From the NCBI GenBank assembly GCA_964016885.1, contig OZ024742.1, forward strand, positions 119,102,001 through 119,166,000: 64,000 nucleotides of DNA. The letters run 5' to 3'. Shown one piece after another: positions 1-64,000 of the stretch. Positions within the stretch are counted from its first letter, which is position 1. Every line of letters starts with the position of its first letter. The position numbers and the translations under genes were made by a program. The DNA is from Eledone cirrhosa. Taxonomy: Eukaryota. The notes beneath the pieces are model-generated. The model was not told the origin of the DNA. It searched no databases and saw nothing but the letters and a program-made list of their open reading frames with translations.

Positions 1-59
1 CACCCTCCACCTCACCCCTCACCACACCCTCCCTTCCTCCCTCACACACCCAAACCCCA

Positions 60-2216
60 CCACTTGTTGTTACCATACCCCCTGACCCCCCCCCTCCGCA
101 CCTGAGCGCTCACTCCTTAGTAGAGGCCTTCGCTTCATACCCCACACTCCGCACAGCGACGAGTTCCGCACCCGAACGGAAGTCGAGCGATTCGTGCGAC
201 GCACGAAGCTACAGGCACATTTCGGCCGAACGCCACCGGCTCCGAACGCCCAAGACCCGTTTCTCGCCCTGGGCCGACGCCCATCTTCTTGGACGCCGGC
301 CCCAGGGCAATTTAGCACCCTGGACGCGTTCGTCGATGCCAGCCGTAGCGCCGTAAATCGTTTCGACTTCCGCTACCGTTCCAAACGGAATAACATCTCA
401 CGGGGCGAACTCCTCGCTCTCCGCTCCCTCCGTAGCCGAGATGACATCATCATCAAACCGGCGGACAAGGGAGGCGCCGTGGTGGTGTGGCGCGCGGACC
501 TCTACACGGCCGAAGCCCTAAGGCAGCTCCGTAACCCCCTCTTCTACCACCCTCTATCCTCCGATCCCACACCCCTCTACCAACAACAAGTTTCCTCCAC
601 CATCCAACACCTTGTCTCCTCCTCCCTCCTCCCCCACCGCTTCCCACCTCATAGTCCGCACCCCCCGCACCCCCACCATCTACTTCCTCCCCAAACTCCA
701 CAAACCCGACAACCCTGGCCACCCCATCGTCTCCGCTTGCAACTTCCCCACCGAACTCATCTCCGCCTTTCTTGACTCCATCTTCGCCCCCCTTGTCACC
801 ACCCTCCCCTCCCACATCTCCGACACCAACCACGCCCTGCGCCTTTTCGACTCCTTCACCTACCCACCCGGCCCACAGCCCTTCCTCTTCACCCTAGACA
901 TCAAGTCCCTCTATACCGTCATCCCCCACGCCGACGGCCTACGTGCCCTCAAGCACTACCTCGACCTTCGCCCCTCCCCCATTCCCTCACCCTCAACTGT
1001 TTCTCCTTCTCGGGTGAGTTTTACCAACAGGTCACGGGGGTAGCCATGGGTACAAGAATGGGCCCAAACTATGCCAACATTTTTGTTGGCCATATTGAGG
1101 CCCAAATCTTTGCCCAATATACCGGCCCCACGCCCGAACTGTACGGTCGTTACATCGACGACTGTATCGGAGCCACGACCCTCACCCGAGAACAGCTCGA
1201 CTCCTTTCTCTCCTTCTTCTGCTCCTTCCACCCCTCCCTCCACTTCACCACCTCTATCTCCACCATCCACGTCCACTTCTTAGACATCTCCGTCGCCTTC
1301 GACCCCTCCCACCATTCCTTCGTCACCTCCGCCTTCTTCAAGCCCACCGACTCCCACTCCTACCTCGACTTCACCTGTTCCGACCCCACACACACTAAAC
1401 ACTCTATTCCCTACTCCCAACTCCCCAGGATCCGCCGCCTCTGTAGCCGAGATGCTGACTTTGAGTCCCAGGCCCTTTCCCTAGTCAGCCATTTCATCCG
1501 CAGAGGTTACCCCCTCTCGTCCACACCGCTCTCACCCGCGCCCGTGCTGTCCACCACTCCACCACCCTCACCCCACGCCACCGCACACCCACCGTCTCCC
1601 CTTCCGCATCACCTACCACCCCTCCACCATACCCCTCCACCGCACCATCCTCTGCCTCTTCCGACGCCTCCAGTCCGACAGCTCCACCTCCCACATCTTC
1701 CCAGCCCCACCACTCCCCTCCTTCAAACGCGCACGCAATCTCCGCACCCTCCTCGTCCACAGTTCCCTACCCCCAACCCACGCTCTCCTTCCCCCCGGTT
1801 CCTTTCCCTGTTCCAGGCCCCGCTGCAACACCTGTCCCCACATCACCACCACCACCACCACCTTCCAGGGTCCCAACGGCCACTCTCTCTCGGTCCGGCA
1901 TGCCTTCCGCTGCACCTCCTCCAACCTAGTCTACGGACTTCGCTGCACGGAGTGCAGCGCGACTTACGTCGGACAGACTGGACGTCGCCTGGCGGACAGA
2001 TTTACTGAACACCTCCGCGATATTCGTCTCGGTGGTAGTTCCCTCATCGCCCGCCACTTTGGTGCCCCTGGACATTCCGCACATCACCTCACAGTCTGTG
2101 GCCTACTCCAATGCCACGGAACACCCGCCACTCCCCTCAGGGTCGAACAACGAACCATCTTCACCCTACAGACCCACACTCCCCCCGGCCTGAACTCGCC
2201 ACCCTTATTCCTTTAG
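60..2216 (+). pseudogene. Frameshifted PLE reverse transcriptase/GIY-YIG endonuclease ORF
   Basis: Motifs LLSRGLRFIP, IIIKPADKGGAVVVW, YFLPKLHK, LDIKSLYT, GVAMGTRMGPNYANIF, RYIDD, FLDI, PCSRPRCNTCPH, NLVYGLRCTECSATYVGQT, PPGLN; stop TAG 2214-2216; frameshifts and a deletion near 985. Confidence 0.9.
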
Positions 2217-3671
2217 CCTTCGACCGCCCCCCTCCCCCCACACATATCCCCCACTAGCACCACTAACACACCCCTCTTTTTCACCGCCCACCCCACAACT
2301 AACAATACTAACACCTCCACCCTACACCCGACCACCCTTCCCCAACTAACATACTAACATCCCTCCCTTCTTCTCCTCCCTCCTTATCACACGCATACAC
2401 CCACCGGTACATATATACACACGCTCACACTAAACACACACCCTACTAACACCACTAACCCTCACCCCCACACATCCACCCCACCACCCCGCAACTAACA
2501 TCACTAACATCCCCCGACCCCAAGCACACGAACACACACACCCACTTACACCACTCACTCTACACGCAACTAACATCACTAACACCCCCCAACTCTACGC
2601 ACACGAACACACACACCCTCTTACACCACCCACTCTACACACCCTACCACCACTGACCCCCACTCACACCCGCATTCAACCCTTTCTCCACCTCCAGTAT
2701 ACTAACACCCACTAACACCCCCTTCACCACACACACACTCATCCAAACACGCACACACACACCAGTACACTACACTACCCCATCTGCCCCACACCCTTCT
2801 CTTCCCGCTCCACCCACACCCTTTCTCAACACATCCCACTAACACCTCTACTAATACACACACACCCCTCCTCACTCCAACTTTCGCACCTCCCCATCCT
2901 CTCCCCTGTCCACCGCACCTCCGCACACACTGACACACCGACTTTCTTCACTTACCATTCTACCCTACTGCTGCTATGCCCTTATCTCTGACCACCTCCC
3001 CTCACACACAGACACACAACCCCCCTCCTGCCTTGACCCTCTGACCACTTCCTGTTGCGCGCGCACCCACATCTCCCCTCTTCCGACCAATCTCTTCACG
3101 GATTACACATATGTGAACATCGATCCCTAGAATCCACCACATCCCAAGGATATTACTCAGCATTCCACCACAGGAACTACCTTAACGACTCACCCACGGA
3201 CATACACCCCAAACATTTTTTTTCCCCACACGCCACCTACATCCACAACACGCATAAACACCACACACACACGTGCCTACCACCACATATTTACACATTC
3301 AGCCTCCGGAATCCTCTCCCCCACCCCTCTATCCACACACGCACACACACCTCTTCCTGAACATGCAACCCCGTTCTTCCCCCAACTCTTACTTTCACAT
3401 ACACACACACGTACACCTACACACACACACCACCATCAGCCCTCCCCGCTCGGACAACCCGTCTCCCTCTCCCCACTCCACCCGCCACCACACCTAGACG
3501 CCCCACACCCTTTCACCACCTGTTTTACTTCATGTGTATTTTTATTTTTATTTTTATCATGCCTTTATATTTAATTTCATTTGTACCGTTTCATCTCACC
3601 CCCTTTTTTCTATATGTCTCTCCACCACTCCCCTACACACCCTTGGAACTCTCTTCCCACACACTTTTCAC

Positions 3672-3702
3672 CTGAAGAAGGGCTTATGCCCGAAACGTCG
3701 TT
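3672..3702 (+). ncRNA. Minimal hammerhead ribozyme motif in PLE pLTR
   Basis: CTGAAGA-A-GGGC-TTAT-GCCC-GAAAC-GTCG; stem I partner not obvious. Confidence 0.75.
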
Positions 3703-3787
3703 CCCCACCACCACCCCACTCTCAAGAGCGTGAAACTAATAAACCTTTGTTCGTACTGCCTCTCTGTTTTGTTCCCGTCTTTTTATT

Positions 3788-4000
3788 TGTAAACTTTCTA
3801 AGTATTTGACTCTTACTGTAATTTTCAGTATTACCACCCCACATAAATTCCTCAATTTGTATGTGTGGATGTGTCTGTGGGGGTGGTGTGAGTGGATGTG
3901 CAAGTCAACCAACATAAGTCTTTCTATATATGTAAACTTTCTAGTATTCGACTCTAACCATAATTTTCAGTAGTAGCACCCCACATAAATTCCTCAATTT
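3788..4000 (+). repeat. ~70 bp imperfect direct repeat (3788-3858 and 3931-4000)
   Basis: TGTAAACTTTCTA...ATTTTCAGTA...CACCCCACATAAATTCCTCAATTT occurs twice. Confidence 0.85.
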
Positions 4001-4009
4001 AAGAATGAC

Positions 4010-4697
4010 CTGTAGTATCGAAGTTCATACTATAAACCTTATTTGAATATATATCTGACCAGGAATGCTTTTTGTGAAAATCAGTCATATGGAACTATTG
4101 TCATCTTGCCTGACAGTTTGAACTTTACAACACCACCTGCCTCTTTGAGGTCAAATACCAACCCTACTAGCATCTACAAACTGACCAATGAGAATTAAGA
4201 TTATTCCTGCTGACAACATTAAATTATCCCTAACAAGCTCATATGTCCCAAGGCTCTGATACCATCAACACTATAAACACAGAGCTGGCATATCTAAGAA
4301 CTGACTAACTGCCTGATGAGCTCATAGCCATTCAATGGCTATCATCGAAATAAATATAGCAGTAAATAAAGGATTATGAGTTCATACAATTGACTTATGT
4401 TTCGTCACTATTATAACTCCGGAACTTATATCTTCGTTGAGTGGTCCCTATCTGCATACTGAAGTACTGGATTTTACCAACACCTTCTTGCTTACCTCAT
4501 GCTCCACACCCTGTTGAGCGCTTCATACAGTAGCGGACCGCAGCCAATATGAATAAACTCACCACTCTGGCATCACTGAAGGACATCCCATTACCGGGTA
4601 AACGAGACTACACCAGGAATCTCACTAAGAGTACTGAATCCCTAATACGCAGGATGAGGTGGAGGGCTTACCACTTTGATAGAGGAAACCCCAATAC
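4010..4697 (+). mobile_element. Naiad-like PLE 5' fragment (pLTR followed by ORF start); left boundary approximate
   Basis: Hammerhead 4308-4363, AATAAA 4365-4370, then ATG 4549 encoding SLKDIPLP..Y...L....ESLIRRMRWRAYHF (Naiad N-terminal motif); ends at a (TA)n tract. Confidence 0.75.
4308..4363 (+). ncRNA. Type I hammerhead ribozyme motif
   Basis: Stem I ACTGC/GCAGT; CTGATGA 4313-4319; stem II contains ATAGCCAT-TCA-ATGGCTAT; GAAA 4347-4350; minimal stem III ending in ATA cleavage triplet. Confidence 0.8.
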
Positions 4698-4814
4698 TAT
4701 ATATATATATATGTATATAGTGCCAATCATTGTATGTTTGAATCTGACATGCAAAAACATATATATATATATATATGAATAAAGTAAGCCCAAATCATAG
4801 TAGATTCAATTATA

Positions 4815-4818
<4 letters not shown>

Positions 4819-4883
<65 letters not shown>

Positions 4884-4886
4884 GAA
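4819..4886. repeat. (GA)n microsatellite
   Basis: Direct reading. Confidence 0.95.
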
Positions 4887-5581
4887 GAGAAATGAGGTGT
4901 AACAGAAATGAAACATGGATTACAGGTTAAAATATAGTCTAGATAGATGTGAAACAAAACGAGGATGTAGTTATAGAACACCCAAATGATTTAGAAGTCG
5001 ACCTTAGGTAGAAACAATAACATTAAGAAAGACATGAACGACACCATAATACTTTGCTTTGAAAATTTTGAAAGTAGGTTTATAAGTATGAATTTTTATA
5101 AGTTTTTCGTAGTTGTCTCTATGGCCTAGCGGTAGGCACTAGAGATGGTGGAGATTCTGGTCTTGGGTTCATTCCTGGTCAAGAGGTACATGTAACCATC
5201 TTCAGTTTTTATTTTACAATCAATAAAAAAAACTGAAAAGGTTTACCGGAAACCCTACTGCCGACCAGTATCGAACTTCAGACGAGGACTATCAGTCTAT
5301 GATTCCTCCAATTAGGCCACCGAAACAGCTACAAAAGTATAATGAAAATTGATAATTATAAACCTATTTTAAAAATCAAAGTTAAAGAGATGTGGTGTCG
5401 TTCATGGCTTTCCTAGAGCTATTAGTTAAATTTAGGGTCGACTTCTGGTCATTATTGAAAGTCTCTGGATTTCGCAAAATACATAATATATTTTATTGGA
5501 GAAGGTAAGATATTTTTCCGCAAAAATTTGACTGCACTGTTTTGTTTCCTCTTATGTATTTTTCGAAAATGTTATTTATTC
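4887..5581. mobile_element. Unclassified fold-back repeat with two convergent tRNA-like units, copy 1
   Basis: Colinear with 12970-13650; internal inverted arms (AGAAGTCGACCTT/AGGGTCGACTTCT, GAAAGACATGAACGACACCA/TGGTGTCGTTCATGGCTTTC); A- and B-box-like motifs on both strands. Confidence 0.8.
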
Positions 5582-5619
5582 ATTATAAAAATTAAATGAT
5601 AGCATTCATCTCCTGGCAA

Positions 5620-5860
5620 CCAATATCTTTAGACCCAGTCCACCACTCTGTGTGTGTGTGTGTTTGTCCCACTCTTTATGTTTACATATGTGCTTGCGTT
5701 TATGTCATATAACTTAGCGGTTCGACTGAAGAACTTGATAAAATATGTACCTGAATAAGTATTGGAGTCGATATGATAAGTTAAATGCAGGAGGTGCCCG
5801 GTTATGGCCGCAATCTAATGATTGAAACCAGTGACAAAATAAAGAATAGAAGACTACGAA
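5620..5860 (+). mobile_element. Degraded SINE body/3' part, octopus-SINE-like
   Basis: GATAAAATATGTACC...GGAGTCGAT...ATGGCCGCAATCTAATGATTGAAAC resembles the SINE cores at 49745 and 56200. Confidence 0.45.
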
Positions 5861-6966
5861 AGAGAAGAGACTATATAATCTTTTGTTCGCCGAAACTGAA
5901 ATAATAATAATAATATAATATAAACTATAATGGGGAAATGAAAGATAGTTGAAAAGTAAAGCCAAATAAAACCAAAACAAAACAAAACCAAGCCTTCAAC
6001 CATCTACTACAACTCCAACTATATTCTATATTTAAATGTCTGAAATTAGGCACGGAATTCAAGATCTCGGAAAATGTAGACACGCAGAAAAGTTCATTTT
6101 ATGGAGTTTGGTACAACCGCCTTGAAATTGTAATTGTGTGCGCGTGTGGGGCGTATATGAGGATGTAGGCAGGAACATTTCAACTAACTGATTCCTCTCC
6201 CCCACTCTATAATAATGTTCTAAACGGGAGTGTATAAAAGTTCTCCGTGATCAACGGCACGTGTAGTTGCAGTCGTCCAGGAACCGCGTAATATGAAATT
6301 CTGAGTAACTTGATGAGACCAACAGGTTTTTTTTTTATATACACACTAATACCGTAGGAAGTAGTTTTGGGCTGTACCGTTACATTTCCTCAAATATAAA
6401 TTTAAATTATAAACTCATGCCCCCTCTCATCAGCCAATTTTGCATCTTTGACACGTGTTGTACCTGCCCAGCCTGAATTAATTACACCCCCCCATTAATT
6501 ACATACCCCCACGAACAGATTGTTTTCTCTTTATAATAAGCTTCTAATTTGTAATTGTCTTTAGACAATGAAACAGAGACATACGATGAAGAAGTTTCAG
6601 CCTTTTTCTGAGTTAAATACACAGCGAAAATATTCATAATACTACACAAACATTTTATAGACTAACGTTTTGATGTTAACTTGTCTGATAGCGTTCCCCG
6701 GCTCAGTCAATATTTTCATATCGGTAATTCAGGAAAGACGTGTTACATTTTTACATTCACCATTATGCTCTCACCTTCCCACACACAATAGCCACTATAA
6801 CTATAGCATTACACCCTTCAATTAACTTCTCTCATTAAGGAAGTAATTCTCACAAACAAACAAGTTTAATACATATGTATACATAGTGGGGCGTTTAAGT
6901 GGTTGTATGTGGAATTGGAGAATAGGGAAACTCATGGATTTTTATGGATACCTAAGTTATATATGA

Positions 6967-7430
6967 CTAGCTGAGGTACCCGGCTCGCCCGGGAAAATAG
7001 TTAAGAGAAGACGGATAAAACAGAAAACGACTGTATTGGATGTGTTGTCTGATATGAGTGTGAGATTGTAATGTGTGTGTGAGAGAGACATAAACAAAAA
7101 AAACAATAATAAAACTTCCTTATTAGGCCGGGGGAGTAAACTGCCGATTAAATGGTAGCATTGGCCTTGGATTTTAAATGGTGTGAAATAGCCTTAGTCA
7201 GTATGATCTTTTCCAACTCCAAAGGACGTCATCTGAAATGCAGCAATATACTGCACAACATTGCTTCTGAAGTCTTTAGCTTCGTTAGTACGGTCTGTAA
7301 GTAATATATTGATAAAAGGTGGAGGGTAGATTAATTTCAAATAGTATCGATTTTACTTTGTTCTGTAAAATCAAAGACTGTAAAACGACTTTATAAAAGC
7401 TAACGCAATATTGTTAAACCTTCCTATGGT
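6967..7430 (-). mobile_element. Internally deleted Helitron with intact 3' terminus; 5' limit approximate
   Basis: Minus strand CCCGG-GCGAG-CCGGG hairpin (6979-6993), then CTAG|T (6967-6970); 7130-7290 minus encodes YIAAFQMTSFG...FKIQGQCYHLIGSLLP, matching the RepHel motif at ~42150. Confidence 0.82.
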
Positions 7431-7562
7431 TTAAGCCAATTCTAGACTTTTGTGGGACGTCACTCTCTCTTTCTCTCTCTGAATATTTAACATTTTAATT
7501 GTATCTCTCTCTGTATAACGACCTATCTCTCTCTTTCTGCCTCTCCCTCTGGGCCCCTCTCT

Positions 7563-7565
<3 letters not shown>

Positions 7566-7616
<51 letters not shown>

Positions 7617-7639
7617 GTATATATATATATGTATATATA

Positions 7640-7698
<59 letters not shown>

Positions 7699-7707
7699 GT
7701 ATATATA

Positions 7708-7770
<63 letters not shown>
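7566..7770. repeat. (TA)n microsatellite with TG interruptions
   Basis: Direct reading. Confidence 0.95.
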
Positions 7771-7772
<2 letters not shown>

Positions 7773-8057
7773 CGGCGATGAATTAGTTTTGCGAGGTTTT
7801 TTTTATATGAAATCGTGTGTCGAAACAGATATTGTTATACTTGGGGAGGGTCATATTTGCGTAATATTGCCAGAATTAATAACAGAACACACTCACTGTT
7901 TGGTTGGTTTTCGCTTCTCGCTGTCTTTTATTATATCTGCGATCTAACTTACTCGGTCCTCAATGTTGCCATTGACTGACCGGCGGTCAAAAATAATACA
8001 GATACAATATAGACACAAACACATATATATATATATAGTTTACATAATTTACATAAA

Positions 8058-8495
8058 TCTTTCGTTGCACATCTGCAACATCGTCAGTGGTGTTATATTC
8101 ATTGTTCCTCCTGTTGTGTTGTATGCCTACGCCATTTTTTATTCAGTCTGTCTATATATTTATTTATTTATTTGCTTGTTTGTTTATCTTATTTTATTTT
8201 GTCTTCTTTGCGCATGCGTTTGCGTGTGTGTATAGTGTTATGTGTGATGTGTGACTAGTGTGTATAGTGTTGTGTCTGCTGGGTGACTAGTGTGTGTTTA
8301 TGTGCTTGTTGTTATTGTGCTTGTGTATGTATTTATTTATCTTATTTTATTTAATTTTATTTACTTATTTATACTTCTCTTAGGTCAGTGTTGTTTGTTT
8401 GGGTGTTGTTGTTGTTCCACTCATTCTTTCTGTTTAGCTTTGGTCTTCTAATTTCTATTTCACTGGCCTCTCTGATTTGCCTATCTGCTGGGTCA
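8058..8495 (-). mobile_element. 3' end of a Penelope/Poseidon-like PLE (GIY-YIG C-terminus plus pLTR)
   Basis: Minus strand DPADRQIREASEIEIRRPKLNRKNE, followed by an AC-rich UTR and a hammerhead core. Confidence 0.65.
8059..8090 (-). ncRNA. Hammerhead ribozyme motif, 3'-truncated
   Basis: Minus strand CTGACGA-T-GTTGCA-GATG-TGCAAC-GAAAG with a perfect 6 bp stem II. Confidence 0.7.
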
Positions 8496-9240
8496 TTAGG
8501 GCTAGAAATATTTTGCCTACATTGGTTTTAACGTTGAGTGAGAAGGGAGGAGAGAACTAGATAGTTTGTCTATTGTTACGCTTTCTTTTCTTATTGCTGT
8601 TGTTGTTAGTGGGAGAGCAAGTGATAGCTAACGCCGTGTTATAGTAGGGTGCCGCTCTGTCAAAGATAGCCTTATTAGAGGAGGGGTTTGAGATTCTAGT
8701 ACTGATATTATTTACGAAGTTTCTAAAAACATTGGGAGAGTGGCATGAGTCCTTGTGAATGTAATTGAGTTTTTCTTTAAGCTTATGGAAGGGTCTGTAG
8801 GTGTGTGGGTGAAGGTCTAAATTAATGTCTAAGAAATCTACGCTAGATAGGTTGGTAGCTACTGTAATCCTAAGTCCTAACTCATTGAAGGTAGAAGCTA
8901 AGTCTTTTTTAAACCTGTCGAGGTCGTGACCACTTTTATGGCTCGATCTCAGAGACCCTGTTAAACAAAGCGTTGGACTTTGCTACCACTTACACTACCG
9001 TCGATGGTTTAGACAAGGAAATAATCGCTCACTGCCGGAAAACTCTCCCCTTCAACAACGGAGTAGCCTGGGCAAAGAAGTCAACAACTTCAGACCTATT
9101 CGGCGTCTCCATGGGATCGTTTGACAGTGCTGACGTATGCGACTTGGTTGGACTATTTATTTTAGACATATTACGTGTTAGATTCCCGGACTTCCACACG
9201 GGAATATACCGCGACGATGGACTGACCTTATCGAACCATC
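8496..9240 (-). mobile_element. Naiad-like PLE RT fragment with inverted 5' segment
   Basis: 8950-9240 plus strand: FGVSMGSFDSADVCDLVGLFIL...GIYRDDGLTLSNH; 8947-8496 minus strand continues HKSGHDLDRFKKDL...VDFLDINLDL...I*FSPPFSLNVKTNVGKIFL. Confidence 0.85.
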
Positions 9241-9853
9241 CTTCTCTGCTCCACTTTTGCCCGACCCCACCTTGAATACTGTTGTCCACTGTGGTCTCCC
9301 CACACGAAACAAAGTATCATGAAAGTTGAAGCACCCCAAAGATCAATTATAAAAAAGATAGATGGCATGACAGGCCTTGACTATTGGAGTCGATTAGAAA
9401 AGCTCAACCTTTATTCACTCCAACGTCGCCGTGAGCGTTACATTATCTGCATGATGTGGAAAATATTCCATCAGTTTAGCCCAAATGATGTTGGCATCAC
9501 CTTTAAGGTACACCCAAGGCTTGGGACACGTGATATTCACCCACGACCACAATCTCACTCGCATCTCATAACAACAATAGGACACAATTATTTCACCTCA
9601 ATTAGCCCCGCTCTCTTTAACATTACTCCAAAACACATTAAAACAGAAACAGACCCCATAAGTTCAAGAAGTCTTTGGACAAATTCCTTCAAGAAATCCC
9701 GGATAAACCTCCTACAGCCGGATATGCCTTCGTAAACAATAACTCTCTACTTGAGTGGGCCATGGTGCCCAAATCCTGATTTGAAAGACTTCGCCAGGTG
9801 GTGCTATTAAGTTACACATGACCTGGGCCAATACTGGCCGAAACCTATCAAAG

Positions 9854-9856
<3 letters not shown>
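9241..9856 (+). mobile_element. CR1/L2-group LINE 3' fragment
   Basis: CPTHLEYCCPLWSPH, KVEAPQRSIIKKIDGM, LDYWSRLEKLNLYSLQRRRERY; ends at (TA)n 9855-9924. Confidence 0.8.
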
Positions 9857-9928
<72 letters not shown>

Positions 9929-10249
9929 TGTGTGTGTGTCTGTGAGGTTGCTTTTGTGCGTTACTGGTAACAGTGGTCGAGTCGCCGGTGACTAAACCGG
10001 CAACCCCACCAACATTGTTTAGTAAGATAGTGATTTGGACATCATGCGGGACGAAAAACAAAACCCGTCAAAGGGCGGAAGAACTCAGGAGAGTTAACGG
10101 CCATCGAATTAATCGTTAGTGCTGTGCAAGCCACATCCATTTTAAAAATAATATTTCCTACACAGTTCTTCTTGTACATTTTCCTCGATATTTAAGATCG
10201 TAACGAGGGGTTGACAGTAACCTGAAAATGCATCCATAATTTTAATTGA

Positions 10250-12750
10250 AATGTCTCACACATAGTCAGTAAATGGCAGAAAGGGCTTGGGTTTTTCTGG
10301 GGACAGGTCCAGCCTTGCAGATCGATTCCGACAACGTCACATTCCATTGAAAGCATTGAAAAATGTTATCAAGATCTTGAGAATCTAGTGCGAAAAGTTC
10401 CAAGGAAAGAGAAGCTAGTCATCATAGGCGACTTTAATGCTAGAGTGGGAGTAGATCATGCAGCGTGGCCGCTTTTGGGGAAGCGTAGCACAGGAAAATA
10501 CAACGAAAATGGACTATCTTTTCTCTCATTTTTTACCGAACACCAGCTGGCTATCTCAAATACTTTCTTCAAACAAAAAGAGAAATATAAAAACACATGG
10601 ATGCACTCTACGTCTAAGCGCAGACACCTTCTTGACTATATATTAGTTGCCAAAGCAGCTTTGAATGACGTAACTAGATTCCTAGTAATGAGAGGTGCAG
10701 AATGTTGGACGGACCATAGGCTTGTTAGGGGGAATTCAATTTTTCAATCAGGCAAAATGTCAGAAAGATGAGGTCTAAAATACCAAAGAGAAGAAACACT
10801 GCAAGCTTCAAATCCCCTATACTGTTGAAATGTTTTCAAGATTGACTTATGTGCATTATTCTCGATGAAGATAACTCTTGAGAGCGTTTCAAGTCTCAAC
10901 TGTATGAAGTTGCATCAAATATTTTGAGTTTCAAATCCAAGAAAGTAACTGATTTGTTTGCTGATAATAACTTGAAAGTGTTCAGAGTTCTACGTGAAAA
11001 ACACATTTTAGGAAAGTCCGAAAGTCCCAACAAAAACAGTAAATCAAAATTTTCAGAAGCCTTCAGCAAATGAAAGAAAATTGGTGGCAACAGGAAAGTC
11101 AATGAAACACAAGCAGCTGCAGAGCGCAAAAACCCTAAAGCCTTCTTTTCATATATCTAAGAGGTATTTGGTTCTAAAGCAACAGAGATATCCCCTGTGA
11201 GATTCGTTGGTGGACAGCAACTCCTTACGGATGTCATATCCTTACGTTGGGTGCAACGCTACTCTAATCTGCTTAATAGAACATCAAATGTGAATATGGA
11301 CACATTTGAGAGAATTCAAAACCTTCTAGTCATTAAAGAAATGTCTTCTGAGCCTTCAGTATATGACATCACCGCAGTTGTAAAGAAGTTAAATAACAAT
11401 AAATCTCCCGGTATCGATGGTATCAATTCAGAAATATTGAAATTTGGTGGACAAAGGATAATCGAAATGCTTCACTCACTACTTTTGCATTGTTGGAGGA
11501 AGTACCACAGGTCTGGATCGATGCTAATTTAATATGACTTTTTAAATCTGGTCCTAAAGATTTATGTGGTAACTTTCGTGACATATCTTTGTTATCTGTT
11601 GTTGTAAAGGTACTCTCGTGTATTCTGTCAGAGCGTTTTCGCAAATTCATCGTCACAAGAGGTGTCAGATTCACAGTGTGGTTTTCACCCCTCTCGCGGG
11701 ACAGCTGACATGATTTTCACTGACCGCCAGCTACATGCTTTATAGACATTAGCAAAGCGTCCGACACTGTTAACTGCATCGTGGTTAGTGTTGAAAAAAT
11801 TTGGCTGCTCTGAAAAGTTTGTGAATCTGATTAAAGCCCTCCATAATGATATGGAGGCCGTATTAATTTTGGTGGTACTCTTTCAGAACCTTTGCAACAT
11901 CAACAGACAGATTCTTTATCCGATATCACTCTTCAGGCAATGTGTTTAATTTGACTAGAATGAGATTCAACTCTGAAGTCTTCACCTCTTTGATCCGTGA
12001 CTTTCTATATGACGATTACTGAGACCTAATATGTCAAACTGAGGAGGGCTTGCAAAACCTGATCAGTGATTTCGACACTGGTTGTGATATGTTCGGTATT
12101 GTAATTAATCTGAAAAAGCCTGTTACAAGCTGATGACAAATTGGATACTGAAATCACATATCGTATACAAAAGACAGCAAAAACCTTTGGTGGACTAGAA
12201 ATTAAAGTCAGGTCACAACGTCACATTAAATTGGAGACTAAGATTGCTGTATACGTCTCATTTGTACTCTCCGTGCTATTGTATTCATCCGAGACATGGA
12301 CGTTGTACACATGACATGTTCAAATATTGGAGCAGTTTGACAAAAAAAAAAAAAAAAAAAGAATGGCCTCGGCATATACTCAAAATAAGCTGGAACACAT
12401 TCGTTCCAGACACTAAGGTTCTTGCTAGAGCTAAAGTTACATCTCAAACTATGCTTATTAAGAATCAGATCAGATGGACAGGTCACATGATTCGTATGGG
12501 TGACGGACGCATCCCCAAGAAAATGTTTTATGGTTACTCAAGCTGGGCAAAAGGATAAATATTAAGCCAAGGAGGAGATACAGAGAAAATAACTTAACAT
12601 ATCCTACAAAAATTTTGAATCATATGCTGCAGATAGAGTAACCTGGAGAAATGCCATTTGGAATGGAGTTACAGCATTTGAAATGGAGAGAATAATATGC
12701 AGAACTGAAAAGAAACGTGCAGAATAATGAAACCAAATGTAATAATGATG
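10250..12750 (+). mobile_element. Heavily degraded RTE-clade (BovB-like) LINE; boundaries approximate
   Basis: APE motifs IIGDFNARVG, LLDYILV, GAECWTDHRLV; RT motif NNKSPGIDGINSEILKFGG; C-terminal QIRWTGHMIRMGDGRIPKKMFYG; many stops and deletions. Confidence 0.85.
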
Positions 12751-12969
12751 AATCTTATTTAGAGGTGATTTTCAAATGCCCAATGGCAAGTGGGCCCCAG
12801 GGGGCCCATGGTAGCATTGCATGAGCCCTCAGTAACATTGCAAGGCCCACTGTAGTATTTTAGGGACCAATGCTTTGCTTTAAAAAAATACATGAAATAT
12901 AAGAGAAATAATAAAATAAAAAAATTAAATAAAACAATTAAGCAAAACATTTGGTCAACCAAGAAGGGG

Positions 12970-13659
12970 GAGAAATGAGGTGCAACAGAAATGAAACATG
13001 GATTACAGGTTAAAATGTAGTCTAGATAGATGAGAAACAAAATGAGGATGTAGTTTATGGAAGACCCAAAGGATTTAGAAGTCGACCTTAAGTAGAAGCA
13101 ATAACATTAAGAAAGACATGAACGACACCACATCATTTTGTTTTGAAAATTTTGAAAGTAGGTTTATAAGTATGAATTTTCATAAAATGTTCGTAGTTGT
13201 CTCTGTGGTCTAGCGGTAGGTGATCCTGACCTCGGGTTCAATCCTGGTCAATAGGTACATAGAAACCTTCTTCATGTTTTTATTTTACAACCAATAAAAA
13301 AAACAGGAAAGACTTACCGGGAACCCTACTCCGACCAGGATAGAACTTCAGACCAGGGCCACCACCGTCTATGATTCCTCCAAGTAGGCCACGAGACAGC
13401 CACAAAAGTGCAATGAAAATTGATAATTATAAACCTACTTTCAAAATCAAAGTTAAAAAGATGTGGTCGTTCATGGCTTTCCTAGAGCTATTAGTTATAT
13501 TTAGGGTCGACTTCTGGTCATTATTGAAAGTCTCTGGATTTCGCAAAATACATAATATTTTTTATTGGAGAAGGTAAGATATTTTCCCGCAAAAATTTGA
13601 TTGCACTGTTTTGTTTTCACTTATATATTTTTCGAAAATGTTATTTATCCGTCACTGTG
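12970..13659. mobile_element. Unclassified fold-back repeat, copy 2
   Basis: Colinear with 4887-5581 in the same orientation; right end followed by CACTGTG at 13653-13659. Confidence 0.8.
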
Positions 13660-13689
13660 TGTATGTTATCTCTTTCTCTTAATTTCGAG

Positions 13690-15262
13690 TATATTTTTTT
13701 GACCGGCCACCTTCCTGGTGGCAAGGTTGTAAAAGAAAAGAAATTGTTATCCCTTGAATCGCAAGAATGTTTTGCAAATTTTGAAGGTGCCAGCTATCGC
13801 AGCCATTTGTAGACTATGAATTAGGGAGCTGCGCTCTTTGTCCGCAAATCCAAGTTCAGTCATACTTTGGTCCAAGCGGGTTGGTATATAACCCGTAGCT
13901 CCAATAATGATGGGTATGAAGCTAAAGGTGTATCTTGTAAATTCTTCAACCAGTATCCTGTAATGAGGTCTGGGCCTGGTGATTTCCTATTCGACATTTT
14001 CTGTAGAGCTGTTTCCAGTATTGACCCATCTATGTCATATTGTTTTGTCTGGACATGTTGGCAGTAGTCCTATTCCAGTTCTTTTAGCCAATTAGTTTGT
14101 CTGTTGAATCCGTCATCCGTTTCCCATACAGATCTCCAGTAGCTCTCAACCTGTTCTTTTGAAGGGGTGTCATTTACAGAGACTGAGCTTTTGCCACCGA
14201 AGCTGTGATAAACTGATTTAGGATCTCTGGCAAACAATCTATTTAGCACTTGTCGTTTATGTGCTGTTGACTTATATTTTAGTCTTTCTGTTGTAGCTGT
14301 GAGTTGTTGTTTCAACTGGTGTAATTTGGAGTTCAAAGTTTTAAATTTTGTATCTCAAAATCGTCTCTCTAACTTTTTTTAGGTCTTCCTGGTGTCGTGT
14401 GAAGTTGCTCTCTACGTTGCATTTCATAACGACCGCGATGTGTGAGATACTTCGTCTCAGGGACAAAATTTTGCCTTTTAAATTTCGCATCCACGCTGGT
14501 TCAGGCTTTTTGTTTGTATCTTGATTGCGTGGTTTTAGTTGTTTGTTATATGATAGCAATGTGACAGCTGAAACATATAACAAAATATTAAGCGTTTCAA
14601 ATGTCGTTTCTACACCTTTAGATCGTATGGCCTTCAGATAATTGTCAGCTATTTCGTTCACCGCTTCCAATTCCAATTTAGTGGGTTCTTTACTGATTCT
14701 GGTGTTGTATGGTCTGTCACTCACATTAATGCTGTGTATCTCTTGAAACGTATCGTCCCATATCACTTGAAAGGTGTCCACAAGTTTTTGGTGTTCTGTT
14801 TGTACAGTAGAGTCATAAATTTCAGTCGTTGTTGATGTGGTGACAATTACTACTAGAGTTAGCTGACCATTCTCGCTGTTCTTCAGTGGAAGTGGGATGG
14901 ATTTCAGCAAAATTGTTGGTGAGCTGTTCACTGTTAGATTTAGCTGGCCATTCTCTTTGTCTGTCAGTGGAGGTGGGGTGGTTGTCTACAAGGGCTGTAC
15001 TTGTAGTATCACTCAATTCCATTAGATGTATCAATTTACATCTAATGATACGTTTTGCCTGTTCATTTAAATGCTTTGGAGAAAAGTCTAATTCTGGGTG
15101 TTTGGAGTTCCATAAAGTTTTTAGACTTTGCATAAAACCGAACTTTTGGGGTTCAGGTTGTTTGTATGCTTCATATAATTCTTTGTTAAGCTCGTAGCTC
15201 CACTGTATACAACGGTTATAGTTGCGATTTGGTCGAAGGAGACTTGTACGTTTTGTCATGAT
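13690..15262 (-). mobile_element. Internally deleted R4/Dong-like non-LTR element
   Basis: N-terminal QWSYELNKELYEAY..GFMQSLKTLWNSKHPE, PAWMRNLKGKI, NRLFARDPKSVY, NRKSPGPDLITGYWLKNL, then a jump to C-terminal LQMAAIAGTFKICKTFLRFKG*. Confidence 0.78.
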
Positions 15263-15313
15263 GAGTTCGTCTATTCACTAATATTTTGTATTTATTTTTC
15301 AAAATAGTCGATT

Positions 15314-15424
15314 ATGTATGTATGCATGTATGTATGTATGTATGTATGTATGTATGTATGTATGTATGTATGTATGTATGTATGTATGTATGTATGTATG
15401 TATGTATGTATGTATGTATGTATG
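15314..15424. repeat. (TATG)n microsatellite
   Basis: Direct reading. Confidence 0.95.
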
Positions 15425-18400
15425 TGTGTGCGTGTATGTATGTGTATGCACATGAACACACACATACACACGCATATATATCGGTAAATAATGTCAAATT
15501 TGTTATTTTTACCCCTGGTGAATTTTTTTTACTGTTATTATACGTTCTCTATAGTTTTTTCTGCCGTTCTTCTATATATTACGATAGTATTTTATATGGC
15601 TTTTACGATGGCATTATACTTCGTATGATGGTGTTTACGCCTATAATATCTTTCAAAATGATTCGACATATGATAGTTTGTATGCGTCCGTTTCCCTTTT
15701 AATACTAAGATGTTTTCTCAGATATATTCTATTCCTGAATTTTGAAAGCATATCAACCTTCCTCCGTGTGATGCAATTTTTGTAATAATGTCAAATAGTG
15801 TGTTTTCTAGTGTGTAATTACAAATATTTGTGTGGGCATATGAAATATGTTATAAATTTTAATAATTCCAATATAGCTGTCGATCTGTGTGAAGAAAGCA
15901 TTCCTAATATGTGGAAAAGTTTATATGCTTCATAAATACAACATCATTAGAAGAATATTTAGTAATAAGATTCCAAGTAGGATTTGGCATATATTAATAT
16001 ATATTATTACTTTGAGTATTTTGAAGGTGAGTAATGATAAAGGTGAGCAACATCTAGTTATAGAATTGTGCAGCTTAAGAAAGAAAGCTAAGGTTAGTAT
16101 TGTGTTCATAACATTTTCTTTATAGACTTAGTTTTGCGTTGAAGTATATTTGTGTAAGTTCGTATTCGTTTTACAAAAGGTTGATTGATGGAAATTGTAA
16201 TTGTAAAAGTAGCTCTGAGAATTACGATTAGATGAGTTATTTTGCTAGAGGGTGGATTAACACTTTGTACTTCAAGATCACATAGTTGATACATATTTAG
16301 TTGGTTTGCAGTGTTAAGTTCAATTCTACCGGTGATATTAACTACTTGCAATAGATCAGCATCTTATTCAAGGATATATGTGATCTACTGAACATTGTCA
16401 GCCGAGAATAACATTGCAGGATTTATTTATTTATTTAAGCAATTTAAACGTCCGTATAGAGCTAGTAAACCATGGCAGACTAGGGGAAGTATCAAGTACT
16501 TCTTACAGTTGGTAATCAAAAAGAGCTAATTAAAAAAAATTAATTAAATAAACAAAAAAAATTTTTCTTTCAAATATTGTAGGCCAATGGGAGGCAGATT
16601 ATGCATCAGAAAACGAAACCGAAAAGGAAAAGAGGAAACAAGGGAAGCTGTAAAACAGCTAGACATTTCTGTTGCTGAATCTTTTCGTAGCTTCCATGTA
16701 CTCAAAGATTTTGTTTATATTTGGTAGACCTTTAATCATATCTTGAACCTCCAATCTTGGTAGTTTTATTAAAGCTGTTCTACGTATATTGCAAGAAAAA
16801 TAGCCCACATTTAAATCAAGTTTACTTTGTTGTGGACAGACTTCATAAGATTGCAGCATGATTTCATGACTGATGAATATGACGTTAGCTCAAATTCTCC
16901 ATGGATTACTAAATACCTCTAGCATTATGTAGAGGTACATCACTAAAGCGATGTAGCATAAACTATTATTTCCTATTTACTATTTCGATAGTAGAATGTT
17001 CAACTTTATGTAGGAGAGGAGAGGGTTTTATAGAATAAAAAATGAAAATAATTATTAGAATGCAGCCATGTTTGTTAGAACAGGTGTTGGTGCTTTTTGT
17101 AAGAAAAAAGGTTTTGTACAGGTCGAAGTATTTAGTTTTACCTTTTTACATTCTGACTTAATTTTTCCTTATATTTGAGCACTATAGTTTATGTACCTGT
17201 AATATAGATGAGTCAATTCAATCGATTATATATCCCCTGTGTGAAAATAACTATGAAAGGGAACAAGACAGCTTTGCCAATTCGATCCCCGATTGAAGTC
17301 AATTTACATAATTTATGGTACTAATTCCTAAAGAAAGGGTGTGAATCTCGTATTATCTACTTTTTTCTATCTACAAATGAACCATTATCAAGAAAAAGAA
17401 AATAATATTTCCGAACTGTGGCAAGCAGCATGCAACATACAGTTGAACCGATGGCTTGGTTTTGAGTCTCGGTTGAAGAGATTTCTCTTCATAGATGCTT
17501 CAAATACATTTGTAAGAAGGTACGGATATTACAAATCTTGAAATTTTTAAGATTTGAATAAAGACTTTTAATATTAGGGAAACATGAAATTGTACGAAGT
17601 ACACGTCTCATTCAAAGTCATTCACTGCATCTATAAAATGAATTGTTTTTAACTGCAAATCGAAGCTTCTTATTCGATATTATCCATATATTCCGGATAA
17701 AATTCTGTAGCATTACGTCTAGTGTCTTAGACACTCAGTCATATTCCAATTACATAACATTTCCCTTGTGTAACATTCCAAGTTTGCTAACAAAAACATT
17801 CTAACAAGAAAGACGCTAGGCAGTCATTCGACCTGTTAGATGCCGTCTCTAAATCTACCTATCTGTGATATATCTGAAAATACGCGAAATACCCGTTGGG
17901 TAATTCAGTTGTAGGTGCACTGGGTGTAAAAAAAAAGAGAGCATGGCTTGACTGCCATTCGTTACATATCTGATTCATCAGAGCTGGTCATGGACTAAAC
18001 AAGCGACCTATGCAACTATTCAATGTTCACTAGTCAAAAATATCAAATACGGGATCAAATGCAGGACACCAAGCTTCAGTTAACAATAATAATTCTCCAA
18101 CTCATAGTCTCACACAAATGGGTGTGTTCGAAAAACCATGTTTTATCATTCTTTAATTGATAAGCACGATTTCTTCAGCCGCTCTAAAAATACTTGCATA
18201 ACATCTTACACTGATAACACACCAATTACGTCAATACATACCTTACTTTTACGAATTAGAATTCAAATCCCACAATGATAGATTAATAACAACAAATAGA
18301 TAAGCCGTCATCCTAATCATTTTCAAACTAAATTGTAGCCATTTGTAATAGGTAGTAAACTTAGCACTTGGCATATAACAATGATCTAGATTATGTGTAT

Positions 18401-18845
18401 CACTTAACCTTCAATTCACAAATAGAGGACATCGATGACATAAAACACTGCAATAATTATTACATAGACACACTTATAGCGAAATAACCGCAGTATTGAC
18501 AGATTCACTAGGTTTACATTTCGTGTTAGTTTATCAAAGAAATCTAAAGTAATTATAGAAATAAAACAGATTGCAGTTCAACCGATTCGATATTGCCAGT
18601 CTCCATTGCAGATAAATACAAATCAATTAAGCAATACTGATTTGTTAGACTGAGTCATATCACCTCTAGCGGCCAACCTATAAATGGTAATGGCAGACTC
18701 TTCACAATCGTTCCAAAACAGAGTGAAGTATAATATATCCAGGAAATAGTTGTTCATGAACATTCATTTTTTTCTAATTCTTATGCACCCGTAACGCCCG
18801 ATGGTGTATCTGAACAAAATCGATTTCTTTCAGAAAAAGGCAGAA

Positions 18846-18882
<37 letters not shown>

Positions 18883-18885
<3 letters not shown>

Positions 18886-19041
18886 GTGGAACCGGATCAT
18901 TCCGTCATTAGCTAACAGAAGTCTGATGAGTTTTTGATTCCAGATTCGGTCCTAATCGACACAGATTGAACTTTGAGCTGATGAATCGCGAAACGCGCGT
19001 CACACCTCAATAAATGTAATGAAAATTTGACACCCCGTCCA

Positions 19042-19042
<1 letters not shown>
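18883..19042 (+). mobile_element. Short PLE pLTR remnant with degenerate hammerhead, between (TA)n and (TTA)n
   Basis: CTGATGAG 18923-18930, GATTC/GAATC arms, GAAACGCGCGTC 18990-19001, AATAAA 19009-19014. Confidence 0.6.

Positions 19043-19088
<46 letters not shown>
19043..19088. repeat. (TTA)n tract, left end of the retrotransposon array
   Basis: Direct reading; further tracts at 22528-22546, 28562-28604, 31369-31433, 34547-34618, 40489-40514, 41205-41260. Confidence 0.95.
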
Positions 19089-19089
<1 letters not shown>

Positions 19090-22000
19090 AGTTGCATTTA
19101 TCTTGCTTTATGTTCATACGAGTTATCACCAAGTCACAACCAGTGACCTCAAGAGACAACAAGGTCCGCCATGTTCAAGAAAGAACATACATATTCACAC
19201 ATGCATCTTTAGTGTTTAGACTTGTGATGTACTTATATTGACAGAATCTTCCTTAGTATATGGGCAGTTCCCATTAGTACTATCTTTTGTATTTCTCCTA
19301 TACGCGGGTTTCCTGGGATTTGCGATATGTAATCATTAGACCCCTTAGGTATCATTCCCAGAGCGCCTACAACCACTGGTATTGTTTTAGTTCTCAATTT
19401 CCACATTTTTCCAATTTCTATCTCCAGGTCCTTATACTTGCTCAATTTTTCAAATGTTTTTATAGATACATTCTTGTCTATTGGAACAGACATATCAATT
19501 AGCAGGCATACCCTCTTTTGAAAGTCTTTCAATATTATATCAGGTCTGTTTGCATCTATTTTTCGGTCTGTTTGGATGCTAAAGTTCCACAAGATTGAGA
19601 TGTGATCTTTTTCAAGTATGGGAGGTGGTTGATGCTCCCACCAATTCTTTTGATGGGGCAGGTCAAAATGCTTACACATTATCCAATGTATGTATTGTGC
19701 AGCTCTGTCATGCCTGTTTAGGTATTCGGTTGGAGCTATAGGACTGCACATTGAAATTATATGGTCAATGGTCTCTGGTTGTTTTTTGCATACACGGCAT
19801 AATGGGCTGCACCCATTTTTTATTATGTTGGCTTGGTAATTTTTTGTTGGAAGACACTGATCTTGTGCCGATATAATCAGTCCTTCAGTCTCCGATTTCA
19901 GTCCAGAGGATGCCAACCACTGATGGGTTAAAGTTTTGTCAACATCAGGATTGTTAGCTCGCTCTGGGTATTTTCCATACAGAGGCTTTTCTTGCCATTT
20001 CTTAGCCAGTTTCTGTAGCAGTTCTTTCTTTGCAGTTACTTTTACCTGCTTTGCTTTTTCTGTGTTTTCCATTTCAGCAGTAAATGGGACTTCTGAAATT
20101 TGTAGTCCATTACTGTATCTTTGTGCATCTTTTGTAATGGAATATGATCTTTTGATGCTTTCGTGTTTCAAAACGAGTTTGATCATCCAATCATGTGATT
20201 CCCTTAGATATGTAGATAATCCAATTGTTGCAGTTTTCAACGCAATGTCTAACTGGATTAACCCACGTCCTCCTTCTTTCCTAGGGAGATATATTCTATC
20301 TATATCTGCCTTAGGGTGATGCATTCTGTGCATGGTTAAGAATTTTCGAATTTTTGTATCGAGCCTATGGCTCTCTGTGCTTGACCAGTTGATGACATTG
20401 TAACTGTAGGTTACTACTGGTATGGCAAGCGTGTTTATGGCATCGATCCTATTCCTTGCATTCAATTCCGTTCTTAAGATTGCTCTTACTCTGCGGTAAC
20501 ATTCCTTCCTTATCCTTTCCCTCATTGTCGAGTGCTTGATTCCGTCTCCTTCACAAACACCTAGATATTTGTAAGTTTTTTCTTGATCAAGTTCTCTTAT
20601 CACGTTCCCCCGATCAAGATTAATGTCTGAACTCTTCAGCAGCTTTCCTCTGGTGAACGTTGCTTTGGCGCATTTATCTAGTCCAAACTCCATTTTAATG
20701 TCATCACTGAACTGCTTCACAGTGGATAATAGCCCTTGCAATTGTTCATCATTTTTTGCAAATAGTTTCAGGTCATCCATGTAGAACAGGTGATTAATGG
20801 TTTTGTCATAGACTTTATATCCATGTTTTGTTTCATTGAGCATTTGACTTAATGGTATAAGTGCGATGCAGAATAAAAGCGGTGATAAAGAGTCACCCTG
20901 AAAAATTCCACAATTAATATTAACTTCTCCAGCTTCCAGTGATTTTGTTTCACTATTCAAAAGGAGTGTCGTTTCCATGTCTTCATACTGAATGACAAAA
21001 ACCTCCTGACAACGGGGGATACTTTGAAAATCTCTAAACATTTTTCAATCCAACTGTGTGGCAAACTATCAAATGCTTTTTTATAATCTATCCAAGCAAT
21101 CGATAGATTTTTGTGTCTATTATGACAATCTTCCAGTATCATTTTGTTAACCAGAAGCTGATCCTTACAGCCATATGAGCCTCGTTTACACCCTTTCTGC
21201 TCAATGGGAAATAGGTCATTTGTTATCAGGTGGTCATATGTGTATTCAGTTAGGACTGATGTTAAAATTTTATACATTGTGGTCAAGCAAGTTATCGGTC
21301 TGTAATTTTTGGGATTGTTTGTCTCATCATTCTTCGGAAGCAGGAATGTAATGCCGTTAACTAGCCATGAAGGTATCTTTTCTGGCTCCTTAACTATTTC
21401 ATTGTAAAGTTGGGCTAACAGCTCATGAGACTCTGTGAAGGCATTTATCCAAAAGTTTTGTATTTTGTCTTTTCCTGGGGATTTTCATTTGCTGGTTTTT
21501 CTTAGAGTCAAGCGCAACTGTTCAACTGTTATATTTTCCCATGTTTGTTCCTCAAGGTGAGCTGTATCTTTCATTTGTCTGTCTATCCATGGGGCATGTA
21601 TGTTATGAACTTTTTCTTCGGCCCAGATCTTTTCCCAGAATTCTTGCACTTCCTCCTTGGGTGGTATTGATTTAGCAGTTATTGTTGACTTACCAATTTT
21701 TCTGTAGAAGTTTCTTTGGTTGTTTTTGAACATATTATTGTCCTTATAGAATCTAGATCGTTTTTCAAAGCGCCTTATACGAGCAGCTTTGGCCGACACT
21801 TTTTGCTTGATTATTTCTATCAGCATGTCTATGTCACATGTTGATTTTATACTGTACTTTTTTTTCAATTTTCTAAGTTTAGTTTGTTTAACATGTTCAC
21901 CTACTTTATAGTTTGTTAAAATTTCTATGTCAGATCGGAGAAGGTTTATTTGGCGATTGATGTTCTCTTGCCAAGTAGATTTCTTGTGGGAATTCCTTTG

Positions 22001-22527
22001 TTTTTTCATCTTCACTCCACATAAGTGAGTGGTGACTTTAGCCGATGCATAATAGAGATGATTTAAATCAGTAATGTTTAGTTTGTTTGTGATGATAATG
22101 TTTTTGAGAATTATGTTAGTCTTGTGTATTATCTTTTGGTTCTGTTTGGAGTTCTGGATCTTAGGGAGGGTGTCTGGTTGCCCCATGTCAGATTCTTTCA
22201 TTTTCATCCATTCGATCATAATTTCATCCTTCAAGTTGGCAAGTTCATTCTCATTCATTTCTTTATCATTTACGATCTCATTATTTTCATTTGGAGTTTC
22301 ATCCTGAGCATGCACTCCCTCCACTTTTTCGATCCTTTCTTTAATTTGTTCTGTTGCCAGTGATTCCGCCCCAACCCTGGGATTCGAAGTGTTACAGTTT
22401 ACCTCGTTTTCACTGACACATGTTTCATTTTACCTTCGCTGACTTTGTGCTAATAGCTTGATCTGATCAATTTCTATATCAGTTAGTAACTTTTTTCTTA
22501 CAATATTTCTTCGTATATTGGCTAGTT
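19089..22527 (-). mobile_element. R4/Dong-clade non-LTR retrotransposon, family A, 5'-truncated
   Basis: RT (AWIDYKKAFDS, GIFQGDSLSP, HLFYMDDLK), CCHC (CRVCKKQPETIDHIISMC), RLE (NRPDII...IDMSVP...EKLSKYKDL); (TAA)n at both ends. Confidence 0.92.
19233..22527 (-). pseudogene. RT-RLE polyprotein with stops and a frameshift
   Basis: ORF pieces 21485-22324, 20957-21286 and 19233-21041 are consecutive parts of one protein. Confidence 0.9.
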
Positions 22528-22761
22528 TATTATTATTATTATTATTGAATGCCATGGTTGACGGAGGCTCGGCTCTGTAAGGTATAGTAATTTTTAACCG
22601 TTAAAACAATTGTAAATTGTTTAAAACTTGAACCAAATTGTTGATAAAGACACCCTCCTCCTCGTGAGAGGGGTCTTTCTGTCCGTTATTTGGCCCTTCG
22701 GGGTTAAATAACCAGTTATTGGGGTTTTGTACCCAAAATTTCATTTTAAACAAAAAACAAC

Positions 22762-24856
22762 ATGGCTACGAAAAAGAAATTTCATACGTCACTCCCACTC
22801 ATTCCGTCTTCTTCTTCCTCAATCATCACTACAGCAGAGAGAAGATTGTCTCTCTCCCTCCCTTCTTTAAATGTGTCTCTCTCCCTCCCTTCTCTTTCGC
22901 AAGTGACGAAAGAAAAGAAAAGTCTCGTGCAAATCGTGCAAGGTTTCTCCACGACGACAGCGACGAAACAGGTGTGCGGGAAATACGAAAACCCAGTTCA
23001 TTCGTCTGACGTCAGGAATAATAGCAGTAGCAGCCGTAATAACAACTGCAACAGTGACAATGAAAACAACAGTAGCAGCCGCAACAGCATCACCAGCAGC
23101 ATAAACAACAACAGCATTAGCAGCAGCAACACCAACAACAACCACAGCAACAGCGGCGGAGGCAGTAGTCGTAGTACCTGCAGCAACAACAAAAGTACCA
23201 GCAGCTCTGACGACAACAACAACAGCAGAGAAAAACCAATCTCATTTGCAGGTATTGCGAAAAACTTGGAAACAATCCTCATAACAAATGAGGAATTAGA
23301 GGAAGCGAAGAAGATGGTGACAAAGAACGGACACCGAGCAATCTGCAAGGCAGCGGAAAAATTTTTCAAAACCCAAGAGCACTGTACGGTCACGTACCGT
23401 ACAGTAAGTACAAAATCCCGTAGGGTGGAAAGAGCCACAGAGGCCCAAATACAAAAAGCCTTGGGGTCTGTGTGGCAGCGGAAAACGCACATCACCCGAG
23501 GCAAAAAATATGCCACCGTAGACGTACTTTTTGCCACACCCCAGGAGGCAAAGGCCCAATCAGTAGTGACCCTAAGGAGCGAGGAAATGGTGTTGGTGCC
23601 CTCCTACTGCGGGCAAAAAATTGTGAGGGTCAAACTGACCCACGCCCCCCCCCCCCGGAATGACCCCTTCTTGGCTGGCCGCGTCTGTCCTAATCGGAAT
23701 CGAGGACAAAACAACTGTACTGCAAGTACAGAAAAAAGTAAGAGAAGATTGGGTCGGCTCCTCCATTGAGATGCTAATCCAAACCAACCAGGAGTGCATC
23801 GAAGCTATCCCGGATGTGATAGACTTCGATAACGGCACTCAACTGCCCATAAGTGTTGAGGGCAAACGCCCGAAATGCTTTCGCTGTGGATCGAAGACTC
23901 ACCTCAGGGCCTTCTGCAACGAGAAGACCCTGAGAAAGGAGAAAACCCCCCTCCTTCCGAATCCGGCTCCACGGCTACCAGCAACAGGACAAGCGGCAAC
24001 CAGGAACGATAGGTCCGTGGCACCCATACCCACGCCACGGAAATCAAAAACAGCAGCAGCAGTGGAAATATTAACAACAACAACAGCAATACCAAATGCA
24101 GCTGCAACAGAGACTCCAGTGCAAACATCACCAACAACAACAAATGAAAGAGTGGAGCTGGTACCCCTCCCCGACCTCACAGAATCAGACATGGAGTGTG
24201 AGGTGGGAGAGGGATGGCAAAAGGTCGCAAGAAGGCACAAACGCAGAAGCAGCGCATCGTCGCCTTTGAAAAGGGAGGAAAGAAATGAGAAAAGGGTAAA
24301 GTCTACTGCAAAGAGACCCACAGCAGCAACAACACCAACACCATCACCACCCACACTAGCACCACCATCACCACCGGCGACAACCCCACCGCCAACAACA
24401 CCTTCAACACCACCACCACAAGCACCAACATCGCAAACACAACAACAAAACACACACACCCAGAAACAACGACAAGAAAATAGCAGAACCACACCCCACC
24501 CCCAGAAAAACAAATGCACGGCAATAAATACACACAACAAGAAACTAATGACTTACATAATTGAACACACAGACATTTCACAACAGGACTACATAATACC
24601 AGCACCAATCAAAACGCCAACTAACATAAGACTGCTAAAAATAGCACAGAAACAATACACAAACATTAAAACGAAATTCCCCAACGCAGTTGGTGATTTC
24701 AGGGACCTAGGAGGAACCATCAATCGAAGAGTATACTCAGACATTCTCTTAGAAGAGCCGACGACCAGCCGAAGGGACGATTCAACGGTCCCTTCACCAG
24801 ACGATCAAGTGAAAAGGGATGTAAAAACCATCCCTCCTCTACCAAAAGTACGGTAA
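22762..24856 (+). pseudogene. Tx1 ORF1 (RRM-like + CCHC knuckle), frameshift at poly-C ~23645-23656
   Basis: SFAGIAK, YATVDVLFATPQEA, CFRCGSKTHLRAFC, GWQKVARR; ORFs 22762-23769 and 23660-24856. Confidence 0.85.
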
Positions 24857-24891
24857 GTGGTCTTTCCCATCTTTTCCACTCTATTTTAAAC

Positions 24892-27800
24892 ATGACCTCA
24901 CTCAGAATAGGCAGCATAAATGCGCGTGGCTTGGGGTCGTCATGGAAGCAGGGTCACCTGCTCAACGACCTCAGGTCACTAAACATAGATGTAGTGGCCA
25001 TCAGCGAGACCAGAATCTCCGAAGCACGGGCCTTCGTACCGATCTTCGGCGGCTACGATGTGTACGCATCTCCCAGCCGTCCTGGATCGGGTGGTGGAGT
25101 TGCTGTGCTTTTTCGGAGAGGTTTGGATCTCGCCATACGGGCCATCTTCCTGGACCCAGAGGGTAAGCTGGTGGTGCTGGACGTGACCAGCGGAGACGGG
25201 CAAGCTTTCAGGCTAGTGGCCGTCTATGCCCCGACAGGAGCAGGGCGGCCTGATTTCTTCCGGCGTCTGGAGACCTTTCTTTGAACGTCCCGCTCTTTAG
25301 TGTTAGTGGGCGACTGGAACGGGATCTTAGATGCACGCTGGGACTGTGTGGGATTAGCGGATAGGGGTGGAGGGTGCAAGAGCCTCACCAACCTGCTCAG
25401 GCGTTTTGAACTGTCTGACAGGTACCGATTGGATTTCCCGAATGTGCCAATGTGGACTTGGACAAACCGCATAGGGTCATCCAGATCATATCTAGATAGA
25501 GTATTTTGTAGGGAAATAGATAGGTCTAGCATAGGCTGTCCACAATTCAAGATAGTCAGCTACACGGACCACAAATTCGTGATCTGTGTGCTTGACTTAG
25601 ATAGGCTTCATAGACGAGGACCCGGCTACTGGAAGCTAAACGCGTCCTTACCAGCGCGCAAGGCCTACAGAGACCGGATTAGCGAACTAGTTAAGCGGGC
25701 GTTGACGGGGGCCATCGTCAACAACAAGTGGTGGTTTGCTCTGAAAAGAGCGATTAGAATAGAATCGATTAGGTTTAGTAAGGCTTTAGCAATAGAGAAA
25801 AATAGAGCAGAGGGAGAACTAGTTAGAAAATTAGACGAGGCGCTTAGCAAAGGCATTGCGACCGACGTGCTTGCGGCGAAATTGGCCCTTGACCAATTCT
25901 TCAATGCAAAGCACGAAGGCTGCGTTGTCAGAGCTAGGGTGCGTGCTCTCAGACACGAGGGGACGAAAGCCGTTCAATGGGCCCGAGTGGCGGAGGCGCG
26001 TCGTGGCAACAAAGCCACGATCCGGTCTTTGGTGGACCACGACGGGCGCATGCTACTCGATCCCGGGCAAATGTGTGAAGCTTTTCAGCGACACTTCGCT
26101 CAGCGGTTCGGGGGCAGCGGGGGGCCGGGTAGAGGGATGGACTTTAGTGTCTACCTCGACGGACTGCCGCGGCTCTCGGCCACTGAGGCGAAGTGTTGCG
26201 AAAAGCCGATAACAGCCGCTGAAGTAAGGGAGGCAATGACTGGCTGCACAAGGGTAAATCGCCTGGTTTGGATGGTCTGCCCTATGAACTTTACGTACAG
26301 ATGCCAGACTTGTTCGGAGGCCTCTTGGCGGACGTCTACTGCAACTGGCAACAGAACGGGAGAATTCCCAGTTCTGTGAGCCGAGGAGCGGTGGCACTAC
26401 TGAGAAAGGATCCGAACAAGGGGGATAACATAGACAATTTCCGGCCCATAACTCTGCTAAACACAGAGTTTAAGATTTTGGCCAAGGTGCTAGCAAAGAG
26501 GTTGGCGCTTGTAGTTGGTGGTCTGGTGGGAGAGGCGCAGACATGCGCCATTCCCGACAGATCCATCCACGACAACCTCCACCTCATGCGATACATCGTA
26601 GAGAGGGTAGCTAGGGAACCTGGCACGGGTGGGTCCTTGATCAATTTAGATCAGTCGAAAGCTTTCGATAGGGTCGACCATCGTTACCTAGCGGCAGTCC
26701 TGAGGGCGGCTGGCTTTGGGCCCGTCTTCAGAGGCTGGATCGCTGCCATGCACAGCGACATCTGCTCTGTGGTGAGAGTGAACGGTCACCTGTCGGAACC
26801 GTTCAACATCATGCGCTCGGTCCGCCAAGGATGTCCCCTCTCGTCCCTATTGTACGTATTGACTCTCGAGCCATTACTGCACAAACTGGAGACGTTGAGT
26901 GGGGTCCCGCGCGAACTAGGATGCGGAAGATCCGTATCAGCATATGCGGACGATGTCACCGTAGTGGTGTCGAACGCCAAACACATCGAGGCGATCGGCA
27001 CTACACTAAGAGAATACGAAGCGGTGACAGGAGCAATGATCAACCAGGAAAAGTCAGTGGGCCTGCAGCTCGGCACCTGGAGAGGCAGGTCCATGCCGTC
27101 CAACAGCGTCGTCGGACGCTGGACGGACGGACCGGTTAAATTGCTAGGGGTCTGGTTCGGTCCGGACCTCCAGACGGACAAAAACTGGGACGAGGTGACG
27201 AGCAGGGTGGCTTCTCTCACCCAGAAATGGGCCGAGAGGAAGCTATCCCTGAAAGGTCGAGCGGAGGTGGCTAACGCGTACATCGCGTCCGTCATCTGCT
27301 ACCGCCTGACCGTCGTACCTTGTCCTAAGCCTCGCCTGACTGTGCTGGAGCGTTTGCTCTTTCGCTTTTTGTGGAAGGGACGCGCTCCGATGGTCAGGCG
27401 GTCCATCTGTTGTCAACACCCGCTACGTGGAGGGCTGGGCATGCCGTGGCTGATGATGCGCAGGCACGCGCTCAGGCTACGACATCTCCACCTCTTCCTC
27501 GACGGTGATCAGGTGTGGTCGCCGTTTGCTAGACGCGTGTTTCCCCAGCTCGTTTCCTTGACGGAGCTGCAGTCCTGGGTCAAGCGAAGACCGAGAGGGA
27601 GCGCCTGGAGACTGGAATGTCTTCAGGCGCTCACAGCCCTCGACCAATCGGGCAATGTGATCGGTGGAAACTCCACCTCGGCGTTCTATAGAGGATTAGT
27701 GGAGGGGAAGAGCGACGACGTACTTGGGGAAACTCTAGGCGTCGACGAAAATCAACTAGCCAATCTCTTCGGAAGAACTTTCGGGCCAGGGCCTATGGAC

Positions 27801-28311
27801 AACTTCCAGAAATCTCTGGCCTGGCAGTGCTACCGAGGAGCCTTGCCAGTTCGGGATAAACTCTACAGGCATGGAGGTGCCGTCAGCCGGGCATGTCCGA
27901 GATGCGCGCAGGGCGACGAAACCGTCCTGCACGCACTCGTCCAGTGTCCGAAAATTGCTGACTTGTGGGTTTATGTCGAACACCTGCTGTCGCGTTTAGG
28001 ACGGATCCGGCTATCATCTGAGTCCATCGTGAGGATTGCCCCGCCCTCCTCCTTTAGCCGGGAAGGGCAGGCAGTTTTTATCTGCCTGGTGGCCATGGCG
28101 AAAGAGATAGTATGGTGGACACGTTTGAAAGGGCTGAAGACGAGCACTTACCTCTTCGGTGATGCTCTGATTGACTTTTTCAAATTTCATTTGAAAAGGA
28201 AAATCAGAGTAGAGAGGGAAGTGCTCTCTTCAACAGCATTTTGTTGAAAGATGGGTGAGAGAAGCAAGAATGGCCCGAGTGAATGGGCCTACTCTGAGCA
28301 TATATCTGTAA
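24892..28311 (+). pseudogene. Tx1 ORF2 (apurinic endonuclease + RT + zinc finger), few disablements
   Basis: GSINARGL, AISET, VYAP, VGDWN, YLDRVF, TDH, GYWKLN, FRPITLLN, DQSKAFDRV, RQGCPLS, AYADD, GGLG, CPRC..ETVLHALVQC. Confidence 0.92.
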
Positions 28312-28559
28312 ATTAAAGGTGGAAAACTGGGAGAGGGCACTTGCCTTGGTGGTCAGGGTCATTGTGGCTTTTTACTGGGCTTTCTCCACAAATGTCCCTC
28401 CGAAGTCTCCCCCCTATTGGGGAATTTTTCATTGTTATTTTTTGTTACATCCTCTGTTTTTGTTTTTTACACGCAGAAATGCCCATTTGTACCGTCCTGC
28501 ATTGTCCTGCACTGTCCTTAATGTCTACTTTATGTAAACCCTTGTGGTTAATAAAGAAA

Positions 28560-28594
<35 letters not shown>

Positions 28595-28604
28595 GTTATT
28601 GTTA

Positions 28605-31367
28605 TTCCTTGAATCTCAGTCATTGATGTTGGTTAACTGGAAAGTCCGTTGGATTGAATATCAAGCCACTACCTGCAGCCTCAGATATTCAGGACGTATC
28701 GGAGGGTTCTTGCCGTTCCAAGCAAGCATGCCTTTTGAAGCGTTCCAAAAAGCGTGAAGGGGCCGATTTTCTTTAACCATCCCTGGAAACCTTTGGAGAT
28801 AGTCCCCAGTGCGCCTATGACAATCGGGATCACTTTGACTTCATGGCAGTTCCAAATCCTTTTCACCTCCCACTTTAGGTCCTGGTATCGGTTAATTTTC
28901 TCCCTCTCCTTCTCTTGCACTCTCGTGTCGAACGGGCAGGCCACATCCACAATCAGGCACGATCTTTTTTCTTTGTCCACAACCACCAGGTCAGATCTAT
29001 TGTGTTCCAGTTTTTTGTCCGTCTGTATCCTAAAATCCCACAGCACCTTCACCTGACTGTTCTCCATCACCGCCTCTGGCCTATGCTCATACCATTTCTC
29101 AGAATGTGGTAGATTGTTTACTTTGCACAGGTGCCAGTGGATCACCCTGCCCATCACATCGTGTCTCCAGCCCTTATAGTGGGTCTGGGCTAGGTGTTTA
29201 CACTCGGACACAATGTGAGCCACAGTCTCCTCTCTCTCTCCACAGATCCTGCACAGTGGGCTAGCCTCCTCCTTGTAGATATGGTGCTTCAACCACTTCG
29301 TTTTGAGGGCCTGCTCCTGCGCAGCCATTAGCATTCCTTCTGTAGCCTTTTTGAGGTCTCCTCTTCTCAACCAGTTCCATGTCTGTGGATCTCTAAATTC
29401 AGTTTTCTCAAAGAAGGTACTATGAAGGGATTTTCCCTTAAGGCTGCTCTTCCTCCTTGATGTTATTTCCTCCTTGGGTATCCCCTGGCCTACTGTCCCC
29501 TCCTTCAGTACAGCTCTGAGCATTGGCTCCTTACTATAGGTCACGTATTTGTATAGGTTGTTTTTCTCCATCTGAACACAGTCCTCTATGCTGATAAGAC
29601 CTCTTCCACCCTCAGATCTCCTTAGGTAGAGTCTATCGACATCACTCCTCTTGTGGGACATGTTGTAGATAGTCAATAGCTTCCTAGTCTTCCTATCCAT
29701 TTCTTTGTGTATTTGTTCAGCAACATTCCATCTCAGAATTCCCGCACTGTACCTAATAATAGACACAGCTCGGGAATTTACTGCGCTTATGGCATTTTTG
29801 CTGTTCAGATGTGACTTCAATACGCTCCTTACTCTCCGAATGTATTCAGTTCTTAACAATTCCTTCATTTTTTTGTTCTTTATGCCATCAGCCTCCAGAA
29901 CGCCCAAATACTTGTATCCTTCCTCAGAGTCAATTTCCTTTATCATCTCACCTGTTGGTATCTGGATCCCGTTACTTCTGCTCAACCTACCCCTCCTCAT
30001 CACAATGACTCCACATTTACCAATACCAAACTGCATACATATATCACTGCTGAAAATACGGACAGTGTCAACAAGCACATCCAACTCCTTCTCACTTTTC
30101 CCGAAGAGCTTAAGATCGTCCATGAAGAGGAGGTGATTGATGGTAAGCTCTCCCCTTCCCAACTTGTATCCTGCTCTCACTTTTCGCAGCATAATGGTCA
30201 AGGGCATCAGGGCAAGGACAAACAACAGAGGGGACAGGCTATCTCCCTGGAAGATACCTCTCTTGATCTTCACGCTTCCCAAGGATACTCCAGTTGATGT
30301 CAACTCTGTCTCCCAGGACCCCATACTCCTGCCCAGCAACTGTCTGATGTTATCTACCAACCTGAAGATCTCCAGGCTTTTGGTGATCCAGGAATGAGGC
30401 ACCATGTCAAATGCCTTTCTGTAGTCTATCCATCCCATGGCAAGATCAGTGTGTCTCCTCCTGCAATTCCCCATTACCATCTTATCAATAAGCAACTGGT
30501 CCTTTGTACCACGTGACTTCTTTCGGCATCCTTTCTGTTCGTCCGGCAACAAGTTGTTTGTGTGGAGGTGATGGTAGATTTCCTCAGACACAATGCTCGT
30601 CAACAGTTTCCACATTACGGGCAGACATGTGATAGGTCTATAGTTGGTAACATCATTACCCTTGATTCGGTCTTTCATTATCAGAACTGTAGTACCTTTT
30701 GTCAACCACTCTGGCACCTCACCCGACACCAAGCAGTCATTGAACATGGCCGTCAGCTTCGGGTGGAGGGATGTTAAATGTTTAATCCAATACCCCTGCA
30801 CACCATCTGGGCCTGGTGATTTCCAGTTGGTTAGTTTTTTGGCTTGCCCCTTAAGAGTTTCAACTGTGATACTCAAATCAGTCTGTTGCTGTGCCTGCTC
30901 ACCGATCTCCCTCTGTACTGTCTCAATCCACCCTGCCTGGGCATTGTGTCTAACATCCTGCTCCCATATTCCTCTCCAGAATGTTTTAGCTTGTTCCGCC
31001 CCAGGGATCAAGTCGTTGCTTCTTTCTTTCCCCTCAAGCTGTCCAAACAGCATCTTCTGGTTGTTGTCGAACATGCGGTTCTGTTTATACTGACTGACTC
31101 TGTTCTCGTATCGCCTGATTTTGGCACTCTTTGCGTTGCTTCAATTCCTCTATGATAATATTTAGCTTTTTACTCCTAGTTTTGTATTTTATTTCCAGTC
31201 TATTTTTAGTGCCTATGTTTTTTAGTGTCCCATTCAGTAGTGACTCAAGCTTTCCCATGTCATTTCTCATTTCCCCGATTTGCCCACTCAGTCGCTTCTT
31301 CCACCACGGCTCTGCTCTTTCTTGTCTGTTGTTTCCTCTCGCTTTTATACCAAGTAGTTTCCTCACC

Positions 31368-31368
<1 letters not shown>
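28605..31368 (-). mobile_element. R4/Dong-clade element, family B copy 1, 5'-truncated
   Basis: RT+CCHC+RLE ORF; (TAA)n at both ends. Confidence 0.92.
28681..31074 (-). CDS. Open 797-aa RT + restriction-like endonuclease portion of R4/Dong polyprotein
   Basis: NWKSPGPD, NYRPITCL, WIDYRKAFD, GIFQGDSLSP, FMDDLK, CRICGEREETVAHIVSEC, NRSDLVV, EKINRYQDL. Confidence 0.88.
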   Translation of the reverse strand: MFDNNQKMLFGQLEGKERSNDLIPGAEQAKTFWRGIWEQDVRHNAQAGWIETVQREIGEQAQQQTDLSITVETLKGQAKKLTNWKSPGPDGVQGYWIKHLTSLHPKLTAMFNDCLVSGEVPEWLTKGTTVLIMKDRIKGNDVTNYRPITCLPVMWKLLTSIVSEEIYHHLHTNNLLPDEQKGCRKKSRGTKDQLLIDKMVMGNCRRRHTDLAMGWIDYRKAFDMVPHSWITKSLEIFRLVDNIRQLLGRSMGSWETELTSTGVSLGSVKIKRGIFQGDSLSPLLFVLALMPLTIMLRKVRAGYKLGRGELTINHLLFMDDLKLFGKSEKELDVLVDTVRIFSSDICMQFGIGKCGVIVMRRGRLSRSNGIQIPTGEMIKEIDSEEGYKYLGVLEADGIKNKKMKELLRTEYIRRVRSVLKSHLNSKNAISAVNSRAVSIIRYSAGILRWNVAEQIHKEMDRKTRKLLTIYNMSHKRSDVDRLYLRRSEGGRGLISIEDCVQMEKNNLYKYVTYSKEPMLRAVLKEGTVGQGIPKEEITSRRKSSLKGKSLHSTFFEKTEFRDPQTWNWLRRGDLKKATEGMLMAAQEQALKTKWLKHHIYKEEASPLCRICGEREETVAHIVSECKHLAQTHYKGWRHDVMGRVIHWHLCKVNNLPHSEKWYEHRPEAVMENSQVKVLWDFRIQTDKKLEHNRSDLVVVDKEKRSCLIVDVACPFDTRVQEKEREKINRYQDLKWEVKRIWNCHEVKVIPIVIGALGTISKGFQGWLKKIGPFTLFGTLQKACLLGTARTLRYVLNI

Positions 31369-31432
<64 letters not shown>

Positions 31433-31433
31433 G

Positions 31434-34400
31434 TTCTTTGAGTCTCAGTCATTGATGTTAGTTAACTGGAAAGTTTGTTGAAATGAATATCAAGCCACTA
31501 CCTGCAGCCTCAGATATTCAGGACGTATTGGAGGGTTCTTGCTGTTCCCAGCAAGCATGCCTTTTGAAGCGTTCCAAAAAGCGTGAAGGGGCCAATTTTC
31601 TTTAACCATCCCTGGAAACTTTTTGAGATAGTCCCTAGTGCGCCTATGACAATCGGGATCACTTTGACTTCATGGCAGTTCCAAATCCTTTTACCTCCCA
31701 CTTTAAGTCCTGGTATCGGTTAATTTTCTCCCTCTCCTTCTCTTGCACTCTCGTGTCGAATGGGCAGGCCACATCCACAATCAGGCACGATCTTTTTTCT
31801 TTGTCCACAACCACCAGGTCAGGTCTATTGTGTTCCAGTTTCTTGTCCGTCTGTATCCTAAAATCCTATAGCACCTTCACCTGATCGTTTTCTATCACCG
31901 CCTCTGGCTTATGCTCATACCACTTCTCAGAATGTGGTAAATTGTTTACTTTGCACAGGTGCTAGTGGATCACCCTGCCCATCACATCATGTCTCCAGCC
32001 CTTATAGTGAGTCCGGGCTAGGTGTTTACACTCGGATACAATGTGAGCCACAGTCTCCTCTCTCTCTCCACAGATCCTGCACAGTGGGCTAGCCTCCTCC
32101 TTGTAAATATGGTGTTTCAACCTCTTCGTTTTGAGGGCCTGCTCCTGCGCAGCCATTAACATTCCTTCTGTAGCCTTTTTAAGGTCTCCTCTTTTCAACC
32201 AGTTCCATGTCTGTGGATCTCTAAATTCAGTTTTCTCAAAGAAGGTACTATGAAGGGATTTTTCCTGAAGGCTGCTCTTTCTCCTTGATGTTATTTCCTC
32301 CTTGGACATCCCCTGGCCTATTGTCCCCTCCTTCAGTACAGTTCTGAGCATTGGCTCCTTACTATCAGTCACGTATTTGTGTAGGTTGTTTTTCTCCATC
32401 TGAACACAGTCCTCTATGCTGATAAGACCTCTTCCACCTTCAGATCTCCTTAAGTAGAGTCTATCGACATCACTCCTCTTGTGGGACATGTTGTAGATAG
32501 TCAATAGCTTCCTAGTCTTCCTATCCATTTCTTTTTGTTCAGCAACATTCCATCTCAGAATTCCCGCACTGTACCTAATAATAGACACAGCTCGGGAATT
32601 TACTGCACTTATGGCATTCCTACTGTTCAGATGTGACTTTAATACGCTCCTTACTCTCCGAATGTATTCAGTTCTTATCAATTCCTTCATTTTTTTGTTC
32701 TTGATGTCATCAGCCTCCAGAACACCCAAATACTTGTATCCTTCTTCAGAGTCAATTTCCTTTATCATCTCACCTGTTGGTACCTGGATTCCGTTACTTC
32801 TGCTCAACTTACCCCTCTTCATCACAATGACTCCACACTTACTAATACCGAATTGCATACATATATCATTGCTGAAAATACGGACAGTGTCAACAAGCAC
32901 ATCCAACTCCTTCTCACTCTTCCGGAAGAGCTTAAGATCGTCCATGAAGAGGAGGTGATTGATGGTAAGCCCTCCCTTTCCCAACCTGTATCCTGCTCTC
33001 ACTTTTCGCAGTACACTGGTTAGGGGCATCAGGGCAAGGACAAACAACAGAGGGGACAGACTATCTCCCTGGAAGATACCTCTCTTGATCTTCACGCTTC
33101 CCAAGGATTCTCCAGTTGATGTTAACTCTGTTTCCCAGGACTTCATACTTTTGCCCAACAACTGTCTGATGTTATCTGCCACCTTGAAGATCTCCAGGCT
33201 TTTGGTGATCCAAGAATGAGGCACCACGTCAAATGCCTTTTTGTAGTCTATCCATCCCATCTTATCAATAAGTAACTGGTCCTTTGTACCACGTGACTTC
33301 GTTCGGCATTCTTTCTGTTCGTCCGGTAACAAGTTGTTTGTGTGGAGGTGATGGTAGATTTCCTCAGACATAATGCTTGTCAACAGTTTCCACATTACGG
33401 ACAGACATGTGATAGGTCTATAGTTGGTAACATCATTACCCTTGATTCGGTCTTTCATTATCAGAACTGTGGTACCTTTTGTCAACCACTCTGGTACCTC
33501 ACCTGACATCCAGCAGTCATTGACCATGGTTGTCAGTTTCGGGTGGAGGGATGTTATATTTTTAATCCAATACCCCTGCACACCATCTGGGCCTGGTGAT
33601 TTCCAGTTGGTTAGTTTTTTGGCCTGCCCCTTAAGAGTTTCAACTGTGATACTCAAATCAGTTTGTTGGTGTGCCTGTTCACTAATCTCCTTCTGTACTG
33701 TCTCCATCCACACTGTCTGGTCATTATGTTTAACATTCTGCTCCCATATTCCTCTCCAGAATGTTTTAGTTTGTTCCGCCTCAGGGATCAAGTCGTTGCC
33801 TCTTTCTTTCCCTTCAAGCTGTCCAAACAGCATCTTCTGGTTGTTGTCGAACATGTGGTTCTGTCTATACTGACTGACTCTGTTCTCGTATCGCCTGATT
33901 TTTGCACTCTTTGCTACAATGCGTTGCTTCAGTTCCTCTATGATAATATTTAGCTTTTTCCTCCTAGTTTTGTACTTTATTTCCAGTCTATTTTTAGTGT
34001 CTATGTTTTTTAGTGTCCCATTAGTAGGGACTCAAGCTTTCCAATGTCATTTCTCATTTCCCTGATTTGACCACTCAGTCGTTTCTTCCACCAAGGCTCT
34101 GCTCTTTCTTGTCTGTTGTTTCCTCTCGCTTTTATACCAAGTAGTTTCCTCACCGTATTTGCTGTTGCTTTGAAGATATTGTTGCACTGGTGAAGGCTCC
34201 TCGCCTCAAGGTATGGGATGACTTTGTTTACCTTAGCTGTTGTTTCTTTTAACTTTTTCCTGTCTACAAATCTTAGGTTCATAGGTCCCCCACTATCATT
34301 GTTCAATTCATCTACCACTAAGTTTAGGATATCAACCAAATCTTGTTCTAGCCCGTCAGCATTCATCTCCTCAGTGGCCATATCTCTGTTCCAGGTATTA

Positions 34401-34544
34401 TTTATCTCAGCATTCAGATCATTGTCTGCTTCGAGTGGTTCCTCCGTTCTCTCGACCTCTTCACCTTCATTTCCCACTGGCTCGTTTGTTTGGCATACTC
34501 CACTCTCCATCTCCAAGCTAATCTCTCTGCTCAGTTCCTCCAGT

Positions 34545-34546
<2 letters not shown>
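31434..34546 (-). mobile_element. R4/Dong-clade element, family B copy 2, 5'-truncated
   Basis: ORF pieces 34010-34516, 31962-33854, 31510-31701 closely match copy 1; (TAA)n flanks. Confidence 0.92.
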
Positions 34547-34618
<72 letters not shown>

Positions 34619-34830
34619 GGCGACCTACGTAGTAAATCGTATTATCGTGAGCTCCGCAAAGGTTTGTTATTTCCGTTTGTTAAAAATTGCCATTTATGGA
34701 AATTTTTTATTGTTAACTATATATATAAGCGCACATACATTGTTTTCCGAAAAGGACACCCAAAAAGATTGGGGCCTTGTGCCCAAAATTTAAACTTTTA
34801 TGATTATCAAAAAATTTCTTTGAAAAAAAA

Positions 34831-36799
34831 ATGGCTAATTCACCACTGCACCAAGCAGCTGAAAGCCTTTCTCAGAAATTAACATCTCACACCGACACCA
34901 CCATTGTAAATGATTATACGTCTTCCAACACAAACAATTTAAGCACTAGCAATATTTTAAATTTGTCTCAGGCAGTCATTCATTTCCCGCCATTACCAAT
35001 GACTGCAGGTGTTAAAGCCGCCACCACCACCAACACCCCCACCACCACTGCGACAACAGAAACAAAAGGAAAAAATAAATCAACTCGTGATGTCGAAATA
35101 TTTTCAACCAAAATGGACTCTCCCAAACCGACTTTCACTGACGTCACCACCACCACAACTGAAACTAAAATTAATAATAACAAAAATAACGATAGCAACA
35201 ACAACAACAATGACATTAAAAAAACCACCCTGAGTTTTGCCAGAGTAGCAAAACAGTTCGAAGCATTTACGGTAACTCAGGAGGATTTAGAAAATGCCAA
35301 ACAAATGGTAAAGAAAGATGGGTACAGGGTCAGCCTAACCCCCCACCTAATAAAATGGAGCATCGGCGCCTATGCACCGTGTCGTATCGAACAATAAATG
35401 TAAAATCGCGCCGAGTGGAACGGGCATCCGAGTCCCAAATCCAAAAAGCTTTGGGATATGTGTGGGCAAGAAAAACCCACATCAGACGTGGGCAGAAGTA
35501 TGGAACCGTGGACGTATTCTTTGAAACACCAGAGGAGGCTAGAGAACACTCCATGGCCCCATTAAGAAGTGACGACTTCACACTCGTCCCAAGCTATTGT
35601 GGCCAGAGACTCGTAAAGATCAGGGTGACCCACGTTCCACCGGCCATCGAAATTCCCTGGCTAATAGCGGCCGTCCTCGCCGGCATCGAAGCCAACACAA
35701 AGATAATAGCAATAGCAAAAGAAAAGCAGGAGAACTGGTCCGGATCTGGGATGGAGCTCCTGATCCAAGCGGACCAAAAAAGCATTGAGGAGATCCCAGA
35801 GGTAATAGACCTCACTGACGGCAGCCACCTCACCGTAATTGTCGAGGGCAGAAGGCCTAGGTGTGTCGTTTGTGGTGAAGGAACCCACCTAAGGGCTTTC
35901 TGCCCTCAGGCTAAAAGGTTGAGGCCACCTCTCCTACCCACCCCAGTGACACAACCATCAACACCACCAGTAGCAGAGATGGCAGCAACAACTGTAGCAG
36001 CAACAACAGAAGCAACTATAACAGCAAGAACCCCAGCAACAGTAGCAAAACCAACACCACCACCACCAGAAAAACCAACACCACCACCACCCAACGCTTC
36101 AGAACTAGCACCAGCGCCTACACCATCCACCACGCCACAACCAAAACTAACGCCTGTGGAGGATTTTCCACTCCCCGGCCTATCACAACTGGAGACAGAT
36201 TGTGACGACGAGGAGTGGGAAACGGTATCAGGAAAAAAAAAAGAAACCAAAAAAGAAAAAATTCTCTTCCTTCCCCCTCCAAAAACAAAATACAGAGGGA
36301 AACAAATAAATTAACAAACAAAAAAGTTAGGACAGATATGCCACCATCCACACCAGCATCACCAACCCCATCAACCCAAACACCAACACCATAACCATCA
36401 TTAACCCCAACACCACCATCACCTACACCACAAAAGTCACCAAAGTGCGAAACAGAAACAAACCCACAACAAACGCAAACAAAACAAAACAACCAAAACG
36501 ATACACACTACATAGCATTAAATTTGAACAACAAGCAATTATTACACTACATCCAACACAACACCAGCATCACAGAAAAAGACTACACAACAACCCCAAA
36601 ATTCACACCACCTCCACACATACAAATCACTCGCATCACACAGAAAACGTACATGACACTAAAACAAAAATTCCCCAAAGACATCGGAGACTTCCGACAA
36701 GCACTCTCCAGGAGGATTTATAAGGACATCCTTCCTGAGGAGGCGACAAGCAGTGAAAAGGATGGAAAAACCGTCCTTCCCCTACGAGAAGTAAGGTAA
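34831..36799 (+). pseudogene. Tx1 ORF1 variant, frameshifted
   Basis: SFARVAK, YGTVDVFFETPEEA, CVVCGEGTHLRAFC, EWETVSG, ends LPLREVR*; pieces 34831-35397, 35355-36314, 36524-36799. Confidence 0.85.
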
Positions 36800-36833
36800 G
36801 TTGTCTTTCCCATCTTTTCCACTCCTTTTCAAC

Positions 36834-39800
36834 ATGACCTCACTCAGAATAGGCAGCATAAATGCGCGTGGCTTGGGGTCGTCATGGAAGCAGGGTCACC
36901 TGCTCAACGACCTCAGGTCACTAAAAATAGATGTAGTGGCCATCAGCGAGACCAGAATCTCCGAAGCACGGGCCTTCGCACCGATCTTCGGCGGCTACGA
37001 TGTGTACGCATCTCCCAGCCGTCCGGGATCGGGGGGAGTAGTTGCTGTGCTTTTTCGGAGAGGTTTGGATCTTGCCATACGGGCCATCTTCCTGGACCCA
37101 GAAGGTAAGTTGGTGGTGCTGGACGTGACCAGCGGAGAAGGGCAAGCTTTCAGGTTAGTGGCCGTCTATGCCCCGACAGGAGCAGGGCGGCCTGATTTCT
37201 TCCGGCGTCTGGAGACCTTTCTTGGAACGTCCCGCTCTTTAGTGTTAGTGGGCGACTGGAACGGGATCTTAGATGCACGCTGGGATTGTGTGGGATTAGT
37301 GGATAGGGAAGGAGGGTGCAAGAGTCTCACCAACCTGCTCAGGCGTTTTGAACTGTCTGACAGGTACCGAATGGATTTCCCGAATGTACCAATGTGGGCT
37401 TGGACAAATCGCATAGGGTCATCCAGATCATATCTAGATAGAGTATTTTGTAGAGAAATAGATAGGTCTAGCATAGGCTGTCCACAATTCAAGATAGTCA
37501 GCTACACGGACCACAAATTCGTGATCTGTGTGCTTGACTTAGATAGGCTTCATAGACGAGGACCCGGCTACTGGAAGCTAAACGCGTCCTTACCAGCGGG
37601 CAAGGCCTATAGAGACCGGATTAGCGAACTAGTTAAGCGGGCGTTGACGGGGGCCATCGTCAACAACAAGTGGTGGTTTGCTCTGAAAAGAGCAATTAGA
37701 ATAGAGTCCATTACGTTTAGTAAGGCTTTAGCAAAAGAGAAAAATAGAGCAGAGGGAGAATTAGTTAGAAAATTAGACGAGGCGCTTAGCAAAGGCATCG
37801 CGACCGACGTACTTGCGGCGAAATTGGCCCTTGACCAATTCTTCAATGCAAAGCACGAAGGCTGCGTTGTCAGAGCTAGGGTGCGTGCTCTCAGACACGA
37901 GGGGACGAAAGGCGTTCAATGGGCCCGAGTGGCGGAGGCGCGTCGTGGCAATAAAGCCACGATCTGGTCTTTGGTGGACCACGACGGGCGCATGCTACTC
38001 GATCCCGGGCAAATGTGTGAAGCTTTTGAGCGACACTTCGCTCAACTGTTCGGAGGCAGTGGCGGGCCGGATCGACGGATGGACTTTAGTGTCTACCTCG
38101 ACGGACTGCCGCGGCTTTCGGCCACTGAGGCGGAGTGTTGCGAAAAGCCGATAACAACCGCTGAAGTACGGGAGGCAATGACTGGCTGCACAAGGGGTAA
38201 ATCGCCTGGTTTAGATGGTCTGCCCTATGAACTTTACGTACAGATGCCAAACTTGTTCGGAGGCCTCTTGGCGGACGTCTACTGCAACTGGCAACAGAAC
38301 GGGAGAATTCCCAGCTCTGTGAGCCGAGGAGCGGTGGCGCTGCTGAGAAAGGATCCGAACAAGGGGGATAACATAGATGATTTTAGGCCCATAACTCTGC
38401 TAAACACAGAGTTCAAGATTTTGGCCAAGGTCTAGCAAAGAGGTTGGCGCTTGTCGTTGGTGGTCTGGTGGGAGAGGCACAGACATGCGCCATTCCCGAC
38501 AGATCCATCCACGACAACCTCCACCTCATGCGATACATCGTAGAGAGGGTAGCTAGGGAACCTGGCACGGGTGGGTCTTTGATCAATTTAGATCAGTCGA
38601 AAGCCTTCGATAGGGTCGACCATCGTTACCTAGCGGCAGTCCTGAGGGCGGCTGGCTTTGGGCCCGTCTTCAGAGGCTGGATTTCTGCCATGCACAGCGA
38701 CATCTGCTCTGTAGTGAGAGTGAACGGTCACCTTTCGGAACCGTTCAACATCATGCGCTCGGTCTGCCAAGGATGTCCCCTCTCGTCCCTATTGTACGTA
38801 TTGACGCTCGAGCCATTACTGCACAAACTGGAGACGTTGAGGGGGGTCCCGCGCAAACTAGGATGCGGAAGATCCGTGTCAGCATATGCGGACGATGTCA
38901 CCGTAGTGGTGTCGAACGCCAAACACATCGAGGCGATCGGCACTACACTAAGAGAATACGAAGCGGTGACAGGAGCAATGGTCAACCAGGAAAAGTCAGT
39001 GGGCCTGCAGCTTGGCACCTGGAGAGGCAGCTCCATGCCGTCCAACAGCGTCGTCGGGCGCTGGACGGATGGACCGGTTAAATTGTTAGGGGTCTGGTTC
39101 GGTCCAGACCTCCAGACGGACAAAAACAGGGACGAGGTGACGAGCAGGGTGGCTTCTCTCACCCAGAAATGGGCCGAGAGGAAGCTATCCCTGAAAGGTC
39201 GAGCGGAGGTGGCTAACGCGTACATCGCGTCTGTCATCTACTACCGCCTGACCGTCGTACCTTGTCCTAAGCCCCGCCTGACTGCGCTGGAGCGTTTGCT
39301 CTTTCGCTTCTTGTGGAAGGGACGCGCTCCGATGGTCAGGCGGTCCATCTGCTGTCAACACCCGCTACGTGGAGGGCTGGGCATGCCGTGGCTGATGATG
39401 CGCAGACACGCGCTCAGGCTACGACATCTCCACCTCTTCCTCGACGGTGATCAGGTGTGGTCGCCGTTTGCTAGACACGTTTTTCCCCAGCTCGTCTCCT
39501 TGACGGAGCTGCAGTCCTGGTTCAAGCGAAGACTGAGAGGGAGCGCTTGGAGACTGGAATGTCTTCAGGCGCTCACAGCCCTCGACCAATCGGGCAATGT
39601 GATCGGTGGAAACTCCACCTTGGCGTTCTCTAGGGGATTAGTGGAGGGTAAGAGCGACGACGTACTTGGAGAAACTCTAGGCGTCGACGAAAATCAACTA
39701 GCCAATCTCTTCGGAAGGACTTTCGGGCCGGGGCCTATGGACAACTTCCAGAAATCCCTGGCCTGGCAGTGCTACCGGGGTGCTTTGCCAGTTCGGGATA

Positions 39801-40243
39801 AACTCTACAGGCATGGAGGTGCCGTCAGCCGGGCATGTCCGAGATGCGCACAGGGCGATGAAACCGTCCTGCACGCACTCGTCCAGTGTCCGAGCATTGC
39901 TGACTTGTGGGTTTATGTCGAACACCTGCTGTCACGTGTAGGACGGATCCAGCTATCAGCTGAGTCCATCGTGAGGATTGCCCCGCCCTCTTCCTTTAGC
40001 CGGGAAGGGCAGGCAGTTTTTATCTGTCTGGTGGCCATAGCGAAAGAGATAGTATGGTGGACACGTTTGAAAGGGCTGAAGACAAGCACTTAACTCTTCG
40101 GTGATGCCCTGATTAACTTTTTCAAATTTCATCTGAAAAGGAAAATCAGGGTAGAGAGGGAAGTGCTCTCTTCCCAGCATTTTGTTGAAAGATGGGTGAG
40201 AGAAGCAAGTATGGCCCGAATGAATATGAGTATGTGTCTGTAA
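36834..40243 (+). pseudogene. Tx1 ORF2, frameshift ~38432 and stop at 40091-40093
   Basis: Same APE, RT and CCHC motifs as copy A. Confidence 0.92.
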
Positions 40244-40514
40244 ATTAAAGGTGGAAAACTGGGAGAGGGCACTTGCCCTGGTGGTCAGGGCCACTGTGGT
40301 CTTTTAGTGGGCTTTCTCCACAAATGTCCCTCGGAAGTCTCCCCCCTATTGGGGAATTTTTCTTTGTTATTTTATTTCATCCTCTGTTTTTCTTTACACG
40401 CAGAAATGCCCATTTGTACCGTCCTGTATTGTCCTGTACTGTCCTTAATGTCTACTTTATGTAAACCTTTGTGGTTAATAAAGAAAACATTATTATTATT
40501 ATTATTATTATTAT

Positions 40515-41203
40515 TCCTTGAATCTCAGTCATTGATGTTGGCTAACTGGAAAGTCCGTTGGAATGAATATCAAGCCACTACCTGCAGCCTCAGATATTCA
40601 GGACGTATCGGAGGGTTCTTGCTGTTCCCAGCAAGCATGCCTTTTGAAGCGTTCCAAAAAGCGTGAAGGGGCCGATTTTCTTTAACCATCCCTGGAAACT
40701 TTTGGAGATAGTCCCCAGTGCGCCTATGACAATCGGGATCACTTTGACTTCATGGCATTTCCAAATCCTTTTTACCTCCCACTTTAAGTCCTGGTATCGG
40801 TTAATTTTCTCCCTCTCCTTCTCTTGCACTCTCGTGTCGAATGGGCAGGCCACATCCACAATCAGACACGATCTTTTTTCTTTGTCCACAACCACCAGGT
40901 CAGGTCTATTGTGTTCCAGTTTCTTGTCCGTCTGTATCCTAAAATCCCACAGCACCTTCACCTGATCGTTCTCCATCACCGCCTCTGGCCTATGCTCATA
41001 CCATTTCTCAGAATGTGGTAAATTGTTTACTTTGCACAGGTGCCAGTGGATCACCCTGTCCATCACATCATGTCTCCAGCCCTTATAGTGGGTCTGGGCT
41101 AGGTGTTTACACTCGGATACAATGTGAGCCACAGTCTCCTCTCTCTCCCCACAGATCCTGCACAGTGGGCTAGCCTCCTCCTTGTAAATATGGTGTAAAT
41201 ATC
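40515..41203 (-). mobile_element. R4/Dong family B copy 3, strongly 5'-truncated (RLE only)
   Basis: ORF 40590-41132 with NRPDLVV and EKINRYQDL; same 3'UTR as the other B copies; (TAA)n flanks. Confidence 0.92.
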
Positions 41204-41260
<57 letters not shown>

Positions 41261-44200
41261 TCCATTATTATTTAACTATCAACATGTATGAGTGTGTGCG
41301 TTTGCGCGCGCGTGTGTATGTGCGGCTTTCCATAATCGCCATTTATTCCAATCACTCTTGTGAAGATATTCACATAACTTTCACTCAATTTTTCATTTAA
41401 TCCCCATTTTAATTTTCAAAAAAATTCCGAGAAAAATGTTCTCACTCTTTACTAGAGGAGACGGGGTAGATGTAGATGATCAATATTCTACAGTGAAGCA
41501 AAGACGAGTACAGGTAGCCAGGGCAAGGTCACTAGAGACCGCTGCACAACGACAGCAAAGACATGAAAACGACCAGAGGAGAGTTGCTGCACACAGGGCC
41601 AATGAGTCACAAGAGGCAAGGGAAAAAAAACAATTACGTCTACAAAATGCAATCTGCAGGAGCCAAGCGTAAAAAATGGAAAGAGAAAAACGTTTAAAGG
41701 ATGCAAGACAAAGACAAGCTGCCAGAGTTGCCAATGAGACAATAGGTCAGTGAGAGATTAGAGAAAGAAAAAAACAGGAGCAAACAGTTGCTGCAAGACT
41801 ATGCCAATCCTCAGAGGAAAGACATAAGCGTCTTGATCAAGATAGGCTGAATACGTTTGACAAAAGAGTTGACCTTTCAAGAGGACTTGGAAAAGACCAG
41901 CTTTCAACTATGATCCAATACATGATCCAAACTATGATCCCAAACAGAAATTGATTGATATTGGAGCAATGTCAAAAGAGTGTAATTTTTGTAAAGGAAA
42001 GACATGGGAAAGAGAAACCACCCCTATGTGTTGTGGAGGAGGAGCGGTTATGTTTCCGATGTTTGGTACACCCCCTGATACTTTGAAGGCATTGCTTTTG
42101 GGAAACACATCAAGTAGCATGCACTTCTTGAAACACATTAGGAATTATAATTCTGCTTTCCAAATGACCTCCTTTGGTAGCAATATTATAAGAGAAGGGA
42201 ACATGAAGCCAACTTTTAAGGTTCGAGATCAAGTATACCATCGTATTGGATCTTTGTTGCCAACTGAAGGCAAAAATCCCCAGTTTTTACAACTATATTT
42301 TGTGGAAAATTACAAGGAGCAGGCTTTGCAACGGTCATTTAACCTTCCAAATTTGAAAGAAGAGTTAATCTTTGATCTGCAAGATATGTTGCATGCAAAC
42401 AGTAGCTACATCAGAAGCTTCAAGTATGCATTATAATCTGCACCACCCACTGAGTACAAGATAGTTATTGATACAGACGAAAAGCTTGCTGCTTAACATA
42501 GAGGCTACTATAATGCTCCTGCCGCAAATGAAGTAGCAGCAATTATTACAGGTGAAAAATATGGGAAGGGAGACATTATTATTCAAGGAAGAGGATGCAG
42601 CGGATGAATGCAACCCACCGATCATATGATGCACTCCAGTATCCATTAATCTGTGTATTTAGCCGAGATGGTAAAAAAAACCCAGATCTTAAAACAAGAG
42701 CTCCTGCACTGACAAAAACAGTAAGCTGCATGGAATTCTATATTACCTTTTCATATTAAGAGAGCAAGATTTCAATATTCTTCATCGTTCACATGAGCTC
42801 TTCCAGCAATTTGCAGTTGATATGTGTGCACAAATTGAAGGAGAAAGGCTTCTTTACATTAGAACTCATCAGAAAGATCTCCGTGCATCAGACTACATTC
42901 ACCTGAGAGATTCAATCAGTAATGAAGGAGAATTGGCTGCTGATAACATTGGACAGCTTTGTGTCATTTTTCCACCAAGCTTTACAGGAGGAAGTTCACG
43001 GTATATGCATGAGCGTACCCAAGATGCACTTACATATATCAGACACTATAGTCGTCCAGACCTCCTCTTCATTACATTCACACGTAACCCAACATGGCAT
43101 GAAATAAGGAGTGAGCTTTATTATCATCAAGAACTCAAAGATCGCCATGATATTATAGCTAGGGTTTTCAGACTTAAAGTCATAAAGTTGGACCAGTCAA
43201 ATGTGACATGTACGCAATTGAATGGCAAAAACGAGGATTGCCACTCGCCCACATTTTGATTTGGTTATATGAAAAACTTCGGCCAAATGATATTGATTTA
43301 TTTATCTCAGCTGAACTGCCTGATCCACAGCAACATCCTTTGCTGCATGTAATTGTCAAGTCCCAGATGATTCATGTGCCCTGCGGTTCAATTAATCCAT
43401 CCTCCCCATGCACGAGGGATAATAAGTGTACCAAGAACTGCCCACGTCCCTTTGTACAAGAAAGCCAAACTGGAGAAGAAAACCTGGGCATGGTGGATAA
43501 ACTTCGGAAAAAAAAAATGAGAAATGGGCAAGAATTCATCATTGACAATCACTGTCCTCTTCTTACAAAAACTTTCAAAGCCCATATCAAGATTGAATTC
43601 TGCAACTCTGTTAAGTCTACTAAGTAAGTTGCAAATATATAAACAAAGGTTTAGATGCTGCAAGATACACTCTAATGCAGAATGGCAGTTAGCAGATAAA
43701 TAAAAATGACGAAGTTGCACAGTATCTTCAATTTTCCCATTCATGAGAGGCACCCAGCCATCACTCATCTGAGTGTCCATCTAGAGAATGACCAAAGGGT
43801 TATCTTTACAAAACAAACAGCCTTGCAACAAGCACTTTATCCAAAAGAAACTACCCCTATTGCCTCTTTTAAGTTGTGCCAAGAAGATGAAGATGCAAGA
43901 AAACTCCTTAACCTAGAATTACCCAAGTATTACACCTGGAGAAACAATAAATGGCACAAGAGGAAACTTAGGGCTTAAGCTCTTGCAAGAGTTTACAGTG
44001 TCCACCCAAGTCAAGCAGAATGCTACTACTTTTGCATGAAGTACGTGGTCCCAAATCATTCCAAGATTTGAGGAGGGTAAATAGTCATGTGTGTGAAACT
44101 TATAGGGAAGCATGCTATCAACAAGGTTTTTTAGAAAACGATGAGCATTGGGACCTTGCATTGACTGAAGCATCAGTGTCAGATTCTCCAAGGAAACTCC

Positions 44201-45140
44201 GTAACCTTTTTGCAATTATGCTGAACATGTGTCAACTTGGCAGTCCACTACAGCTTTGGATGAAACATCGTGAGGACATGGCTGAGGACTTAACGTATGC
44301 AGTTCAACAGGCAAACTCAGATATCAATATTCAGTTCTCTGAAAAAAATTTAACCAAGCACTGACAAATCAAGTTTTGGCCATGGGAGGCAAAAAATTTG
44401 CAAGAGTCTGGCTCTGGACTGCCAAAAACAAACCGTCAAATTAGTGATTTAACTTCAAGAGACCTAGCAAGAGAGACAAATTATGACAGCAGAGAGTTAG
44501 CTGTATTTGTGAATGAACATGAACCTAAACTTCTTCCCGAACAACACTGTGCATATGATTAAATTATTTCGTCAGTTAGAGAAAAAAGCGGAGGAATTTT
44601 CTTTCTTGATGCTCCTGATTTGTAACAACATTGCTTCTTTCCAAGGTAAGGCAACAAAAAGGAATTGTAGTTGCTGTAGCATCGTCTGGCATTGCTGCCA
44701 CCCTTCTCCCAGGAGGACGAACAACTCATCCTGCTTTTATATTACCGCTAACCCTGGTCACAAATAACAGTCCAATTTGTAACATAAGCAAAGCTTCAAG
44801 TTCAGCAGAAGAGTTGCGCCAATGCCACCTAATCATTTGGGATAAATGCACCATGACGCATAGAGGTGCAATGGAAGCTCTTGATAAGACCTTACATGAC
44901 ATAAGAGGCAACAATAAATCTATGGCAGGAGTTGCATTAGTTTAATCAGAAGACTTCAGACAGACATTACCAGTCATTCCGAGAGAAACAAGAGCTGATG
45001 AAATAAAAGCATGCATTAAGTCTTCGTACATATGGAATAAAGTACAGAAATTCTCCTTCAATAGTAACATGTATATATGGTGTTTCCAAAAATGTATACA
45101 CACTTTGAATAGTGTTAAAAACAATGTTTATATAGAATAT
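41261..45140 (+). mobile_element. Degraded autonomous-type Helitron (RepHel); termini not resolved
   Basis: CNFCKG..WERE..MCC, YNSAFQMTSFG, FPPSFTGGSSRYM, PDLLFITFT, EWQKRGLPLAHILIW (HUH), FISAELPD; Pif1 motifs AVASSGIAATLLPGGRTTH, IIWDKCTM, DFRQTLPVIP. Confidence 0.92.
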
Positions 45141-45387
45141 TAAAATTGCTATTATATGAGTGAAGGCGCGTGGCTTAGTGGTTAGAGGGTTGGATTCTTT
45201 ATTTCACGTTGCTTCTTTTGCCAGATGTTGAGACCGGTAGATAGTATCAGCAATGACCAATGGAAACATTGTTTCCTTGGTCCTATTTGACGGCGAATGA
45301 GGTCTGTCGATCGATATATATATATATATATATATATAATGTTTCATTAGTCATATATATATATGTATGTATGTATATATATATCTA

Positions 45388-46020
45388 GTTCTAGGGCGGG
45401 AAAAATTCCCGAGATCCATGGACGAGTTCTCTCCAGCGGTCTCTGTCCCTCATTATCGCTGCCATGTTCTGCGTCTCCAACAGACCAGTGTCTTTCCTTA
45501 GGGCATCAACATACATTAACCTTGGTCTTCCTCTTCCAGTGTGTCCATGTAGGGGCTCCCACAGGAGCACTGAGTGCAATGTCAACTCTGGATGTCGGTG
45601 AGCATGTCCATCTAACCTCAGTCTCCTCTGTGTCACTTTTGAGCTGACTTTTGGGAGACTCCCATACAGCTCTGAGTTTTTCATCCTCAGTGTATACTGA
45701 TTAATGTTCAGAGCCATCCTCAGTATTCTCGTGTAGCACCCATCCACCACCTGGGTGAGTTTCTTGGTCAGTGTCCAAGTCTCAGACCCGTACAGCAGCA
45801 CAGACTCCACTATAATCAATGAAGGTCTTTACGAAGGTCCGACTTCCACACCGATCTCAAGCTGTGGCACGCCGCCCAGGCTTTGCTCTTCCTCTCAACC
45901 ACATCATCTTCCGTATTCCCAATCTTTGCTCCCAAATACAGGAAGTCCTCAACCAATTCTAGCGGCTTCCCGCCTACATTAGTGATCCCCTCTGGCTTCT
46001 CAACATTCTCTACCAGATAT
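45388..46020 (-). mobile_element. RTE-clade LINE 3' fragment
   Basis: ESVLLYGSETWTLTK, RRLRLDGHAHRHPE, GRGRPRL..YVD, MRDRDRWR. Confidence 0.8.
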
Positions 46021-46090
46021 TTTGTTTTAGTCTCTTGAGAATGAATGAGACTAAAACAAAAAAGTATATATATATATATATTTATATATA

Positions 46091-46126
<36 letters not shown>

Positions 46127-46145
46127 TAAAAAGTATATATATATA

Positions 46146-46254
<109 letters not shown>

Positions 46255-46345
46255 TTTATATATATATATATAGTATAAAAAGTATATATATATACTTTCT
46301 CTCTCTCTCTCTCTCTATATATATATACTTTATATATATATATAT

Positions 46346-46426
<81 letters not shown>

Positions 46427-46535
46427 TTTATATATATTTATATATATATACATATACTTTATATATATATATATATATATATATAAAGAATGAATAATAA
46501 CAGGTAGACATCATAAAAAGGTAATTTATTCCGTG

Positions 46536-46647
46536 TGCTTACAGGTGTTTCCACGGTGGTACTGCAGCCTAGTTCCGCTACGTGCAAATTCACAAGTATT
46601 TGCAGAACTCGAATATCCAATGCTGTGACCACTGTTTCCTCAGAGCA
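46536..46647 (-). ncRNA. Hammerhead motif with very long stem II
   Basis: Minus strand TGCT-CTGAGGA-(ACAGTGGT...ACCACCGT)-GAAAC-ACCT-GTA-AGCA, then AATAAA. Confidence 0.7.
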
Positions 46648-47142
46648 GAATGGTAAATGTACAATGTAAAAACCCTTAAGTGGGGTTGTTGGGGAAGATA
46701 GAGTGGAACAGGAAGAGAGAAAAGTAGGGAAGAGGGAGAGAGAAGGAAAGATATGCAGGGGTTGGAGAAGTAGGAGAGAGTGGCTTGTAGATATCTTAAT
46801 CAAAATGTTATGGTAGGGGTTTTATTATACTGGTTACTATTGGAGAGATGCGTTGATAGTTAAGGTCGGAATTATTTATTGCCCCAGAGGGCAGGTTCAT
46901 AGATGTTGAGAGGGAGGTAGGTCAAAGGTGAGAGAGAGAGAGTGTAATGGATGTAGAGAGAGATATAGGTAGAGAGGGGAGAGATAAAGTATGTGTGGTG
47001 AGTGAACTTTTGGATTTGTAGTAGTAATCTAGGAATTGTACTGAGTTACCATGTATAGTGATAAGCAGTGTATTGTCTTGTAGTGTGGGGGGAAGAGAAG
47101 GTTGTTAGCTAGAAAGTGGTGTTATAGTTACGGGTTCGAATG

Positions 47143-47545
47143 TTAAGTTATTTTATAGTGAGAGAATTTAGCTTTTAGTTTGTGGTTGCAGTATAATGAT
47201 CTTTCAATTCTATCGTTAAGTAGTTTGTTTTTGGATTTTAATATGTAAAATAGCTCAAGGTTACATAACCTGCAGTACTTCCATCCACTCCGATATGCAC
47301 TTGCGCTGGAAAGTATATCCCATTTTAAGGTGAACTGTTGGTTGTGTTCACGGAGTTGCCAGGTCTTGTTGGCGAGCGTGGTCACAAAACGGTGATTCGG
47401 ATGTTTGATTGAGAATCGATGACGGTACCAGCGAGATTTAAACGATGTGGTGGTAGATCCGATATAATACCATTTCTGGTCGTTCGATTCAACCGTGCAT
47501 TGGTAAACAATATTGGACTTTAGGCATTCATTCTGCAATGGACAT
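47143..47545 (-). pseudogene. GIY-YIG endonuclease domain (Naiad type), 5'-truncated
   Basis: CPLQNECLKSNIVYQCTV...YYIGSTTTSFKSRWYRH...CRLCNLE...LLN...CNHK. Confidence 0.88.
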
Positions 47546-47874
47546 TACTTTCCATATATCTCTCTCTACATCCATTACACTCTCTCTCTCTCACCTTTGA
47601 CCTACCTCCCTCTCAACATCTATGAACCTGCCCTCTGGGGCAATAAATAATTCCGACCTTAACTATCAACGCATCTCTCCAAAAGTAACCAGTATAATAA
47701 AACCCCTACCATAACAGTTTGATTAAGATATCTACAAGCCACTCTCTCCTACTTCTCCAACCCCTGCATATCGTTCCTTCTCTCTCCCTCTTCCCTACTT
47801 TTCTCTCTTCCTGTTCCACTCTATCTTCCCCAACAACCTCACTTAAGGGTTTTTACATTGTACATTTACCATTC

Positions 47875-47986
47875 TGCTCCGAGGAAACAGTGGTCACAGC
47901 ATTGGATATTCGAGTTCTGCAAGTACCTGTGAATTTGCACGTAGCGGAACTAGGCTGCAGTACCACCGTGGAAACACTTGTAAGCA
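47875..47986 (+). ncRNA. Inverted copy of the same hammerhead, core reads CCGAGGA
   Basis: TGCT-CCGAGGA...GAAAC-ACTT-GTA-AGCA. Confidence 0.6.
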
Positions 47987-48178
47987 CACGGAATAAATTA
48001 CCTTTTTATGATGTCTACCTGTTATTATTCATTCTTTATATACACTCCGGAATACTGAAGGATCAGGAACTAAGTTTCTTGAACAATTCTTCCATAACTC
48101 GTAGAGTAACCTCTTACCGTACGTCAACCATATCCAGTGTAGTAATTAACCATTACTACATCTTGGATAATCCTATAC

Positions 48179-48239
<61 letters not shown>

Positions 48240-48266
48240 TTTATATATATATATATATATATATAT

Positions 48267-48370
<104 letters not shown>

Positions 48371-48696
48371 CACCTAAATATATTCTTACATGAATATATG
48401 TTAGGCTTCTACATAAACTGGAAACATTCTCCTAATTTGTAGAAAACTTATAATGAAATAATTGTTTGGAAAGAGAGATATATTTTAACTTTAATTATAT
48501 CTCATAAAATAATACAACTGGCTTTCCACATAATACATATAGTTAGCACCCCAAACACTTAAATTGGGTTTATACTAACATATAACCTAATGTTTGTTGA
48601 GTGAGACGGTTGCCAGTCAGAGTTTAGCTTTAAGCTATCTCTGTTATTGTATTAAATATATATATATATATACTTTATATATATATTTATATATAT

Positions 48697-48777
<81 letters not shown>

Positions 48778-49039
48778 TAATGTTATTGCTACATACTCAT
48801 AAACATCCTAGATTGCATCCCCCAAAAGGCTGAGTGACAGATTCACGCACCAACACACTATAACCACTATTTGATAGACATTACGTGTCTCTTCGTCTGT
48901 TAGAACAACGGGTTACGTGAACAACAAACAAGGTACAAATGCGTATAATCAACAATACAATCTATTTTATTATTAATTTCTTACATTGATACAATTTTAT
49001 AAAGTTATTGCGGTGAGAGATAACCTATTGATCGCCTCA

Positions 49040-49380
49040 ATCGTTTTACAGACCATCTTCTCGTTCCGCGGTGGCAAACCCCTCGCAACCTGGTGCTGTC
49101 TGCGACTAACCCAGGTACTGCTGCACGTCGGGTTGAGGAGGTCAAACTCTCCAAGTACCGGTCGCTCTCCGACAGGTTTGCAGTCGTTCCCTTGACAGTG
49201 GAGACTTCCGCTGTCTTTGCTCCTAGGGCTACCTCCCTACTCACCACAATAGGCGCTGAGCTGGCCAGCCTCAGTTGTGAACCTCGTGAGTTGGAATGGC
49301 TTTTCCAGCGCATCTCCCTTACCATCCTCCGAGGAAACCCCCTCTCCATTGTGTCGCCGGGCTGTGGGGAGGCCAGCACG
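49040..49380 (+). mobile_element. CRE-clade-like non-LTR element 3' fragment (RLE C-terminus)
   Basis: GTAARRVEEVKLSKYRSL...VPLTVETS...WLFQRISLTILRGN. Confidence 0.72.
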
Positions 49381-49648
49381 TGGGACCCCATTTGCCTACC
49401 ATACAGAGAAATGGGAAGGGCGAGAGAGATGGAGGCGATGACAGTGGGAGTTCGGCTCTTCCACGTTCGGACCATATCCTTGTAGTTGTGCTCATTATCT
49501 ATAGAGTTCATGGTGTAGAAATTTCACAATTGTGAGTCCAATTCCCTAATCACCTATCCAAAAAGGACCCTGGCTCATTTTCAATAGCTATTATCTACTA
49601 CCTTAACCTATTCAGTAAATTATTGGTATCAATGTTATTGACCAACAA

Positions 49649-49840
49649 GTGTGGTGGATTTGCAGAATTAGTAGAGCACTGAACAAAATTTCATTACGGT
49701 ATTTATTCTGGCTCTTTACATTCGAAGTTTAAATAACGATGGTGTCGATAAAATAAAGTACCAGTCAAGTACAGGGGTTGATTCAATCAACTTTGTCCCC
49801 CCCCCCCCACACACACCTAAATTTGCTGGCCTTGTGCTTA
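49649..49840 (+). mobile_element. Degraded tRNA-derived SINE
   Basis: Similar to 56083-56275: GTCGATAAAATAAAGTACCAGT...TTGCTGGCCTTGTGC. Confidence 0.7.
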
Positions 49841-49944
49841 AATTAGCAACCAATCTTTTTTAACAACATGACAATGAAAAGCAAATTTAATCCCTACAGG
49901 ATTTGAAGTTAGAGAGTATCTGAATGTTGAAACACCCTTTTCCA

Positions 49945-50185
49945 GCATTACAGATGTTACGGGCAAAAGCAACTGGCAAGAGACCCAGAGGTAGACCCCG
50001 AGCAAGATGGTTGGATAACATTCATGAGCTTGACTGGTCACGCCGGCGAATCCAGCGAGATCAGTTGGAGACGGTTGCTTCTGACAGGACCCGCTGGAAG
50101 GAGTGCTTGAGGACTCTGTCCCAACGACCCTCTCAGGAATACGCGGGAGAAGAAGGAGAAGGAGAAGAAAAGAAAGAAGAAGTAG
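49945..50185 (+). mobile_element. RTE-clade LINE extreme 3' end with (GAA)n-like tail
   Basis: GKRPRGRPRARWLDNI...VASDRTRWKECL, then a GAAGAAGGAGAA tail. Confidence 0.75.
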
Positions 50186-50884
50186 ATTTAATGAATCTGT
50201 TATTTACGGATCTTACGATTGCTCTTATACATTTTAAATGGCATCACAATATACTTACATGAATAACGTATTGTCCGTGAGCTACGGATTGAAAATATCT
50301 GTTTTATAGGATAAATATTTATTTAAGAAGAGAAATTACTGGAAGCCCACAAATTGTTATCGTGTAGTAAATCACGTTCTCGTATTTAGTAGCTACTACG
50401 TGGGGGGGAAATAACATAAAAAAATGTCACAGATTTTGGTCTGAAACAGCCATTAGAAATGTTACTTTACGGCACACCCACGTTTACGTCATTGTTACAG
50501 CGTGAATGAATGAAGCACTCCTCGACTCAAGCTTGACCTACTGACGTAGACATGATATATTTAACTAGTTTAAAGCAAACAGCCTTAAGACTGACAATGG
50601 GGGTATTTTGTGACGTGTATGTGCATGTGTCTATGTATATGTTTGTGAGTTGTGAGTGCGCGCGCGCGCGCGTGCGTGTGTGTGAGTTTGAGTGCATGCG
50701 CTGTTAGTGTTTTATTATATATTCTTAATCTCGAATTAGGGAACAATTTCATATGACTATGCATCGTTAGTGTATAGCAGCTTAAGAGCATTAAACAGAT
50801 TATGCAGCGTATCACGATAAAGAAGTAAAAGAAGAAATATATATACATAAACGTTTAAGAAATATGACCCTACATATCTGAGTT

Positions 50885-52200
<1,316 letters not shown>

Positions 52201-52764
52201 GAGTTTGAGTGGAAAGTAACTGCTGTAATGCAATATTTACATTTCAGTCTTGGCAATGGGAATGGAAATTTTTTTTGTATTTTTCGGCTTTTTCCCGTTT
52301 AATATAGAGGGCATTGCATTTATTTATTTATTTCTAGTAACAGATAATTGAGTCCAATCCAGAGGGAGAATGCTTGTTCCATAGAAGTGAGGGAGGTATT
52401 AGAAACAAGTTCTCCTGGCAAGTGTAAATTACAGGTCATAGCAAGTACATTGTAGCATGACACTACCCAGAAGATGATGAAATCAGCATTCATTAAAAGT
52501 TTAACAGTTGGAAAGTAAATCAAGAATGAAAAAAGAAAAAAAAGAAAAAGAATGAAAAAAAAAAAAAAAAACAAGAAAAAAGAAATAAAATGACAGCTGT
52601 AACTTAAATATTCTTTGTTTGAAGACATACTAGTGTCTCCTCTACCCAGTGAATAAGTGGATCAGTAGGCCTTTTCACTTTAGTTTCACAGTCATATCAG
52701 GAGACATTCTTAAAACTGTTGCCTATAGAATTTATAAATAGATATCTTAAGTCAACGAGGGAAC

Positions 52765-52945
52765 CCCTACTCAGTCGTTCATAGCGCTAGAAATATCAGC
52801 CAAATTCCCTTCGAATCATGCTCTACTAGCATAACTAAAGGAAGGATATGTTTTATTTAATAATGTAATCTTAGATATTAGCATACCTGCAAAAAAGATG
52901 GGGTGGTTATGACTGGAGAGCCTTATGGCATCGGTGATCAGGTGC

Positions 52946-53013
<68 letters not shown>

Positions 53014-53030
53014 AACAACAATAGTAGCAA
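52765..53030 (+). mobile_element. Short retroposon-like repeat with (AAC)n tail; degraded relative at ~17817-18003
   Basis: CAGTCGTTC...GCTAAAC(AAC)n; similar CAGTCATTC...CTAAACAA unit near 17.9 kb. Confidence 0.45.
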
Positions 53031-53739
53031 CAAATAGATATTTAAATAAGACCACCACACACAAGAAAATGATTTCCCATTCAGGTTACCAAATTAAAGT
53101 TTCTTTAAACCAATTAAGTGTGGAAAAGAGTTACCCTTTGTGACATTTATCTACCCTACACAACTGTGTAAGCAACAAATAAGCCTGTAAAAGTAAGGGA
53201 AATAACTCCATAGTTATACTGCAAAAATCTGTCATTGGCTCACTTGAGTTATCTTCCGTTAACTTTTAGCAAATTATACTGGCCTAAAATCTTTACAATT
53301 CTATTTTTAATTTTAAAAATCTAAACATCCACTGATCAAAGCGACATTTGTGAAGACTATGTTTCGCTGGTGAGGTCTAATATCACCCACATATGTCCAT
53401 AACTGCCACATCGTCTGTCAACAAAGATCAAGTTTTCTTTCTAAGCATGAAAATTGAATTATTGAAACTAATTGATTGAAATAATCTCCCCATTCCATCG
53501 AAAATCACTAACAATCGTTACTTTTTGCATGTTATTTAATACAAGTTATTTCCCATAACTTACTTTTGTGAAAAGAAAAATATATATAGTTACGTCTTCA
53601 AAGAAACTACGTTGCAAACAGTTGGGAAAATTACATTGAGTGAATATTTTATTCCCATAGGAAATTAAAAAAACCCATCATAATTAATATATATATAATG
53701 TGACAGTTAAAAATTATTCAACATTGAACTCAAGGTGTG

Positions 53740-53970
53740 CTCAAACATCGCTGCCTCAAAGATACGGTCCCGTACGATGTAGGGGAGCGTTCTCTGATGT
53801 GCAGGACGCCTAGCGCTAGCGGCCTCATGGTCTCAGCGGACAGAATGGAGAAAGCGATACTACAGAGGGTAGTGAGGTAAACGCAAGGTTCACTTTTGCG
53901 AATGGCCAACCTCGCCCAGAATGCAATGAGCAGGGAGGTGGTCCAGCGAGACGAATACTGCAAAGCATTC
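53740..53970 (-). mobile_element. Second, more degraded CRE-like 3' fragment
   Basis: Reverse complement aligns by eye with 49205-49380 (ACCTCCCTGCTCA, TGGCCA, GTGAACCT, CTCCATT.TGTC). Confidence 0.55.
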
Positions 53971-55053
53971 TATTCGACGATCTAACGACTCTGCCAATTT
54001 ACTGAAGTTTATAGTTAGTGAATATAAACGAATTCTAACAATGAAGTATGTAACTAAGTATGGATTTTACTAACCACAAGAGGATGAAATGCGAAGCCAA
54101 TTGTCATGGAATGTGAGCTCGAAATGTAGACGGAGGAAATTAGTTTTATCAAGCGTTCTAGATTTTTTTTTAAGATTAGCTACATTCGATTCATGAAATG
54201 TTCGGTCTTTTAATACATTCAAATTTTATATCGTAGAATGCATTGAAATATATTACTGTAACATTTGTACCTCATCTTTATTTCGCCTTTTGATTCAAGA
54301 TACTTAACTCTTATTGCTTAACGTTTTATGTCTAATTAAACTACTCGTGTCTTTGAATAATTACTCTTGTCTACCAGAGAAAATCAGTTGGGCACACACG
54401 GTGTTTATATACACCAGGAATCCACTTAGGAATTCAATTATGGACCATGTGTCATACCATATTACAAGTAGTTATAAGTGACTGAAGCAGTAACGCAATG
54501 GACGAAATACCTTACAGTATTTATCGTTGTTTACATATGTTCTGAGTTCAAATACCAATGAGGTCCGGAGTACAGCAAGGGAAACGCGTTGGAATGGTCA
54601 TTCCAATTCGCGGGGTTCACTCCTGTGGGTGGCCAATCCTCCTGTTAGTAGTCATTAGGGAGGTAGTACGGTGACCAAGAATGCTGGAGGTCTCTGCTGT
54701 TACAGGTTGAACGACAAATCTATCGGAAAGCAGACGATACCTCATATTGCGACCTTCATCTAGATGGGCAACGAAACCTGACGCTGGAGAAAGTGTCGCT
54801 GTATGTTGCGTTCCGAGAAGATCGTGATGTCGTCTAGCCTTTTGCCATCATCTCGGTCCAATCTCACTTTTCGATCTGTGAAGTGAAGCCAGCGACGTCT
54901 ACGTCATGCTTACTATGAAACAAATATGACCACGGGAAAGGTAAAAAACTACAGCATATAAACTTACTAAATAACACTGAAACGCCGTAACACCCATTGT
55001 TGTGATATACACTTACATAGTTATGTAGGTCTTTCTCTCTTTCTCTCTCTCTT

Positions 55054-55123
<70 letters not shown>

Positions 55124-55674
55124 CAAAAAGTAACAAAAATAACAAAACAAACGGCACAGGATATGGAAGATTTATAATAGTTTAACGCTTGAAATAGCAG
55201 GAAGATATATATGTATATAATTGCGTCAAGCACACTCACACATACACATGCTCATGTACACACACACACCCATACACACACATACACACAAAACGCTTGC
55301 TTATGAATGGTGAGAAGGAAAAAGACGAGTCATGGAATGTTTATACAAATATTTCAAAGGTAACATAAATAGAAGGTGCGGTTGATATAAGCGATTTTAT
55401 TGGTTACATCTCTTCTTACCCATAATTTCACACGGTATAAGTATGAAATAAATATAAATAGAAATATAACACCTTTAAATTAAACCAACCATTTCTTAAG
55501 ACTATGAATATATTGCATCATCTTTTTTTTTTGCTTTCAGAATGCGATTCACATAGTTGTTAGGCTGTCAGTTCACAATTCAGAAAATCAAATTAAAATA
55601 CATTTTTGTTTAACTCCTTTAAAAAAAAAGGAGTGATGCAATTATAACGCGGCAAATAAAAAAAAAACGCTAGA

Positions 55675-55752
<78 letters not shown>

Positions 55753-55912
55753 GAGAGAGACAGCACCACCACCACCACCACCACCTTGGTTAGATAGCCA
55801 TATGTTTTCATTTTATTTTATGACACTTTACTTAAGAAAGTAAAATAATATGCCTTGCCTTACAACACAATACAGTAAGATCAATTAATTGTTGAGAAAT
55901 AAACATTTTCAG

Positions 55913-56048
55913 ATAACCAGTTTATGTAGTCTAGGCATTCCTTATCTGGGATTCTTGATTGTGACATTTGGATTGGGCAGTCTTTTTGCAGACACAATCA
56001 GTAGCCGAATTCAGAAGGTTGGAGGTAGAATATTAACTGGAATAGCTG
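55913..56048 (+). CDS. Probable internal exon of an UNC-93-like MFS membrane protein gene
   Basis: TTTTCAG acceptor, G|GTAAGT donor; 136 nt open reading ITSLCSLGIPYLGFLIVTFGLGSLFADTISSRIQKVGGRILTGIA, resembling the UNC-93 C.LGI...G.....F....GR segment. Confidence 0.55.
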
Positions 56049-56082
56049 GTAAGTATCTTACTTTACATTATTATCAAATACT

Positions 56083-56275
56083 GGTGGAATGGCAATATCA
56101 GTAGAGCGTCAGACACCATGCTTTGCAGTATAGAGGTATTGCCCTTTACATAATGAGTTCAAATCCCGCCGAGGTTAACTTTGCCTTTCATCCTTACGGG
56201 GTCGATAAAATAAAGCACCAGTAATGCACTGGAGTTATTGCTGGCCTTGTGCCAAAAGTAGAAACAATTATTATC
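56083..56275 (+). mobile_element. tRNA-derived SINE, octopus-like, with Meta-domain-like core
   Basis: A-box-like TGGCAATATCAG, B-box GAGTTCAAATCC, core GCCTTTCATCCTTACGGGGTCGATAAAATAAAGCACCAG. Confidence 0.78.
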
Positions 56276-56860
56276 AAATACTAAATTATATTCATATCTG
56301 AAATAGTGTAATGTAAATTTAAATTACCAGATGAAATTGTATTAGCAGAGCGTTCTTGAAAAGTCTAAAACAGCATTATACTACATCATATTAAAAATCG
56401 AAGTCCTTGTACCATTATCAGGACTGCCTTATTACATGGGCACACTGGGCATTTGTCAGGCATTTTATGGGTCCATTATTCAATGTGAAAAATAAAAGTC
56501 AATATACTCATTGTTTTTGTTGACTTTCTCACAATATTTTCAATTCAGATGATGACCCGGTACAAACATATCTCTAAAGGTGTGCTCGGCAACGAAGGGC
56601 TCTTTTGCTAGTAAGTGTATAATATAATTACTTTATTGTCTACTGAGAATATAATAATAAATGATATATTTCTAAAGCTATCGTCACATATTGCTTTATT
56701 GTATGTGTTCTACATGGAAATATATTTATATATTGTCATATATGTGTTTTGTATGAACATATATTTGTATATTTATTGTTACCTGTTTATACCTAAGTCG
56801 CGCACACATTGTCTTCTCTCTTGATTAGTCTGTCTGTCTATCTATCTGTCTATCTATCTG

Positions 56861-58611
56861 CCGATCCATTCGACAGGGATTCCCTCTATCATCCCTTCTG
56901 TACGTATTGACTCTCGAGCCATTACTGCGGAAGTTGGAGCTATTGCAGGGCATCCCTCTGGAACCGGGACTGCGGAAAGCGGCGTCGGCCTACGCCGACG
57001 ACGTGACAGTAATGGTGTCGAGCGCCTCGCAAATCGAGGAAGTCGGCACCTTACTGAAGGAATACGAAAATTTCACAGGAGCGAAGCTGAACCGGGACAA
57101 GTCCATCGGTTTGCAACTCGGATGGTGGAGAGGCAAACCGATGCCTTCCGATGGAGTCGTCGGACGCTGGACGGAAGGACCAGTAAAGCTGCTCGGGGTC
57201 TGGTTTGGTCCGGACCTCCAGGTGGAGAAGAACTGGAACGAGGTGTCGGCCAAGGTGTTTGCACTCACCCAAAAGTGGGCCGAGTGCAAACTATCCTTGA
57301 AAGGTCGAGCGGAGGTGGCGAACACTTTTATAGCGTCCGCCATCTACTACCGCTTGACCATCGTGCCTTGTCCATCCAAAAAGCTCGCCAAAATGGAGCG
57401 CGCGCTCTTCCAATTCCTTTGGAAGAGGCGGGCTCCTATGGCGAGAAGATCCATCTGCTGCCAACGCCCTTCCAACAGAGGGCTGGGGATGCCGTAGCTG
57501 ACGATGCGCAAACACGCGCTCAGGCTGCGGCATCTCTACGTATTCCTCACCGGACAACCGGTGTGGGCCCCGTTCGTGAGGCGAGCCTTCCCACGACTCG
57601 TCTCGCTAACCGAGCTGCAATCCTGGGTCAAGCAAAGACCGAGGAAAATGGGCGACTGGCACATCGAATGTGCTCAGGCGCTCACAGCCCTCTGGCAGGC
57701 GGACCCGGCGATCAGTGGAGACTCCACTTCGTCATTCTATAGAGGGCTGATCCGCAGCAAGTGCGACGACGTGCTCAGTGAAACTCTGGGCGTAGAGGAA
57801 GACGAACTGGCCAGTCTGTTCGGTAGGACCTTCCGCCCGGGACCGATGGACAACTTCCAAAAGTCCCTGGCCTGGCAGTGTTACCGAGGAGCTCTACCAG
57901 TTCGAGACAAGCTCTACAGACATGGGCGCCCGGGCAGGGACCCTGCAAAAAAAAGATCTGTCTGAGGTGCGTGCGAGACGAAGAAACCGTCGCGCACGCA
58001 TTCATACACTGCCCGGGCGTCACCGACCTGTGGGACTATGTAGAACGACTATTGTCGCGGGTGGGACCAATCCGGTTGACCACCGAGTCCATTGTCATGA
58101 TCAAACCGCCTCCTTAAAAAACGAAGGAGAGGCGGTTTTCCTTTGTGTGATAGTTATGGCGAAAGAGGTTGTATGGTGGACAAGGTTGAAAAGGCTGAGG
58201 TCAGACACCTTTCTCTCCGGCCAACAACTGATTCTTTTTTTCAAATACCACTTTGGAAGAAGAATCAGGATGGAGAGAGAGGTGCTGTACCCCAACAAGT
58301 TTTATAAAAGGTGGGTGAAAGTTGCGAGAATGGCCCGAGTGAATGGGCCTTCTCTCTATATCAGCCTGTAGGTTGATGAAAAAGAGGAGGAGAGGAAAGG
58401 AGTACAAACTCTTCGTACTCCTGGAGATGAGGGTTGCATATTTCTTTTCGGGGGTATGTGTTACCCATATGAAATGTCTCCCCCTATTGGGGAAAATCGA
58501 CTAATTTTTAAATTACATTTGTGATAATATTTTACACGTTTTTATTGTATGTAAACTTCCCCCTTTGTATTTGTCCCCTTCTTTTGTGCCCCTGTGGCTA
58601 ATAAAGAAACA
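56861..58611 (+). mobile_element. Tx1-clade element, diverged copy C, 5'-truncated in RT, inserted in (TCTG/TCTA)n
   Basis: RSIRQGFPLS, AYADD, PVKLLGVWFGPDLQ, DNFQKSLAWQCYRGALPVRD; ends AATAAAGAAACA; 16/18 direct repeat at 56843-56860 and 58612-58629. Confidence 0.9.
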
Positions 58612-60850
58612 TATCTGTCTCTCTGTCTGTATGTCTATAAATATATGTAGATATATACACGCATACACAAACTCACATACACAAATTTACATACAAACAC
58701 ACACACACACACATCGTTTAGTCGAACAATCTTAGAAACAGAAAATGGCAATCAGTCATGGTCAGTTTTTAACCAGTATCATCCACAACAGGAAACAATG
58801 ATTATTCACACCAACTTCTTCCTAAGAATCAATAAAACCACGACCACCCGCTTCTAATTCCTTTGCAGACACAATTTTTTAGCCGACTATTTTAGAAATC
58901 GATAAGTGCCCAGCTGAGATAAACCCGGTATTTGGAAAAAATAAAACAATCCCATTGCAAACGCTTTAGATTACTATTAATAAAAAAAGAAAACAATCTT
59001 AATATACAGAGACTTTCTAAAAAACGGTGGGCGACATATCCGAAGCATTTACTTGGGTTATTCATCCCATGCATTAGTGTTTGTTTGTTTTTGCAATAAA
59101 AGAGACAAAACTCCAACTTATGTATATAAAACACAGTAAACATAATTCCATTTACAAGAAATAGCTTTTAGACTAATTCTCTCTTATGTACACATATATA
59201 CACCAGGTCCGAACACAAAAGGATCAAACTCCCACTGTCACTGCCTCCGTCCATCACGTTCTCCCCATCTCTCGCTATTGTGAGCAAGGCCACCAAATAA
59301 CTCTGTTTATTTTACTTTCAGTGCTGGAGTGCAGCTTCGTTACATAATCTGTGAACTATAATATTCAGACATACTTTTACGTTATTGCATAAGGAATGTT
59401 GTTTTGATTGTACAGGAAAACTGATATATTTATAGGAAGAGAGAAGGAAAATGGGAATCTATCTTTACGATATTTGCATGGGTGTTAGCGACATCATATC
59501 ATCTACGTTCTATAAATATGAATACAAAAGTTACACCTTTACATAGAACCAACACAAACACGCGCGCGCGCACACACATGGCTAGACACATACACATACA
59601 TACATATAAATACACACAAATATATTAGTTTCTATTAAATGAAAGTTACATATGTCGGTACTTTTCTGTTTGTGTGTATATGTGTAAGTATTTTTAGTCT
59701 GAACAAAGTTCATAGATGAAACCATCACTACTCCTACGCCGCCCTCTCATCACACACATATGTATATACAATGGCAGCAGAACATGTAGACAGGAAAATG
59801 GTTACGTACTACGAACAGACAACTCTATCTCTAACTTCTCAGTCATCATCTTGTGCGCATTAAGTTGGGATTGCACTTGTAATGCTTGTTTGCACAACTG
59901 ATTGGAGAACCGTTCTGTTTAGTAAGATTCGTGGAAGATAATGTCACAACAAAGAAGGAACAGGAAAATTTACAAGTGTCGTTCGATAAAAACAGAGCTA
60001 TTAAAATAATAAAATATAGTTTGCTTGAAGTATTGTATATAATATATAATGTGGAAAGTGATATAAGGCTAACCAATGCAAAATGAACGATAAGATGAAG
60101 GTAACATTACGAGTAGAAATGAATAAGCAACAGACATGTCACTGAATTAAGACAAAATACATTGTAAAATGTACAACAGGTTAATGCTGGAAAGATGGAA
60201 AAATTTAGATTTTCATCAAAAGAATGTCGTTGGCGGAACCTAACAAAAATAGACCTGCAACAGGTAAAACTCCAGCATACGAGGGTGGATTGAAATATTC
60301 ATAGGCTGACTGTGAAATCTCGTATGCATTAATTTCAACTTTTCTTATTAACAGCCGCATTGTTTCTTTCCAGGGACTATGACAGAGTGATGCTAGAGCT
60401 TTGAAATCTTGCATGCATTAATTGCAACTTTTCTTATTAATAATTGCATTGTTTCTTTCCGGGGATTATGTTGAAAAATAAACTTCATCTGGTCATTCCA
60501 TGACAGTATCTTGGCCAGCCTATGAACTTTTCAGGCGACCCTCGGAATTAGGAATGGTTGTCTAGTTATGTAATTCAAGGTGCTGGGGACTTGAATTGCT
60601 TTCAGAATAAAGGTAATCTTGTTATGAGGAAAATGGTTAAATGAGGAATTTATCTCTTATTCTCTTTTGAAGTTTTATTTATTTTTTTCGTTATTTATAT
60701 ATATTGTATTATATTATCCCCCCCCCCTGTATATATATATATATATATATACATGCGGAGGAGAGTCTTAAAGTCATTTCACCCCCTTCTCTTTCTCTCT
60801 CTCTCACACACACATACACACACTGCACACACACAGATGCACTCAGTCGA

Positions 60851-60939
60851 GTATGGAACGTAACACCGTGTCTTCATATTTATTAACACACAGGCGCACA
60901 CACACATACACACACACACACAGCAACACGCACATACAC

Positions 60940-60990
<51 letters not shown>

Positions 60991-61077
60991 TGTGTAAGTG
61001 TGTGTTGTTGTTGTGTGTGTATGTGTGTGCGCGCCTGTGTGTTAATAAATATGAAGACACGGTGTTACGTTCCATAC
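60851..61077. repeat. Inverted repeat centred on (TA)n, with perfect 47 bp outer arms
   Basis: 60851-60897 is the exact reverse complement of 61031-61077. Confidence 0.92.
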
Positions 61078-61460
61078 TTTAATATAACGACTGCTATGTA
61101 CATTTCAGAGTCGTCAGACGGTTGTTATGTAAGAATAACATAAGTCGGCGTCTCATCGAAGACCGAAGGATGAAGGTTGTTGAGTGTCCAAAACTTTACA
61201 CCAAAAGTTTACACCTTAGTTCGATGATTGTGGTTATAAGATAGAACGCTGACATGTGAGACAAACCATACCCCCCCCCCCCATCTCAATTTTACTTTTG
61301 AAAAGCATAAGAACTGTGAAACCGCTAAAGGAAATAAATAAATATTCTTAAAAAACTCCAGTTGCATTTTCAATTTCTTTCCTTATATATATATATATAT
61401 TCATATATATATGCATATATATATGCATATATATATGCATATATATATGCATATATATAT

Positions 61461-61720
61461 GCAAAAAGTAAACAGAAATAATAAAAATAACAAAACAAAC
61501 GGCAGAGTACGCGAAAGAACTATATTAGTTTAACGGTTGAAATAGCAAGAAGAGTGTCTCAATGTTTCGGACACTAGCCCTTCATCTGAAGATAGAGTTA
61601 GAAATAGAAGATAAATAGAAAGTAAAGAGTAATGAGAGAAAGAAATGGGGAAAAATGCGAAAAAAAATCACGCGAGTATTCAGTCGCGTGGTGTGACCGT
61701 GAGGGTCTGAAAACGCTGAT
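61461..61720 (-). mobile_element. PLE pLTR fragment with degenerate hammerhead; shorter homolog at 55123-55205
   Basis: Minus strand CAGATGA-A-GGGC-TAGT-GTCC-GAAAC-ATTG (61560-61588); both copies abut (TA)n and share AATAACAAAACAAACGGCA...TAGTTTAACG.TTGAAATAGCA. Confidence 0.6.
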
Positions 61721-61941
61721 ATATATATATATTATATATGTAACCTAATATATTCCTTCCTTATACTGTACCGATTGTGTTGTTATTTCTGTTTACCTTT
61801 TAAATACACACACACACATATATATGTGTGTCTGTGTGTATATATATATATATATTATATGTATATATATATTATAAATATAAAAAAGAATATATATAAA
61901 TATATATATATATTTATATATATATGAATTCAAATTTTTCC

Positions 61942-61989
<48 letters not shown>

Positions 61990-62200
61990 TATTTTTAGAT
62001 CCATTCTCACGGTCACACCACCATGGGTGTTGTTGGTTTATTTTTGCAATCTATTTTTACTCTGGGCATGTGTGTTTTATGTTGTTATACGCTGTATTTG
62101 TTTTGCTATTACTTTGTAGTTTTCCTACTGGAATTTGAAATGACCGTTAGAGTCACACATCATATGTCACGTGTTCACGATGTTTTTATGGTGTTCATAT

Positions 62201-62280
62201 GGCTAGTACTATACTGAACTACCTCCCCGTGGTGCCAGCTGGGTGGTCTAAGATTACTCCTAGACCAGCGAAAAGTTCGG
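62201..62280 (+). ncRNA. HDV-like self-cleaving ribozyme
   Basis: P1 GGCTAGT/GCCAGCT (one A-C mismatch); P2 CTGAACT/AGTTCGG; P3 ACC/GGT; L3 TCCCCGT; P1.1 GG 62241-62242; P4 TGGTCTA/TAGACCA; J4/2 GCGAAA with C62269. Confidence 0.88.
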
Positions 62281-63165
62281 CGGCAGTGCCTAAGGACGTG
62301 GTGGGTTTATGCCTGGCAAGCGTTCTCCCTATAAAAAGCCACAGATGTCCGCAACAGCACTGTGACGTGGCGAGCATGACCCGCCACTAAATAGGGTCAC
62401 TGCCCCCATCCTGTCTCACCCGAGGCATTGTATTCCAGAAGAGGCGGAAGAACCATTTGGTCAACGGCTCGAATGGAACTTCGTGAGCATTGGGACCCCG
62501 GTTTGGTTAACGACCAAGCAAAGGCGTATGAACTGGTCTACTGGTCATCGTCTCCCAAATGGGTGCGACTCCCTGATCTCGCTCCGCTGCCTTGTGGACA
62601 GACTTTTTAGTCAAAGGCTCCGGGTGGAGTCCCCAAAGTAAACCCCCTACTTCAGCCTAGGCAACCGGGTAGTATTACGCCTTCTGGAGAGGGAAACTCC
62701 GACATCAAACCTACGGCCCGAGGACCTCGCTGTCACCGTCCCAGCTCGCTAGGCCATGGCAGATGAACCTCGTGCTTAAAAGGTGGGGCCAGTTTGCGCG
62801 CACTGCACTTCACCTTAAAACTCCTCAGCGCAGGCCGAAGGACACGTCCACGTTCTATGACCAACCATTCCCAAAGCCCTGCAGTGATGGGAAAGGGGCG
62901 AAAGCGGCAGGTGGGAGATGTCACTGGAAGCCGTTGTCTCGATCCTACATGTAGGCGGCTCAGGACTTTGGTCGCTTGGTTGTCGATCCGGTAGCGACGA
63001 CACCACTCGCCAGCATCCTGAGCGACCAGGCAGCTCTATTTAGGGTGAGCACTGCCTGCTCCACATGGAGAGAGGCGGTAGAAAAGGTTCGCCTAAACAA
63101 AGCTGTCTCCTCTATACCCAGTTGGCTATCCGCGGTCAACGTGCATCTTCAGCGGTCGAACAAAT

Positions 63166-64000
63166 ATGGAAACAAAACTAAAGAAAAGTAAGCAGGACTT
63201 GTGGAATGTCAGGACTATCCTTGACAAGGCTGAGAGCAGCCGCCCGGAACGTCGTTCGGCTCTCATATCCCATGAACTCTCCCGCCTCAACATCGACATA
63301 GCAGCTCTCAGCGAGGTCCGCTTCGCTGACGAGGGCAGCCTCAAAGAACGCGGCGCTGGCTACACCCTTTTCTGGTCCGGGAAACCATCATCTGGAAGAC
63401 GCCTGTCGGGTGTAGGACTCATGGTGAGGAATTCCATCGCCTCCAATCTGGAAACGTTACCCACGAGCCACTCGTACCGCATCATATCCATGCGCCTACC
63501 ACTGGAGAGCAAACAACATCTCACGCTCTTCAGTGTCTATGTTCCAACGCTACTGGCAGATCCTGCGGACAAAGACAGTTTCTATTCTGATCTGCGCAGA
63601 CTCTTGAACAACACCCCTGCAGACGACAAGGTCCTGATCCTTGACGACTTCAACGCAATAGTTGTGAGGGACTCTGAGGCCTGGAAAGGAGTTCTTGGAA
63701 GACACGGCGTTCGTGGCTGTAACGACAACGGGCGCCTCCTGCTCGAGTTCTGCACAGAGCACCAACTTGCCATTACCAACACAATCTTCCAACAGAAAGA
63801 CCGCCTGAAAACAACTTGGATGCCTCCTCGGTCCAAACATTGGAATCTACTTGACTATGTGCTTGTGCGCCAACGGGACCTGAAAGATGTTCTACACACG
63901 AGAGTGATGCCCAGTGCAGAGTGCCACACTGACCATCGCCTCGTCCGCTGCAAGCTCAAACTGCAGTTCAAACCCAAACCCAAGAAGAAAGGTAACCCCG
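63166..64000 (+). CDS. Apurinic-like endonuclease domain of RTE ORF (partial, no stop in window)
   Basis: METKLKKSKQDLWNVRT, RPERRSAL, IDIAALSEVR, YTLFWSG, SVYVPT, LDDFNA, NDNGRLLL, LLDYVLV, AECHTDHRLV. Confidence 0.88.
   Translation, partial: METKLKKSKQDLWNVRTILDKAESSRPERRSALISHELSRLNIDIAALSEVRFADEGSLKERGAGYTLFWSGKPSSGRRLSGVGLMVRNSIASNLETLPTSHSYRIISMRLPLESKQHLTLFSVYVPTLLADPADKDSFYSDLRRLLNNTPADDKVLILDDFNAIVVRDSEAWKGVLGRHGVRGCNDNGRLLLEFCTEHQLAITNTIFQQKDRLKTTWMPPRSKHWNLLDYVLVRQRDLKDVLHTRVMPSAECHTDHRLVRCKLKLQFKPKPKKKGNP

Follow-up and report, generated by a model that had tools for sequence, protein, structure and literature searches.

Two unrelated LINE lineages share TTA microsatellites, in opposite orientations, in the octopod Eledone cirrhosa

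A stretch of 64,000 nucleotides of Eledone cirrhosa DNA, here called the window, holds six LINE copies between positions 19044 and 41258 that are separated solely by TTA tracts of 18-69 bp. With high probability, two unrelated lineages, each site-specific, built this stack by inserting separate copies independently into one microsatellite, the opposite strands of which they are predicted to nick. Four of the copies are of R4/Dong type and lie on the minus strand, and the other two are of Tx1 type and lie on the plus strand. Going by ORFs and Pfam domains, the order is R4a(-), Tx1a(+), R4b(-), R4b(-), Tx1b(+), R4b(-), which bears out the order and the clade-specific orientation given in an earlier note on this DNA.

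The left outer tract, (TTA)15 (19044..19088), borders E1 (19089..22526, minus strand), an R4/Dong-type copy of family R4a with an RT, a CCHC knuckle and a PD..D..K-type nuclease, which misses ~540 nt at its 5' end, has a broken ORF and is 98.7% identical to a longer copy on C1. Behind (TTA)6 (22527..22544) follows E2 (22545..28562, plus strand), a full-length Tx1-type copy of subfamily a with frameshifts in ORF1 and in ORF2 (APE-RT-CCHC); it is 98.9% identical to intact C1 copies and its 3' end is AATAAAGAAATCA, without poly(A). The next tract (28563..28606) is composed of a perfect (TTA)10 (28563-28592) and TTGTTATTGTTATT, a variant of the R4b tail that is found again at other loci, and it leads to E3 (28607..31370, minus strand), a 5'-truncated R4b copy with an 819-aa open frame reaching the C-terminus. 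Between E3 and E4 (31436..34547, minus strand), which belongs to a second R4b subfamily, is 5'-truncated and broken, and is 92.8% identical to E3, lies (TTA)20 plus TTGTT (31371..31435; the perfect (TTA)20 at 31371-31430). Past (TTA)23 (34548..34616), the full-length, frameshifted E5 (34617..40489, plus strand) represents Tx1 subfamily b; its ORF2 and 3' UTR are 95.4% identical to those of E2, whereas the 5' UTR/ORF1 regions of the two cannot be aligned as DNA. The array closes with (TTA)8 plus TT (40490..40515; the perfect (TTA)8 at 40490-40513), the 689-bp R4b 3' fragment E6 (40516..41204, minus strand), which retains the nuclease domain and 3' UTR, and the right outer tract, (TTA)18 (41205..41258). 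Outside these seven tracts, the window never has more than four TTA/TAA units in a row.

For each of E1, E3, E4 and E6, a longer natural copy from its own family aligns in one block, and E2 and E5 align in the same way to other full-length copies; therefore no element is nested inside another, as the earlier note had maintained. Its statement that no foreign DNA lies between the elements holds as well, the only non-TTA bases there being TTG-type variants that are part of the R4b tail. The R4 copies of the array come from two families, and all of them are 5'-truncated, at differing points.

That a Tx1 family specific for TTA occupies the target of Dong is supported throughout the 3.0-Gb genome, where TTATT comes next in 6,230 of 6,876 exact Tx1 3' ends (90.6%, against the >20% criterion used for flanks in PMC4494074) and is absent after 646. 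The flanks and orientation of Tx1 copies elsewhere are thus not random: the first 30 3' ends along C1 comprise 26 followed by TTA, 4 by other TT-starting sequence and 0 by TAA, and a TTA run is found upstream of 41/41 full-length 5' ends. Among 33 clean truncated 5' junctions (28 internal breaks were left out of these counts for Tx1, R4a and R4b) there are 19 with TTA, 14 with other sequence and 0 with TAA. It could be argued that Tx1 does not target TTA at all, and that its own (TTA)n 3' tail, together with 5' read-in, seeds the tracts into which Dong-type elements then insert. LINEs (CR1-like) and a SINE that end in ATT tails do occur here, two full-length Tx1 copies (L311 and L315) have TTA on their 5' side alone, as if the repeats came along in the RNA, and TTA is missing at the 14 truncated junctions, of which 3 are imperfect TTA-like targets and some reflect later deletions. 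We nevertheless consider this explanation improbable, as a tail cannot provide the TTA at the 19 truncated 5' junctions, and at off-target sites the element end passes directly, tail-free, into TTAG, TTAC, TTGT or TTCT. Furthermore, the imperfect targets that became duplicated are TTA-like themselves, and two Tx1 copies (L326 and L327) are inserted within the ATT tails of CR1-like LINEs.

The R4 elements, of which we counted 14,789 exact 3' ends genome-wide in two families, form the mirror image of Tx1. At the first 30 3' ends of each family along C1, the adjoining sequence is TAA in 30/30 R4b copies and starts with TAA in 30/30 R4a copies, while the clean truncated 5' junctions (R4a: 36 TAA, 5 other; R4b: 54 TAA, 9 other, 1 TTA) add up to TAA in 90/105 and TTA in 1. 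As such, an APE lineage and an RLE lineage share the TTA/TAA microsatellite at more than 21,000 sites, in a genome with 77,251 TTA/TAA tracts. We propose that the opposite orientations of R4 and Tx1 exist because the two nick different strands of the repeat. Given target-primed reverse transcription, R4 would nick and prime on the TTA strand, and the orientation of Tx1 suggests priming from the opposite, TAA strand, with the nick at ...TAATAA^T or shifted from there by a single base. Since Tx1 has no poly(A) and no tail at off-target sites, and an AATAAA lies 7 nt before the element end, its RNA likely reads through into UUA repeats, which could pair with the nicked strand so that copying would start at the final CA. 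The insertion would often duplicate 14-18 bp (5-6 units) of the target and R4b would contribute a short TAA-like tail, so that usable tracts would flank each insert and arrays could go on growing, which is partly shown. Further tracts may come from tandem duplication of units and from the ATT tails of the CR1-like LINEs and the SINE.

The earlier note had every insertion duplicate its target, and thereby a landing pad that amplifies itself. For Tx1 copies, duplications of 17, 14, 16-18 and 14 bp were indeed found in imperfect targets (at L003, L056, L064 and L182), but five other copies (L311, L315, L320, L321 and L324) have none; these figures concern Tx1, the R4 flanks being pure repeat and the R4b tail variable. 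Renewal of the target by duplication is thus supported in part, and some arrays were also enlarged by tandem duplication of whole units, as seen at C1:55.43-55.45 Mb, at L134-L137 (C2, four copies with identical flanks) and at L058-L060. As for the ATT-tailed SINE, its 3' end is, judged by eye, weakly like that of Tx1, a slight hint that it might be a Tx1 partner, and it has no tRNA match in Rfam or by ARAGORN. The miRNA matches in Rfam are simple repeats or palindromes.

The array of the window is one among many and unexceptional. In the first 53.64 Mb of C1 (C1:1-53.64 Mb, 252 R4/Tx1 ends; adjacency was taken from the C1 lists), R4-Tx1 neighbours are opposite in 46/48 pairs, same-clade neighbours are parallel in 68/70, and only 4/134 clusters are of mixed polarity. 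Gaps of at most 7 kb number 118, compared to a mean of 8.2 and a maximum of 20 in 2,000 random placements. Cluster sizes are better fitted by a geometric distribution (log-likelihood -174.2) than by a truncated Poisson (-178.5), yet 73% of the ends lie within clusters, where a self-amplifying model gives 48% and a Poisson model 32%. As clustering exceeds what either simple model gives, heterogeneity among sites or families that were undercounted play a part as well, and these fits do not single out self-amplification. Of five C1 clusters that were inspected, picked for holding several Tx1 ends, four are arrays of about 21-40 kb.

Could the stacks result from loose insertion into AT-rich or random DNA, followed by selection or passive accumulation, and from unequal crossing-over that multiplied the units? 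The three tandem loci mentioned above would fit such a history, and passive accumulation has been proposed for Waldo-A/B (in passages of PMC3812793). It is very improbable here, for the exact phase CA|TTATT is kept at 90.6% of the ends in copies that are 98-100% identical, the six copies of the window differ by family, subfamily and truncation point, and a sister family, whose 3' end is almost identical, chooses TATC instead (20/30 flanks start with TATC, 0/30 with TTATT). An assembly artefact, in which unlinked copies were fused at TTA tracts, hardly deserves credence: false joins would keep the polarity unchanged, but tracts of 18-69 bp should be far shorter than long-read overlaps, the window contains zero N and lies inside a 379-Mb scaffold, the Tx1-TTA junction is also present in independent contigs of 4 runs with 4 organism labels (three besides the source), and C1 alone has tens of comparable clusters.

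The sister family provides a comparison. It is represented in the window, outside the array, by a 5'-truncated Tx1 copy in TATC-type repeats (T3, 56860..58611, plus strand; ~72% DNA identity); its ORF2 is ~66% identical, and its copies so far are all broken. Two endonuclease hairpin positions differ between the TTA and TATC families. In a tree from which 13 poorly covered or redundant rows were dropped and to which 4 database proteins were added, a single clade of TTA-target Tx1 families was rejected (p-AU 0.013). The TATC specificity is likely derived from TTA; this is not firm, because that tree leaves open in which order TTA d/e, TATC and TTA a/b/c branched.

The clade names R4/Dong and Tx1 agree with architecture and predicted fold. 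Tx1 copies with both ORF1 and ORF2 intact exist on C1, and the intact ORF2 (1,139 aa) contains Exo_endo_phos, RVT_1 and zf-RVT in Pfam, its model having human L1 ORF2p as top fold match (E 7e-55). By sequence, its named matches come from Argonauta hians (a hypothetical protein, 73%) and, as unnamed products, from turtle, alga and wrasse, and named Tx1 reference sequences are absent among the matches listed. ORF1 of Tx1 elements differs from the mammalian L1 ORF1 in combining RNA-binding domains with a gag-type CCHC knuckle. Here, ORF1 carries the knuckle CFRCGSKTHLRAFC and has no Pfam family at the cut-off; its look-alikes in Atlas are of CCHC/ZCCHC3 type (score 0.91-0.94), and a link between ZCCHC3 and Tx1 was not found in our literature search. 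R4b, of which intact copies exist, has a single ORF of 1,130 aa with an RT (RVT_1), a CCHC knuckle (CRICG..ETVAHIVSEC) and a C-terminal restriction-like nuclease (RPD..VD..EK). Its top matches are R2 proteins, both by sequence and by model fold (fold E 2.6e-36), and no named Dong/R4 sequence is among the 120 RT matches listed. At whole-model level, its N-terminus is confidently predicted to form a four-helix domain (~41-118) in which a zinc-finger motif is absent, and passages of PMC7998251 describe a Myb/SANT-like N-terminal domain devoid of zinc fingers for the R4 clade. An HDV-like ribozyme is reported at the 5' end of R4/Dong elements (in part of PMC3774820); Rfam, which may lack a fitting model, gave no ribozyme match at the R4 5' ends of L209 and L200.

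Dong/R4 elements in (TAA)n are already known from insects, molluscs and cnidarians, as passages of PMC7998251, PMC3812793 and PMC3774820 state. Dong of Bombyx mori, DongAg, DongBg and Darwinula Dong1/2 are like the present R4 in having one ORF that encodes both an RT and a restriction-like nuclease, and in their sense-strand (TAA)n, and we see no essential difference, except that here two R4 families have Tx1 as co-occupant of their tracts. In the papers that we searched, a Tx1 element in (TTA)n at the site of Dong was not found, Repbase entries lying outside that scope. In the available text of PMC4494074, Kibi, Koshi and crocodilian Tx1 are likewise microsatellite-specific Tx1-type APE elements, with a T-rich unit as stated target ((TC)n, (TTC)n and (TTCC/TTTC)n, respectively), the Koshi unit being one base apart from TTA. 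That text neither names TTA or TATC as Tx1 targets, although its supplement may list more, nor describes co-occupation with an RLE element. Keno (Tx1, APE) and Utopia (RLE) have similarly converged on one target, the U2 snRNA genes; theirs is a gene, whereas here the target is a repeat that survives insertion, and unlike here, mixed multi-copy stacks are not mentioned in the text available on them. TRAS1 and SART1 of Bombyx mori, both of the R1 clade, lie in opposite directions in TTAGG, comparable to R4 and Tx1, but both are APE elements confined to telomeres, while in Eledone one lineage is APE, the other RLE, and they meet in an interspersed microsatellite. For every ingredient there is a precedent, which makes this a good new case rather than a new principle.

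Within the searched literature, the list of Tx1-type targets gains TTA and TATC. According to passages of PMC13282606, Dong-R4 is an abundant element of Octopus vulgaris with recent activity, and both Dong-R4 and L1-Tx1 have lately been active in octopod genomes, the passages naming no target; the shared tracts offer a concrete cause for the LINE hotspots of such genomes. Furthermore, intact ORF2 copies and a differently targeting sister family make the reading of microsatellites by APE endonucleases directly testable. More speculatively, the TTA microsatellites of octopods might be a common, self-renewing niche, seeded by CR1-like LINEs and a SINE through their ATT tails and filled from opposite strands by two R4 and at least four Tx1 families with a Tx1 target described nowhere before, the switch from TTA to TATC being set by two residues at the hairpin tip (NRIGSS to NRSGTS) plus the pairing of read-through RNA. 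If true, this would be a natural experiment in reprogramming the specificity of APE endonucleases.

The array described in the earlier note, six LINE copies set between TTA tracts, was confirmed. Within 19044-41258 there are seven perfect (TTA)n tracts, each 6-23 units long, and no TTA or TAA run of more than 4 units was found elsewhere in the window. Between them are, from left to right, copies of R4a (E1, 19089-22526, minus strand), Tx1a (E2, 22545-28562, plus), R4b (E3, 28607-31370, minus; E4, 31436-34547, minus), Tx1b (E5, 34617-40489, plus) and again R4b (E6, 40516-41204, minus). Each copy aligned in one block with a longer or equally long natural copy elsewhere, and thus none is interrupted; identity to other fetched copies was 98.7-99.0% for E1, E2, E3 and E6, and 96.3% for E5. 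Since family, subfamily and 5' truncation point vary among the copies, their sequences argue for six separate insertions. The 5' UTR and ORF1 of E2 and E5 (22545-24807 and 34617-36751) are not alignable as DNA, with 52-61% amino-acid identity in the ORF1 core, while ORF2 and the 3' UTR are 95.4% identical; on these alignments, a 5'-module exchange between Tx1 subfamilies is likely.

Other elements occur nearby. A third R4-like family (~13750-15310, minus), with an internal deletion, a 5' end abutting (CATA)32 and a 3' end like that of R4b, may have a different target. An inverted repeat of 488 bp (46480-46967 and 47555-48042, 98.4% identical), located between (TA)n tracts, probably represents a DNA transposon within TA repeats, and the GC-rich, broken RT-like frames at 1-3000 (plus), which gave no Pfam match, presumably resemble a Penelope-like element.

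The two element types carry different enzymes. An intact R4b ORF (copy L200, 1,130 aa) combines an RT with a CCHC knuckle and has a C-terminus of the PD..D..K type, and its best solved relatives, in sequence and fold alike, are R2 proteins (model pLDDT 88). The intact ORF2 of Tx1 copy L193 (1,139 aa) contains APE, RT and zf-RVT domains and best matches human L1 ORF2p (model pLDDT 86.5), which indicates two unrelated nuclease types. In Tx1 ORF1 there is a CCHC knuckle, and the look-alikes of this protein are ZCCHC3-like. Among named proteins, one from Argonauta hians is nearest to ORF2 (73% in the RT region), which makes an octopod the likely host. The R4/Dong and Tx1 labels fit architecture and target, rather than deriving from named reference sequences.

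The proposal that this Tx1 targets TTA was borne out across the 3.0 Gb genome, in which tracts of at least six TTA units number 77,251 (422,170 - 344,919). Exact motif counts gave 6,876 3' ends for Tx1a/b, 9,992 for R4b and 4,797 for R4a, and 0 for the reversed control motifs. TTATT directly follows 6,230 of these 6,876 exact Tx1 ends (90.6%), and does so at all 30 best-matching Tx1 loci. Among the first 30 ends of each family along chromosome-scale sequence C1, a TTA run follows 26 for Tx1, the other four having different TT-starting flanks, and TAA is found at 30/30 for both R4b and R4a. Tabulated in this way, flanks of Tx1 copies are not random. Furthermore, a TTA run precedes the 5' end in 41/41 full-length Tx1 copies. 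At 5'-truncated junctions, with 28 internal breaks excluded, Tx1 showed TTA at 19, other sequence at 14 and TAA at 0; R4a showed TAA at 36 and other sequence at 5, and R4b TAA at 54, other sequence at 9 and TTA at 1. The TTA at truncated Tx1 5' ends indicates that it is the target, and not merely a tail.

Clade-specific orientation likewise holds beyond the window. For 252 listed ends in C1:1-53.64 Mb, 118 neighbour gaps were at most 7 kb, against a mean of 8.2 and a maximum of 20 in 2,000 random placements. R4-Tx1 neighbours were opposite in 46/48 cases, same-clade neighbours parallel in 68/70, and polarity was mixed in 4/134 clusters. Five clusters, picked for having several Tx1 ends each, were read end to end: four are arrays of ~21-40 kb obeying the same rule, and the fifth is two tandem Tx1 copies. 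A geometric distribution described cluster sizes better than did a truncated Poisson, the difference being 4.4 log units. Under genome-average models, 48% (self-amplifying) or 32% (Poisson) of ends should be clustered; the observed 73% exceeds both, so site heterogeneity or undercounted families also contribute. In some arrays, units whose flanks are identical have been duplicated in tandem (C1:55.43-55.45 Mb; L134-L137; L058-L060), which may stem from unequal crossing-over, transduction or assembly.

Flanks of 21 plus-strand TTA tracts from the start of C1, read by eye, adjoin R4 or Tx1 in 12 cases, a SINE in four, a CR1-like end in three and nothing recognised in two. The SINE-like element (~180 bp; L299:3390-3523 and many other loci) ends in GCCTTGTGCC.AAAGTAGAAACAA, then TTAT, has the Tx1 orientation in arrays, a TTA-type run after 63/94 ends, and apparent duplications of 11-17 bp at AT-rich sites. 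LINE 3' ends with ATT tails, which we take to be CR1-like from their motif, occur at L292, L297, L298, L326 and L327; at the last two a full-length Tx1 lies inside the tail.

How would both types enter one repeat with opposite polarity? Because target-primed reverse transcription uses as primer the strand opposite the element's sense strand, R4 would prime on the TTA strand and Tx1 on the TAA strand. The earlier note's claim that each insertion duplicates the target held in part: four Tx1 copies in imperfect targets have duplications (17, 14, 16-18 and 14 bp) whose first bases are precisely the TT that follows the final CA, and a fifth has 10 bp, but none was found at L311, L315, L320, L321 and L324. 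Both L311 and L315 are full-length Tx1a copies, flanked by TTA 5' but not 3'. No poly(A) was found among 124 distinct Tx1-type ends, copies at off-target sites acquired no tail, and the AATAAA motif is 7 nt ahead of the end; we therefore infer that Tx1 read-through RNA would pair with the nicked strand, a mechanism that the available text of PMC7265360 proposes for SART1 and R1Bm. For R4b, tail variants recur (TAACAACAA at 16/116 ends, TAACAATAACAA at 12/116), so some of this family's 3' run has probably been copied.

A sister Tx1 family, with a copy at 56860-58611 (plus) and 2,403 first-look candidates, has nearly the same 3' end (AATAAAGAAACA) and prefers TATC-type repeats: its 3' flank starts with TATC at 20/30 loci and with TTATT at 0/30, a looser preference than that of Tx1a/b for TTA. 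At least four Tx1 families go to TTA (a/b, c, d, e), whose ORF2 shares 70-100% identity with that of the intact copy; the TATC family (63-67%) falls among them. Grouping all TTA rows as one clade was rejected (p-AU 0.013), and the ordering forks are drawn open. In these query-anchored rows of frameshifted copies, the endonuclease hairpin, which lies between the conserved Thr and Ser, reads NRIGSS in 9/9 TTA-family copies covering it and NRSGTS in 2/5 TATC copies, the other three having one change or gap with SGTS kept. Grafting of this loop in L1 endonuclease altered nicking, and the authors, in the part of PMC1950540 available, rate loop flexibility above loop sequence. The hairpin tip might set TTA versus TATC, as a hypothesis from sequence comparison, since many other endonuclease residues also differ.

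The Tx1 end followed by the same repeat was seen in public-run contigs under four organism labels: X1, which may be the source organism (72 contigs), X5 (69), X6 (1) and X7 (one of two loose ends at the element end), junctions having been inspected in X5-X8 among X5-X20. The Tx1 3' kilobase itself occurs in runs X5-X20 under another 15 organism labels and in one metagenome (word shares 0.23-0.78), which fits close relatives or transfer.

Insect, mollusc and cnidarian Dong elements insert into (TAA)n, according to the text available of PMC7998251, PMC3812793 and PMC3774820, the same target as here; the R4 half of the array is therefore known biology. Shared targets have precedents in Keno and Utopia, both inserting into U2 genes, and in TRAS1 and SART1, which enter TTAGG in opposite directions (PMC7265360, available text). 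Octopus papers report Dong-R4 and L1-Tx1, their available portions giving no targets (PMC13282606, PMC8967140, PMC9115989, PMC10294476). We found no TTA- or ATT-specific Tx1 in the literature searched, although Repbase, Fig. 3 or the supplement of PMC4494074, or Kojima & Fujiwara 2004 could hold one. The microsatellite targets named for the Tx1 clade in the available text of PMC4494074 are TC, TTC, TTCC and TTTC, in contrast to TTA here. The Tx1 half thus likely represents an undescribed target, common to R4 but used with the opposite polarity.
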